Positions 1 through 64,000 of a stretch of DNA of 64,000 nt are shown in pieces. The notes beneath the pieces are model-generated. The model made no database searches and was not told the origin of the DNA. It saw only the letters and a list, made by a program, of their open reading frames with translations. The DNA comes from Octopus sinensis (Eukaryota): NCBI RefSeq assembly GCF_006345805.1, contig NC_043007.1, forward strand, positions 48,794,001 through 48,858,000, in the 5' to 3' direction. The stretch's first letter is position 1, and each line of letters opens with the position of its first letter. A program made the translations under genes and the position numbers.

Positions 1-181
1 GTGCAACATGTAAATACTGCAGTTAATCTAGCTTTCCATGAGATATCTGCATTAAGTATGGTACACAGACTGCTATTTTAAGCTAATCTATCGCAACATC
101 AGTGATTTTTTTTTTTCAATTAGTTTTCCTATATCAGTGGCAATAGATTTTGTCTTAGCATGTGGTTGCCAATGGATACTT

Positions 182-223
182 GCTACTGATGGAGCCCCAA
201 AGAGGCAGAAATGAACATTTAGC
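182..223 (+). ncRNA. Degenerate type I hammerhead ribozyme motif
   Basis: GCTA-CTGATGG-A-GCC(CCAAAGA)GGC-A-GAAA-TGAACA-TT-TAGC; stems I, II and III all pair; A9 is G. Confidence 0.6.
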
Positions 224-364
224 CATGCCACCAAAACTGCTGGACAATTTTCATCTGTAATCAATATATTTTTGCGTTTTTAACATTGTACATCCACAAG
301 AGATACCTTCTTAGGATGAATATTACACTTAATATGGATTTTCATGATGTCTCTACATTAAGTA

Positions 365-401
<37 letters not shown>

Positions 402-718
402 CACAAACACACACACACACACATACATATATGTGTGTGTATGTGATGATTGTAAATAAGCATCATCATACAAGCAATGTTGTTTCCAGTTTTCCATGAA
501 AAACATGGAATATATTAACTTACTTGGCAACAGGAAGGGCATCTGGCTATAGAAAAATCTGCCTCAACGAATTCTGTCTGGCCTGAGTAAGCATAGAAAC
601 GTGTGAGTTACACAATGATGATAATGATGTGTGTGTGAACATGCACAGATAATTATGTGTTTTATGAGCTGAATGTATGTCCTTAGTACTGTAATTTTTA
701 TGTCCAATTTGATTGTAG

Positions 719-806
719 GCTTTATTGTTTTGGAGGGCACGGTCCTGACATAACTGACTTCTTATGTGACAGTGGTGAATATGTTGAAGACGTCAGCAGT
801 GATATG
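719..806 (+). CDS. KLHDC2: Kelch domain-containing protein 2-like, first exon in window (gene is 5'-partial)
   Basis: tgtag|...ATG|gtttgt; encodes LYCFGGHGPDITDFLCDSGEYVEDVSSDM (kelch FGG motif); phase 0 fits next exon. Confidence 0.88.
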
Positions 807-2082
807 GTTTGTATCTAGCTTTTACTCTTCTTATGTTCTCACATAACACATTTTAATATTTCAATTGGTTTTAGAGAATTCTTCATAGACTTTTGTAATG
901 CTCCAGCATGACTTCCAACTAAAGAACCACACAATAGTATGTTTTTTTATCAGATTAGTTTCAAGAAAGTGCTGTTCCCATGGCTTTTGCAGGCCCTCTG
1001 GAACAGGTGAGATTAACATGGTTAAAATTTGTCTTGAGCAGTTGCAGACAAAAGAGAAGGAAAAAAACATTCAGGATGGGAAATACAAAGATCTGACATC
1101 CCAAAGGAAAAGGGTTCTGTTTAGTGATTAGAATGTGTTTAGTAGAGTTGGTTTGGGCTGGAACTAAGATGAGTGATGAGATGAGAGGAGAGGTGAGTGA
1201 ATTGGGAATATCTGAGTAGAGAACACACAAGACCAGCTAGTTTTGAGATGCAGAGGCCACTATAGTAATAATGGAAAACAGAGAGGAGGCATGTATGTAA
1301 TCCACCATGTATCATCATTTACATAACTGCATATCCACCATGGGTCATTATTATGTGAGCAGGGACATTGACAATATATTAAGAAGTCTCTAAAACTTTG
1401 TAGATTCCAACCTACAAAGGTACTTGCTTCTGGTCTCTTAATTTGCTAAAAATAGCATCCAACTGCTAAAAGCAATAGTTGGGTCAAGATAAAGATCCAG
1501 TTTTATGTTCTTGGAGGACTCCACCTTGTCTGTTTCTGTTGTAGGTGAGAATGTCAAAGATGTTGATCGCTTCACTTATCTTGGCAGTGAGATTCATAGC
1601 AGCATTAGGAATAGTGTGTGTATATAACTTTGATAAGTTTCGGCCAGTATAGGCCCAGGCCATGTCTAACTAATATATTAATGATAATATATATAAAAGG
1701 AGATAACTCCAATAACATCATCTAATGTAAATTTTTCTAAAATAAAAGGCAATACAATTAGGAATGGATCTTGCTTTTAGACCCTTTGAAAACACAGACC
1801 TTGCACTGGTTATGTAATCACCATACCTTCCTCATGCACATGGTATGATTTTACCTGCGCATCAACCTCCTTTACTCTCACTATCCCATTCTGCCATACC
1901 TGAATTCCTATACACACCTCACCCTGATCCCATTGCAGTGTAATGGATACACTCCTATACATGCATGCACCCCACACCATTTTGCTTTCCAGCTCCCACC
2001 ACAGAACCCCTAACCTGCTGTGTTTCAACCCTCACTCCAAACACATTTTCTCATTTCCTCTCCTCTTTAATTTTCTTCTCTA

Positions 2083-2118
2083 TCTTCTGATGAAAGACTA
2101 AGATTCTAAATTTCAAGA
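2083..2118 (+). ncRNA. Highly degenerate minimal type I hammerhead relic
   Basis: TCTT-CTGATGA-AAGACTAAGATTCT-AAA-TT-TC-AAGA; stem I TCTT/AAGA; G12 missing. Confidence 0.4.
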
Positions 2119-2295
2119 CTTTCTTTTTAAGTGTTAAATTAATACATTTGTTAAAACTTGTCCCACTTATATTGTCTTCTTTCTTTTCATGTCCATTGCC
2201 TTTCTCACACACACACATATGCATGTTATGTATCTGTCTGTACGTGCAACGCATAAGTACCTATATATTTGCTATATTTCTTTATTTTTCAACAG

Positions 2296-2373
2296 TCTTA
2301 CCCTCGTGGCTGGAACAACCAACTCCTGATATTTGACTGTGACCTACATCGTTGGTCAAATCCAAAATGCACT
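2296..2373 (+). CDS. KLHDC2: KLHDC2-like exon
   Basis: aacag|...|gtaagt; SYPRGWNNQLLIFDCDLHRWSNPKCT resembles human KLHDC2 PRGWNDHVHILD...WSQP (recalled). Confidence 0.92.
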
Positions 2374-2414
2374 GTAAGTATATATATATTGCCATATTTC
2401 ATTACATAACAGTT

Positions 2415-2497
2415 ACCTCTGATGAGCACAGGGTTACATAATCGGACTGTTACCTAATACTCTGTTGAAACCCTAGTGCAAAACCGATTGGTAAGAT
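2415..2497 (+). ncRNA. Type I hammerhead ribozyme relic with long stem II
   Basis: CTGATGA 2419-2425; stem II GCACAGGGTT/AACCCT(A)GTGC; AAAA in place of GAAA; near-palindromic stem III ACCGATTGGT; GTA site. Confidence 0.75.
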
Positions 2498-3759
2498 CGG
2501 CCGTGATGGATATATAATACTTCGATTAATATATACATTTATATTTTTTACACATTTCCTAATATTTTAAATTTCTACTACATTACTCCCTGTGGGGTTT
2601 TATCTCTTGGCTAGCTTTTCATTTGTATGACTTAGTTTAGTATTACTTCTGAGCAAAACATGAATGTGACATCTTTTCAGCTCACCCCTAGAGCTTTAGT
2701 CCTTTAGCATTCAGATTGATTAACAAAGACTCTTTCCCTAACAAATGCGCTGTCTTTTAGACTATTTTATATTTACTACAATAGCTTCTACTCTCTGAAC
2801 TAGCTCCCACCTCACTCAAAGAACCCATCTGGCACACTTGTTTCTCTGCTCTAGATACCCCTGTATCTCATATTATTGACCCTCGCAGATCCCACACTAA
2901 TCACTTTTTATTTGCCCAGTCTTTACCTTAATGAATGTCAATACTCTGTAATTTCTGCACTTCCACCCAGTTTTACCTGCAGTTGTTTATGTTGAACATA
3001 AACTGCATCAGTCTCTCCATACTCAGAGAAAAAAAAATCATAAGAGCTGGCCCTTGCCCTTGATTAAACCCTTAAAGACATGTAAATTACTATCATTTTT
3101 ATGTCTGTTTTTCCACACTTTCACCAGTTTTTCCTTGTCTTCCTCTCCCACAGGTCACTTTCATTTGAACCCTTGGTACTTCTTTACCCTGTGATCCCCC
3201 TCCATACACATCACATGTCCACACTACTTTTCATTTTATACTCAGTTTTTCCCTCAGATCATTTGTGCTCTCTTGTTCATGTACTCTAACATTACACATC
3301 CAGCAGGGCATGCTTGCCTCATTTTCTGCACATCCAGTACATTCAGTGTTCCTGTTTCATTACCATACAAAATAATACTTCATACATAAACATCATACAA
3401 TCCAATCTTAACTCAGATAGAATCCCTTTGTTACCAGCCAAAGTAAAAGCTCCCTTGATTTTTTTCCCATCCTAATCTTATTTTGGCTATTCTGTTTTCA
3501 AATTACTTATCTCCATTATTGGTCATCTTGACAAAAGAAGCTTTCAATTACTTCTATGAAACCTCCCATGTTCTTATTGCCAGCTGTTTTGTGTATCTTC
3601 CTTGTCATTCTGCCAATGGTCTTAGCTGCACCTTTTGTGCACCCATAATTTACATTATGCACACTATATAGAATTCCTACTAACATATTGGCCACTTCCC
3701 AGTCAAGTTCTGTTTTCTTGCTAATCAAAATTTTTTGATCTTTGCTAGGTATACTTCGA

Positions 3760-4994
3760 GGCCTCTCAATTCTAGGTTTACTAACTTGTTTTTTAAATTT
3801 GTTTTGAAAACCTTCAACATTTTCAGCCTTAAGAATTAAGTCATTGGAACACAAAGACAGCTATAAAAGCAGGTAGTAATTTTACTTTGTACTTATTCTT
3901 AGTGCAAGTTTTGAAGAGTGCAGTTCGATTTTAACAGTTATTTTTTCAAAGCTATAATGGAAGTGACAAAGGAATATATTTGGCATATTTTGCTTTATGA
4001 GTTCAATAAAGGCAACAACGCAATGGAAAGTGCGAGGAGTGTTAATGTAGTATATAGGGATCAGAAAATAAGCATAAGCCAGTGTCATCAGTTGTTGCAG
4101 AAATTCTGAGCTGGAAACTACAGTCTAGAAGACGAGCCTTGTCCTGGAAGATCTTTAGAGCTCAACAAGGACATCCTGCAAACCCTGGTAGAACAACATC
4201 CCATCGTAACTGTTGAACTCGCATAGAAGCTTGGATTTGGTCATTCAACCATTCATTGACACCTGTGTGCCATCAGAAAAGTCTGTAAATTGGGTCAATG
4301 GGTTCCCCACAGACTTTCTGAGTCTAATAGCGTGCAGAGAGTGAATGTGTGCTCTTCTTTGCTGTCATGTCTCACAAAGGAACCTTTTTTGGATCAAATA
4401 GTGACTGGTGACAAGAAATGGGTTCTCTATAAAATTGTCAAGTGCCAAAGACAGTGGGTAGGGAAAGGAGAAACACTAGCACCCGAGGCTAAAGAAGGTT
4501 TTCACCCATGGGATATGAAAGGTTTAGTCCACTTTGAACTTTTAAACCCAAACCAAATGATAACAAAGGAAATCTGCGAGCAGCTTAAGTCAACACTAGA
4601 AGTAAAACAAAGGTGAAAGGTGTTCTTCCATCAGCATAATGCTTGGCCACATACAGTGAGGATGACATTTCAAAGGCTTGAGCAGTTTGAATGGGAAATG
4701 ATGCCTCACCCACCATATTATCATTAGATATTGCCCCATCTGATTATCATTTATTCTGCTGTCTTCAAAACTATTTGAACAGAAAATATATGAATTCTGT
4801 AGACAAGGTCAAAATGGCACTGGAGGAATATTTTTCATCATGGACAAGTGAATTTTGGAAGAGGGGCCTTGCGAGTCTACCAGATAGATGGAAGAGCATT
4901 GTAGAAAGTGAAGGAGAGTACATTTTAGATTAAAAAAGAACTTTATCTTAACATTGAAAAGTATATAAAAACCACATTATGAGATAACCCAATA
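3760..4994 (+). mobile_element. Decayed mariner (DD34D, Mos1/SETMAR-like) transposon
   Basis: MEVTKEYIWHILLYEF, WVPHRL, IVTGDKKW, DIAPSDYHLF, EGEYILD*; stops and frameshifts; 3' TIR-like end ...taacccaa|ta; 5' TIR not found. Confidence 0.92.
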
Positions 4995-5224
4995 CACACA
5001 CACACACGCGCGCACAACTGGGTTCTTCAAATTTCAGTCTATTAAATCCACTCACAAGGGTTTGGTCTGCTGCAGCTATAGTAGTAGAGAGGCTTGCCTG
5101 AGGTGACATACAGTGAGACTAAACCTGAAACAATATGATGATTGGGATGTAAACTTAACTGCACAGCCATGTCTATGCCTATATATGCTATATCTCTGTG
5201 AATATACAAGCTGCCCCAAAACTC

Positions 5225-5447
5225 ACCCTTCAGCATTCAGATTTCTCTCTCGAATGTAATGCTTATTTATTCAAATTGTTTTGAATTAAGCATGCATTAT
5301 CCTGTAGCTTTGCGATTTCAATGATGTGATTGTTTATTATCAGAATGACATCACAGGGTAGGTGTGAGAGGCCAATCTGACTGGTTTGGACGTAGAAGCG
5401 ATTGAATATTTTGGCTGGATATGGCTGGTTTAAATGCTAAAGGGTTA
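5225..5447. mobile_element. Short TIR element (TTAA/piggyBac-like MITE); sister copy at ~28328-28548
   Basis: acccttcagcatt...aatgctaaagggt ends; internal similarity to the 28.3-kb copy. Confidence 0.7.
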
Positions 5448-5576
5448 CTAAAATTATCCATAAATATTTAGCATTAAGAAATATTTCATTTATAGTCTCT
5501 TGTGGGACATCTGATGTGATCCAACTTGTGGATAGAACATTAGTTAATAATGACATTACACTTTTATTTTCTCTAG

Positions 5577-5713
5577 GGTGAAGTGCCATCCCCTCGAGCA
5601 GCTCATGCTTCCACGCGTATCGGTAATAAAACCTATGTATTTGGTGGCCGACATCTCTCTAAACGCATGAATGATTTATATTGCCTTGATTTAGATACAC
5701 TCCATTGGACCAA
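5577..5713 (+). CDS. KLHDC2: KLHDC2-like exon
   Basis: ctctag|...|gtgagt; GEVPSPRAAHASTRIGNKTYVFGGRHLSKRMNDLYCLDLDTLHWT matches PSPRAAH...FGGR....RMNDL. Confidence 0.95.
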
Positions 5714-5859
5714 GTGAGTTTGTTTCATTTTGTTTTTTGCTTTTCTTTTGTCACTATACTGTTGTACAGTGTTGTCTAACTGTAGATCACTTCTGATTGA
5801 GCAAGCATGTGTTATATGATGTTATTTAACCCTAGTTTAGTCCTGATTCAGCAGACCTA

Positions 5860-6120
5860 TAATTGTTGTTGGCATCCTTTTTGTCTCGGGAGACAATGGA
5901 GTTGCGCATAAAATAGTCCAGTCCGGCTTTTACATTTCATGTCCTGATACATTTCCTGCTATGGCTGTGTAGTCCTATCCTGGACAAACACTCCCTCTGG
6001 CAGGTACCGCAAATGTAGCGAAGACTGTTCCTGGCTGGTTGTAGTGTCATAGTTTCTTGTTGACGTCTTTTCTTGTCTTTCCATTTCTCCTCTCTTTCTC
6101 CATCACTCCTTTGTATTCCC
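5860..6120 (-). mobile_element. RTE/BovB-like LINE 3' fragment
   Basis: C-terminal C2H2-like CGTCQRECLSRIGLHSHSRKC followed by short 3' UTR and (caa)n tail. Confidence 0.8.
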
Positions 6121-7705
6121 TCTGCTGCTGTTGTTGCTGCCATTACTACTGCTGTTACCACTGCCTCTGCTACTGCTGATAGTGATATTGCTGCTGCTAC
6201 TACAACAACCTATAATTAACCCTTTTGTTACTGCATTTCTGTTGAAATACTCTTTGATTTCAATTAATTTTGAAAACAATGAAGAATTTAGTAAAATAAC
6301 TTAGTCGTTATTAATCTGGTGTTTGGAACATAAATTAACATGAAATTTTGATGAAAGGTTTTCATTTCAGTAACTTTAAATCTAGAAGTTTGTATCCTAG
6401 AACTAGGGCTAGTAGGTATTCCAAGCTTGACCATCCTGTTCTATTCTTTTAATATTTTTATATTTCTTTTTATGAACATAAAATCTCAGTGTGCATTTCC
6501 ATTAGTACACTTAGAGACACAAGACAGTATGATACAGTTTGAGTGAAATGTAGATGTTATTTCTAGCACATTTTTCAATCATGTAAGAAGCTCACTCATT
6601 GATTTATGTTATACTATATTGATGATGATGATGATGCTCGCTCATATAAAGTGAAATTAAGAAGCAATGTTTCAAGTATTATTTTATTGAGAATGGCAAA
6701 AGTTGAGTACCTTGAGGTTGGCAGGTTTAGGGTAGAGGAAAGACCAAATGAAGGATGGAAGAAGACAGAAATAGGTGAGAGTTATTGATGTTTAACCCCT
6801 GGTCAGTCAGCTCTGATCATGAAGACTTATACTCAGTTATTCCAGTTATGACTATTCTGCCTCTTTGTATATCCATGGCCACATTATCAAGTATGGCTGC
6901 TATTTCTAGCAGGTTAAGTTACTGCATAAGAGTTTCCTTCTTGACTCTAATAGTGATTGTAAAAGTACTGTATAACATTCTTTTATAATCTCATCAGGGT
7001 GGAGCTGAACTTGAGAAATGAGGTTAGTTTGAAACAAGAAAGAAGCAATGGAGAAAGGATGAAAGGTGTGTTTCTAATGTTTTTGTTGGATGAGAGCATT
7101 GGGAAAATGGACATAAAATGTCTGTATAATGTTGTCATGGAGTGGGGCTATCATCTTACTTTATTATTGAGACTTGTTGAAATCTTTTGAAGTCTTTGAT
7201 ATTCAAGACTACTTTGAGTTCCTAATATTAAAGCCATCTGTTCTAATTCTTTTCATATGAATCCACCTTAGACCACCCCTGGTGCTATGAATCAAACTTC
7301 CTATTTTAAAGTGATTTAAATTTAAAATCTTCCTTCAACATTTCATATTATGTCCCAAACACCTGCTTAATAATCTTTAATTTGTGTGTCTTTTGACTGC
7401 AGCCATCCTTGGGTATTGCCTTGGAATTTTAGTCAAATGTATCGACATGAGTACTTATTTTTTACACTGCCAATCTCTTGTGTCAAACCACTAAGTTACA
7501 AGGATGTAAACATACCAGCACCAGTTGTCAAGCAGTGGTGGACAAACACAAAGAAACTAACACACAGAACAGGCTTCTTTCAGTTTCCATCTACCAAATC
7601 TACTTACAAGGCTTTGGTCAGCCTGGGACTATAGTAGAAGACATTTGCCCAAGGTGCCATGCAGTGGGACTGAACAAAGAACCATGTGGCTAGGAAGCTA
7701 GTTTC

Positions 7706-7932
7706 TTATTTCCTTGTTGCCCATGAGGGGCTAAACATAGAGGGGACAAACAAGAACATAAAAAGGAATTAAGTCGATTACATTGATGCCAGTGCGTAAC
7801 TGGTACTTAATTTATCGACCCCGAAAGGGTGAAAGGCAAAGTCGACCTCGGCAGAATTTGAACTCAGAATGTAATGGCAAACAAAATACCGCTAAGCATT
7901 TCGCCCAGCGTGCTAACGATTCTGCCAGCTCC
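7706..7932 (-). mobile_element. SINE (family B); further copies at 14745-14925 (+), 55720-55930 (-), 59325-59525 (-)
   Basis: Shared tggcagaatcgttagcac...ctgagttcaaattc...gtcgactttgcctttca...gtcgataaa sequence. Confidence 0.85.
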
Positions 7933-8334
7933 ATACAGCCACACCTGCACCTAATGTCAAAGATATTTCACTAAATTTCTTATTTTTAAAATTAATTGAA
8001 ACAGTCAGTGTCTTTCAAAAGAAATATGGTAACAAATGGGTTATGAATGTTGTCTAAATCAAAACCTTATTTCATAATTTTTTATGTGTCTTTTTGTTAG
8101 ATTCCAAACACCAGTTTAATAATAACAAATTAATTATTTTTAGTAAGTCCTCCAAATTTTTTGTTACATTTTTATAATTAATTGACTTAATAGATGGTAA
8201 TTTTATAAGAAATATCTTCTTTACAAATTCATAAATTGATGATATTATTTAAAATGTTCAAATCTTATGACATTATTATTATTATTGATGCTGTTGTTGT
8301 TCTTGTAATCCTAACTCGTAATATCTCTTGGCAG

Positions 8335-8447
8335 GCCTCAGATAACAGGTCATGTCCCTTGTGGCAGATCTTGGTGCTCTTTCACAGCTGTTTCTCCCAC
8401 ACGCATTCTTTTGTGCGGAGGTTTTACTCAGGATAATCAACCTTTAG
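8335..8447 (+). CDS. KLHDC2: KLHDC2-like exon
   Basis: ggcag|...|gtaaca; PQITGHVPCGRSWCSFTAVSPTRILLCGGFTQDNQPL matches GRSW.S...GGFT.D.QPL. Confidence 0.93.
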
Positions 8448-9731
8448 GTAACAACACCCACCTTTTTTTATCTCTAATGATGGCATCATCTGCCTTGATA
8501 ATGTCTGTGTCTGCCTGATAATATCTGTGTTTGTGCCTGTTTGATAATGTCTGTCATCATCATCATTTAACTCCATTTTCCATGGCATAGGTTGGACAGC
8601 TTGACCAGAGCTGGCAAGGACAGTGGTCACACCAGGTTCCATATTTTGTCCTTAATGGAAGAAATAGATGTAACAGTGTATCTGACAAATGACCCAGGTT
8701 ACCGGGGCATCATTTGTGATAAATGTTCAGTAGGATATCTAGTGAACTGACAGGACACCTGGACTTCAGTTGTGATAGATTTTTAAGATTTTTAGTAGAC
8801 TGACAGGGAAGCAAGTCTTCATCTGTGATAAACATTGATTATGATTTTAGTCCGGCTGACATAGTACAAGGGCTTTTGTCGTAATAGATATACAAGCGTA
8901 AACAATAAGAATACCTATGTAATGGAATTTATGATCTATTTAGCTCACTAGACATTGTTCTGTTACTATGGTAGCCTACTTAGTGCATTGTAGTGATGGT
9001 AAGTAGATGCAGAGATAGTAGTGCAGCTAAAGTGTGGAGGGTATAGGGATAGTTCAGAGATCTGTTGCTTCTGTAGAAAATAAAGGCTTCCTTTCTGTGT
9101 AAAAAGTAGAACCACATACTAATGAGAGATGGACATTAAATGTATTAACCTACATAAGAGGTAGTGTACGAGAGAGAGGGAGATTGGGTATTAAAAATAT
9201 AAGCTGAGGTATGCAGGAAGAATGATTGTGTGGGAATGATGCATATAGCTGATAAATGAGTGTGGGCAATGTCTATTTTCTGACATTGAAGGATACCTGT
9301 AACTGGAAACCCAAGAATTAGAATTCATGGCTAGAGGTGGGGTTAAATAGATCTGAGGGTTTTGGACCTGAAAAGTTTGTGAGTTAATGCAGGCTTTAAA
9401 GGAATGTGATGTGCCGTATCACAGACTACTACACTATACCAGCATAGAAATTATCACTACCACTGTCACCACCATCATCATGATTACGTACTTTATTCTA
9501 CTGGTTTTCACATGTTGAATCATTGAACTGTGCAACATATATATGCAGAACATAGACATTAATGCAGAGATGCATGGAGACAAACTCATAGATGCTCACA
9601 TTGTGCGCGTGCGTGCACACACACACACACACACACACACTAACATTAGAATGATAATCACCTTCATCATAATATTTTCTAGGAGTGTTTCTCTCTCTTG
9701 CTATCCTGTGCTACTCTTCTTTATTTTTCAG

Positions 9732-9892
9732 CTGATATCTGGTTATTTGATGTAACTACTTTTAGCTGGATAATCTATGAGATGTCCTTCTCTATACCCC
9801 GCCTCTGGCATTCCTGTTGTGTCACTCCAGATGATGACGTCATCATATTTGGAGGTTGTTGTAGTAATATTTTGGATTATACCCAAAAAGCT
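9732..9892 (+). CDS. KLHDC2: KLHDC2-like exon
   Basis: tttcag|...|gtaagt; DIWLFDVTTFSWIIYEMSFSIPRLWHSCCVTPDDDVIIFGGCCSNILDYTQKA (PRLWH, VIIFGGC). Confidence 0.95.
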
Positions 9893-10900
9893 GTAAGTAA
9901 TAATAATTTCTTCTACCTTCTTCTGCAATGTCTTGTTGTCCTGGTGATGATGCTGTTGTGTTATGGTCTCAGAAAATTTCAGTTGGCAATACAGTTTCAA
10001 ATCTTAGTTGGAGATTTACATCATTAACATTCTAAAGTGGGGCTATAATGAATGCCATAACTTCCACTTCTGCACTTATAAATAAAATGAGGTTTCTTCA
10101 GGTTCACCTGCCTGCTAAGAATGGCAGCCAAATCTTCCTGAAAAGGGGTCATTGGAAGGCAGTCTGGGGTTCACTATGCCTGAAATGAATAAATGGAATA
10201 GTTATGGTTGGAATACCATTTTTGTCATATATCTGCTCAGTTAGGGCATACCTTGGGCTTAGCTTGATGCTGACTGAGTGTTCTTTCAATCTGAATGCCC
10301 ATTTTTGCTGGTTGAGTGAAATGAAGCCAACATGAAGTAAAGTGCCTTGCCTAAGGATACAATGTTTCCCAGCCTGGGAATCGAACCCATAACTTTGTGA
10401 TTGAGAGTCCAGTTATCTTCTGGCTTGTAAAGCATTTCAAATGGCATCCAGACATAGAAACTATGCCAAAACATATGTTGGAGTTCAACATAGTCATGTC
10501 CTCTGGCTCATTGGATCCTGTCAAATCATCTAGCCCATGCTAGCATGGGTTACAGATGCTAAATGATAATAGAAAGGAAGACACTTGTCCAAGGTGTGAA
10601 CCTTGAACCACATGGTTTGGAGGCAAACTTCTTAACAAAACAGTCATGCCTATGCCTTGTATTTGTTAATGCAGATTGTTTTCTTCGGATATTTTTGTGG
10701 AAAAATGCACCTCATAAGCAATGAAATGATAAGAAACCCTTGATCAGATGTTAGGGCCCTGATATATAGTAAGTAACTGATAAATTGGCTTAGCTGTCCA
10801 AAAGACCTGAATATCGTAATTAATTAATCCATTACTCTTCCTTCTTATCTCTATTGTGTGAAATTTTGTATCAGAAAGTATTTGTTTTTCATGTTTTTAG

Positions 10901-10953
10901 ATCCACACAAACGAAGTAATACAATTCCGGATCAAACCAAAGTCTCTTTTGCA
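10901..10953 (+). CDS. KLHDC2: KLHDC2-like exon (start of BC box)
   Basis: ttttag|...|gtaagt; IHTNEVIQFRIKPKSLLQ resembles HSNEILIFSVQPKSL. Confidence 0.92.
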
Positions 10954-12005
10954 GTAAGTTAACTTTTTTTTTTCTACATGGTGGTTACTATCATATCCCA
11001 CTGTTTTTATAACCATTCCACTGTGTCTTCAGTTATTCTACTTCACATTTGTTAGCCCTGACATTGCCTTTGTTTGTGGTCATTACTTAGGGGAGAAAAG
11101 ACAACACTAGTGACCATTTTCTGAGGTCTCTAAGACTTAAGGGAAGAAATTACATCCAACCAAAGACCAGAGTGAATGATGACTTTGCTAAAGTCACCCA
11201 GTGACCAGGTAATGGTGTGAGGTTAATAGATAAACGCTACCACCCATGAACTAGAATATCTCCAACAAGCTTCCATCTAGTTTTCATCTACCAAATTTCA
11301 GTCACAAAGATTTTGCCAACTGAAGACAATACTAGAAGATACTTACCCAATGTGCCACATAATGGGATTGAACTGAAAACCAAGTAGTTGCAAAATAGTG
11401 TTCTTAATCACACAACCATGCATGTACCATTGTTTCTACTTGATTGACATGGCACTTGTTGATCTATCATTACTACTTGAAAATTATTAAGTTATCCCAA
11501 CTTGTTGACCCACGAATCAACTCAACAAGGAAACCTCTGTATGGCTGTGTGACAGCACAAAAATCCCTTAAATCACTCTCTGTGTCATAGAAAAGGGACA
11601 CTGGATAATGTGGTCCTTAGCTACACTGTGCCTTCAAAAGAGATGGGATAGAATGACACTGGCTATAAGATCTGCTTCATCAAGGTTGACCTGAGGCTAA
11701 ACAACAACCAATCTACAATTGAAAAAGCACTTCCCCAATTAATTTTGATGGGCTGTGTGGAAAATGATGATGTTAGGAAAGTAATTGTTAGAATAGTTTC
11801 ATGTTTATGGGTAGTGGCAGGGACCTCTATCTCATCACCCTAGATGTCCATTCTTCTAAAACAAATATTCAATACCTGTGCCACTGTACATGACTTTCAG
11901 AAGTAGGAGTATATGAATTTGAATTTTGAATCATAATAAATGCCAAGAGAAATTACTCATGTGCATGCAGGAATGTAAATGGGTGTCAAATGTTGTGAGT
12001 GGGGT

Positions 12006-12630
12006 CATCATCATCATTTAGCATCCATTTTCCATGCTAGCATGGATTAGATGGTTTGACTGGGACTGTTAAGCCAAAGAGCTGCACCAGGCTCCAGTCT
12101 GTTTTGGCTTGGTTCCTAGAGCTGGATGCCCTTCATACTACCAACCATTCCAAGAGCATAGAGGGTGCCTTTCATCTATCACTAGCACAGGTGCCTCTCG
12201 CACGCCACTGGTACAAGTGCCTCTCATACGTCACCAGCACAGGTGCCTTTTCCATGTCACTGGCACTGGCCACAACTATGATTTCACTTAGCTTGACATG
12301 TCTTTTCAAGCACAGAAAATTGCCAAAGGTCTGTATCACTTACCATTGTCTCCATGAGACTCAACAGCCAAAGACCATGCTTCACCACCTCATCCCATGT
12401 TTCCCTGGCTCTTCCTCTTCCACAGGTTCTCTCCACAGTTTGAGATCAGCACTTCTTTATGCAGCTGTCCTCATCCATATGCATCACATGACTATACCAG
12501 CACAGTCATCTTGCTTGCATACACAATTGAAGCTTCTTATGCCCAATTTTTCTCTCAAGATGCTTAAAATCTGTTATATGTGTACTCTGACATTGCACAT
12601 CCAGTGAAGCATATTAACTTCATTTCTTAT
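12006..12630 (-). mobile_element. 5'-truncated RTE LINE
   Basis: Reverse complement of the 3' part of the 38930-42570 element, with (gat)n tail. Confidence 0.85.
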
Positions 12631-12830
12631 TTGTGTCTGATGGTGTTTAAAATATATTCAGCTAACATTAGTTGTTGAAGTTTTTCATGCTAATGATTAA
12701 TCAGAAGTTTCTTATTCTGTTTTACTCTGAAACTAAAAATGTTAGCAATTCTCATTGGAATTTTTGTTGAGATTCAAGCCTTTGTTAATTAGTTCTTTTG
12801 TTTTAAATTACAACTTTTTTATTTTTTTAG

Positions 12831-12972
12831 ACTGTCTGTTGATACACTAGTAAAATACCGTCAGAAAACAAAAGCAGAGTGGAAGTACTTGCCTCAAAGG
12901 TTATTTAAATATGCCAAATTAAAGGAGCAGGCTATTATAAATGACCCCATCAAATTCTCTTCAAATCTGGTA
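12831..12972 (+). CDS. KLHDC2: KLHDC2-like exon (BC box / cullin-2 box)
   Basis: ttttag|...; LSVDTLVKYRQKTKAEWKYLPQRLFKYAKLKEQAIINDPIKFSSNLV (W..LP..L); tandem donors after 12969 and 12972. Confidence 0.88.
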
Positions 12973-13056
12973 GTAAGTAAAAAAATTTTATTATCTTAAC
13001 ATCCATTTTATCAAAGCTTGCATGGATTCATTTTCTGGCCTGCACTATTATTATTA

Positions 13057-14670
13057 TATGAAAACTCACTGCTTATTTTGCTGGGTATGATGGAAAGTGT
13101 CAGCTGTCCACAGCCAGCAGACTAAGGTGACACTTGTTTACTGGTCATGCTTCAAGAACCCTGCGAAGAATTCTTGCAGTTCCAAGCAATTCTAATTTTT
13201 GTAGGTCTTCTACCTTCACACTAGTACTGATCTTTTTCAGCCGTGTTGGTAGTTGAGTGCTGATACTTCCAAGTGCATCAAATATTTTTGGTATCACGTC
13301 TACTCTCTTCATTGACCACAACCTTTGTATTTCACACTTTAAATCATCATAGTTATTTTGTTTTTTTTCTCCTTTCACACTGACCCTGTTGTCACCGGGG
13401 CATGCTATGTCAATTATCAAATATGTTCTTTCTTTTTTTATTCACCACAACAATTTCATGTTTAAATTTTTCTTTAGTTACACAATTTTCTGTTTTGATG
13501 ACACCAGCCTTCAGTTCTTCAATTACAACATTTGAATTTCCATTCTTTTCTTAACAAGCACTGATACTACGCTATTCAAGGAGTCTATATCTTCAGAAAC
13601 TCTTCTTTTCCACCACGGTTGTTTATTTCGTCTTGTATCCGTTGCTGTTCTATTCTCAGTAGTTCTCAATCCCATCCTTTCTGCCACAATCCTACTAGCA
13701 GCCTTGTTAAGATTGTTTGTTTGTGTGATTTTCTTTGTTTCAATGTGTCTCAATACATTATTGACTTTACTGGTCTCTTGATTTAGTCTCCATTGGTTAG
13801 CCTTCTTAAAGTCGCACATAAATTCTGTCCTGTATTTAATAGATCCAAAATTTTGTCTATTATGAATCAGTCTTCATTGTTTGAGTAGTCACTGATCTCA
13901 ATTCTTTCATAATTCACAATGTTATATTTTTGCGAACAATTGTCGATCTCTTCCACTATACCACTTTTGTTTCTCGCATGTCCAGTATCACCTGATATTT
14001 TTCTTTTAATAGCTTCTATTAACCATCTGTTAACCATCCATTCTTTTGTATTGCTCTTGCTTGGTCACATAACCTCTGTTCAGTAATTTCAAAGAGTTCC
14101 ATATCCTTCTATTCACACCATTCGCATCCACTGGGGTGCTCCAGTAGTAACACTCCATAATTATCATGTTCACTTGTTTACTCCACTTACATCTTGTAGC
14201 ATGGCTAGCAGTTGCTGGATTACAACCGGCCCTACTCTGCTGCACAGTGGGGCACCTGCTGAGTGTGACACCTTCACCATTGGTTCCAGTCTTGTTCACT
14301 GTTATTGTCATCTATTTTGCTTCACGTTTTCACTCACAAATGAAGTGTGTTTTTAGGTTACTAATAACCGGTATTTTTATCAAGACACCATTTCTATCAA
14401 GGTAGTCAGCCGAAGCAGCTGAGGCCTTGCTCCCCTGGTTTTGAACTCAGTATTCCTTCTCCTACCTGTTTGCCATCCAAGGCTAACAAGTACAGCCTGT
14501 CTGGAGCACTAGTTATTTGAAGATGCCAGATACTTGCCTTTTCCCACTCTTCTCCTGTTGGTTTGGCAAACGAGTCAGACTTGACTGTTAGAGGACAAGT
14601 CTTGCACAGGCCATTGGAGCATTTTATAAGTGATGGGTGCTCAAACTCCTCTCACCACCCTGGCATTAAC
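13057..14670 (-). mobile_element. Internally deleted R4/Dong-like (RLE) non-LTR element
   Basis: N-terminal KWSKQVNMIIMECYY and PWWKRR joined to C-terminal IDIACPGD...LLGTARILRRVL; RT missing; (TAA)n nearby at both ends. Confidence 0.8.
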
Positions 14671-16460
14671 AGAAAGTAAAAACAGAAAAAAAAACTAGTA
14701 GAAGAGAGAAAGAGAGGATTATTATTACTATTATTATTAAAGTGGTGAGCTGGCAGAATTGTTAGTATGCCGGGAAAAATGCTTGGCAGTATTTCATCCG
14801 TTTTTACGTTGAGTTTAAATGCCGTCAGAGTTGACTTTGCTGTTCGTCCTTTCAAGGTTGATAAAATAAGCACCAGTTGAACACTGGGATCAACGTAATT
14901 GCCTTAGCTCCTCCTCGAAATTTCATGGCATTGAAGGGTAGGTGTAATAAGCTGGACCTGGCTTGTTAGAACATAAAATATTTGGGCTGGATATGGCCGG
15001 TTTTAATACTAAAAGGTTAAATCTTCCACATTTTCTTTGGACTTGTACTGCCTCATCTACTCCCACTATCAGCATTCAGTAAGTTTTTTTTTACTCACCA
15101 TTGTCAATTTGCATCTCATGTCTGCAAAAATGTAGTCATCATCAATGTCCAGCCACTGCCTCAGCTCATTTGGTCTATTTGACAAAAGTGATGTTGTTGT
15201 ATTTGATATTAGCAAAATCTTCCACTGTATCTTATATGAAGAGGACATTCTAGTTTTATTACTGCCTAAAGTTGCTGTCAATCTTTCATTTTATGGACTG
15301 GAAGCTACCTGTTAAATCTGTTGAGTACTAATGGAGCTCCCGCACCATGCCAGAATTTATCAACTCTTGTGTACCCAATGTTTACTTATTTCCTCTCCAC
15401 ACTCCTTATTCTGCATTGTGTGCTTATAGAACTCTATCATCCCATAGCCTACTAGTTCTGGTGTACCCAGTGTCCAATTATATCTTCCCCACACTTCTTT
15501 TTTTTGTCCCTGAATGACCTGCTGGTACTATTTTGTTATCATACCCTACTTCTGGTATATGAACAATTTAGTGTGTGGGAGTATATAAGCATACAAGTCG
15601 TTTCTTGCATGTTATACAATTACTGCTATAATGTTTGCTATCCACTGAAAATATTGTCTCCAAGAACAAAAGAGTGCTCTAGGGAATTAGTGTTAAACAG
15701 AGTTGCATGACGTGTGGGCAGTATTTACATGCAATTTATCTAGCATTTTCTCTCTCTCACACACACATGCATGCACTTCCAACAGTTGCTGATTCTTTTG
15801 TTATCTAATTGCTATGGAGAGTGGACCATTTCTTGATCTTTCCAAACTACCCACAAGAACCAACAACAATTTGATTGCTCAGCTCCTTGCTACTACCGTT
15901 TAAATAAATTTATTGCCTTTTGGAAAATAATGCCATGAGATGAAGTGAATGATGCTATGTCAGATCATCCACTCAAACATTTACTGTTTTCTCCATATTT
16001 GCCATAATTTTACTGCGTGTAATATGTGTGTGTATGTATTAGTTTAAGAGCATTACACTAACTTAAAGTTTGTACAGCAGCTTTGATTTACCAGATTGAT
16101 TCATTATGGGTTTTTTTAAGTATTATACAAATTTTGGGGGATATACTACCTGCTTTCAGCATTCCTGTGACATATGTTCATATGGTCAAGCTAACAAGGG
16201 GCCTTTATTGGTCACTAGACTGGCTAGTTATAACAGCCAAATATCTATTGACTCACACCCTATTGTCTTAAATATAGGAATATACGAGGTGTTGGCAAAG
16301 TGGTTAATGTTGACCCCTAAGGATTTTTATGTGGCTGTCCAAGGGAGTCAATAAACACATTAAATGATTTTGAGTTTTATGGGTGCTGAATAATTAAGCA
16401 AACTGAACCTTAAAGAACTCAATAATTTAAGGTTAAAAGTCACTAATTTCCAGTGAAATA

Positions 16461-16794
16461 TGAGGGTGGGCTGAAAAGTTCATAGGCTGACAATGAAGCA
16501 GTGGTGCTAGATCTGTGAAATCTGGCAGGCACTTCTTTCAACTCTTCTTATGAAAACTTCAGAAGTAACTAATAGTGACTTCTCTTGAAAATTGACAAAA
16601 TTGGGCATTGTATTGTTAGAAAAATGGTTTAGCCCTCTGATGATTCTTTTTGACCAACAGAATGAAAGCTCCTTCACCAATGGGATACATGAACTATAAC
16701 ACCAATGGAAAAAGTGTGTGGACCACATGGGGGACTATGTTGAAATATAAACTCTATTTGATTGTCAGTCTATGAACTTTCCAGCCAACCCTCA
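16461..16794 (+). mobile_element. Mariner-derived MITE (internal deletion derivative)
   Basis: ~31-bp TIRs tgagggtgggctgaaaagttcataggctgac / gtcagtctatgaactttccagccaaccctca; TA flanks; residual WKKCVDHMGDYVE. Confidence 0.92.
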
Positions 16795-16867
16795 TATCAA
16801 TGCAATAAGTAGTAGTCACTAAACACAACAAACACTATGGCAAATATTGTCAATTTATGTTTCAAAG

Positions 16868-17193
16868 ATTTTACATGGATACAGCCATCATCAATTGATG
16901 TCCAAGCATCTGCTTCATCAAATGCACTTAAGCATAAATAACCGTTATCGATGGGAGAAATCAAGTCACAAATGATAAATTTATACAGAAGTTCTTTTTT
17001 TGATTTCCCTTTATCATTAGTTGAGGTAGATAATGATGATCTAGATAACACAGAAGAAAGTGATGCTTTAACCACTGCTGGATCAAAAAAGAGCACCAAT
17101 TATTCTCCATTTGTACATTTATTTGACAACAATGCAGGAATCTTATATGAATTTATGCTTGTGCCGAATGCAAAAGAAAGTGAATATTTTATG
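16868..17193 (+). other. Probable KLHDC2-like 3' exon; acceptor and reading frame uncertain
   Basis: Possible acceptors before 16868 (tttcaaag) or 16885 (tacag); donor ATG|gtgaga at 17193; contains the acidic ORF starting at 16951 and an in-frame TAA at 16939-16941. Confidence 0.45.
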
Positions 17194-17672
17194 GTGAGAG
17201 TTTGTTTTTCGCTCATGAGGTACACACATTCATGCAATCCATTCATGACCATATCAATATGATATGACTGAATTTTTATCGTCTTTTATCGATTCTGTTA
17301 AATATTTTCATTAAATTTCCTTAAATAATTCTTATTAAAATGTATAACATGAGAGAGTGAAATAATAACTTTTAAATCCAGAAATTTTTATATTAATTAA
17401 ACTTTTTAATTATATTGCACCCCCACTACACATGGAGGGAAGGTGATAAGATATTAAGCTTTCCATGAAGGGTCAATGATGTAAAAAAATTGCCCATTAC
17501 ATTAGACAAAAAGGCAGGATGGTCATGGTTGGAGCATTATTGATCATGGGACTGTTTGATCATTGCAGGCCTAGGGTTAAACATCAGTACAATACTTGTA
17601 CATATACTGTGATGTAAGAATTATTTCCAGATCTCTTAATTTTTTTTTAATAATTTTTACTTTATTTTACAG

Positions 17673-19290
17673 AAATCAAAACACTGAGAAATGTTAAACG
17701 TGGCGCTGTTGAGAATCTGTAAACTTGAGTTTTCCCAGAAGTTAACTTGAATTAAAATTGGAGAACTGAAGTCAGTTCTGCCTTGATGACATTTGAAAAT
17801 GCACAGTAAATACTCTTACAAAAAATGGCTTCATTGATGATTTTCCCCCTCATCATCATCATGTATGTCATCTCTTTGAAATGATGTCTCTGATATTTGT
17901 GGATAAAATTACAAAAACTGTTCTTGTTTCTCCCTTTTCTGTTTTATTGCAAATATACAAGAATCATTTTTATATTCACTTCAACAACAACAACAACACA
18001 GTCAAATTTGGTTCAAAAGTCACATCTATAATTTGATCTGTTTTTTGTTTGTTTTTGTTTTCTCTTTAAAAAGGGGTTCATTTTCATTAATTTTTTTAAA
18101 ATAATTAATCCACAAGAAAACAATTGATTAAATGACTTCACTGAAACCTCATAACAGGCTCAGTTTTACTTAATCTCTGTATTGGAAATACCATTGTATA
18201 AAAAATAGAACATCTGTGGGGTTGTTTCTTTTGATTATCAATTAAAAATCGACTATTTACTTTTAGAATAATATTATCTCAATAACTGTTACTATATATA
18301 AGTGAAATACGGAAATAATATTTTAAAGTAGAAATAACAGCACTTAAAGCATACCAAATGTTTACGTTAATGTACAAATACACATATGTACACACGTCTT
18401 TCTGCTTTAACCTGTTGATACCAAACAGCCTGAAACTGCCCTTGGTTTTATGGATCAAGCTTCCTGTTTGAAAATGATCTGCTACTTTCTGTTAAAATGT
18501 CATGTTAATTTATATTCGTAACATCAGCTTAATAATGAAGTTTTAATATATTCTTCATAATTTTAGAATTAATTCCAAGAAAAACACTGAACAACTGTAC
18601 ACAGTTACATCTCTGTTAGACTGCCATCTGTATGTTTATGATTTTTAACAGAATTTAACAGAAATATGGTAACAGAAGGGACAAACAAAGTCAATAGTCT
18701 TGATTTAGTCAAATAAATTCACAATTAGTGGGGCTGGTTTTTTTTTTAGTTTAACATCCTTAACTTAAATATACAGAATTTATGGTAGCAGTGACTAGAA
18801 TCTCAATGGCATGAACCAAGAAAGATTTCTGCAAATTAATCAGCACTACTTTCTACAAATATTGTTTTGGTTTCATAAAACATATCTTGCTATAATTACT
18901 CATTTAATATTATATATTTGGAGTAAAATAATGTTTGTAGCTTTACCTTTTGTTATGAATGCTATATCATCAAATAAAGTAAGAAAAGTACTGAAAAATT
19001 TTATTTAGCTCCCTTTGAGTCTATTTATTAAATTTTCAGTCCAACTCAATAAGAACTGATAGTACTTGCTTCACACATAGCACACTTTTTGTTGGTTTAC
19101 ATTTTTTTGTCTCTCTTGTCTTCTTATTTAATCTTAACACACATACATATAAAAACATTCACTGATACATGTATGCACACACACACATACACAGCCTGTT
19201 ACAGTGTTTTGTTATTGAGCACTAAAACATGTAACCTATCTCTATGGTTACCTTAGATTGAAAATTGAAATAAACAATTCCACATGATAT
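17673..19290 (+). other. Probable terminal exon / 3' UTR of the KLHDC2-like gene
   Basis: Strong acceptor (long T tract + ttttacag) ending at 17672; AT-rich sequence follows; AATAAA at 19269-19274; end point is a guess. Confidence 0.4.
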
Positions 19291-19706
19291 ACCAGTGTTT
19301 TGTTGCCTTGTCATTCTTTACCTTTATGAATACATACTGAGGCCACAGTTGTGCAGGGGCCACTGAGGTCATACATATGCAGAGTCATTGCAGTACAGGA
19401 GCCACAATCATAGAGGGATCATAGATATACAGGGCTCACAAATATTTTTAAACATTTATGTCAAAGATGAAGAGAGGGAGAGTTCTCATAGCCTTTGCAA
19501 ACCATCCCAGACTGGTGAAATTAGTCTGTGATGAAACCAGTGTGAGTTGCAGAACATTTTTAGGGAAGGAAGGGGTTTTTTAGAGGATCTGTATGCTGAA
19601 AAAATGTTTTATAAAATCTTTTGTCATGATTTCCTCTGATCTGTAATCAAGCAAACATTCCGGTTGTGACCATCCTATTTTTATTGAGAAAGTATCAAAT
19701 ACTTCA

Positions 19707-20657
19707 TCTCTTCTCTATATATATAAAAGGCAGTTTATCTGTCAGGTTGTACCCTCACCCTGACCACGGCTTTCAACCGATTCTGAGTAAACTTGACATA
19801 CACATAGCTCAATGTCATAATTCAAAACTAACGCAGCAAAAATTTTGAAAAGTTCCCCCAGTTCTGAAAAAAATCAATAAATTCGATATGGGGTCAAGAA
19901 TCTAAGCTTATCATATGCAACACATTTTCCGTTGTAGTTTTCGCAACTTGCAATCGATTTTCACCAAACTCATGGTGAAGTTTAATGTTACCCTAAGGAA
20001 CTTAATTCAGACGTTAGTTTTCCATGCAATACCTTACCATCAGAAAAAATCGATAAAATCATGCCATTTTGGGAAATTGCGTTCAAATTCAAGATGACAT
20101 ATTTTCGACATTATCTTTAACAAATTGGCAGGAATTTTTTTTGAAATTCACAGCGAGCATCATGTCTGCTCCAAGGAGCTATATGGCCCTTTTGATTCCA
20201 ATAGGATACGTTATTACTGGAAAAAATCGGTTAATTACATCATATGTGGCACACATAGCAAACCGATTTTTGCTCCTGAACCCGCTTTTGCTAGACTTAA
20301 GTTAGGATTAGGTAGGGCTTAGCTGTGGTCTGAATCCAACTTGGGTTCGGGGGGTGGGGATGGCAGTGTCAAAAGGGCCGGCATGTGCAACCTTATCACC
20401 TCTGCCAGTCAAACTACCAACCCATGCATTCTCGTCGCGACACTGATCCCGCAGAACTGGGTTGGGTATGCTAAACAAAACCAGAAAATGCACTTTGACT
20501 GTCATAGATTTTCTTCATGCATGCAAGGGAACGGTGCCTTGAATGCCTTAATGCCTTTTAGGCTTCATTTTACAAAATAATGGTTCAATGAGTACAAAAA
20601 AGGTAAAGGGCATTGCTTATCGACAAAGTTTCTTACATACCCGGGCTATGCTGCTAG
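19707..20657 (+). mobile_element. Non-autonomous Helitron-like element
   Basis: A|TC start, ...ccgggctatgctgCTAG|T end; first ~170 bp homologous to 61520-61690 (-). Confidence 0.75.
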
Positions 20658-23145
20658 TTGTATAATATGTCTGTTCTTTATTTAAAACAAGTAACCACAG
20701 AGAGGTCTACTTATTGGCTCAAACTATATGCTTTTTATGTATATAATTAAATGTTCTAATTTGTTGACATGGAAGAAGAAGAGTACTAAAAACATCAGTG
20801 GATTAATTATTTAAACTGCTTCTGTTAGTCTCCTTCCATTGTGATTTTCAGACAAGAACTGTATACTTAGATATACTGGTAGTTATCATTCTCTGTATTT
20901 TCTAATATTTGGGGTTGTTTCCTCTTTACTTTTTGTGCTTTGTTGACAGGAGTATTGTTTGTTCTTGTTTTTGCTGGTTTGTTTCTGATTTATTGTTTCT
21001 ATTCCCTTTTGCCTGCATGTATTTGTATGTGTATGCATATATACTCACACACTCATGTGTGTATATATTAAATATAATTACACACATACACAATAACATT
21101 TCATTAATGACCCAATATGATACCTTCAAACCATGACTAGTAACTACTAAACTATTATAAAACAGGAAACGGCTTTAGAAAAACTTCTTAGCCACACAAG
21201 TGTATCTGTGTCCTTCTTAACCACACAATCATATCTGTGCTCTTCAGAATGTGGAATGCTTCATAAATTTGTGCAATTATTGTATAGAAGCTATGTTAAT
21301 AATTTCTGTATCTTTCCAATTCAGAATGTACTATTGAAGTTAGTACATATGCTAGGCCTCTCCATTGTCAAGTAAAAGACTAACTACAGTGAAGAATACA
21401 ATGGCAGTGATTTTGAACTGTGAGGTTACCATAGTGTAAAACTATAAAACGTCATGAAAATACCAATGGATTGATTCCATTAATGTTAAAAACCAAAAAA
21501 AAAAGTTATCTAAGAAGTAGATAAAATCTAATTACAAGAAAAAATATCATTTGTGTTCATTTTATTTTTTAGTTTCTAATTGAATTTTCTACTTGTGTTC
21601 CTCTTACGAAAATTGTTTATGTTGGTTCAGTAATTACTTTATTCTTTGAGCAGACTACTTTCTGAAATAAATCAAAGAACTGGCATTAGAATTAGTTAAT
21701 GTCTGTGATACAAATTAAAGGATTCATTTTTGACTTTGTTTAACACTCAATCAGTTTTAAATGTTTCAAGTGATCATATTCCATCTTCATTAAACATGGT
21801 TTATTATGTTTAACATTTGATTCACCAAACCAACAGAGGGCTGTCTCTATAGTTACCAGAACTACTCAATATGACACATTTTAACTAACCTGCTGTAAAC
21901 AGCCCTTGTTTCTTTGATCCAAATTTCCTATTTTAAAATGACCTAAATTAAAATCTTTGATCAAAATTTTGTGCTAATTTATATTCCAAACACCAGCTTA
22001 ATGACCTAGCTATTTTATTAAATTCTTCATTATTAAATTCTTCAAAATTAATTGAAATAAATGTTGTGTATTTCAACAGAAATTTGGTAACAAAAGTGTT
22101 AATTAAATTCTTTCTCTTTAAAATAGACCTGGGTTTATTAAGTTTGGTTCTCAGGACAAAATATTCCATGTTTAATGTGCCCTTTTTTTCTTTATTTCTT
22201 TCTAAGTCCACACTAAGGACTTAATTCTTTCTTCTCAAAAATGCAACCCTCTAGAACACCTACCCTTTCCATTTTTTCCCTAATGATACCAACATGTAAA
22301 AAGTTCGCAAACATTAACTTCACAAGTTGTCCTGTGGTCATGGCCACTGGCTCCACTTTATTGACTAAATTAGTGCCCTCTATCCAAGACTACCCACTCT
22401 GGAACCTATTTCACATTTGCCCACACAATCCTATTCTAATTGCAATAGATCAGAATAAACATCAATCGCATCAGTGATGCTCAGTTATTCTTAACTCCAG
22501 TCATGATAATTCTGTTGAAATATGCTTTCTTTATTTTGATATTTTTTTTTGCTTTTTAAAATAATCTTTTACTAGTTTCAGTCATTAGACTGTGGCCATG
22601 CTGGGGCACCACCTTGAAGAATTTTTAGTTAAAGAATTGACCCCAGTACTTACTTTAAAGCCTGGCACTTATTCTATTGGTCTCTTTTGCTAAACTGCTA
22701 AGTTACAGGGACAGAAACAAACCATCATCAGTTGTCAAGTGGCAGTGGAGGACAAACACACGTAGTTATATGTGATGGCTTCTTTCAGTTTCCACCTACC
22801 AGATCCTCTCACAAGGCTTTGGACACTCCAAGGCTATAGTAGAAGACATTTGACAGAGGTGCATCACAGTAGGAATGACCATGGAACCATGTGGTTGAGA
22901 AGCTAACTTCTTACCACACAGCCATACCTGAGCCTAAGGTAACTTATTATGCTAGTGTTTGGAATATAAACAAGAAATTTTGATGGAATGTTTTAATTTA
23001 AATGAAAAAGTTTGTGTCATAGAACTAAGGGCAGTCTCAGGTGGATTGACATTAAAAAGATTAAAACTGGGGAAGCAAAACTTGGAATATTTTGGAAGCA
23101 TTTTTCATATATTCCTGTGCGTGAATACTAAAATATTTTCTATTT

Positions 23146-24267
23146 CAGGGTGGAGGTATATAGAGTTAATTTGAGCAGAAGTTCTAATCATAGGATCTAG
23201 CATGTCCACTCAAAAAACGAAGAGACAATGCATTGCAGATTTACTTTGTTCTGGGGTTGCAATTAGATGTATTGTTGAGACTGTCGGGACCTCTGTGGGC
23301 ATTGCCTACTATGTTAAGAACCAAATGCTGGATATGAGAGGCATCAAGAGAAAGTAAAGAAGTGGAGGCATAAATAAAAAAACAGGTTAATACATTTCTT
23401 AAAGCTCTCTCAAAGCCAAAATTTCGAAAGATCTAACAACATCCATGAGAAAACTGTCCATGGAAGTTGATCAAAAGACCATAAGAACTGCTGTACACAC
23501 TGATTTACAGTTGGAGTTATATGTGAGGATCCCAAGACACCTATTGACCCATGCAATGAAAGCTAGAAGGTATGAAAAGGCTAAAAAGTGTTGTGAAACC
23601 TGAAGCACAATGGACAAACTGTTAAAATCTTTACTGTTGATGCTATTTTAACCATAGCAATGATTAATACAGTACTAAGTCATCATCCCAAGTAAAGGCC
23701 GTCTTTAGGATCAAGCACCCAGCTCATGTCATGGTACTCGGATTCGTGGCGTCTGACAGAAAAAAGATGCCACTCCATTTTCTCAAGTCTGGGAGAAAAG
23801 GTGATGGCTGAAATTTATTATGAAGTCCTGCAGTATAGGATTTTGCCTTGGCTGAAGCTTAACTACCCCAATGGTAATTATGTGTGGGCTCAAGGTGGTG
23901 CTCCTGCTCATATGGCAAAGAAAGTGCAGAAATTCTGCAAAGACAACTTCGCCGACTTTTGACCTGCCAACTTCTGGCCTTCTTCCAGCCCAGACTTGAA
24001 CACCATGAACTATGCTGTATGGGGCAACTTAAGCAAGTCTTGAGGGAAGAGTGGAACATGTCTGAATGCTTCATCATGAAGAGTTGTGATGCTTTCAGGC
24101 GGTGTGTGTAGGCTGTGGTGGACAATGAAGGCAGACATATTGAATAAATTGTCTCTTTATACTTCTATAAACTTGTGTTAAAATTATATTTATGTCAGGC
24201 TGCTGGTTGTAAAATAAACAGTTTAGTGAATTATTTATTATTTTCCAAGATTTGGTTTCCCACCCTG
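23146..24267 (+). mobile_element. Decayed Tc1/mariner element, maT (DD37D)-like
   Basis: CAGGGTGG...CCACCCTG ends; WAQGGAPAHMAK, FWPSSSPDLN, NEGRHIE* motifs; frameshifts. Confidence 0.85.
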
Positions 24268-25877
24268 TAAATTAGGAAGGATCTATAGACATTGAGGGAA
24301 TTTCTCTCATGAGATTAATGTAAAATGATGATTCCTTTTCATCCAACATAGATGTTATATTTCTTCAAAAATTTATATAAAGTGTTATAATTATGAAATT
24401 AGTTTACCTTTTAATCTCGGTCATTCTGTTATTTCACTACTTCTTAGTCTGCAAGAGAAAGTGCATCATTGTATTTTGCTGGGCTTCTAATCATTGGTTG
24501 GCAATAATCTACACATTAGTTAATAAAGCAAAGAGTGAAGCTCAAAGTAGTTGGGGTTGGTCTCTGACAAAGGGAAGAATCTAATGCATTAGAAGTTTTC
24601 TTGTTTTCACAGCAAACTAATTGAGTCTATTTTTGAATTGTTTATACACATTAAGTTTCTTTTAGGAAAATGTTTTAATATGGATAACTGTATTGCCATC
24701 ATCATAATATTCAAGATTGTCATCATTATTGTTGCTATCACCAATCATTTTTACATCCACTTATCCATGCTTGGCATGAGCTTGAGGGATCCTTTCCAAC
24801 CACAGCAACTAGCTACTTGTTGTGTTCTGCCCTATGTCTGTCTTGGTCTTCTTTTCTTATTAATTCTTTCCACTTCGAACTCCTGCCACATCTTCACCTA
24901 TCTGTTATCCTCTATATGTATTACATATCTATAACAACACAATCTTTGTTCTTGCACACTACAACTGGTTCCTCTTATACCCAGTTTATCTCTGAGCTCA
25001 TCTGTACAATGTCACTTGTGCATATTAATATTAAACATTCAATGGAGCATGCTTACTTCATTTCTCTTCAACCTTCACACATCCCTTGGGTTCAATGTCC
25101 ATCTCTCATAACCATGTGGCATCACCCATCATACACAAGTAATATAGAATATCTACCCTTCACCTAAACTGTGTATATTTACAGACATGCTATAGTATGA
25201 CCTTTACCTAAGTTGTTCTCACTAATATAAATTTGAAAGTAGGTGAAAATATGTTTAATGTTTGGGATAATAGAGATATGTGGTGAAAAAAAAAAACTTT
25301 AGTTGATGATTAAAATTATTTTATCATTGGTAGTCTAATGAGGAAACTATGATTAAATGACCTTCTAGAACTGGTGACCAAATCTCCATAAATTACACCC
25401 CACTATCTAAAAATAAGTCATGCAGGTAATGTTTCCTAAGGAACACCATCCCAGAAAAAATGCCAGTGTGATTACGGCTGGAAAAGTGTTTCATTATAAT
25501 TTATCTCCTCTTTCAAGTCTGACCCAGAGCTAAATGTCAGCAACAACAATTTTAGATGTTTCAGCCTAACTAGAATCTTCAATGTCACTTGAATTCCATC
25601 ACACTTCCCACCTAAGCAGTAATGATCCATTTGTGGAATAAATATAGAACTGTATATGGGCGTTCATGTATAGATCAAAGTAATAATATAAAGAAAACCT
25701 AAAATCTTTAAAAGACTGAGGAATTAGGGGACTTTAGTTTGTAAATTACCCATATTTTAGCTATATTTGATTTTTCATTGCTATTTCATATAATCAATAA
25801 TTTAAAAATTTCCTTGCAACCATAAATTGTTGTAAGGAGGAAGTTTTGGCTAAAATTATATATCTGTTTTGAAGCTC

Positions 25878-25986
25878 TTACTTGCTCTGACTTGAATTAT
25901 CAGTTTCTTCATCCTGATCAGTTTCTGATTCAACTGGAACCAGTCCAGCAGTGAATTTATTCAGAGGTTCTCCAAGTATACCATAT
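25878..25986 (-). CDS. PPP1R36: Protein phosphatase 1 regulatory subunit 36, last coding exon
   Basis: YGILGEPLNKFTAGLVPVESETDQDEETDNSSQSK*; GILGEP motif of the PPP1R36 C-terminus (recalled); AAG acceptor. Confidence 0.9.
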
Positions 25987-26229
25987 CTTATAAGACAAAG
26001 AAGAAAAAAATAATACAAAAATAACCCTTATGATTATTTATCATATTAAAACTTCTGATATTATATAAAACAATAATATAATGGCATAATAATACACTTG
26101 GCATGTTAATTATTGTAATAGTAAACAAGCCAGGATTTCCAAATTCATTATGTATCATGTATTATTCAGGTTGTCACTGCAAATTGTGCATGAAATAGCA
26201 GAGAACTATATAATATATATCTTACATAC

Positions 26230-26313
26230 CTTTCACATAAAAAGTCAGGACTGCTTTCTAAAGCCTTTACTTCGTCAAAAAACCTTTTGGCATGAATAGC
26301 AGCATTGTTATAA
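26230..26313 (-). CDS. PPP1R36: PPP1R36 exon
   Basis: tttcag|...|gtatgt; YNNAAIHAKRFFDEVKALESSPDFLCE; phase 2-2. Confidence 0.8.
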
Positions 26314-26779
26314 CTGAAATATTGGCAACAGAAAACTTCACTTTTATGAAACACATAAAAATGCTCTCACACACACATTACTGATGGTACAGCTTTAATG
26401 AAACACACACACAACACAAACATTACTACTGATACAGCTTTAATGTAATATGCACATACTACTGCCACCCCTATATGTACCCTGATATAAGGGTGATCTG
26501 TCACCCTTATTATATCAGAATCTGTATCCTATTCTGCCACCGCTATTATGATAATCTTTCTTACCCATTTATATTATCTCTGCTACCCCAATAGTACACA
26601 GTTTGCACCCATCTATGGGTGGTTTGCCACTCCTATTAACACACTCTCTGTACCCAGTTGTGTTAGGACTGCTGCTCTTTGTTATATCACTATCTGTACA
26701 TAACTATCTATGGCTTGCCACCCTGTCACCATTCTACATGTACCTATTTACGTAACAAATAAAAAGGCAGATGACTTAC

Positions 26780-26872
26780 CTGCTCCAAGTTTCCTTCTTT
26801 CTCTTCTCAAAAAGCCATGCTGACTTCTGTTTAGGTTCTGGAAACACTGAGATTAAAGCTGGAGATCTTTGG
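26780..26872 (-). CDS. PPP1R36: PPP1R36 exon
   Basis: ttgcag|...|gtaagt; NQRSPALISVFPEPKQKSAWLFEKRKKETWS resembles NMRSPVMSTLLP...FEKK. Confidence 0.92.
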
Positions 26873-28133
26873 CTGCAAACACATCATTGGGAAGTATTAG
26901 TGTGCATATCTTTCCAAGAAACAATATAAGATAAATTAGCACCTTATTTTGACAAAACAGAAAACAATAAATTTAAAGGAGGTAACGAACAGAATGTTGT
27001 CTTTCATAGCTTGCTCACCAGAAAGCAGGAAAATATGATGCTTATAATAGGGAATTTAAAGAGGCATGTTGACTTGGGCTTACAGACTGAATTTGTGAAT
27101 CTCAGATGATGGTAAAATTTTATTAAGGTTTACTGTGAGAAAATCCTTCAGATCTGAGATGTATAGCCATAACATTAAAAGTTCAATCCTACAGCACAGC
27201 ACCTTAGGCAAACAATTGTTTTGCCATAGATTTGATTATGAGTGAAATGGGAGAGACAAAAATCTGCCATAGATTTGACTGTAAATGCTATTGATTACAT
27301 AAACATTGTGTGGAAGATTTAGAAATTAGCCTGTCCTTGATGCTGGTTGGTAAAATTAATTTGTTGCTTAGGTGCAGACCTCCACCTGGCCCTTGGCTAC
27401 TTTAAATGGAATCTTTTCTGTTGGAAACATTCAGATCAAATCTGTCTGAAGACTCATCATCATCATCATCATTTAGCATCTGTTTTTCATGCTGGCATGG
27501 GTTGGACGGTTTAACCAAAGCTGGAGAGCTGCACCAAGTTCCAGTCTGATTTGGCATGGTTTCTATACCTGGATGCCCTTCATAATGCCAACCACTTTAC
27601 AATATGTACTGGGAGCTTTTAAGGTGGCACTATTACATGGCACTAGCATGAGTGCTTTTTACATGACACTCGCATAGGACTCTTGCAGGCCAGTCCTCTT
27701 CAGCAGGGGGAACAGCCTTAACATTTCTGCTGCAGAGTACAGGTCTTCTTGAGTACAGCAAGATACCTGGTATCTCAGTCCTTTGTCATCTTGTTTGAAA
27801 GGTTCAGTGTCCTGAGGTCATTCTAGATTATTTTTCCATTTCCTATTCCAGCCATGGCAGACCTGTGAAAACTGTCATGATGGTGCTTCCCTACCATGAA
27901 AACAATGTTTGTGAAGTTACATTATTAGTGTTTGGAGAAAACCTTACAACAAACATAATATCAATAATACTCATTTAGATTGACTGGTCCTTCACTTAAT
28001 TGACACTGAGTAGGTGAAAGGCAATGTCAACCTTGGTAATCCAAAAAGCAAAGAGCCACAAAGGCAAGGTTTGAGCTAAATTTTCACAATTAAGCAAAAT
28101 AAGATGGATGAAAGTAGTTATTGAAATACTTAC

Positions 28134-28163
28134 TTGATAAGAGCATTGATTGCTGGTCTTTTC
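28134..28163 (-). CDS. PPP1R36: PPP1R36 30-nt micro-exon
   Basis: aattag|...|gtaagt; KRPAINALI matches conserved KRPAI. Confidence 0.88.
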
Positions 28164-28866
28164 CTAATTAAAAATAATAAAAATTTGTTTAAAATGACAT
28201 GCTTTATATATATTCATATCATTTTGTGACAGGAATAAATAGGATTTCTAGCAATTATTTAGTAATTATAGTGAGGAAGATATATATTCACCATTTAAAA
28301 GTACACAAAAACTGCTAATTTAATCAAATCCCTTAGCATTCAGATTACTCTGTCTAATGTCATGCTTATTTATTTACATTGCTTTGAATTAATCATTCAT
28401 TTTCTTATAGCTTCAAGATCTCAGTGATGCAACTGTTTATTTTTAGAATGACATTGAAGGGTGGGTGTGAGAAGCTAAATCTGGCAGATTTGAATGTAAA
28501 ACAGGTTGAATACTTGGGCCAGATACGATCAGTTTAAATTCTAAAGGGGAAATATTTTACTTGTTTCAGTCATTAGACTGTGGTTATGCTGGGGCACTGC
28601 CTTGAAGAATTTTTAGTGAAATGAATTGACCCCAGTACTTAATTTTGTTAAGTTTGATACTTATTTTATTAGACCCTTTTGTAGAACCACTAAGTTACGG
28701 GGATTTAAACACACCAATACCAGTTGTCAAGCAGTGGTAGGGGAACAGAATCAGACACAAAAACACACACAAATATATATATAGGGACTGGGGTCAATTT
28801 GTTTGACTAAAACTTTTAAGGTGATGCTCCAGGATGGCTGCAGTTCAAGTAAAAGATAAAAGATAT

Positions 28867-29138
28867 ATATAAATTCCTGAATGACAAGGTAACAAGAATT
28901 ACACAATCAACTGCAGCTGTTTCTGCTATAAAAAGCAGTGCACTCAGAGCTGAGTGCTTGTGTATGATCTTATAGCTTCCTTGAAATTATTAAAAAATAT
29001 TTAATGGCTCCAAGGAAGCTTATAAGATTTTGCACAAGCACTCAGTTCTGAGTGCCCTGCTTCTTATAGCAGAAACAGCTGCAAGCTAACAGATTTGATT
29101 GTGTCATTCCAGTTATCTTGTCATTCAGTAATTTATAT
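28867..29138. repeat. ~270-bp imperfect inverted repeat (foldback)
   Basis: Arms pair, e.g. ctgaatgacaag/cttgtcattcag and tgcagctgtttctgctataa/ttatagcagaaacagctgca. Confidence 0.92.
29005..29088 (+). ncRNA. Degenerate type I hammerhead motif (right arm of foldback; mirror copy at ~28908-28988 on -)
   Basis: TGGCT-CCAAGGA-A-GC(T)TATAAG...CTTATAGC-A-GAAA-CAGCTG-CA-AGCTA. Confidence 0.6.
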
Positions 29139-29721
29139 TACATACTAATGCTTTATTTTGAAGCATATGTATATTAAGTTTTAAACAACTAGTTATTAAC
29201 ATTGCTATGCCTAACTGAATTCATAATGTATGTGTGCTTGTATGTATGCATGTGAGGCATGTTTTTGTTAAAGCATGTCTCTAGAGGAAGGTTACTGTGA
29301 TATAAAATCAGGTATGTAGGGAATGGCATTTAACATTTTGGGGATTCTTTGCTGATGTTTGGGATCATAGTGCTCCCACATTTATGAGCCTGCAACCCAC
29401 ACTGGCACTGGATATCTTGGCCTGGCTTGCTTCTGGATCATGTGAGTAGAGTGGAAAGGATCTGTGAGTATGGTGAGGTGTTGTGCAAGCCTTATTGGAC
29501 CTAAAACTTTAGGCTGTGCAATCACCGACAAGGTAACTATCCAATGCACTGTTGAGTAGGAGGGTGCCACAGCAAGCATGGAAGCTGCAGATACATACCT
29601 GGGTGAAGCAGACAGCTCGTGTGATAACCTTATGCACAGGCATTGCTGGCATTTTGAATGAGCAATGGTCAGTGATGGTCTTCTTTGGTGATGAGTAGAT
29701 AGCCATCATCATCACCATTAT

Positions 29722-31093
29722 GTATCATCATCATCATTTTTTAACATCTGATGTCCATGCTAGCATGGGTTGGATGATTTGATCAGGACTAGTAAGCTGA
29801 AAGGCTGCACCAGACTCCTGTCTTATTTGGCATGGTTTCTACATTTGGATGCCTTTCCTAATGCCAACCACTCCAAGAGTGTAATGGATGCAAGTTGCAT
29901 GACACCAGTATCATGGCATATTGCCAAAGGTCTTGGTCATTTGTCATTGCCTCTATAAGGCCCAATGCTTGAAAGGTGCTTTTGACATGCCACCGGCACA
30001 GGTCTAGTTACACAACAACAGCATCAGCCACATTGTCTTAGTGAGGCCCAATGCTTGAAAGGTGTTTTTCATGTGCCACCAGTATGGGTGCCAATTATGT
30101 GACACTGACATCAGCCACAGCTATAATTTCACTTGGCTTGTCAGGTCATCTCAAGCGCAGCATATCACCAAAAGTCTTGGTCACTAGTCATTGTCTCCAT
30201 GAGGTCCAACAGTCAAAGATCATGCTTCACTACCTCATCCCAAGTCTTCCATGGTTTACTTCTTCTACAGGTTCCCTCCACAGTTAGAGATCAGCACTTC
30301 TTTACACAGCATACCATACCAGTGCAGTCATCTCTCTTGCACATCTGATACCTCTTATGTCTAACTTTTCTTTCGAGATGCTTACACTCTGTTGTACATA
30401 CACACTGACATTGCACATCCAGCAAAGCATGCTAGCTTCATTTCTTTTGGGCCTACGCATGTCCTTGGTGGTCACAGCCTATATTTCACTGCTGTGTAAC
30501 ATAGCCGTTCACACACAGATATCATACAGACTGTCTTTCATCCGAGGGAGAGGACTTTGTTACCAACAGAGGAAGGCGCTCTCTCAACTTTGCTCTGCCT
30601 ATTCTTATTTTTGCAGCTTCACTCTCAGGACATCCACCTCCTCTACTAACTTAGTCACTTAGGTAATGGAAGCTATCAACTACCTCTACCTTATGCCACT
30701 GGTATTTGATGGAGTCTATTTTCTGTACATTTTTAGTGTTTATTATACTTGTGCACCTTCTACACACAAAAACCATTTTCCCTGTTAACCTTTGATATTG
30801 CTGCACTTCTCATGTGTTCATAACTTGCACCAGGTACATCTTATGGAATTTCCACCTATGTCTTTCCTATAGTTTGAGCAGGGCCATCTACTTGAAGGTA
30901 TTTGTGATTTGCCTGCTTTCCTACTTACTAAAACTTCAGTTTTTCCTAGGTTAACTCTAAGGCCCTTTGATTCTAGACCTTGCTTCCACACCTGTAACTT
31001 CTTCTCTAGTTCTGGTAGAGATTCAGCTATAAGAACAAGGTCATCAGCATAGAGGAGCTCTGAGGAGCAGCCTGTCTTACATTCTTCTATTAT
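29722..31093 (-). mobile_element. 5'-truncated RTE LINE
   Basis: ELLYADDLVLIAES...GLRVNLGKT; (gat)n tail; same family as 38930-42570. Confidence 0.9.
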
Positions 31094-31095
31094 TG

Positions 31096-31478
31096 TCGTC
31101 TTTCCTTTTTTCATTCTTTGGGATTTCTACCAGTCCTGCCAGTATATCGCATGTGTGTGTGTGTATACGAATGTGTGTATATATATATATATCATCATCA
31201 TCATCATCATCATCATTTAGCGTCCGTTTTCCATGCTAGCATGGGTTGGACGGTTCAACTGGGGTCTGGGGAGCCCGAAGGCTGCACCAGGCCAGTCAGA
31301 TCTGGCAGTGTTTCTACAGCTGGATGCCCTTCCTAACCTATATATATATATACACATTTGTGTGTATGTGTATACGAATGTATATATATATATACACATT
31401 CGTATATACACACACACACACATGCAATATACTGGCAGGACTGGTAGAAATCCCAAGGAATGAAAAAAGTAAAGACGA
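31096..31478. repeat. Inverted repeat with ~90-bp arms around microsatellites and an RTE 3' end
   Basis: ttgggatttctaccagtcctgccagtatat (left) / atatactggcaggactggtagaaatcccaa (right). Confidence 0.92.
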
Positions 31479-32019
31479 GCTATTTATGAAAGAAAGGGTG
31501 ATTTGTATTTTTTGTTGCATATAAACCTTATTGTTGTCTGTGCAATAAATGATAAAAAAAATGTCCAATAACAATCTATACAATACTTAATATACAAACC
31601 ATTCATTAGCATTTAATTCTGATGAAACTGCAAGATCACTATATGATTGCATATTCCTTATTACATAGTATCTTATGATAATTACTCTACATTATATACA
31701 ATTAACATACACAAAATGATATAGAGAACATACACAATGTTTTTATTAACATGTTTAGTTTCAATTCTATGGCAAATTTTAAAAAAATAACAACCATGGC
31801 TACTTTGCTAAGTTATTTCACTTTCAGTCACAATAATGAATTTATTTGATTTTAAAATTACATCTACAAAACATTTTCTCTCTCTCTCTCTCTCTCTTCA
31901 CCTCTCAGTTCCACACACCACATGACACCATAGTTAGTGGAAGTGGTTATTTCTCTCACTCCTCCTCCTTCTTCTTCTTTCTCACTCCTTGGCAGAATTT
32001 GAACCCAGAATAATAAAGA

Positions 32020-33053
32020 CTAACAGTATAGCCAGGCTTTGCTCGGGATTAAGTTAGGATTATTAAACTAATCAAGCTCTTTACTTCAAAGCAAACTAAG
32101 TAACATCGACGTCAAATTTGAGTGAAATCCATTGAAATTGGTAAACTTTTGGCTGAAATTTTGCAGACAATTTGATTGGAAAATCCCATAAGGAATCGTT
32201 TTATTGATTTTTTTCCGCTCATCGATTGCTTGTTTTTTTTTCATTTTTGGAGAACTTAAAGCATTCAAAGATCCCATGAGTCCTAAGTAATGCTGGCATC
32301 AAGTTTGAACAAAATACATCAAAATTGGTAGATGTTATGTTTGAAAAGTGTCAGATCTCTCCTTTCAAAAACATGGACAGTTTCAAAACATCGTTTACAA
32401 AATAATAGCTGATCATTTGCAAAGGAGCGTGTCTACAGTCAACACATAGGTCTTTTTCTCTGGTAACCTCTGCTCTTGCCCATGTTCACGCACGACCAGC
32501 TATATATTGCTACGAATAGAACAACAGATTCAGCTAATTTGGAAATTAGTTGTGGAGAAACGGAAAATATCGTTTATATTGTGTATATATAGATATACGG
32601 GCAACACACACACACACATTGCATACATGTGTTTTGTACGCAGACATGTTCGTGTGTGTGACTGAAGCCATTCACACATGCATACATACATAACAACACC
32701 TGTCTGTCTGTTTTTGCCTGTCAATCACTCAGTAAAAGACGAAATTTTAAAAAATCTGTTATCTCTCTCTCTCTCTCTTTACACCATCGCTAGAAGGGGA
32801 CTTAACTCATGCTTGTATGAACAATGGTGAATTTCTCCGCTGTGAAAATTGTTAAGTTATAGTCGAAAATTTATTTTTACTGCTATTCGCTGGTGCCTCG
32901 GGGGAAAATAATTTGGAGAAAATACAGCTAGGGTCGTGACGAATGTCCTCCTAAAATTGGAGCAACATGTGTGCTAATTTGTGGATGTGCATAAATTAGA
33001 TTCACGAACACACACACACACACACATCCTACCTTTTATATATATATACAGAT
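32020..33053 (-). mobile_element. Non-autonomous Helitron-like element
   Basis: Minus-strand 3' end cccgagcaaagcctggctatactgTTAG|T, like the copies at 20657 and 61319; (TA)/(TG) microsatellite near 5' end. Confidence 0.65.
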
Positions 33054-33195
33054 GAATGAAATACTGCAAGGCATTTTGCCCAGCATGCTAATGATTCTGC
33101 CAGGTTGCCACCTTAACTTCCTAGATTTATTAACTACAAAATGTTAATCAAATTATGAAAATTAGCTATATTAATCTAATTTAATAATTACTTAC

Positions 33196-33256
33196 AATTT
33201 TCTTTCTATTTTCATAGGTTCAAGATATGGTACATCATCTTTCATAGAAAACTGGG
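33196..33256 (-). CDS. PPP1R36: PPP1R36 exon
   Basis: ttatag|...|gtaagt; QFSMKDDVPYLEPMKIERK; phase 1-2 bridges its neighbours. Confidence 0.8.
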
Positions 33257-33414
33257 CTATAAAAATACACATTAAAATGAACTTCTGATAATTATCACTT
33301 TTTGGGGGGACAGACACACACACACACACACACATTTTATAAATATATAAAAAGAGAATTTTTTGAAAACTGATTAACTATTTAAAAATTTAATATAACA
33401 GAATGTCACAGGCC

Positions 33415-33808
33415 TTTATTCTTTTACTTGTTTCAGTCATTTGACTGTGGCTATGCTGGAGCACCACCTTTAGTCGAACAAATCAGCCCTAGGACTTATT
33501 TTTGTAAGCCTAGTACTTATACTATCAAGCTCTTTTGCCAAACCACTAAGTCATGGGGACATACACACACCAACATTAGTTGTCAAGCGATGGTAGTGGG
33601 GACAAACACAGACACACAAGCACACACACACACACACACATATATGACGGGCTTCTTTCAGTGTCCATTTACCAAATCCACTCACAACACATTGTTCAGC
33701 CTGAGGCTATAGTTGAAAACACTTGTGCAAGGTGCCATGCAGTGGGACTGAACCTGGAACCATGTCGTTGGTAGGCAAGCTACTTACCACACAGTCACTC
33801 CAACGCCT
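33415..33808 (-). mobile_element. tRNA-derived SINE (family A)
   Basis: Reverse complement of the 35281-35704 family. Confidence 0.9.
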
Positions 33809-34035
33809 GGGGAAGAAATCTTCCTATAGAGTGTATTTTTTGTGTTAGTGATTTTGTTTGTTGTTTTCTTTCAAACAAAAGTTGTTTTTAGTAACGGTGT
33901 TGACTATTTTTGGTTTAGTTTCAGTTTTAGGATTCTTATAAAGTATTCCTCTTTTACCTTTCATAAATGATCATTTTCATCTTTTATTTTGTTAAAAGGG
34001 GATATTTTGAATTTTGCATTTGCACAATTGTCAAT

Positions 34036-34447
34036 AGGCTTAGGAGTGGCTGGGTGATAAGTAGCTTGCTTATGAACCATATGGTTCCGGGTTCAGTCCC
34101 ACTGCATGGCACCTTGGGCAAGTGTCTTCTACTATAGCCTCGGGCCAACCAAAGCCTTGAGAGTGGATTTGATAGGCAGAAACTGAAAGAAGCCCATTGT
34201 ATATATGTGTGTGTATATATATATATATATGTATGTGTGTGTATATGTTTGTGTGTCTGTGTTTGTCCCCCCAACATTGCTTGACAACCGATGCTGGTGT
34301 GTTTATGTCCCCATAACTTAGTGGTTTGGCAAAAGAGACTAATAGAATAAGTACTAGGCTTACAAAGAATAAGTTCTGGGGTCAATTTGTACGACCAAAG
34401 GTGGTGCTCCAGCAAATGACTGAAACAAGTAAAAGAGTAAAAAGAGA
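34036..34447 (+). mobile_element. tRNA-derived SINE (family A)
   Basis: Box A/B (tggctgggtga, ggttcagtccc); internal TA/TG microsatellite; aaaagagt tail. Confidence 0.9.
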
Positions 34448-35280
34448 AAGTATGCTTACCAACATAGGACATTCCTAAAAGATTAATCTTTAATTTACTG
34501 TTTATTCACATTTGCACAATTGTTTAGCTTTGTTCCTGTTTCTGCAATGTAATTCTCATTGCATTGTGGGCATGTGATGCAGTAGATGAGTTTTTTTGCT
34601 TTGCATTTCCTGTTCACATTTCAATTCTTTGCCATTCTTCAATCATTTGGTTGTTCTCTGTTCAATTATTTCACATGTCCCACAATGTAGGTCACCATTG
34701 TTTGTTACCTTCATTATTTCTTTGGTCTAATTCTCTTATTTCATTGGCTTTATCTAGTGTGATGTTGCTACTCTTAACTAGTTTCCCTCTTTTTAGGGTT
34801 ACTTTGGCGCATTTTTCAAATCCAAATTTCATATCTATTTCTTTGGTAAATCCATGAACTGCCTGTAGTAGTGTTTTCAGCTGTTTGTCATTTGTAGCGT
34901 ATGGTTTTAGGTCATCCTTATATAAAATGTGGCTGATCATTTTGCTGTAACATTTGTATCCACATCCAGTTCTATTTAGCATATCAGATAGAGGTGTCAG
35001 TGCCAAGCAGAAAAGTAGTGGAGAGAGCGTGTCTCCCTGGAATATTCCTCTTCTAATGGGGATGGCTTTTTTTTTCATGAGTCCCTCTTTTGTTTGGAGC
35101 TGTAGCACTGTCTGCCATTTATTCATGGAGTGTCTTATGTATTTTATAATTGTTGGTGCTACCTTGTTAATGGCTAGTGTTTCAAGGATCCACGTGTAGG
35201 GAATGCTATCAAATACCTTTCGGTAGTCAATCCAGGCCATACTGAGACCTTTTTTCTTTCTGCGGCTGTCTTCAGTTATA

Positions 35281-35704
35281 GGCGCAGGAGTGGCTGTGTG
35301 GTAAGTAGCTTGCTAACCAACCATATGGTTCTGGGTTCAGTCCCACTGCGTGGCATCTTGGGCAAGTGTCTTCTGCTATAGCCCCGGGCCGACCAATGCC
35401 TTGTGAGTGGATTTGGTAGACGGAAACTGAAAGAAGCCTGTCGTATATATGTATATATATATATGTATACATGTGTGTGTTTGTGTGTCTGTGTTTGTCC
35501 CCATAGCATTGCTTGACAACCGATGCTGGTGTGTTTATGTCCCCGTTACTTAGCGGTTCGGCAAAAGAGACCGATAGAATAAGTACTGGGCTTACAAAAG
35601 AATAAGTCCCGGGGTCGAGTTACTCGATTAAAGGCGGTGCTCCAGCATGGCCACAGTCATATGACTGAAACAAGTAAAAGAGTAAAAGAGAAAAAGAGAA
35701 AGAG
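35281..35704 (+). mobile_element. Young tRNA-derived SINE (family A) nested in the R4-like RT
   Basis: Box A TGGCTGTGTGG, box B GGTTCAGTCCC; CpG-rich; tata(g) target duplication; splits host KAI|TEDSRRKK. Older copies at ~5020-5180, 7380-7705, 11270-11425, 22570-22935, 28555-28860, 44155-44340. Confidence 0.93.
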
Positions 35705-36222
35705 TATAGCTTTATTGATCATTAGTTGATATTTACAGCCATATGAGCCCTTGCAGCATCCTTTCTGCTCTTCTGGGAACAGGTTGTTTTCGTCCAGGTG
35801 CTTGTTCAATCTTTGCGATATTACTGCAGTAAGGGCTTTGTACATTGTAGGGAGACAGGTTATAGGTCTGTAGTTTTGTGGTTTCGCTGTTTCATTGGAT
35901 TTGGGAATTAAGATGGTTTTCCCTTTCGTGAGCTATTCAGTCATTGTCTCTGGCTCAGCCAGAATGGCGTTAAAGTTTTCAGCCAGCTTTTTGTGCATTC
36001 CTGTCAGATATTTCAACCAGAAGTTCCAGTTGCTTAGTCTTTGCAGTGCCTGAGTGACCTCTTCAGTTGTTATGGGTGTCCAGAGTTGCTCAGGTGCTAA
36101 GTTTGCTGTTTTAATAGTTCTTTTCTGTGGTTGTTCATTTGCCGACCATATTTCTTTCCAGAATTCTTCCACTTCTTCTGCTGTTGGTGCCAACTTTTTG
36201 GGGTTGGAGTTGAACTCTTGGT

Positions 36223-37262
36223 GCCTTCCTCTCAGATCGCTCCTTCCAAGTTAATGGTTCGCTGTCCAACGTCTCCAGTGCGAGCAGTGGTGTGCCTCAA
36301 GGTTCAGTGCTTAGGCCCTTATTGTTTTTAGTCTCCATAAATGACTTGCCCAACAACCTTACGCAACACACTCTTTTATTTGCCGATGATGTCAAACTAG
36401 TCACTCCTCGCAGTGATATAGATGATCTTCGTTGATGCCTCCACCAAGTTTGGAGATGGTCTAACGAATGGGACCTGTGTCTGAACGTGTCAAAGTGCTG
36501 TCATCTGCCTGTTGGCTCTTCTCCTGCAACTCAACTTGATTTCGAGCTGGGTCGTCTGCTGCTGGAGAAGACCGACCAGGTAAAGGACCTGGGTATCTTG
36601 GTAGATTCTTCCTTTTCGCCTTTGGCCCAGTGCGTCCATGCTGCCAACAAAGCACGCGGAGTTCTGTTTTTGATTCAACGGTCATTCGGAATGCTCACAG
36701 CAGCCATATTCCTACTGCTCTATGTCACGCTGGTGAGACCCATATTGGAGTATGGGATTCAAGCCTCTTCTCCTTATCTCCTCAAAGACATACATCATCT
36801 CGAAAGAGTCCAGAAGCTGGCTACCCGCATGGTTCTTGGTCTCAAGCATTTGTCTTATGAAGAAAGGCTGAAGATGCTCGACCTTTATTCTCTAGAAAAA
36901 CGCCGCCGCCATGGTGATCTCATTCTTGCTCACAACATCATAAGCGGAAAGTGTAACCTCTCGAAAGAGCTGTTCTTCACTCCTGCTCCAGAGCGTCGGC
37001 TGCGGGGTCACTCCAAAAAGCTCTATCTGCGACGATTTCATCTCAATCGAAGGAGAGGGGCTTTCTCTGTCCGGGTTGCAGATCTGTGGAATAAGCTGCC
37101 GGACGAGATAGTGAAGATGCCAACGACCGCTCGGTTCAAAGTCTCTCTTGACCAGAAATGGCCTGAACTCTTTGCATGAACACCCTCCCTGTACATAACT
37201 CCATGTCCCCCTACATGGCCTTGCTTTTTGCTTTTTGAGCCAAAAAATTAACTTAACTTAAC
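36223..37262 (+). mobile_element. Young 5'-truncated CR1-clade LINE nested in the R4-like element
   Basis: GVPQGSVLGPLLF, LFADDVK, LVRPILEY, LERVQKLATR, FSVRVADLWNKLP; (TTAAC)n tail; splits host FFEQ|NQEFNSNPKK. Confidence 0.95.
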
Positions 37263-38929
37263 TTTTGTTCAAAGAAATGTTGGCGTTTCTCATACCAGCG
37301 GATCCTGTGTGATTTGGCAAGGATATCTTGCTTTAGCTTTTCTTTTATCTCAGGTAAATCTTTTTCTGTGATGTATTTGCACAGTATTTTTGTTTTCTTC
37401 TTGTTGCTTAGTAACGTTGATTGTCTGCTAATTTCGTTAAGAATCGACAGATCTTTTCTCATTTTTTGTATTTTAAGTTATTTATCCACAGGGTTTGTTT
37501 GGGTGGTGGTACTCCTGTTTGGATGGGTTTGAGGGCGTATCCAGCTTCTTTTGTGGTGGCAGTGGCTGCTGCATATATTATGTCATTTAGCTCAGTGATA
37601 TTGCTATTTGTTTCAGTGGCTATTAGTTCCGTGATGGCCAGGTTTATGCTGTTTATTGTTGATGTTGTTTTGTTGTATATTTTTATTCTTGGGAGGTATG
37701 GTCGGTGGTCCATTCTGAGATCTGTGGTTTTCAGTTCTTTGATTATTCTAGTTTTTATAGTATCATAATCATTAGGTTCCCCTTCGTTCTTTCCAGGTTT
37801 TAGATGTGTTTTGTTTTCTTTCTCATTCGTATGTTTGTCTGTGATGTTTTGTATATCATTTTGCATCCCTACGGTCTGGGTTTGTTGTTTTTTGTTTACT
37901 TCATTTTCGTTGGAAACATTACGTTTGTATTCATCTTTTACTATCTCAGTGTTTATATTATTTGGTATTGTTGTGTGGCTTCTATCTCCATTTTCCTGAT
38001 GTATTTTTTTCTTTTAAATGTTCTATTTCTATTTCTGATATTTTTTGCGTTGAGAATATATCTTCTTATGTTAGTTAGTTTATTAGCGTTCATTGATGTA
38101 TCCAAGTCTTTATTAGGTTATTTTTCTTCCATATTTTATATATATATGTTGTTGTGTTTTCGTTGTTTGGGTAGAGCACTGCTGTAAAGTAAGCATGTAG
38201 GATTGAAATATATTCCTCACGTGTCCATTTATGCCTTTTTGGTTTTATTTGCAGGACATGAGGAACAACGTCTGTCCCTTTATTTTGACGGTCATCATTT
38301 TCATAGGGTACCGGTCTGTTCATTTCTGTTGTCACATTGTTTTGCATGTGTAGTTTTTCGTACTTTTTGTGTGACAAGTTTAAAGTACGCATTTCCCAAT
38401 TGTTATTCTTGGTTGAATAATACTGGTATTATTTAATTTATTTGTAGTTTTTTTGTACATGTTGTTTGGGGCCAGAGATGGTCTGGTGTTGATGGATTGT
38501 AATGTATCAAGCATGTTTACATGTTGTGCTGTACGAGAGGTGGAGATGATATCGAGTTAAAATACATCATTTCGTTTGGAAAATAGTAATAAATTTCAAT
38601 GAGTATTACTTACTCGGATATAGTCCAATCTTTTGTCAGCAATTTTTTGGCTCCATGCGATGTCTTTGTTTCCGATGTTTGTGGATAGATTTCGGAGCAC
38701 TGTTTTATTGTTCTCACATGTTAAATGTCCTCCGGAGTTCTCTTTAAACATCCCCCATTGTTGTTGTTGTTATTCTTTATCTAACTTTATTGATTTACTT
38801 ATATTTTCAACTCCTGGAATGCTTAAATTTACGTTTTTACAATGTCCATAAAGCTTATACTTACAGTGCAGCTAACTCCTACTCCTACCCCTAGTAGGGG
38901 CAACTATCTTAACATGCTTGAATGTTTGA

Positions 38930-41900
38930 ATGGTGACTGGTCAACAGTGAGAACAAGTGTAGCATGTCTGTCAAATGAGCATGAAAACCTTCTTTTCAGG
39001 CACTGAATAACATCTCCCCTCCCCATGTCTCCTTATACATTCCTTTCCCTGTTTTTAGAGTTGGCAATGTCAATGTAGGCACACTGAAAGGTAGGTCTAG
39101 TGAGATTGTAGAGATGCTTGATTGGAGACAAGTTGATGTATGCTGCATAAAAGAAGTAAGGTGGAGAGGGGCTTCAGCCAGGGTCCTCAAAGGCAAAGTG
39201 CATATGTATAAAATCTTCTGGGAAGGTAACAGTGATGGAGTAGGGGTATAGGCATTCTCCTTGTGGAGAAATGGGTAGTCAGGGTATGTGATAGAGTGCT
39301 TAAGCTCAAGCTAGTCTTGCAGAATAGTATAGCTACAATTATCTCTGTCTATGCCCTACAAACGGGCCTACAAAACGATTAGAAGGACTGCTTTTATGAC
39401 ACCCTTCTATAAGTCACCTCAAAGATGAGTGGCAATGACCTCATCTTTGCAGCTGGGCATGTCAGATGGCAATCTGGTATCTTCCATGGTGTTCACAGGG
39501 ACCATGAAATTGATTCCTGAAATGAAGAAGGAACTAGGCTACTGGAGTTCTGTGATGCATGCAAACTATTAATCTGCAACACTAACTTCAGGAATCCAGA
39601 TAGCCACCTGATAACCTATCAATCAGGTGACTCTGCTAGCCAGATTGATTTCATTCTCACCAAACAGCGGGATGCAAAGTTGCTCTTAAATACAAAGACC
39701 CTCCCTGGTGAAGAATGTACCCCCCAGCATAGACTAGTTATTAGTGACTTTAGACTCGAAGCCAGAAGGATGCCAAGAAGCAGACCAATCCAGAAAAGAA
39801 GGATTTGAAAGCTAAAGAACTTTTCACATGGTCAGAGATTTAGGGTCATCCTCACTGAGAAATTTGATGAGAGGGAGGAGACTTTGGATATAAAGGGTAA
39901 CTGGAAATTCCTATGGGACAGCTTATTAGGCACCACAGACCAAACCTGCAGCTGGTGCAAAGTCCCTTTCAGACCTAAAGTAACGTGGTGGTGGAATAAT
40001 ATGGTAGACAAGGCCATTAGAGCAAAGAAACAGGCCTGGAAAGCCTGGAACAGTGGGGCTAGCAGGGAACTGTACTAGATAGCCAGAAGGGATCTGGGTG
40101 ACAGGTATACATACCCAAGGGAGAAGCAGAAAAGAAGAAGTTTGCCAATGTTTAGTGACGTTGGCAAACTGAAGTACTTCAGATTGCAAGATAGGGTGTG
40201 AGAGAAAATTGTGATATCACAAGAGAGAAATGTGTCCACATGGATGATGGTGCACATGCTTTTAATGATTCTGCAAAGAAAGAGGCTAGGAGAAGTCATT
40301 ATGAAAGGCTGCTGGATGTGGAGAATGAATGGGAAGAGGAGAGCCTGCCAAATATTGACCTAGTAGAGGGACCAGCTATCTGAATAGATAGCATCCTGGT
40401 AGATAAAGCAATTAAGGATATGAAGTCAGGAAAAGCCCCAGCCCCTCAGGAATCACTGCTGAGGTGCTTACAATTTTTGGTGGTGTGGGTCATGGCCTAG
40501 TCACCCATATCGTAAATCAAGTAGTTCACGAAGGCGTCATACCCAATGACTGCCATAGCAGCATCATAGTCAACTGCTACAAAGGAAAAGGTGATGCTTT
40601 AGATAGACATAACTACAGGGGTATCAAACTGCTAGATCAGGTGATGAAGATCACAGAGAGGATCATAGCCCAACTAATTAGGGAGAGAGTCTGCTTAGAT
40701 GGGATGCAGTTCAGTTTTGTGCTATATTCCTGGTACAGCAACTGCAGGAGAAAAACCTAGCCAAAGATAAACCACTCTACATAGCTTTTGTTGACTTGGA
40801 GAAAGCCTTCGACAGGGTCCCCCGATCCCTTATCTGGTGGGTGATGCAGAAACTGGGGATTGATGAGTGGGTAATAAGAGCTGTACAGGGATGCTACTAG
40901 TAAGGTAAGGGTCAGCAATGAGTATAGTGAAGAATTCAGAGTTAGAAGTAGGGGTTCACTAAGGATCAGCCCTCAGCTCCCTCTTATTCATCATAGTCCT
41001 CCAGGCAATAACAGAGGAATTCAAGACAGGCTGCCCCTGGGAACTCCTCTATGCTGATGACCTTACTCTCATAGTGGAATCACTACGAGGACTTCCACAT
41101 CTGAAAGAAATTTCAGATGTGGAAGCAAGATTTAGAATCGAAGGGCCTCAGAGTCAATGTTGCAAAAACCAAAGTCCTAGTAAATAGGAAGGCAAACACA
41201 TCACAAACCCCTTCAGATAGATGGCCCTGCTTGATCTGTAGTAAAGGTGCAGGTAGAAACTCCATAAAATTTACCCAGTGTAAGCTATGGACACATAAAG
41301 GGTACAGCAACATCAAAGGAAGGTTAACTGGGAAGATAGCTTTTGTGTGCAGCAGATGCACAGGGGCAATAAGCACTGCAGATGCTCAGAAAACTGATTC
41401 CATCACATGCCAGGGGGAGAAACTAGAAGTAGTTGATAGCTTCCGCTACTTAAGTGACCAAGTCTATAGTTGGAGTGGATGCTCAGAGAGCATTGCCACT
41501 AGAATAAGAATAGCCTGGGCAAAATTCAGAAAGCTCCTACCTCTACTGCAACAAAGGGCCTCTTGCTCAGAGTGAAAGGTAGATTGTATGATGCATGTGT
41601 GCAAGCTGCCATGCTACACGGCATGAAACATGGGCCATGACTGCTGAAGACATGTGTAGGCTCAAAAGAAATGAGGCTAGTATGATGCACTGGATGTGTA
41701 ATGTCAGTGTGCACACATGACAGAGTGTAAACGCCCTGAGAGAAATGTTGGACATAAGAAGCATCAGATGTGATGTGCAAGAGAGACAACTGCACTGGTA
41801 TGGTCATGTGCTACGTATCGATGAGGAAAGCTGCCTGAAGAAGTGTCACTCCCTAACAGCAGAAGGAACCCATGGAAGAGGGAGACCCAAGAAGACATGG

Positions 41901-42570
41901 GATAAGGTAGTGAAGCATAATATTCGAACGTTGGGCTTCAAAGAGACAATGACAAAAGACTGAGACCTCTAGAGATATGCTGCGATTGAGAAGACCCAGC
42001 AAGGAAAGTGAGATCACAGCCATAGCCTACACCAGTGTCACATAAGTGCATAACCAGTCCATTTAAAAAGTATCTTTGAATCGTCAGGCAACATTCAGTG
42101 CTTGAGGAGACCTATTGAGTCAAGTAAATCAAAATCAAATGGAAATTGTTGTTGTGGCTGATACCAGTGCTGGTGGCGTGCAATAAACACCATTCATTTG
42201 TGAGTTGCTGCCAGAGCCGCCTGACTGGCTCCCCGTGCTGGTGACATGTAAAAAGCATCATCCAAACTTGGTCGATACCATCCCCCACCCCCTCCCCAAC
42301 TGGCTCCTGTGCCAATGGCACATAAAAAGCATCATCCAAACGTGGACAATGCCAGTGCCACCTGACTGGCTCCCATACTGGTGGCACATAACTAGCACCT
42401 ACTACACTCTCAGAGTGATTGGTGTTAGGAAGGGCATCTAGCTATAGAAACATTACCAGATCAGATTGAAGCCTGGTGCGGCCTCCTGGCTTACCAGTCC
42501 CCAGTCAAACCATCCAACCCATGCCAGCATGGAAAATGGATGTTAAACGATGATGATGATAATGATGATA
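38930..42570 (+). mobile_element. Near full-length decayed RTE-clade LINE
   Basis: APE endonuclease (RVGNVNVGTLKGR, SQIDFIL), RT (NYRGIKLL, FVDLEKAFDRV, LLYADD), WYGHVLR, GRGRPKKTW, (gat)n tail; many stops. Confidence 0.95.
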
Positions 42571-42644
42571 TATATATATATATATACATACAGATAGAGA
42601 GAGAGAGAGAGAGAGTAAAGAAATAAGAATGGATAGCTCAAAAC

Positions 42645-42753
42645 ATCACTACGTATGTTTCAATAGTGTGGTTATGTATACAACAATGCATAATAATTAT
42701 GTAATATTACATAGCTTCATACTGTTGTACAACATGCCATTTCATTGGGTGAT
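42645..42753 (-). ncRNA. Type I hammerhead relic with long stem II
   Basis: ATCAC-CCAATGA-AATGG...CTATT-GAAA-CATACG-TA-GTGAT; 5-bp stem I; stem III one change from palindrome ACGTACGT. Confidence 0.65.
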
Positions 42754-43116
42754 ATTCAGCCTTCCATCAGCAAAGTAAATCAATTATGTAGTGTTAGTAA
42801 CATAAAAGAAACAACATACATGTAGTATAATGATGGAAATCACTGACACATGTAGCAACATAGAAGACACCAACAAACATGCAGTATCATGTTACAAAGC
42901 ACTGCCACATGTAGCAACATAAGGGTTGCAAAACACAGGTATTGTTTTGGCAGAAACCATTGTCACATGTAACAATATAAAATGGGACAGCACAAACGAA
43001 TAACATGGTGGATATCATTGCCACATACAACAATACAAGAGGGACAATAAACATAGTAACATGTAGCAAACTGTAAATAAAAGTAAAATACAAAATCAAG
43101 TGGAATATATACTTAC

Positions 43117-43181
43117 ATGTATTTTCTACTCCTTGTTCTATGAACTGAATGGTTAAATTGAAATTCTCAGACCTCATCAAC
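43117..43181 (-). CDS. PPP1R36: PPP1R36 exon
   Basis: ttccag|...|gtaagt; RLMRSENFNLTIQFIEQGVENT resembles RLFRTNMFN. Confidence 0.9.
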
Positions 43182-43254
43182 CTGGAATGACAAATAGTCA
43201 AATATATTAGTGATTGTTGTTGATATTGCTGTTGTTATTGCTGTTGTTGCTGTT

Positions 43255-43630
43255 GCTGTTGAGCGAACGGTCTTCATCCCAGAGCTCACAAGATGGAAGA
43301 AGTCCGAAACGTGGTCCTTTGCTATTTGTAAGGCCCGCAGAAGAGAAAGCAGGTCAACCCCTGACACCGAGAGCATCGACAGATGAATGAATGTGCATCC
43401 AGGCTCAGCGGTTGCGTAGGAAGTCGGGGACAAGAAACAAGAAGAAAGAGTGAGAGAAAGTTGGGGCGAAAGAGTACAACAGGGGTCGCCACCACCCCAC
43501 TGCTGGATCCTTGTGGAGCTTTAGGTGTTTTCACTCAATAAACACACACAATGCCCGGTCTGAGAATCGAAACCGTGATTCTCCCACTGCGAGTCCACTG
43601 CCCTAACCACTGTGCTATTGTGCCTCCACT
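43255..43630 (-). mobile_element. tRNA-derived SINE (family C)
   Basis: Head gtggaggcacaatagcacagtggttagggcagtggactcgc...ggtttcgattctc; (caa)-like tail. Confidence 0.75.
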
Positions 43631-45120
43631 GCTGTTGTTGCTTAACCACAGGCTGGCCTTAACTGGACAGATTCATGACTAAAGGTATTCCAATTAGTAA
43701 CATCCTGTCATTTGAATATTACTAACTGGATTGATGTTGTTGGTGGTGGTGGTGGTTGTGGAAACAGTAGTGGTAGTAGTAGTAGTAATGGTGACAGTGG
43801 TGGTGGTAGTAATGGTGACAGTGGTGGTGGTGATGGCAGTATGTTATTATTATTAAAATTACTGTTGATGTTGAACATCTATAATCAACTTTAATGATTA
43901 AAAGTGCAAGTATAACCAGGTGCCACCCAGAACAGAGTGATTCACCCTTCTACAGAACTTCATTAGGTCTACCTCATTATTTTCCGATTATTGGTCAGAA
44001 CCATCTATTCTGTATGGGATGAGTAACTAGAAAACTGAGTAAGCAGATAATGGAATAACTTGTAACATAGTAACTGGCCAATTGAGTAACTAGAAAATTG
44101 AGTAATTAGAAAACTAATTGGAGCCAATGGCTGAGCCATTTATTTATTTATTCCTTCACTTGTTTCAGTCCTTGGACTGTGGTCATTCTGGGGCACCTCC
44201 TTGAAAGGTTGAGTTGATCAAACTCATCCCAGAACTTCTTGTAAGTCAGGTACTTAATCTATCAGAGTCTTTTTGCCAAACTGCTAAGTTATGGAATGTA
44301 AACAAACTTAAGCAGACTGTGAAAGGGTAAGACATAAACGCACACACACACACACACACACACAAATCCATTGCTTACAAAAGTACTGGCGACAAGAAGA
44401 GCATCTGGTCATAAAAATCCTGCCTCAAATACCTCCTCATCTAACCCATACTAAGATGGAAAAATAGATTTAAACAAAAAAGAAAACAATATATATATTT
44501 AGAAGAGGTGCTAAAAGGGTAAAGACCCTCTTAGGTCATGAATGACCATGGGATTACTCCAAGAGTTTATGGGTAGATGGGCATATATGAGATGGTATAT
44601 GCTAGTATATAGAGGATAGGGTCAAAACAACAGTAAATGCAGGTAAACCCATACAAATAAATACATATAACTATATACAATTCCATTACACATCCATGCA
44701 CATGCATAGATGGACATGCATACACATGCACACATAAACACACACACATGGAAATGTAAAAACACACAGCCACATACAGACATAAGATCAATTTTCAGAC
44801 AGATGCAGAATAGTCCTCGGAGCGAGAAGGGAAGTTACTAAGTCACTGAAAAATTCATGGACAGCGGCAAAAGAACTTTGACTAACAAACAAACGATTGA
44901 TTGATTGTTTAACAAACACATTAAACAAATGATTGAGTAGTTAGTTGGTTAGGTATTTAACCAATTGACTAATAATAAAGAGCTGAAATTGGACGTGTAT
45001 GTGCGTTATTATTATTGGCTTAATGACTCTCCCAAGACAGCAAAATTTGTTTCAACACACATATTCACATCAAAAATCTTTCAAACCAAATAGAAAAACT
45101 AAGTTATGCCAATTACTTAC

Positions 45121-45203
45121 CGATTAATTTCTTTATTAATTATCCCTTGTTCTGCCTGTCGGTAGCTAATCCCAAGAAAGTAGGTACTAAAAATATATAA
45201 TCT
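45121..45203 (-). CDS. PPP1R36: PPP1R36 exon
   Basis: ttgtag|...|gtaagt; RLYIFSTYFLGISYRQAEQGIINKEIN resembles FYTFCTYVAWIVFRR...IEEEV. Confidence 0.88.
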
Positions 45204-45686
45204 CTACAAAGGAACAAAAATATATATTTATTATCCAATCTAATCAATTTCTTCATGTATAAATATTGTTATTGTTGCTATAATGTTGTTTAATCTCAAC
45301 TCATTGCTAATCCAATAGACCTGTGATCAAAGTCCCTCCAGTAATGACCATTTTGTTATTCACTCGAACTCAAAACATCCGGGACTACCTTATCCAATTT
45401 GTCTTCCCTTTTTTCTAAAGATGGTATGGTGTAATTTGTGAGAGATTTGATTGCTATTTCTAAGAGGCCAAAAGACCACATAAAAGCAGACTTGTTATTT
45501 TACAGAAATGTTAAAATCAATGTAATGGAATCGTAAAATTCTAAGAAGCATAGGAATAAATTGCAGAACTTTTGAATATCATGCAAAAATTTCACAACTT
45601 GCCATTAGTCAAATCAAAATTAGGAAGTCATTATGTTTTAAAATTATTATTATTAATTAAGCAGGTGGGTGAATTTGAGTGTTTAA

Positions 45687-47883
45687 CCCCTTGCAGAGAG
45701 ATTTAGTACTGACAGTCTGTGCTGTGTACCAGTATTAGGCCATTCAGTAACTACATAATTTTACATGCAAGGAATTTTACAGTGTATCTTCTCAGTGTGG
45801 TATATTTGAAAACACGGTGCTGCACAAAGTGAAATGCTGCACTGCTCACATTCAAAGTTTGTTTCTTTTCACACACTGCTCTTTGTACAAAGACCACATC
45901 TTCTGTACAGTCATGGTCTCCTCCCTGATGAGGGAATAATGGCAGGGAAATTTCTCCGTCAACCTTGCTGGACCAAGTAGAGCAGATGGTCTACCTTGTG
46001 GTGTGTACCCTTCAGGAGGGCAGTTGTTACACACTTCTTTGATCAGTGCTAGTCAAAAATCAAGAAATCGTTCCCATAACTGTCAATGCAAAGAAGGCAG
46101 TGACCAAACAAAGGTTGAGCAGATAGAAAAACATTTTCTTATACCATTTGATGGTTTTTCTATCACAGGAGTGAGATGTGGTCATTTGATTGGAAAAATC
46201 CACCTCACTCATGCCTTCATTGTAACTAAGAACACAATTTAGCTTCCTGACAATATTTCCGCGCTTATCAATTTCTGACATTTCAGCGGTATGTTGCATG
46301 GATAACATTTTTACAAGCTTTTTATCTTTCCATAACAAAGTGAGTAAACCACTTGTGATGGAATGAAAGTCAATCTCATCCTTTTATCAGGGTCAAATTC
46401 ATATCCTTGGGCATGTCCTTTAGATTCAGATGAACCATTCTGATTACTTTCGTTTTCTGTTAATAGGGAAACAGAAACAACTTAGGGCTGCTGAAGCAGT
46501 TGTCCATATGAACATTATACCCTTTGCTGAGCAGATGTTCATTCAGCTCCAACACAATCTTCTGGCTCACAGGAATGTCACTCTGCTCCTGATCTGAGTA
46601 TATTTTGTAATTGGATGTGCATCCTGACACAACACCTCCACTCTGGCACACTTTGAAAACTTTAATTCCGAATCGTGCCCATTTTTGGAGTTGTACTGCT
46701 TGAATTCAAGTCTACTTTTGAATTTCCAAAAAGACTCATCAGTAGCAACATCCTGGTCTGGAATATACACAGTTTTGAACTGTTCAGTCAGAATATCAAT
46801 GACTGCCACAATTTGAACAGTTGGTCATTATCTTCAAAATCGTTGTCATTGAAGTGCAGATTGTGTTAAATCTGCTTGAACTGATCGCAAAGCATCATAT
46901 TGTGAAAAAATGGTGCGCACAAAACTGGGTCCCTGGTTCAGTATAACTTCATATCCAGTTCGAGATGCAGGCCCATCAGTATCAAGAAAGACAAAAACAA
47001 GTCCAACCCATTGGGTGTGACATCTACCCACTTTCTGGAGTGACTTTGCTGGGTAAAGTGATGATTGGTAGCAGCGTACCAATTCCCAGTGTCATGAAAA
47101 ATTTGAGAAACTGGAGTGGCATGATCAATGCATCCACATTGAAGAATGTAATTTTGGGCTGCTCCATGAATCCATATCACTTCAGGACATTGTCCTTCTT
47201 TGACCAGTGTATAGTTTTACCAGTATCGCAAGACTTCCCAGCATATGCAGCCAGTGTTTTGTCAGAATCCAAGGATGAACTACCATCTCTCACAATTTCT
47301 GCAGGCTGTAGTGGTTCATCATTGCTCTCGCTGTCGGATTCTTAGTACTTGCTCTCTGGGCTTGAGTCATAATCTGACTCACTATCATCATCATCATCAT
47401 CATCATGGGAACATCCTGGTACCAGTTCTTCATGCCGCTGAACTTAATGTTTCAGAGGCATAGCGATTGCAAGAAAATTCATAAAGAGTTCAATAGCAAC
47501 ATCCATGCTTTTACAGATCACTTTAGTTTATGAAACTGAGCAGAAGTATTATTCACTTTTGCAAGCTTCTTAGTGGGAGTAATATTCACTTCTTCACACT
47601 AACAACAGAGATATGCATGACTACACATCAGTCACATGCATATAACCTCATCTGTGGGCATCACTTAATAATAACCCCCCAAAAAAACCCAGCTTATTCA
47701 AAATTCCAAACAGAAATGTAGGATGCAGTCATAACTGTCATCCACTGTTACCAGAAATTCTTAACAGTAAAGCAGGCTGTAGCAATAGTTGCTATGCAGC
47801 TGTACACTATTGTGGTTCCACCATCATCCAGCCATGCACACAGTGTTTCAATATAGTCAGTACCACTTCCTGTCTGCAAGGGG
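45687..47883 (-). mobile_element. Full-length decayed piggyBac transposon (PGBD4-like transposase)
   Basis: TTAA on both flanks; TIRs CCCCTTGCAGA/TCTGCAAGGGG; ATDESFWKFKSRL, VHMDNCFSSP, YNEGMSEVD, KWYKKMFF, C-terminal Cys cluster. Confidence 0.95.
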
Positions 47884-48538
47884 TTAAGTATCAGAGAAAA
47901 TATCTAACGGATTCAACTCCTGCAATGTAGCCTTTGTATTTCATTGTACCTGGGTGAAATAAATTCCAGTTATATATTGAGGTTGATAGAATCAGCTGTT
48001 TCATCCCACAAAATGCATGGCTTTGCGCCTATCAAGTAACTCCTTTCCATCCTATTTTGTTTTGAATGACTAGGCTCTATTGGCGGATTTAAAAAAAATT
48101 GCTGTTCATATGACGCAGCTTGTCTCTTCATCAAGTGTCTTTGTGTTTTTTTTAGGGAATAAATGTAAAAATGAAATTAGTGAATATAGAGAGTTGAAAA
48201 TTACAAGATTTGGTTTCTATATTGATAGCATCAGTGTGAAACAAGTATGAGAGCCAGGAAGAGTTATCAGTGAGGTTGATGATTGTGACTTCAAAGAGGA
48301 GTGACATATAGTTTCCTTGATATGAAAAAAGTGTGGTCGGGCAATTGGAGGACTTTGGAAAGTAGTAGAAATAACAGATGTACATTGAGGAACAACAGGG
48401 AAACTGAAGTCTTCACTAGAGGTATTCAGGTGAGAAAGGTGATGAGAGGGTGGAATATATATTTATATGGGCAAACTTCCTCTTTTGGAGTGAAATTAGA
48501 GTAAAGAAAGTAGCCTGGGCAGCAGAGATGGACTAAAG

Positions 48539-48790
48539 CAGTGGTTCTCAATCAGGGTCCAAATGGCCCTTAGGGGTCCACATAGGATTCCATTGTTAAA
48601 AATTTATGTGCAATAAATTGGTTATACTTCTAAAATACTCAAAATGTTTCAACAATTTTTTAATATAATTTCTAATAATATTTAATTATAAAAATATAAG
48701 AGGATTTTTAAACATTGAATAACTATGAGGGTCCATCCAAGTAAAATAGGAATCAATGGGGCCCACTGCAAAAATGGTTGGGAACCATTG
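48539..48790. mobile_element. hAT (Charlie-like) MITE
   Basis: TIRs cagtggttctcaa / ttgggaaccattg; perfect 8-bp target duplication GACTAAAG. Confidence 0.93.
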
Positions 48791-48809
48791 GACTAAAGAA
48801 AGGGGTTAA

Positions 48810-49135
48810 GAGATATGTGTATAATATAGCATGATTTAGTGTGACTGTGTATAAAGGATGGTATATTATAGTTGATAGTGTATATAGTATAGCATTGTAT
48901 AGTGTAGTAGTGTGGATAGTATAATATGGTATAATGTGGCAATGTGTATAGCTCAGCATATTATCTATGTGGCAGTATGCTTAGTATAATATGCTATAGT
49001 GTAACAGTGTATATAGTATGGTATGGCATAGTGTGGCAGTGTATATAGTATGGTATATTATAATGTGTATAGTAAAGTATGTATAGTATTACAGCATCAT
49101 ATTTCACAGTGTGACAGAGTGGTATGTCTTAGTAT
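48810..49135. repeat. Degenerate low-complexity tandem repeat
   Basis: Recurrent gtatatagtatggtat / gtgtggcagt motifs. Confidence 0.7.
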
Positions 49136-49178
49136 GGGAGTTAAGACATATCATAAGATGAATCAAATTAATCTCTAC

Positions 49179-49221
49179 CTCGAAATTGATCCTGTCTTTA
49201 CGAGTTGTTGAGACTCTTGAT
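49179..49221 (-). CDS. PPP1R36: PPP1R36 exon
   Basis: ttgtag|...|gtagag; SRVSTTRKDRINFE resembles ISDTQKDWKFFE; phase 2-0. Confidence 0.88.
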
Positions 49222-49935
49222 CTACAAGTAAAAGATTATTATATTTTAATTAAGATATAATTATTAATGGTTTGATTAAGACATTCTTATCTGAATAACT
49301 CTTAAAACCATGAAAAACCATTGTTTTAGCTGAAACAACCTCAAATTCCTGTCATATTGCTCCAAATTATTTAACTCATTTGTTGCCATATTTCTACTGA
49401 ATATACCAACTTTATTTCATTTGATTATGAAAATAATAAAGAATTTAGATAAATAAGCTAATGTTCAGAAATTTTAATGCAAGATGTTAATTCAGATCAT
49501 TTTAAAATTTGCATCATAAAACAAGGAAAGTCTCAAGGGAATTAGTATCAAAAGGGTTAAAGTATTTACTCAAACCATTTTTGTGTTTTATTTTCACTTT
49601 CCCTGTTTTATTCTCCAGTTTTCTTGCATCTTCTCAGCTCAGTGACTGAATACTTTTCTAATCTAATTTAGAAGATTGCATATGATTTGCTGAAACAAGC
49701 TTTTGGAGCTGTTGGTCCTTAAAATTCAACTGTTGGTGATTTATGTCTTGCAACCTGTAACAATTGAAACAATTTAAGGAGCTTTGTCAATGAAAGATGA
49801 TGTTCTATGTGTAGCAGAGTCTCAGCTTTGCAGTTACCTATGATACTGATATGAAGGTTTCAAGATACATCAAAAGTGTTTAGAAGGGAATACCAGAGTT
49901 CCCTAGGTGCAATGCTTAATTGAGGAAGTCTATAT

Positions 49936-51470
49936 CATCATCATCATCATCACCATCACCATCACCATCACCATCATCATCATCATCATCATCATCATCA
50001 TTTAGCATCTGTTTTCCATGCTGGCACAGGTTGGATGGTTTGACAGGAGCTGACCAGCTGCAGGGCTGCCCAGGCTCCATGTTTGTTTTGGCATGGTTTC
50101 TATGGCTGAATGCCCTTTCTAATACCAAGAACTTCACAGAGTGTACTAGATGCTTTTACGCAGTACTGGCACAGGTGCGTTTATGTGACACTGGTATGGG
50201 TACTTTTTACATGGCACCAGCACCTATGAGCCCACAAGGTTAGGAATACTCCGTGAAGAGGATGCAGGGGACAAGCTTATATGCAAAGACGACCATGCTT
50301 TCACTTAGCTTGGCATGTCTTCTCAAGCACAGCAAACCACCAGGTGTCTTGGTCCCCTGTCATCCCTTCTATGAGTCCCAACATCTGTACATCCTATCTC
50401 ACCACTTCTTTTCCACATGTTCCCTCTGCAATTAGTGATCATCACCTCTTAATGCAACTGTCTTCATTCATACACATTACATGACTGTGCCAGTGCAGTC
50501 TTCTCTCTTGCACACTACACCTAATACCTCATATACCCAGTTTTCCTCTCAAATCACTTACACTCTGTCATACATGCATACTGACTTTACTCATCCAGCA
50601 GAGCATACTGGCTTCATTTCTTTCAAGCCTTCACACATCCTCAGTAGTCACAGCCCATGTCTCATTGCCATGTAGCATAGCTGTTTGTACAGAGGCATCA
50701 TACAATCTGCTTTTCACTCCGAGGAGAGGACCTTCATATCTATCAGAGGTAACAGCTCTCTGAACTTTACCCAGCCTATTCTTATTCTAGCATCTAAGCT
50801 GTAGGAACAACCTCCCCCACAACTAACTAGGTCACCTAAGTAATGGAAACTGTCCCTCATTTCTAAGGAACCCCCTTGATATTTGAGGGCATCTGTTTTT
50901 ATTCATTCATTCCTAGTGTTTATGTACCTGCACATGTGCCACATGTAAAAACTACTTTCTGTTAGTCTTCGAGTGATACTGTTGCACCTATGCATCTATA
51001 ACTTACACTGGGTATGCCTCATGGAGTTTCTCCTGACACCTTTTCTGCATATCAAGGAGGGCCATCTCCCTGAAGTGATCTGTAATATGCCTGTTTTCTT
51101 GCTTTGGTCTTTGCTAAATTAACTCTAAGGCCCTTTGATTCCAGTTTGTGCTTCTATACTTGAAATTTCTTCTCTAGCTCTTGTAGTGATTCAGCAATAA
51201 GAATAAGGTCATCAGCATAGAGGAGCTCCCAAGGGCAGCCAGTCTTAAATTCCTCAGTTATAGCTTGGAGGACTATGATAAACAAGAGGGGGCTAGGAAC
51301 TGATCCCTGGTGGACTCCGACTTGTACACAAAACTACTTACTAAACTCATTGGTAACTCTCACCTTACCGACAACATCCTTGTACATGGTTGTACATCTC
51401 TCAGCAACACTCCTCTAACCCTAGCTTCTGCATTGCCCACCAGATAAGGAGGCAGGAGACTTCTGTCAAA
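49936..51470 (-). mobile_element. 5'-truncated RTE LINE
   Basis: GVHQGSVPSPLLFIIVLQAI, ELLYADD on minus strand; expanded (gat)n/(ggtgat)n tail. Shorter copies at ~3130-3500, 24745-25170, 27455-27820, 53237-53565. Confidence 0.9.
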
Positions 51471-51759
51471 GGCTTTCTGCATGTCCACAAAAGCCAGATA
51501 CAGAGGTTCATTTTTGGTCAAATATTTCTCCTCCAAATATATCTTTTCAAATTATTTATTTATTTACTTATTTTTATTATCATTTTTTTAATTGTATACT
51601 TTTGTAAATTGTGATTTTTTTTTTCTATTAATAATTTTACTGAATTTATTTATTGATGATAACAATTCAAGTATGGAGTAATTACGGTGTTTGTATTTTG
51701 TTTTTTATTTTTCATTTATTTTTAACTTTTGCAAGTTTATACAAATAGTATAATGCTGG

Positions 51760-52230
51760 AAATTTGATATGAACATTATCAGGCTGTAGCAATATTTCTC
51801 TACAAACATTGTCAGGTTGCAACAATATTTCTCTATAAGCATCATCAGGTTGTAACTATATTTCTCTATGAACATTACCAGGGTGCACCAATATTTTACT
51901 ACAGACATAAACAGGTTACAGCAATACTTTTCTACAAACATTATCAGATTGTAGCTGTATTTCTCTATGAGCAATATCAGGTTATACTAATATTTTGCTA
52001 CAAATATTATCAGGTTGTAGCAGTATTTTTGTATGAACACTATCAGGTTGTAGCTATATTTTGTTTTGAGCATTATCAGGCAGTAGCAATATTTCACTCC
52101 AAACGTTATCAGGTTGTAGCAATATTTCTCAATGAACTTTATGTGGTTGTGGCAATATTTCTCTGCGAACACTATGAAGCTGTAGCAATATATTGCTATG
52201 AACAATATCAAGTTGCAGCAATATTTCAGT
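51760..52230. repeat. 33-bp minisatellite, ~14 degenerate copies
   Basis: Unit ~ aacattatcaggttgtagcaatatttctctatg; explains the EKYCYNLIMF-repeat ORFs. Confidence 0.9.
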
Positions 52231-52587
52231 TTGTAACTTCTTTCAGCAACTTAACTTGGTTTTCAAAAAATTATTATGATGAGTAATGAACTAAAATACC
52301 TTTGTTGGTTAAAATGAATCTGATTGAAAGAATTGAACATATGTCATACATTAAATAAAATGTAAAATTTGATGTATTACATAGTAAAAAACAACCTCTT
52401 ATATATAATAGAAGAGAAATGGAATATTGTAACATTTATGGCTTGCCAAAGGACATTAGTTATGAAGCAAAATACTACAAATAGGTATCAAAACCTGATC
52501 ATCTGAGTTGACTCACCAAGAGTTATGAATTAGGTGAGTCAAAAGTTTTCAAATCAAATCAGAATTATTATATTTTAAAGTACTCAC

Positions 52588-52722
52588 CTGCCGCATTCCA
52601 TGTGATGTTGATTTTCAACTCCCAGGCCCATTATTAGGCTGCAGTATGTCTGTCCAAGGAGATTCTGAGAAATTTCTAGCTTAGCATTTGCCTTCAGTTC
52701 AGATTCATAAGAATTCACAGGG
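52588..52722 (-). CDS. PPP1R36: PPP1R36 exon
   Basis: tttcag|...|gtgagt; PVNSYESELKANAKLEISQNLLGQTYCSLIMGLGVENQHHMECG matches LAQKYCILVLGL...HHMCCG. Confidence 0.95.
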
Positions 52723-53958
52723 CTGAAATTACAAGTCTTTTGCTTTTTTATTAGTGAACATATGATTGTCTGTGACCACAGTTGCAGGGATCGTATTGAC
52801 CAAAGTATTTATTTGAGTGTTTTACTCATTTTATCAATCTCTATTTATCAAATGGCTAAGTTATGGTTATGACATAAGGTTCACAATTTGACACACTATC
52901 TTGCATTACACACCCATGCACACACACACACACACATACACACACATGCACACGCGCGCGCGTACACACACACACACACACATACACACAAGCATTCCTC
53001 TTGTTGCAGAAACTCTGATTACACAATCCCTCACTTGCTGGAACTAAACTTGGGCTATAGCGGATAATTCCACCTTTACAGAAATTTAGGTAAATGTTAA
53101 CAATTTTAAACTAAATTCACAATATGTACAGACACACACACTCACACATATGAATATAAAACAATTTCATTTAGAATTAATATATACTTAGCGTGACAAT
53201 TCACTTAACCACTCTTCATCATTTTCTTCTCACAATATCATCATCATCATCATCATCATTTAATGTCAATTTTCCATGCTGGCATGTGTTGGACAGTTTG
53301 ACAGAAGCTAGCAAGCTGGAGAGCTGTGCCAAGCTCCAGTTGTCTGATCCGGTATGGTTTCTATGGCTGGATGCCCTTCCTAATGCCAACTACTTTTTAT
53401 ATGGCACCAGCACAGGAGCTTTGTATGTGGCCCCAGCACAGGTACTTTTTACATAGCATCAGCATGGGTGCATTTTATGTGTTGCTGGCACAGATGCTTT
53501 TTACGTGACACCAGCATGAGTGCTTTTTATGTAGCACCAATATGGGTGCTTTTTATGAGGCATTTTGTATATTTTTGTTGCTTATAACCAACCAGCTCAA
53601 CTCTTTGAATGATTTAATTTATTCTCCCACAGTTTATTCTTTTTCATTTGTCATTATCCTTGATCCTTTTGTTACCATATTTCTTCTGAAACACATAGAC
53701 TTTGCTTCAGTTAATTTTTAAAATAATGAAGAATTTAGTAAAGCACCATTATTATTATTATTATTAAGTTGGTTTTTTAAACAAATTAGCAGTATTTTGA
53801 TGACAAGTTTCAGTTTAGATCACTTTAAATCAAGAAATTTGTATCATAGAACCAGAGGTGATTTCAGGCAGGTTGCTATCAAATGAGTGGACATTCTTTT
53901 CAACATCAATCTACCCCTTCCATATAAGTCTTCTAATGACATCATTAAGGTTACTTAC

Positions 53959-54057
53959 AAATAATTACTCTGATATTTCTTCCGTAAAGCTTCTCTCTCA
54001 AAGTAGAAATGGAAATATCGCAACAGGTTGATGAGGAACAAGTCAAACTGCGGGGAA
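53959..54057 (-). CDS. PPP1R36: PPP1R36 exon
   Basis: cttcag|...|gtaagt; SPQFDLFLINLLRYFHFYFEREALRKKYQSNY resembles DEFLMALLYYLSHYLEK. Confidence 0.92.
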
Positions 54058-56464
54058 CTGAAGAAGAAATAAACAAATAAATATACAAGTTAATATAAGT
54101 TATTGATTGAACATCTTTGAACAGATATATTGCTAGATAAGTCACTCTTCCTATTAATTTTGACTAGTAGGACCTGTGAATATTTCACAGAATTAATGGT
54201 AAACCTATTGGGTTATTTCTGAAAACTTTATCCAAAAATCCTGAAAGTGTAGCCTGTATTGTGTCTGTATGGAAGAAGAGTCACCCATCTGCTACTCATT
54301 GCAAAGTGAAAGAAATTGGAATGCGATGATTACTTAATATGCACTTTATATATACACTTTATATACTTTATACACAATTTTATAGGCTTAATATGCAGCA
54401 CTCATAAAATAAATGTTCACTCTTATTTTTCCATTTTCCCCATAAACAAACAAAAAGAAAATCCCATACATATGATACAACCCTTAGCTGAATTGCATAT
54501 ATCTGCTATGTAAACTAGCATGAATATTTCATGGAATTGCACTTAGGCGTATGTGTTAAGTGATAGAACTTAGTTCAATTAAAAGAAAAGTACTCTTTTC
54601 ACTATGCAATCACCACTCTCTCTACCCCTCTCCCTCTCTTTCTCCCCTCCCTCTCTCTGCTTTTCTTTAACCTCATCATCAGAACAGCACCCCTCTGCTA
54701 AAATTATATTTCTAACTCTCTTTCTCTATATCCATACCTTCAACTAACATTTTTAACCACGTAAAAGATTTTACATTCCCCCTACCACATATTACAAATG
54801 CTTTTTTTCTCTCTCCTTCTTTCTGTCTCTCTCTTCACCCTATCCTTTTTCTCTCCCCTTTTTCTTTCTCCTCTCTTTCCCTCCAACTAATCACTTGAAA
54901 GCATTATAATTACATTCCTCTACCTCACATCATGGACACTTCTCTCTCTTTTTCTCTCTTCCACTTTTCTTTCTTCCTCTTTTTCTCTAATCCTGTGAAA
55001 GTGTTACTGATGGGCTAAGTAACATAATGACAAGCAGAATTATTATAAGATGGCGTTCTTCCATGATACTGCCAGTGAAAGCTTCTCTATACGCTACAAG
55101 AAAATGTTTTTTCTTACTGGATACAGGAGTCGGGCCTATAGCTTTTGCAGTCCCCATGAGATTGGGGAGATTGATGTGGTTAATGTTTCTTTCAAACAGT
55201 AGCAAGTCAATAACTGAAGGAAAAACATGTCCTTAGATGTAGGGTCCCATGACAACCTGAGGGAATTCCAGTTCTGTGAAGAAATGACTGGATATGGTGG
55301 TTAACAAAGGCCCTGAAGGAGCAGACAGAAGTGGTAAAAGATAGATACATGAATGAGTCAAGAGTGCCTAGTACAACACTACAATTAATGATACAAGGAG
55401 CAAGTTTAGAGTAAATTATAAATCTGATGGTTTGAATCCAGTACATTAACTAAGGTGTCCTTTCCAAGGTTTTATAAAATAATTTAAAAGAGCTTTGACT
55501 GATATTTTTAGCAGATCAAGCCACTGAATGAAGGCTCCATCATTGGTTCAAGGTGTAGATATAAAGTGAAAATGAATTTAAAAAATATGAGTATTTGGTG
55601 ACCCTGTTATTGTAATCTTAATGAAGACCGTTAACAAGTTTGCATAGAGCAAAAATGAAGAAAACACTGCTATGCAGGAAAACTATCAAATGGGTTAATG
55701 AGAATAGTTTTTATATTGATTTCAAATTTTGGCACAAGGCCAGAAATTCCAGGAGAGAGGTTAAGTCGATTACATCGATCCCAGTGTCCAACAGGTACTT
55801 ATTTTATTGACCCCTAAAGGATGAACAGCAAAGTCGACCTCAGTAGAATTTGAACTCAGAATGTACAGGTAGATGAAATGCCAATAAGCATTTTACCCAG
55901 TACGCTAATGGTTCTGCCAGCTCACCGGCCTCAATAGTTTTTATATTGTTGTTCAATAGTGTTCTCTATAAATAGCATCTCAATTTCTTCCAGAGACTTC
56001 AGTTGCTAAAAATAAGTTCAACATTTGAGTTCACATTAACTTGATTACCATAACAACAGACAACCAGCATTGGTGTTTCAAAATCATAGCTATCTTAAAA
56101 ATGGAAATATTGTGGATAATGTAATTCTAGGTACACTGCCTGGAAACAAAAATATAAAATGGTGTGGTCATGACTGGAATGCTTTGATCAAAGATCTGCT
56201 CAATCAAGACTGTGATCTTTGGCTAAACAACAATGGCAGCAGCAATGGCATTGGTAACAACAGTGATGGCAATAACATTGGCAACGGTATTGACAACAAC
56301 AGTGATGATGACAACAGCATTGATGATGATGATGACAATAATGACAGCAAAGAATTATTCACTTTTATAATTTATGATTATGTGAAAATCCTTCCTTGGC
56401 TATGAAGAAGATGTTAAATTTGTTAAGTCAGTACAAATTTTAAAAAGCAATTACTAATACGTAC

Positions 56465-56531
56465 TGATAGATTGTGTAGAAGCTCTCGGGTGTCTTACCA
56501 AAATGATAAGAAGTGGTCTGGTCAGTAATAC
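56465..56531 (-). CDS. PPP1R36: PPP1R36 exon
   Basis: ttcaag|...|gtacgt; ITDQTTSYHFGKTPESFYTIY; phase 1-2 bridges its neighbours. Confidence 0.78.
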
Positions 56532-57178
56532 CTTGAAGACAATTAACAGGGGGTTAGTTTTAAAAAAAAAGAAAAGAAAGAGAAGAAAGAGGAAATGTAT
56601 AGTTTTAATTATTTTCTTAAGTGAGACAATCACAATATTACTAACTGTTCAAAAATAATATCAAACTACAGATGCATTAGCAATTTACAGTTTATAGCTC
56701 ACACCATAAATACAGTCAAATGTAAACGTCTTTATATACCATAGCTTAATGGACAGAAAAAAGGGAATCAGACAGACTAATTTCTGTTGTGTAACTGAGT
56801 ACCCTCCTTAACTCTTTTGATACCAACCTCATCAAATTGTTCATTATTTAAAAAAATTAATTGAAACAAAGACAGTGTATTTCAATAGAAATATGTTAAC
56901 AAAAAGGTTAACTACCCACAGACATGATACATATAAATTCACTGTTCTCATGTGAACTGGATGGATTAATTTGGTTATATATCATTCTCAGTCGTGAGTT
57001 TTATCAGTAAACTACTAATGTTAACAGTGTGTTTGTTTCAGTGTTGTACAATGCATAACATAGTACTGTCAGTATATGTTTAGATAACACACTATACATA
57101 TATAATGTAACCACATGTGGATCGTTGGCGATTTTTTCCCTCCGTTTTCCTTTTCTCTTGAACTTTCCTCCGTCTCCT

Positions 57179-57213
57179 GTTTCTGATGAAGGACTTTGCT
57201 TGAAACATAAAAA
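57179..57213 (+). ncRNA. Minimal type I hammerhead motif with intact core, in a ~220-bp pyrimidine-rich unit (~57110-57330)
   Basis: TTT-CTGATGA-AGG(ACTTTG)CTT-GAAA-CA-TA-AAA. Confidence 0.6.
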
Positions 57214-57323
57214 CTACCTTTCTTTCCTACCCTGAGCATCTGCTAATACTTTGTATGTACCGCATCCTTGCGTTGTTGTTTTTTCTTGTGTTTGCTCTTT
57301 ATTTTTTGTTTGGTTTTTTTTTT

Positions 57324-57360
<37 letters not shown>

Positions 57361-57533
57361 TTTGTATTGTAAAAGGTTGTTCTTTCCTAGGGATAAATTT
57401 TATTGAAACATACATCAGTTTAGCTCTATGTTGATTAACGATATTGGAAAAAAAAATTTTAAGATTATAAAGAAAAATGGAGAATACATACATAGGATAA
57501 TCAATTTATTTATTATATCAAAGTCAATTCATA

Positions 57534-57624
57534 TTGCCTACCAGGCATTTCAGTTTGTTGCTCCATCCAACTTTGCATATTTAAAGTGCATTAAAAGTTG
57601 AAAGCAAAAATCTCCTCAGGGCAA
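57534..57624 (-). ncRNA. Type I hammerhead ribozyme motif with intact catalytic core
   Basis: TTGCC-CTGAGGA-[GATTTTTGCTTTCAACTTT...AAAGTTGGATGGAGCAACAAACT]-GAAA-TGCCTGG-TA-GGCAA; 5-bp stem I; GUA site. Confidence 0.75.
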
Positions 57625-57637
57625 ATTGTCTTCCATT

Positions 57638-57728
57638 TTGTCCTGAGATCGTTTTTGCTTTCAACTTAATAAGGCACTTTAAATGTACAAATTTGAATGA
57701 GCAACAAACCAAAACATTGCGTAGGCAA
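57638..57728 (+). ncRNA. Mirror, mutated hammerhead copy
   Basis: TTGTC-CTGA(-)GA-...-AAAA-CATTGCG-TA-GGCAA; one core base deleted and G12 changed to A. Confidence 0.65.
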
Positions 57729-57799
57729 TATGAACTGACTATGGTAATTAATAAATAATGTGATTATCCTATGTATATATTCTCCATTTTCCTTTATAT

Positions 57800-57843
<44 letters not shown>

Positions 57844-57889
57844 CTGTGGTTTATGTGTATTTGCATGATGCACCATGTTCATATTTCTG

Positions 57890-58380
57890 TTTTGAACCTC
57901 TCTTTATCTTGTTATCATTCAGCCTAGCCCCTATACATCACTTATCCCCATGTGCTTCCATTCGTCCCTAAATTGTGCCCCTTTTCCATTTGGACCCAAA
58001 TTGTTTCCCTTTCATCTTCCCATCAACATGAAGGTCTCCCAGGTAGTCTCTTCTGACCTCTTGGATATCAGTTATGACTGCAAAGGTCCACTTGTTGTAT
58101 ATGAGCCTTGTGACATGTCTGGCCCAGCAGAATTTGTGCTTTTGGTATTCTATAATTATATCATTCACTCCACTGTGTTTTCAAATTACCTCATTTTGGA
58201 TATGCTTCCAAAAAATACTGTATAGTTTTAGCAAGTCTAAAGGCTTTAACTGTGTAATGTTCATTACTATTGTTTGGCAATTCTGTTTTGGAGCTGATTA
58301 GATTTTCATGTACCCAGTAAATAAAGATTTCTTGGTGTTTGCTGTGCCTCTGAGCCTGATTATGTTTCCAAGACATTTTC
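57890..58380 (-). mobile_element. Old RTE-like LINE 3' fragment
   Basis: KFCWARHVTRL..NKW motif. Confidence 0.65.
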
Positions 58381-58652
58381 TATATTACATTTTTCTTCTT
58401 TACATCATCCATTTTCATTTATGTCATACCAATTTTATCACTTTTCTCAATTATTCTACAGATTAAGACAATTCCTTGCAATTGGAAAGAAAGTTACTCT
58501 CTTGGAGAGAAAATTACACAGCTTCCTACTCTTAATTATTACTAAGAACTAAATTATAGCAACTTACATCATATTTATGTGATGACTTTATCTCTCTAAT
58601 GAGATAATTAGAGTTCAAACCCTACCACAACCTCAGATAAATAGGAACTTAC

Positions 58653-58750
58653 TTTTTAAGTGCTGCAGTGTGACAACATCAGTTGATTTATGGAAAGATG
58701 AAGATTTTTTAAATACAGGTTGTCCAGGATGTTGCTCCCAAGAAGTTTTC
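58653..58750 (-). CDS. PPP1R36: PPP1R36 exon
   Basis: ctgcag|...|gtaagt; KTSWEQHPGQPVFKKSSSFHKSTDVVTLQHLK; phase 2-1. Confidence 0.82.
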
Positions 58751-58896
58751 CTGCAGGTACAAGAGCATTAAAAAAAAACAGAAAACAGACAAAATGATTA
58801 TTAAAAAAATCAGAATACAGTTTCAACAAATTTTCTAAACAAGGAAAGATTACCAAAACACAAACACATGCACACAAATAAAAACAAAGAGTGCAC

Positions 58897-58936
<40 letters not shown>

Positions 58937-59949
58937 ACACACACCAACATACATATACATATATATTTATTTTATGCACACACATTTAGAACAGATGAGA
59001 GAAGTGAGGTGAGAGAGTAGATGTTTATTCTATTCATTCACAGCTGTTTCATAGTCTTGTCAGTTATATAATAGATGTTACATCAATTTTAACTTACATA
59101 TAAAATAGAACAATGTAATTTTAGAGGGAGAAGTTTAAAAAAAAAAAGAAATAAAAGTCAAATAACCAGAAAAATATAAACATAAATGATAAAATAAGTT
59201 TGTGAAAGATGATGTGGAAGGAATAAATTAATTTCCAAAGAGAGGTAAGTCGACCAGTCTAGTATTAATTTAGGTGAATAAATGAATAGATAAATATGTA
59301 AATAAATAAAGAAAATAAATAATGGTTTCAAATTTTGCCACAAGAGCAGCAATTTTGTGGGAAGGGTAGAGTCGCTTACATCAACCCCACTGTTCAACTG
59401 ATACTTATTTTATCGACCCTGAAGGATGACAGGCAAAGTTGACCATGGCAAAATTTGAACTCAGAACATAAAGACAGACAAAATGCTGCTAAGAATTTTT
59501 CCCAGCATGCTAACAATTCTGCCTGAAAAGTCATGTGGTCAGTTGGAAGAGAGGAACATAAAGGGTGAATATAATAAGGTTTAAAAGAAAGATTAGGACA
59601 GAAAGTGGGGCATAATTTGTTGGAATTTCATGCCCTGCCAGTTTTGAGGGATGCCAGAAGAATATTAGTATGGTATCAAATACATACATATTCTGAATAA
59701 TCACAAGCACATTAGCACACATGTTCATACATTCAAATGTGAGTATTAGTGCACACATACATACATACATACATACATACATACATACATACATACATAC
59801 ATACATACATACATACACACACACACAGACACAACCATTTCACACATATATATAGACACACACATGTATATGGACACACACATTTTTTACATATTTTATA
59901 TATAGTCATAGACTGGCAATTCCATTCATCCCCAGTTTGATTCAAGTAC

Positions 59950-60480
59950 ACAATGTTGAGAAGCCACAAAAATGGCAAGATATTGGTATCCATCATTCCA
60001 GAATTCGATCAGAGGTGAGTTGTGCACCTGTAAAGATGCATCATTACTCATGTTGGTGCCAAAATCACACACTGATTTTGATTTTCATTGAGTTTCCTGT
60101 TTTGGTAGTGCATGGCTTGGAATTTTGCAGTATTAAACTGCATGTTATTTTCCTTGGCCCACCTGTATATTGTGTCCAACTCACGTTGCAGATGCACAAT
60201 GTCTCCAGGGTTCTGTACCCTCTGAGAGACTTTTGTGTCATCTGCATAGCTAGCAAGAGTAGCTACTTGAGCAGCTAAGGGCATGTCAGAGAAGACCACA
60301 ATGAATGGCAGTGGCCAGTGCCCTGTGGAACACCACTCATTATTTGTGTTTTCTTGGACCCCATTGACCACCACTACCTGACTTCTATTTTTTTAGAAAG
60401 TCATGTAGCCATTCTCCAAGTTTTCCAAATATGCCAAGATTTTAGAGCTTGTGACAAATCATACCATGGCTGACTTTTGC
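59950..60480 (-). mobile_element. CR1/L2-group RT fragment
   Basis: LASYADDTKV...LQRELDTIYRWAKENNMQFNTAKF. Confidence 0.85.
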
Positions 60481-61044
60481 AGGGAATGCATTATCAGAAT
60501 GTTCACAAGTCCATAGACAACAAATCCAGGACACTAATGTTCACCAAATTCTATTGAGCAAACAGAAACATATGGTCAGGAAACGTTTCTAATTTTTCCT
60601 TTCCTCAAACCACATGACACAAGTGAGGTTAGAAGAAGGAGAAAGAGAAACAGTTTATTAAAATGTTCAAACCTGTTTTGAATGGAAATAACAACAATGA
60701 TATAATAACCAGTTAATGATGTGGATTAAAAAATATCTTTAACACATGAATATAAACAAATCACAGAAGACTCCCACCAACTGAAATAAAAACGATCAAA
60801 ACCAAGATTGCTCACTCATAAAATCATTACATGTAAACCACAAGCTGAATGGTTAAAATAAAAGCAGGATCTATGCCAGTAATATCAGTACGCCTGGCAA
60901 ACCATGAAGTTTAAGATGTATGCAGATTAGTCAAAACCGTATTTCAAAAATTCAGCTTGTTAGAGCCTTCTAAGAGATACAAAAAGAAGTCAGTCATTTT
61001 ACTATAGTTGTCAAGAATTCAACTGTCATTTAAATACATTTCGA

Positions 61045-61074
61045 AATCTGATGATTACTATGAAAGTGCTAATT
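61045..61074 (+). ncRNA. Possible minimal hammerhead relic with collapsed stem II
   Basis: AAT-CTGATGA-TTACTAT-GAAA-GTGC-TA-ATT. Confidence 0.35.
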
Positions 61075-61221
61075 GAACTTTATGAACATTACAAAATTTG
61101 CTTTTTAATATTTAACACACTTCAACATCGTAAAATTTTTTTTTTAAATACCATAATAAAAAACATGAAAACTGGACCATGTTTTAACTTATTCAACTGA
61201 TATATATATAGGTATAGGTAT

Positions 61222-61318
<97 letters not shown>

Positions 61319-61319
<1 letters not shown>

Positions 61320-61685
61320 TAGCAGTATCGCCCGGCGTTGCTCAGGTTTGTAAGGGAAATAACTATAAAGCATTTTTAGAGAGTTATAGCCAAAAAATAG
61401 CAAAAAAATGGAAAAAAATGATGGTAAATTTTTTTTGAGAGTAAAAAAAGGTGGAGTTGCGTCCCCTAGACAGTTTGCGGTTTGTGTTTCAGATTCTCGA
61501 CCCCATGTCGAATTTATCGATTTTTTTCAGAACTGGGGGAACTTTTCAAAATTTCCGCTGCGTTAGTTTTGAATTATGACATTGGGCTATGTGTGTGTCA
61601 AGTTTCATCAGAATCGGTTGAAAGCCGTGGTCAGGGTGAGGGTACAAGCAAACAGACACACAGAAACACGCACAGACAAACTGCC

Positions 61686-61700
<15 letters not shown>
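61319..61700 (-). mobile_element. Non-autonomous Helitron-like element inside a (TA)n tract
   Basis: Minus-strand end cctgagcaacgccgggcgatactgCTAG|T; homologous to 19707-20657. Confidence 0.8.
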
Positions 61701-61749
<49 letters not shown>

Positions 61750-61750
61750 A

Positions 61751-61840
61751 TATAAAAATTAACAGAATGAGATAAAAACCCAAGGCTGTAGAAAACTTTC
61801 ACAGCCTTGGGTTTTTTATCTCATTCTGTTAATTTTTATA
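61751..61840. repeat. Near-perfect 90-bp palindrome
   Basis: 39-bp stem tataaaaattaacagaatgagataaaaacccaaggctgt with its reverse complement (one extra T). Confidence 0.95.
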
Positions 61841-62151
61841 TATATGCATGCTAATATACTACCTACGTTGGACTCATCATTGTATCATCATCGAACCTGG
61901 CGCTTAACTAGTCTGTCCATAGCACTTCCTCAGCATTACCTGACACTTTTGGGTCTTCTTGACACCAATACCTTTCATACCCTCGATGTATATATCCATA
62001 TGTATATGTGTGGTATTCCATTTTATTAATGTATATCGTAAACAAATGAAATTCAACAAAAAGAATCAGTGCAATGTCTGTATGTAGTTTTGAACTCATA
62101 ACCCTCATGTCCATACCTCTGTACAATGATGTTGGGAATAGAAACACTTAC

Positions 62152-62226
62152 AGATCAGCTAACATTGCCTCAGTTTGGTCTTTTGTTCGCATTATTTTGT
62201 CTGCTTTTTCTATAGCATCGAAAATT
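62152..62226 (-). CDS. PPP1R36: PPP1R36 most 5' exon seen in the window (gene continues beyond 64000)
   Basis: tttcag|...|gtaagt; IFDAIEKADKIMRTKDQTEAMLAD; phase 2-2. Confidence 0.78.
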
Positions 62227-63116
62227 CTGAAAATATAATGGAGACTATTCTGGGAGGAAATTGAAAGAAGTAAAATAAAAAGCAGAATTTATGTCATGAA
62301 AGAAATAAAATAAATGAAGGAAGAATTTATCTTGATAGAGGATATTATATTAAAGCAGTATTTTGATACTGAATTCTTCATAGGAATTAATACAATTTTT
62401 CATAGGAATGAGCTGAGATCTTCAAAAGGACTTTTGACCTTTTAATTGCTTGATGAGGAGGCACTAATTTGTAACCATGGAAAAGTTTTTGTAAAGAGAA
62501 CACTTCAGACTTGCCAGACTGGCAGAAGGCTTTTAAAGAAAATACTCAGAAGAAAACTGATGGCTGAGCCTCAACAGGGTTGTTTAATCAGTCAGAAATA
62601 GTAGTCAAACTAGTGATCACATAAGATTTTAAATACTCATTTGAAGAGTACAAATGGCACTACAAAGCTACTTAATTTGCTGGAAATATCAACCTAATTC
62701 CTGCAAATGACAACCTAAACTTTTAAAAATAGATTCATTAGATAATATAATCATAAATATACAAAAAGATTAGACGACTACAGCTGAACAGATTTGCATT
62801 ATAGGTCTGCTCAGTCAGGGCTGACCTGGGGCTAAACAACATTATCAGCAACAACAATATCAACAACAATTACAGTTTCAAAATGTTAGTTTCTTTGTAA
62901 AAGATAAATGGTATACAATCTCTTCTTGTTCTGTTGTAATACGTTCTCATTGAGGATGCTTTATAGATATGCTTTATGGACTCTGGACAGATGGAAGATA
63001 AAGTTGGCTTCAATAGGATTTGAACTCAAGGAAGTAAAGGATCATAACTAAATACTGTGTGGAATTTTGTCTGTCACTCAACTGATTCTGCCAATCCACC
63101 ACACTTAATAATAATA

Positions 63117-64000
63117 GGAGCCTTCCACCCTAAGAGTGACACTGATAAGCTATACTTGTCTAGAAGAAAGGGTGGGGGAGGTTTGATCAGTTGCCAGGAT
63201 TGTATCAAAGCAGAGGAAAACAGCTTAGGGTGGTATGTAAAAAATGCTGTGGCACCATTGTTGAAATGTGCAAAGAAGGCTGGCATCATTAAAACTGAGA
63301 ATTGTGTAAACAAAAAGAAGTAAAGAGACCAAAAAAGAAACAGCTTGGAAGGAAAAGAATGTATCACCAGTTTGTAAGAGATACAAACTCCAAGACAGAT
63401 ACAGAAGACCAGTGGCTATGGATGAGGAGGAGTGACCTGAAGATAGAGACAGAAGCACTTATATGCACAGCACAAGAACAAGTGTTAAGGACTAACAATG
63501 TAAAGTGCAGAATTGACAACACTACCAACAGCAACAAATGCAGAATTGGTGGGAGGGGTGAAATGGTATGACACATTGTTAGTAAATGCCTGAAATTGGC
63601 ACAATGTGAATACAATAGATGATATGACAATGCAACAAGAATGATACATTGAGAGCTCTGTAGAAATCACAGCCTATGAAGAGCAAAGACGTAAGTATGA
63701 GCAAACCCAGAGGGAGTCACTTAGAATGAAAATTGCAAAATCCTGTGGGATGCAATGATTCAGTGTAATCATATGACCAGACATCATAAACCGTACATTG
63801 TCATAGTGAAAAAAAGGAAGAACATGCATGACAATAGACATAGCATGTCCTGGTGACAACAAGATCACAGAGAAAGAAGAACAAAAACTGAACAACTACG
63901 ATGATTTGAAGTGGTAAATAACAAGGTTGTGATCAATGAGGAGAGTAGACATGGTACCAATAGTAACTGGCACACTTAGAAGTATCAGCATTCAACTAAC
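63117..64000 (+). mobile_element. 5'-truncated R4/Dong-like element (C-terminal zinc knuckle and RLE region)
   Basis: LYLSRRKGGGGL, ETEALICTAQEQ, KCRI...HIVSKC, KILWD, IDIACPGD; begins just after (TAA)n. Confidence 0.88.

Follow-up and report, generated by a model that had tools for sequence, protein, structure and literature searches.

The ten hammerhead-like motifs found in the window, i.e., the whole 64-kb stretch of O. sinensis DNA analyzed here, are very probably decayed hammerhead folds within short stubs of eight repeat families, all of them likely dead 3' ends of Penelope-like elements (PLEs) or of their non-coding derivatives. Every coordinate reported by the first-pass annotation marked one end of a motif with the type I hammerhead order. 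Three of the motifs are encoded on the minus strand (core starts 28984, 42748, and 57619), and two head-to-head pairs are present at 28908/29005 and 57534/57638. All features are summarized in Table 1.

Table 1. Hammerhead-bearing insertions and associated features in the window.
Feature	Position	Strand	Details
Family 182 copy, longer than one unit	12..366	+	hammerhead 180-224, core from 186, A9G
(TA)n at end of family 182 copy	367-401		
Family 2083 stub	2030..2202	+	minimal hammerhead 2082-2118, core from 2087, G12U, stems decayed
Family 2415 stub	2378..2530	+	hammerhead 2410-2504, core from 2419, G12A, stem II with 54-nt insert, stem III an 8-nt palindrome
Family 29005 inverted arm	28858..28994	-	hammerhead 28908-28990, core from 28984, C3U/G5A/U16.1C
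Family 29005 direct arm	28995..29230	+	hammerhead 29005-29088, core from 29010, G5A (CpG-type decay), U16.1C, 55-nt stem II insert
Family 42645 stub	42570..42780	-	hammerhead 42642-42756, core from 42748, G5A, 81-nt stem II insert
Family 57179 stub	57073..57326	+	minimal hammerhead 57179-57213, all core letters kept, decay in stem II and in the ACGT palindrome
(TA)n at end of family 57179 stub	57327-57358		
Family 57638 inverted arm	57466..57632	-	hammerhead 57534-57624, core from 57619 with all letters kept, damage in stems II and III
Family 57638 direct arm	57633..57798	+	hammerhead from 57638, core from 57643, G8A/A9U, G12 lost, ~66-nt stem II insert
(TA)n at end of family 57638 direct arm	57795-57840		
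Family 61045 copy: broken PLE ORF end, 3' UTR, hammerhead	60480..61199	+	hammerhead 61045-61074, core letters intact, stem II minus 8 nt
Frameshifted GIY-YIG endonuclease C-terminus remnant, family 61045 element	60556..60686	+	tblastn E 2e-08 vs. fragment of locus L203
(AT)n at end of family 61045 copy	61200-61318		

Each motif matched a dispersed family in the genome, with 41-46 matches among the 39-40 candidates scored per search out of 39 to 4,358 first-look candidates. Where several independent families of Penelope- or retrozyme-type hammerheads had been proposed, eight with unrelated pairing stems were obtained (182, 2083, 2415, 29005, 42645, 57179, 57638, and 61045). In all eight, the column-wise commonest letters restored the full CUGANGA / GAAA / UH core in type I order, as had been predicted for genuine families, and the core was intact in 14/25, 4/24, 13/30, 8/26, 6/16, 19/28, 11/19, and 16/19 of those rows that had the 5' core half. 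A stem I run of at least 3 pairs was formed by the families' own arms in 7/8 cases vs. 3/56 cross-family arm pairs, and stem II paired in 8/8 vs. 6/56, a comparison that is slightly favorable because the register was picked by the best stem I. The inner letters of stem III were self-complementary at 38 of 41 positions if G-U pairs are allowed. The eight families carry a type I hammerhead fold in which stem III is near-palindromic and the pairing stems are family-specific. Both suspected deviations, U4C and a long stem II, were confirmed: family 29005 is a U4C family, and stem II inserts of 54-81 nt were found in families 2415, 29005, 42645, and 57638. For family 57638, no consensus structure emerged when 17 copies were analyzed with RNAalifold, and its long stem II insert is therefore not established as a conserved helix.

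With regards to the coding capacity, families 2415, 57179, 57638, and 61045 extend upstream into PLE endonuclease or reverse transcriptase (RT) sequence. For family 61045, a single alignment runs through RT, GIY-YIG, 3' UTR, and motif at three loci (L202/L203/L214). Longer copies of family 2415 elsewhere reach the PLE endonuclease C-terminus (L143/L150/L124), while in family 57179 the same GIY-YIG end was located 700-1310 nt upstream in 4/30 long copies, and L309-L323 align from the GIY-YIG end through the motif. Family 57638 lies 3' of a GIY-YIG domain that is labeled Hydra-type from its linker motifs; when 30 loci were chosen by the endonuclease alone, the motif was found downstream on the same strand in nine and inverted upstream in five, two of which represent one place. 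A further GIY-YIG domain upstream of a 57638 motif (L071) is that of a different family and was left out of this count. Since PLE coding sequence lies upstream of these four families, they represent truncated 3' ends of protein-coding PLEs, left over from autonomous elements by 5' truncation. The first-pass annotation had read no Penelope ORF in the window; a broken GIY-YIG C-terminus does exist directly upstream of motif 61045, but this remnant is frameshifted.

Linkage to Penelope RT/GIY-YIG sequence was not found for the other four families. No in-register ORF-linked long copy was detected among 17 exact-pattern loci of family 29005, 25 loci of family 42645, 30 loci of family 182, and 4 loci of family 2083. 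PLE matches near the unlinked families (L418/L457, L105, L480, and L483) were out of register and were not considered a link. It could be argued that most families are stand-alone, non-coding retrozyme-type elements which spread by small circular RNAs, and family 182 speaks for this. It consists of a head-to-tail unit of ~342 nt with a GC content of 36% and one type I hammerhead per unit. For 23 of 55 loci, the upstream flank matched the downstream flanks of three or more further loci in the 350 nt bin of the period analysis, and for 18 in the 325 bin, compared to at most 5 in any bin for the other families. Terminal repeats occur inside single copies, and the motifs of two natural dimers (L472, L175) are 341 and 345 nt apart; the window copy has a terminal direct repeat with a period of 306, shortened because of a deletion. 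The 55 loci yielded no in-register PLE protein match, and no ORF was found. Most copies, which include monomers and dimers, are 1-1.5 units long, old, and decayed. A 272-nt triple in L465 was dismissed as a repeat unit, as it contains host flank and was read as a local duplication.

Some features of the remaining unlinked families point in the same direction, namely the short 5' reach of families 2083, 29005, and 42645 and an ORF-less array with 18 family 42645 motifs (G000:C2:182593500-182603400). Three 42645 motifs on C2 with a spacing of 3.1 kb resembled a full PLE tandem, but are part of this array. However, a sharp period was absent from families 2083, 29005, and 42645 in the flank comparison, as it was from 2415, 57179, 57638, and 61045; one family 182 unit folded as a circle was only ~1.7 SD below shuffles; and four of the eight families continue into PLE coding sequence. 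A retrozyme-type origin of most families is thus unlikely. The first-pass annotation's description of the motifs as non-coding ribozyme retroelements holds for family 182, but is not supported for the four PLE-linked families.

A role as host-domesticated ribozymes acting on transcripts of the window locus appears highly improbable. The window also holds a Kelch-repeat exon, so that some copies may be intronic, and domesticated intronic hammerheads are known from amniotes (PMC6155905). However, the core letters are all kept in only three of the ten window copies (57183, 57619, and 61048), each of which shows damage in stem II or III, and the window copies are no more intact than other copies of the same families. 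They are predicted to be inactive.

The motif scan of the window alone provided weak evidence, barely above shuffles. The window was compared with 30 block-wise dinucleotide shuffles, for which the first-pass annotation had expected an excess of motifs. With one mismatch allowed, the descriptor matched 5 times compared to 1.7 in shuffled sequence, and 0/30 shuffles reached this number, although 3/5 of the window matches fall outside the ten motifs; with two mismatches, 28 matches faced 16.7, a count reached by 1/30 shuffles. In contrast, the single match of the strict descriptor (0.33 in shuffles) was reached by 8/30, and four further settings were not significant against the 30 shuffles. No hammerhead model of Rfam matched the window at E<=5. 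Despite these near-shuffle counts, chance matches to a loose descriptor have next to no probability and are refuted by the family alignments, since all ten motifs are members of dispersed families in which the core is restored by the commonest letters and stems pair within families but rarely across. The suggested density of one motif per 6-7 kb could not be reproduced, as 40 random 10-kb stretches gave about one detectable motif per 33 kb; three weak matches to the family 57638 profile in these stretches lacked the core and were dropped.

The origin from PLE ends also agrees with the shape of the insertions. The copies have variable 5' ends near the motif, and 4/8 window insertions end at (TA)n on their 3' side. 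The pattern of EN+ PLE insertion was found with 5' truncation, an adjacent inverted copy (the two head-to-head pairs), and a microsatellite target, and many core losses are of the CpG type. According to the literature, an active parent would be transcribed as a tandem, in which two hammerheads would pair via the palindromic stem III, with cleavage expected after position 17. The RNA would then be copied into microsatellite DNA by the RT-endonuclease, starting 100-200 nt 3' of the motif. Copying would usually stop or invert early and leave stubs, which would be subject to neutral mutation, while family 182 may have been copied in trans from more-than-unit RNA. Against decayed PLE ends count that no target-site duplications were defined, that families 2083, 29005, 42645, and 182 lack an ORF link, and that the window-only descriptor test was weak.

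This type of element is already known. Minimal type I hammerheads (min-HHR) in the pLTRs of metazoan PLEs were described by Cervera and de la Pena (2014, PMC4209133), and their cleavage as dimers by Lunse et al., as summarized in a review (PMC6765202). The motifs share with min-HHR (PMC4209133) the type I order, a short stem I, an extra nucleotide before stem II, and a palindromic stem III, as well as the occurrence of many families per genome, mostly as single motifs from truncated PLEs, with opposite-strand pairs and few ORF-linked copies. Unlike min-HHR, with a helix II of 7-8 bp and the core variant U3-A8 (PMC4209133), four families have 54-81 nt between the core halves, one family is U4C, and position 6 is U in a family met in passing. 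Canonical C-terminal EN+ PLEs were defined by Craig et al. (2021, PMC8557442), with a CX2-5CxxC linker plus CCHH in the Neptune type and a CxCX5C linker without CCHH in the Hydra type. As in these elements, RT is followed by GIY-YIG, the hammerhead lies in the 3' region, copies are heavily truncated at the 5' end, inverted copies occur on the 5' side, and the targets are (TA)n; clade labels were assigned by linker motifs and Pfam RVT_1/GIY-YIG matches.

Animal non-LTR retrozymes (Cervera and de la Pena 2020, PMC7229834; Li et al. 2026, bioRxiv 10.64898/2026.07.22.740005) are head-to-tail units of 150-450 nt with one type I hammerhead and no ORF, and family 182 is retrozyme-like in its monomer length, GC content, single hammerhead per unit, mixture of monomers and dimers, and lack of a detected ORF. 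It differs in that its copies, known here from the genome sequence, are old, decayed, and mostly 1-1.5 units long and carry a minimal instead of a canonical hammerhead. Families 2415, 57179, 57638, and 61045 differ from retrozymes by their PLE ORF link and the lack of a fixed short monomer. The window is thus a textbook case that enlarges a known class by eight families, and it indicates that relics resembling hammerheads are mostly dead transposon ends in an animal genome.

Outside the window, a copy of a young PLE family was met in passing 480 nt before its start. This family is very abundant, with near-intact ORFs. In 13,318 of 13,792 exact matches, its core position 6 is U, whereas positions 7 and 17 vary. 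Together with the stem II inserts of 54-81 nt in four families, the fixed A6U with free positions 7 and 17 makes it conceivable, though still doubtful, that O. sinensis Penelope elements explored hammerhead forms beyond the usual descriptors. Altered metal preference has been reported for the A6C change in hammerheads. If CUGUNGA cuts as a dimer, it would be a natural core variant missed by standard searches, perhaps with an altered metal preference; if it does not, selection for a property besides cleavage would be able to maintain the fold in a PLE. No report of a U6 core form was found in the literature searched. Craig et al. name as an open question whether PLE hammerheads are required for transposition or carried along (PMC8557442). 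A6 and U6 sister families in one genome provide a natural test of this need: U6 was present in 22/22 copies picked by protein alone, and A6 in 28/28 rows of the sister family 57179.

The hammerhead motifs of the window, which spans G000:C11:48794001-48858000, are real and of a known kind, mostly dead ends of Penelope-like elements (PLEs), with one retrozyme-like family. At each of the ten positions in the first-pass annotation, a motif with the element order of a type I hammerhead begins or ends, within sequence (GC 36.6%; genome size 2.72 Gb) rich in microsatellites and broken pieces of LINEs and DNA transposons. All core letters were kept only in the three copies with core starts at 57183, 57619 and 61048, and the stems of these three are damaged. 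An Rfam scan of the window returned no hammerhead match. When seven descriptor settings were compared with 30 block shuffles of the window, two stood out (5 vs 1.7, reached by 0/30 shuffles; 28 vs 16.7, reached by 1/30), both including matches outside the ten motifs, and the signal of the window alone was weak. The annotation's own test of density against shuffles thus nearly failed, whereas family alignments restored the core.

For these alignments (20–30 loci per search), the genome was searched with the DNA of each of the eight insertions, yielding 41–46 matches each from 39–40 scored candidates. First-look candidates numbered at least 289 (family 182, named like the others by window motif position), 167 (2083), 1,813 (2415), 441 (29005), 39 (42645), 4,358 (57179), 58 (57638) and 726 (61045). 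The intact-core counts exclude gapped rows and truncated rows without the 5′ core half (2 in family 29005, 9 in 42645, 5 in 57638). The commonest letters were CUGANGA, GAAA and UH in 8/8 families; the proposal of several independent families was right. Core letters follow the hammerhead position numbering scheme, and CG-to-CA/TG changes are read as methylation decay. In family 29005, position 4 was split T15/C11 and position 5 A14/G12, a split that CpG decay acting on a U4C core would produce. Stem I arms paired within their own family in 7/8 cases vs 3/56 across families, and stem II arms in 8/8 vs 6/56; stem III was self-complementary at 38/41 positions. The core halves lie 12–15 nt apart in four families and 54, 54, 66 and 81 nt apart in the other four. 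The long inserts of families 2415, 29005 and 42645 were paired in MFE folds, and RNAalifold found no consensus structure for 17 copies of family 57638.

The earlier reading of non-coding retroelements was not supported for families 2415, 57179, 57638 and 61045, which are linked to PLE ORFs, but it stood for family 182 with its retrozyme-like layout. In three loci of family 61045 (L202, L203, L214), the alignment extends approximately 1.5 kb upstream and spans RT motifs, GIY-YIG and 3′ UTR. Of this ORF, the last codons survive in the copy inside the window (see table), where no Penelope ORF had been read. In family 2415, L143, L150 and L124 align 610–850 nt upstream into the endonuclease C-terminus. 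Among 30 loci of family 57179 picked by upstream region, four carry the same GIY-YIG end 700–1310 nt upstream and one further locus part of an RT; the alignment of L309 and L323 reaches from the end of the ORF across the motif. For family 57638, among 30 loci picked by an endonuclease peptide, the motif lies downstream on the same strand in nine, and an inverted copy upstream in five (four places). The peptide motifs agree with what section 11 of PMC8557442 gives for Hydra PLEs, a label assigned by motif only. No PLE ORF in register with the motif was found in the loci searched for families 2083, 29005, 42645 and 182. Weak cross-matches of family 2083 to the profiles of family 57179 and of the A6U family, a separate PLE family discussed below, suggest a possible kinship. 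The window also holds a further broken PLE GIY-YIG remnant, with no hammerhead seen by eye in 1.2 kb downstream.

In family 182, the sequence 3′ of the motif continues into the sequence 5′ of it. For the 350-nt bin, 23/55 upstream flanks matched downstream flanks of at least three other loci, and for the 325-nt bin 18 did so, in a set biased to long copies by 30 loci added via an upstream-region search; other families never exceeded 5. Natural dimers are spaced 341 and 345 nt, and 13 copies, including that of the window, have a direct repeat flanking the motif on both sides, with a period of 272–373 nt in 12. Animal non-LTR retrozymes have this layout.

Forty 10-kb stretches of the genome at round coordinates gave 10 profile matches (three of window families, four of the A6U family and three dropped as coreless); the reversed sequence gave none. 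With a strict descriptor, five more intact motifs, all from other families, were picked up along with one doubtful match. The resulting density of about 12 per 400 kb, or one per 33 kb, is a lower bound because old copies of unknown families escape detection; the annotated one motif per 6–7 kb was observed for this window only. Intact-core hammerheads of further families absent from the window were seen at L291, L292, L355, L362, L366 and L372, some of them having a long stem II and two forming tandem pairs 546–558 nt apart.

Interest is modest and lies chiefly in the forms with a long stem II and in the adjacent A6U family, both predicted ribozymes.

Features of the window and its immediate flank
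Feature	Position	Strand	Remark
Hammerhead core starts	186, 2087, 2419, 29010, 57183, 57643, 61048	+	
Hammerhead core starts	28984, 42748, 57619	-	
Last PLE codons	60556-60686		family 61045 copy
PLE GIY-YIG remnant	33913-34620	-	interrupted by common short repeat
Kelch-repeat protein exon	9683-10027	+	Pfam Kelch_4 above cut-off
U6 snRNA-like match	21245-21346	-	Rfam 38.9 bits, below gathering score of 44; probably decayed copy
LINE reverse transcriptase / DDE transposase fragments	34692-35312 (-), 4260-4616 (+), 46060-46383 (-)		
Presumed LINE reverse transcriptase / DDE transposase fragments	36436-37179, 41105-41575	+	assumed from motifs; no Pfam match
Degenerate minisatellites	51768-52227, 48816-49089		33-nt and 32-nt, respectively
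A6U family copy	L151:882		480 nt before window start; none inside window

The A6U family, whose core reads CUGUNGA with the change at position 6 fixed, was found 3′ of a second endonuclease type (other loci L283, L284, L285). Its elements have open frames of 675–952 aa with RT and GIY-YIG and the motif at the element end; three long copies are mutually 91–94% alike, and the family is very abundant and young. When any letter was allowed at positions 6 and 7, a 27-nt pattern gave 13,792 exact matches in the genome (reversed control 0). Position 6 was not T in 474 of them, and most of the first 100 such matches listed had C there. A motif was present in 22 of 32 loci selected on the protein alone, with T at position 6 in 22/22, N7 as T14, C4, G3, A1 and H17 as A11, T10, G1. 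The mean top-letter share was 0.92 in the motif vs 0.69 and 0.80 in its flanks. In contigs of four runs (four organism labels), none of the other letters exceeded 5% at position 6, while positions 7 and 17 vary. No prior report of such a core was found in the literature searched, nor in supplement file 2 of PMC4209133; one match was rejected as concerning twister ribozymes. Lunse et al. and the PMC8557442 supplements may hold such forms. Among natural variants, A6C is already known and has low activity in Mg2+ and a preference for Mn2+ (PMC3088659, PMC7151607).

In the unbiased sets, most 5′ ends of the stubs lie less than approximately 100 nt from the core; the 3′ ends lie 100–250 nt behind it, with inverted pairs among stubs and (TA)n at 4/8 insertion ends. 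From PMC4209133, PMC6765202 and PMC8557442, we infer that the parent element would be transcribed in tandem, the dimer then cleaved via stem III and the RNA copied by target priming with early truncation or inversion, and the inserted stubs would finally decay neutrally. One locus (L455, G000:C2:182593500-182603400) carries 18 family 42645 motifs in alternating orientation over approximately 8 kb, with repeats 67–84% alike and no ORF found in the array, and appears to have arisen when a fold-back stub expanded in tandem long ago.

Follow-up and report, generated by a model that had tools for sequence, protein, structure and literature searches.

Does the intron of PPP1R36 in Octopus sinensis harbor a self-cleaving hammerhead that is restrained by its own antisense strand, or the remains of an ordinary mobile element? 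The question is raised by a 333-bp foldback at positions 57466-57798 of the window, by which we mean the whole 64,000-nucleotide stretch that was analysed (contig NC_043007.1, positions 48,794,001 to 48,858,000). A first-pass annotation had described the foldback as two head-to-head hammerhead units, and the structure bears this out. Two arms (57466-57628 and 57634-57798) flank a 5-nt loop (57629-57633) and are about 80-83% complementary, with 27 mismatches in 162 aligned columns and 6 gap columns in a global alignment. The minus-strand RNA of the foldback has a minimum free energy of -177.1 kcal/mol (z -22 against 100 shuffles); this value, together with membership in a dispersed family, rules out a chance inverted repeat. 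We consider it very probable that the foldback consists of two 5'-truncated 3' ends, joined head to head, of a Penelope-like retroelement that is dispersed in the genome and has reverse transcriptase (RT) and GIY-YIG domains, an old insertion into (TA)n in neutral decay, with a hammerhead that is predicted to be inactive.

PPP1R36 occupies the minus strand of the window. A 44-residue frame at 53958-54089 led to protein P0001, which carries PF14895, is named PPP1R36-like in Octopus records and matches the window exon by exon (tblastn). The gene was identified through this homologue because its short exons, taken in isolation, have no Pfam match; a PF14895 profile search of the genome returned no match, and its controls were likewise silent. 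The foldback lies inside a minus-strand intron of the gene (56532-58652), with the donor some 850 nt and the acceptor some 930 nt away, and therefore the minus-strand hammerhead unit is the sense one. The exon mapping confirms the orientation that had been proposed, including that the complementary arm is made first. Any head-to-head insertion would impose this order by its geometry alone, in either gene direction. The span given earlier for the foldback stands, but the element continues beyond it, through a tail, to 57359. The features, in the order in which PPP1R36 is transcribed, are as follows.

58653..58750, minus strand: coding exon of PPP1R36 that precedes the host intron, P0001 residues 61-93 (tblastn, 33/33 identical; GT donor at 58652)
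56532..58652, minus strand: host intron, 2121 nt, GT...AG (exon mapping; splice ends)
57799..57840, no strand: (TA)n microsatellite beside the tail-less arm, likely insertion target (TRF tract 57795-57840)
57634..57798, plus strand: tail-less arm, a 5'-truncated 3' end of the element with broken boxes; antisense in the PPP1R36 pre-mRNA and transcribed first
57622..57640, no strand: inversion junction, imperfect 7-bp palindrome with loop 57629-57633 (junction and sister copies)
57466..57639, minus strand: tail-bearing arm, a 5'-truncated 3' end of the element
57534..57624, minus strand: degenerate type I minimal hammerhead, sense to PPP1R36, with a long (~60 nt) helix II region
57359..57465, minus strand: the element's tail, present on this side only and shortened by an internal deletion of 116 nt when compared with natural copy L026
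57327..57358, no strand: (TA)16 microsatellite beside the tail, likely insertion target (TRF)
56465..56531, minus strand: coding exon of PPP1R36 that follows the host intron, residues 93-115 (tblastn; acceptor and donor)

The surroundings contain further features. Exons of a Kelch-repeat gene (window 5577-12972, plus strand; two exons match KLHDC2/KLHL20/DRC7 as their best Pfam model, at E 4.5e-13 and 2.1e-5) converge tail-to-tail on PPP1R36. A 103-residue exon-like frame at 3516-3860 (minus strand), with acceptor and donor present, a weak ARM match (E 0.022) and no clear Pfam family, is possibly a third gene that overlaps the Kelch gene. The next intron of PPP1R36 holds a 121-residue Asn/Asp-rich open frame (56040-56405, plus strand, antisense to the gene; no Pfam match), and a ~200-nt repeat, probably a SINE, is found in neighboring introns (55713-55918 and 59319-59523, plus strand), its two copies about 75% identical. 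Broken frames at 34692-38013 (minus), 36436-37179 (plus), 4260-4616 (plus) and 45855-47345 (minus) we take, by eye, to be LINE reverse transcriptases, a mariner-type transposase and a piggyBac-like transposase.

The element itself belongs to a dispersed family. The tail-bearing arm has at least 43 DNA matches genome-wide (70-96% identity, excluding the self match), and a longer copy used as the query has at least 44. With a profile built from 42 natural copies, the loci fetched yielded 51 insertions comprising 66 distinct units. The genome has nine exact occurrences of a 20-nt motif taken from the ribozyme's 3' half; seven of these were already in the copy set, so the set probably covers much of what is probably an old and smallish family. 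Longer copies carry GIY-YIG and RT remnants upstream of the hammerhead. In two of them (L051 and L047), read against relatives of 759 and 806 residues (P0009/P0015), the RT, an Asn-rich linker, a Cys motif, the GIY-YIG domain and the hammerhead are colinear on one strand; the focal copy, being truncated, contains no RT or GIY-YIG coding sequence. A CxC...CP...C linker precedes GIY-YIG in the family. At E<=0.001 the RT fragment finds 2217 relatives. Pfam lends weak support, with GIY-YIG (E 0.0011) and, in one relative, RVT_1 (E 0.00085), both under the curated cut-off, and no match for eight of the ten relatives scanned; leads from the ESM Atlas were RVT_1/HTH_animal (12-38% of cluster members) and GIY-YIG (40%). 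When the RT and EN fragments were searched against word-indexed proteins, no match reached E<=0.001, and a PDB sequence search was empty as well. Among the loci fetched all frames of the family are broken, and there was no full-length copy in which direct pLTRs in partial tandem might be seen around a full ORF. Tracts of (TA)n lie on both sides of the focal insertion and at many copy ends; because the focal flanks are themselves (TA)n, a target-site duplication is unreadable there.

To judge from sequence, the family is an endonuclease-containing (EN+) Penelope-like element. Its motifs resemble Nematis elements, and Nematis and Neptune are candidate clades for it. A MITE-like DNA transposon is ruled out, as the longer copies lead into RT and GIY-YIG, and so is a tandem retrozyme, as neither TRF nor the unit layout reveals a head-to-tail array. 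A more distant Penelope-like family is represented by a 593-residue open frame with a long Asn-rich insert (L043:2847-4625, minus strand, contig C8); endonuclease frames related to it are very abundant (12355 first-look candidates).

Units on opposite strands are arranged in one way only: the 51 insertions include 14 head-to-head pairs and no tail-to-tail pair, and 14 is an undercount because most loci had a flank of 1.5 kb only. A tail of about 215 nt was detected on exactly one arm in 13 of the 14 pairs, on neither in one and on both in none, one tail-less arm having been inspected over 28 nt of flank only. The focal locus fits this pattern, with the tail on its minus arm and none on its plus arm, which ends at (TA)n. 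The tail can be seen, for example, at L020:1695-1908; at ~215 nt it is five to seven times the described 30-40 bp. This length suggests widely spaced reverse-transcription start sites.

The head-to-head architecture with a one-sided tail is already published for Penelope-like elements. In PMC3846280, head-to-head is the most frequent layout; palindromes are noted at junctions, one inverted pLTR may bear a tail, and Asn-rich inserts are described. According to PMC8557442, a 5'-truncated copy lies adjacent in inverted orientation, a tail of 30-40 bp is present on one side and there is a (TA)n bias, and PMC11167929 ties the tail to two reverse-transcription start sites. Dual minimal hammerheads on opposite strands, 100-700 bp apart, are reported in Schistosoma in PMC4209133. 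With the EN+ insertions of PMC3846280, PMC8557442 and PMC11167929 the octopus family has in common an RT followed by a C-terminal GIY-YIG, the Cys linker, the Asn-rich insert, a hammerhead near the 3' end, head-to-head inversion, a junction palindrome, a tail on one arm and, probably, AT-rich/(TA)n targets. It differs in the length of its tail, and the focal copy differs in lacking coding sequence. The simpler reading offered by the first-pass annotation, a neutral Penelope-type inverted insertion, is directly supported by the RT and GIY-YIG of the longer copies, the head-to-head pairs, the one-sided tail and the (TA)n flanks.

The palindrome at the focal junction also lies just upstream of the hammerhead in sister copies L002, L004, L009 and L011, and is likely the site of fold-back priming, a mechanism that we infer. 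The element's endonuclease would have nicked the intronic (TA)n tract. Reverse transcription may then have begun at two sites ~215 nt apart, leaving one arm with the tail and one without, and synthesis would have folded back at the junction palindrome. Later point changes, CpG deamination among them, would have abolished G10.1-C11.1 and the palindrome of helix III. Pairing of the two arms in the pre-mRNA is predicted to give a duplex of ~160 bp, which would be a by-product of the geometry and would be spliced out with the intron.

How much of the ribozyme is left was assessed against the family, for which 56 near-complete units were compared and 10 truncated units were dropped. Most often the motif takes the form of a type I minimal hammerhead with CUGANGA, GAAA and UH boxes, stems I and II, a palindromic helix III (ACGC-N-GCGU) and the pairs G10.1-C11.1 and G10.2-C11.2. 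Over 51 units, 81.7% of 649 cells are paired, compared with 26-44% for slid partners. U-A and C-G are exchanged at 10.3-11.3 (18 vs 11). Covariation is modest, with 16 of 500 shuffles as high, and RNAalifold on 51 copies predicted no consensus pair. The one fully intact hammerhead among the 56 (L086:2372-2479, plus strand, contig C7 near 65402498) is in a head-to-head pair.

The focal sense unit had been credited with an intact core. Its three sequence boxes are indeed present (CUGAGGA at 57619-57613, GAAA at 57551-57548, and GUA), and all 11 box nucleotides, H17 and stem I (UUGCC/GGCAA) are kept around a scissile bond at 57539/57538. The pairs bordering the core are a different matter: 10.1-11.1 is G·U (57612/57552) and 10.2-11.2 is A×C (57611/57553). 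To call stem III weak, as had been done, understates its condition. Position 15.2-16.2 is U·G, 15.3-16.3 and 15.4-16.4 are mismatched, and with none of three Watson-Crick pairs left beyond A15.1-U16.1 the palindrome of the family is gone. The same changes create a 5-bp hairpin that, as read from the sequence, could sequester the cleavage site and stem I. The plus-strand unit is mutated, as had been recognized, with CUGAGAU and AAAA in place of its boxes (G8, A9 and G12 changed).

Folding calculations add little discrimination. The isolated focal unit folds no better than shuffles (z -0.30). Constrained monomer folding gave ~1e-8 for the focal unit and 8e-8 for the most intact copy, and the fold probability was low for nearly all 11 copies tried, so the measure does not discriminate. 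A homodimer duplex of the focal helix III segment (-8.7 kcal/mol) was discarded, as by hand it proved to be out of register and to pair the cleavage-site base. No second same-strand copy for a dimer was found in the window or in 60 kb of neighbors searched, and an Rfam scan of the window gave nothing at the gathering threshold. According to PMC4209133, G10.1-C11.1 and the helix III palindrome are conserved features of Penelope-like minimal hammerheads, and a related single motif showed no cleavage as a monomer, while dimers gave low cleavage. An Anolis Penelope-like hammerhead cleaved only with the element's protein, according to PMC11167929. The N7 of G10.1 is a metal site (PMC6961537), and G10.1 is kept in the focal unit. 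Paired changes at 10.1-11.1 occur in cricket hammerheads, and because of this variation the G·U may merely slow cleavage. The focal hammerhead is predicted to be inactive; we leave this at a prediction because G10.1 is kept, because cricket hammerheads vary at 10.1-11.1 and because monomer folding is non-discriminating.

The first-pass annotation had proposed a test of whether intact cores are enriched in foldbacks. Among the 56 units compared, they are not: boxes are intact in 19 of 56 units (7/24 in foldbacks vs 12/32 solo, p 0.58), and boxes together with stem I in 13 of 56 (4/24 vs 9/32, p 0.36), in counts that take the copies without gene context or strand and carry a similarity-search bias. 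The single unit with a fully intact hammerhead is not the focal one. Core positions have changed at 8.6% per site (52/602), from which hand arithmetic predicts that ~37% of units would keep all 11 sites, compared with 34% seen. Across copies, core sites differ less (8.6%) than the 3' non-ribozyme block (13.7%); we read this lower change as possible selection in source elements, a signal inseparable from selection after insertion. Transitions are found at 76 of 326 core CpG sites vs 45 of 539 other C/G sites, and two of the changes in the focal unit are C-to-T at CpG, the main decay route of the family.

The two focal arms show no sign of having been kept alike. They are 80.5% identical, against an average of 82.5% within the subfamily. 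Of all relatives of the sense arm, its partner comes 11th in similarity; the arm is 89% identical to L002 and L004. Concerted maintenance of the arms is ruled out, as they are no more alike than unrelated copies, and their mismatches are not significantly biased toward G·U-preserving changes in the sense transcript (10 vs 6, p 0.45). Two DNA-type sequencing runs from other organisms gave only short, probably paralogous pieces, none of which spanned the foldback region, and are uninformative on conservation.

Could the focal unit nevertheless be a competent hammerhead, co-opted by PPP1R36, held by the antisense arm and freed by ADAR editing or helicases to cut the pre-mRNA, as the first-pass annotation inferred? 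Cephalopods edit RNA heavily, the duplex is very stable, the antisense arm emerges first and the unit is in the sense orientation with its boxes and stem I intact. We nonetheless regard this reading as extremely unlikely. In the folding model the duplex is 71 kcal/mol more stable than the best fold that is compatible with a hammerhead. If the antisense arm alone is edited, the gap narrows to 68-50 kcal/mol with inosine treated as G, or to 58-29 kcal/mol with inosine treated as unpairable, and with all 53 paired antisense adenosines edited 50.5 or 29.0 kcal/mol is left, respectively. Modelled editing leaves a cage of 29-68 kcal/mol, and it would also strike the core itself, in which five of six adenosines are paired in the duplex and so are editable. 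Two RNA-type sequencing runs gave 0 contigs over 57362-57792 and are uninformative on expression or editing, and none of the runs that contain the sequence is recorded as RNA. The helix III pairs are missing, the base of helix II reads G·U and then A×C, a same-strand partner is absent from the window and the 60 kb searched, box retention is not enriched in foldbacks, and related minimal hammerheads did not cleave as monomers (PMC4209133) or without the element's protein (PMC11167929). The proposal of a self-cleaving element in restraint is not supported by this evidence. Because pairing next to the core has been lost, the foldback is likely an ordinary dead insertion and not an RNA switch. A variant in which unwinding or asymmetric editing, perhaps with a protein chaperone, permits a co-opted conditional switch to cut despite its weakened helices deserves hardly any credence.

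Other readings grant that the unit is no longer active. The insertion could have been live when new, have escaped purifying selection through caging by its inverted arm and have decayed later, so that caging acted as a selective filter and not as a function. Such geometry cages any head-to-head insertion, the host intron does hold a sense copy, and hammerhead retrozymes are under-represented in Xenopus introns according to a preprint. This remains an improbable account, since a minimal hammerhead on its own should have next to no activity and so needs no cage, and since the retention of boxes and stem I counted above, in copies without gene context, lends no support to the earlier suggestion that the insertion was tolerated because it was caged. 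Alternatively, the ribozyme may be dead while the ~160-bp intronic duplex itself acts, either serving as an ADAR substrate or altering how the flanking exons are spliced. The duplex predicted is long and stable and would lie ~850-930 nt from each splice site, but the complementarity of the arms shows no sign of maintenance, and we find an effect of this kind very hard to credit. Neutral decay of a Penelope-like insertion is the reading that we retain.

Amniote intronic hammerheads (RECK, C10orf118) are ultraconserved, canonical monomeric ribozymes with a stable helix III and deep conservation. A sense-strand type I motif in a large intron is common to them and to the focal unit, which differs in being a decayed member of a repeat family. 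With the metazoan Penelope-like minimal type I hammerheads of PMC4209133 the octopus family has in common a short stem I, an enlarged helix II and a short palindromic helix III suited to dimers; its helix II region is far longer (~60 nt), and the focal copy has lost G10.1-C11.1 and the palindrome. Non-LTR retrozymes (bioRxiv 10.64898/2026.07.22.740005) are likewise non-coding derivatives of a Penelope-like 3' end with a type I hammerhead. Those are head-to-tail tandem arrays, whereas the focal units are inverted and TRF detects no array. A squid genome paper reports 235 hammerhead matches and Penelope elements. Within the literature surveyed (titles and the openings of abstracts), we found no editing- or antisense-gated intronic hammerhead and no paper on the locus, whether as an octopus Penelope-like hammerhead or as PPP1R36 with a ribozyme; supplements or Repbase may list the family.

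The focal foldback is likely one more decayed Penelope-like insertion and not a special element. Its modest use is as a clean example: head-to-head geometry alone gives any such intronic insertion the look of a caged ribozyme, so matches of this kind need their helix II and helix III pairs and their family background checked. If the switch reading were true, the locus would hold a natural ribozyme that editing or a helicase gates within the pre-mRNA of an animal. The family, with a tail of ~215 nt on one side and a long helix II region, slightly extends the range described for Penelope-like elements.
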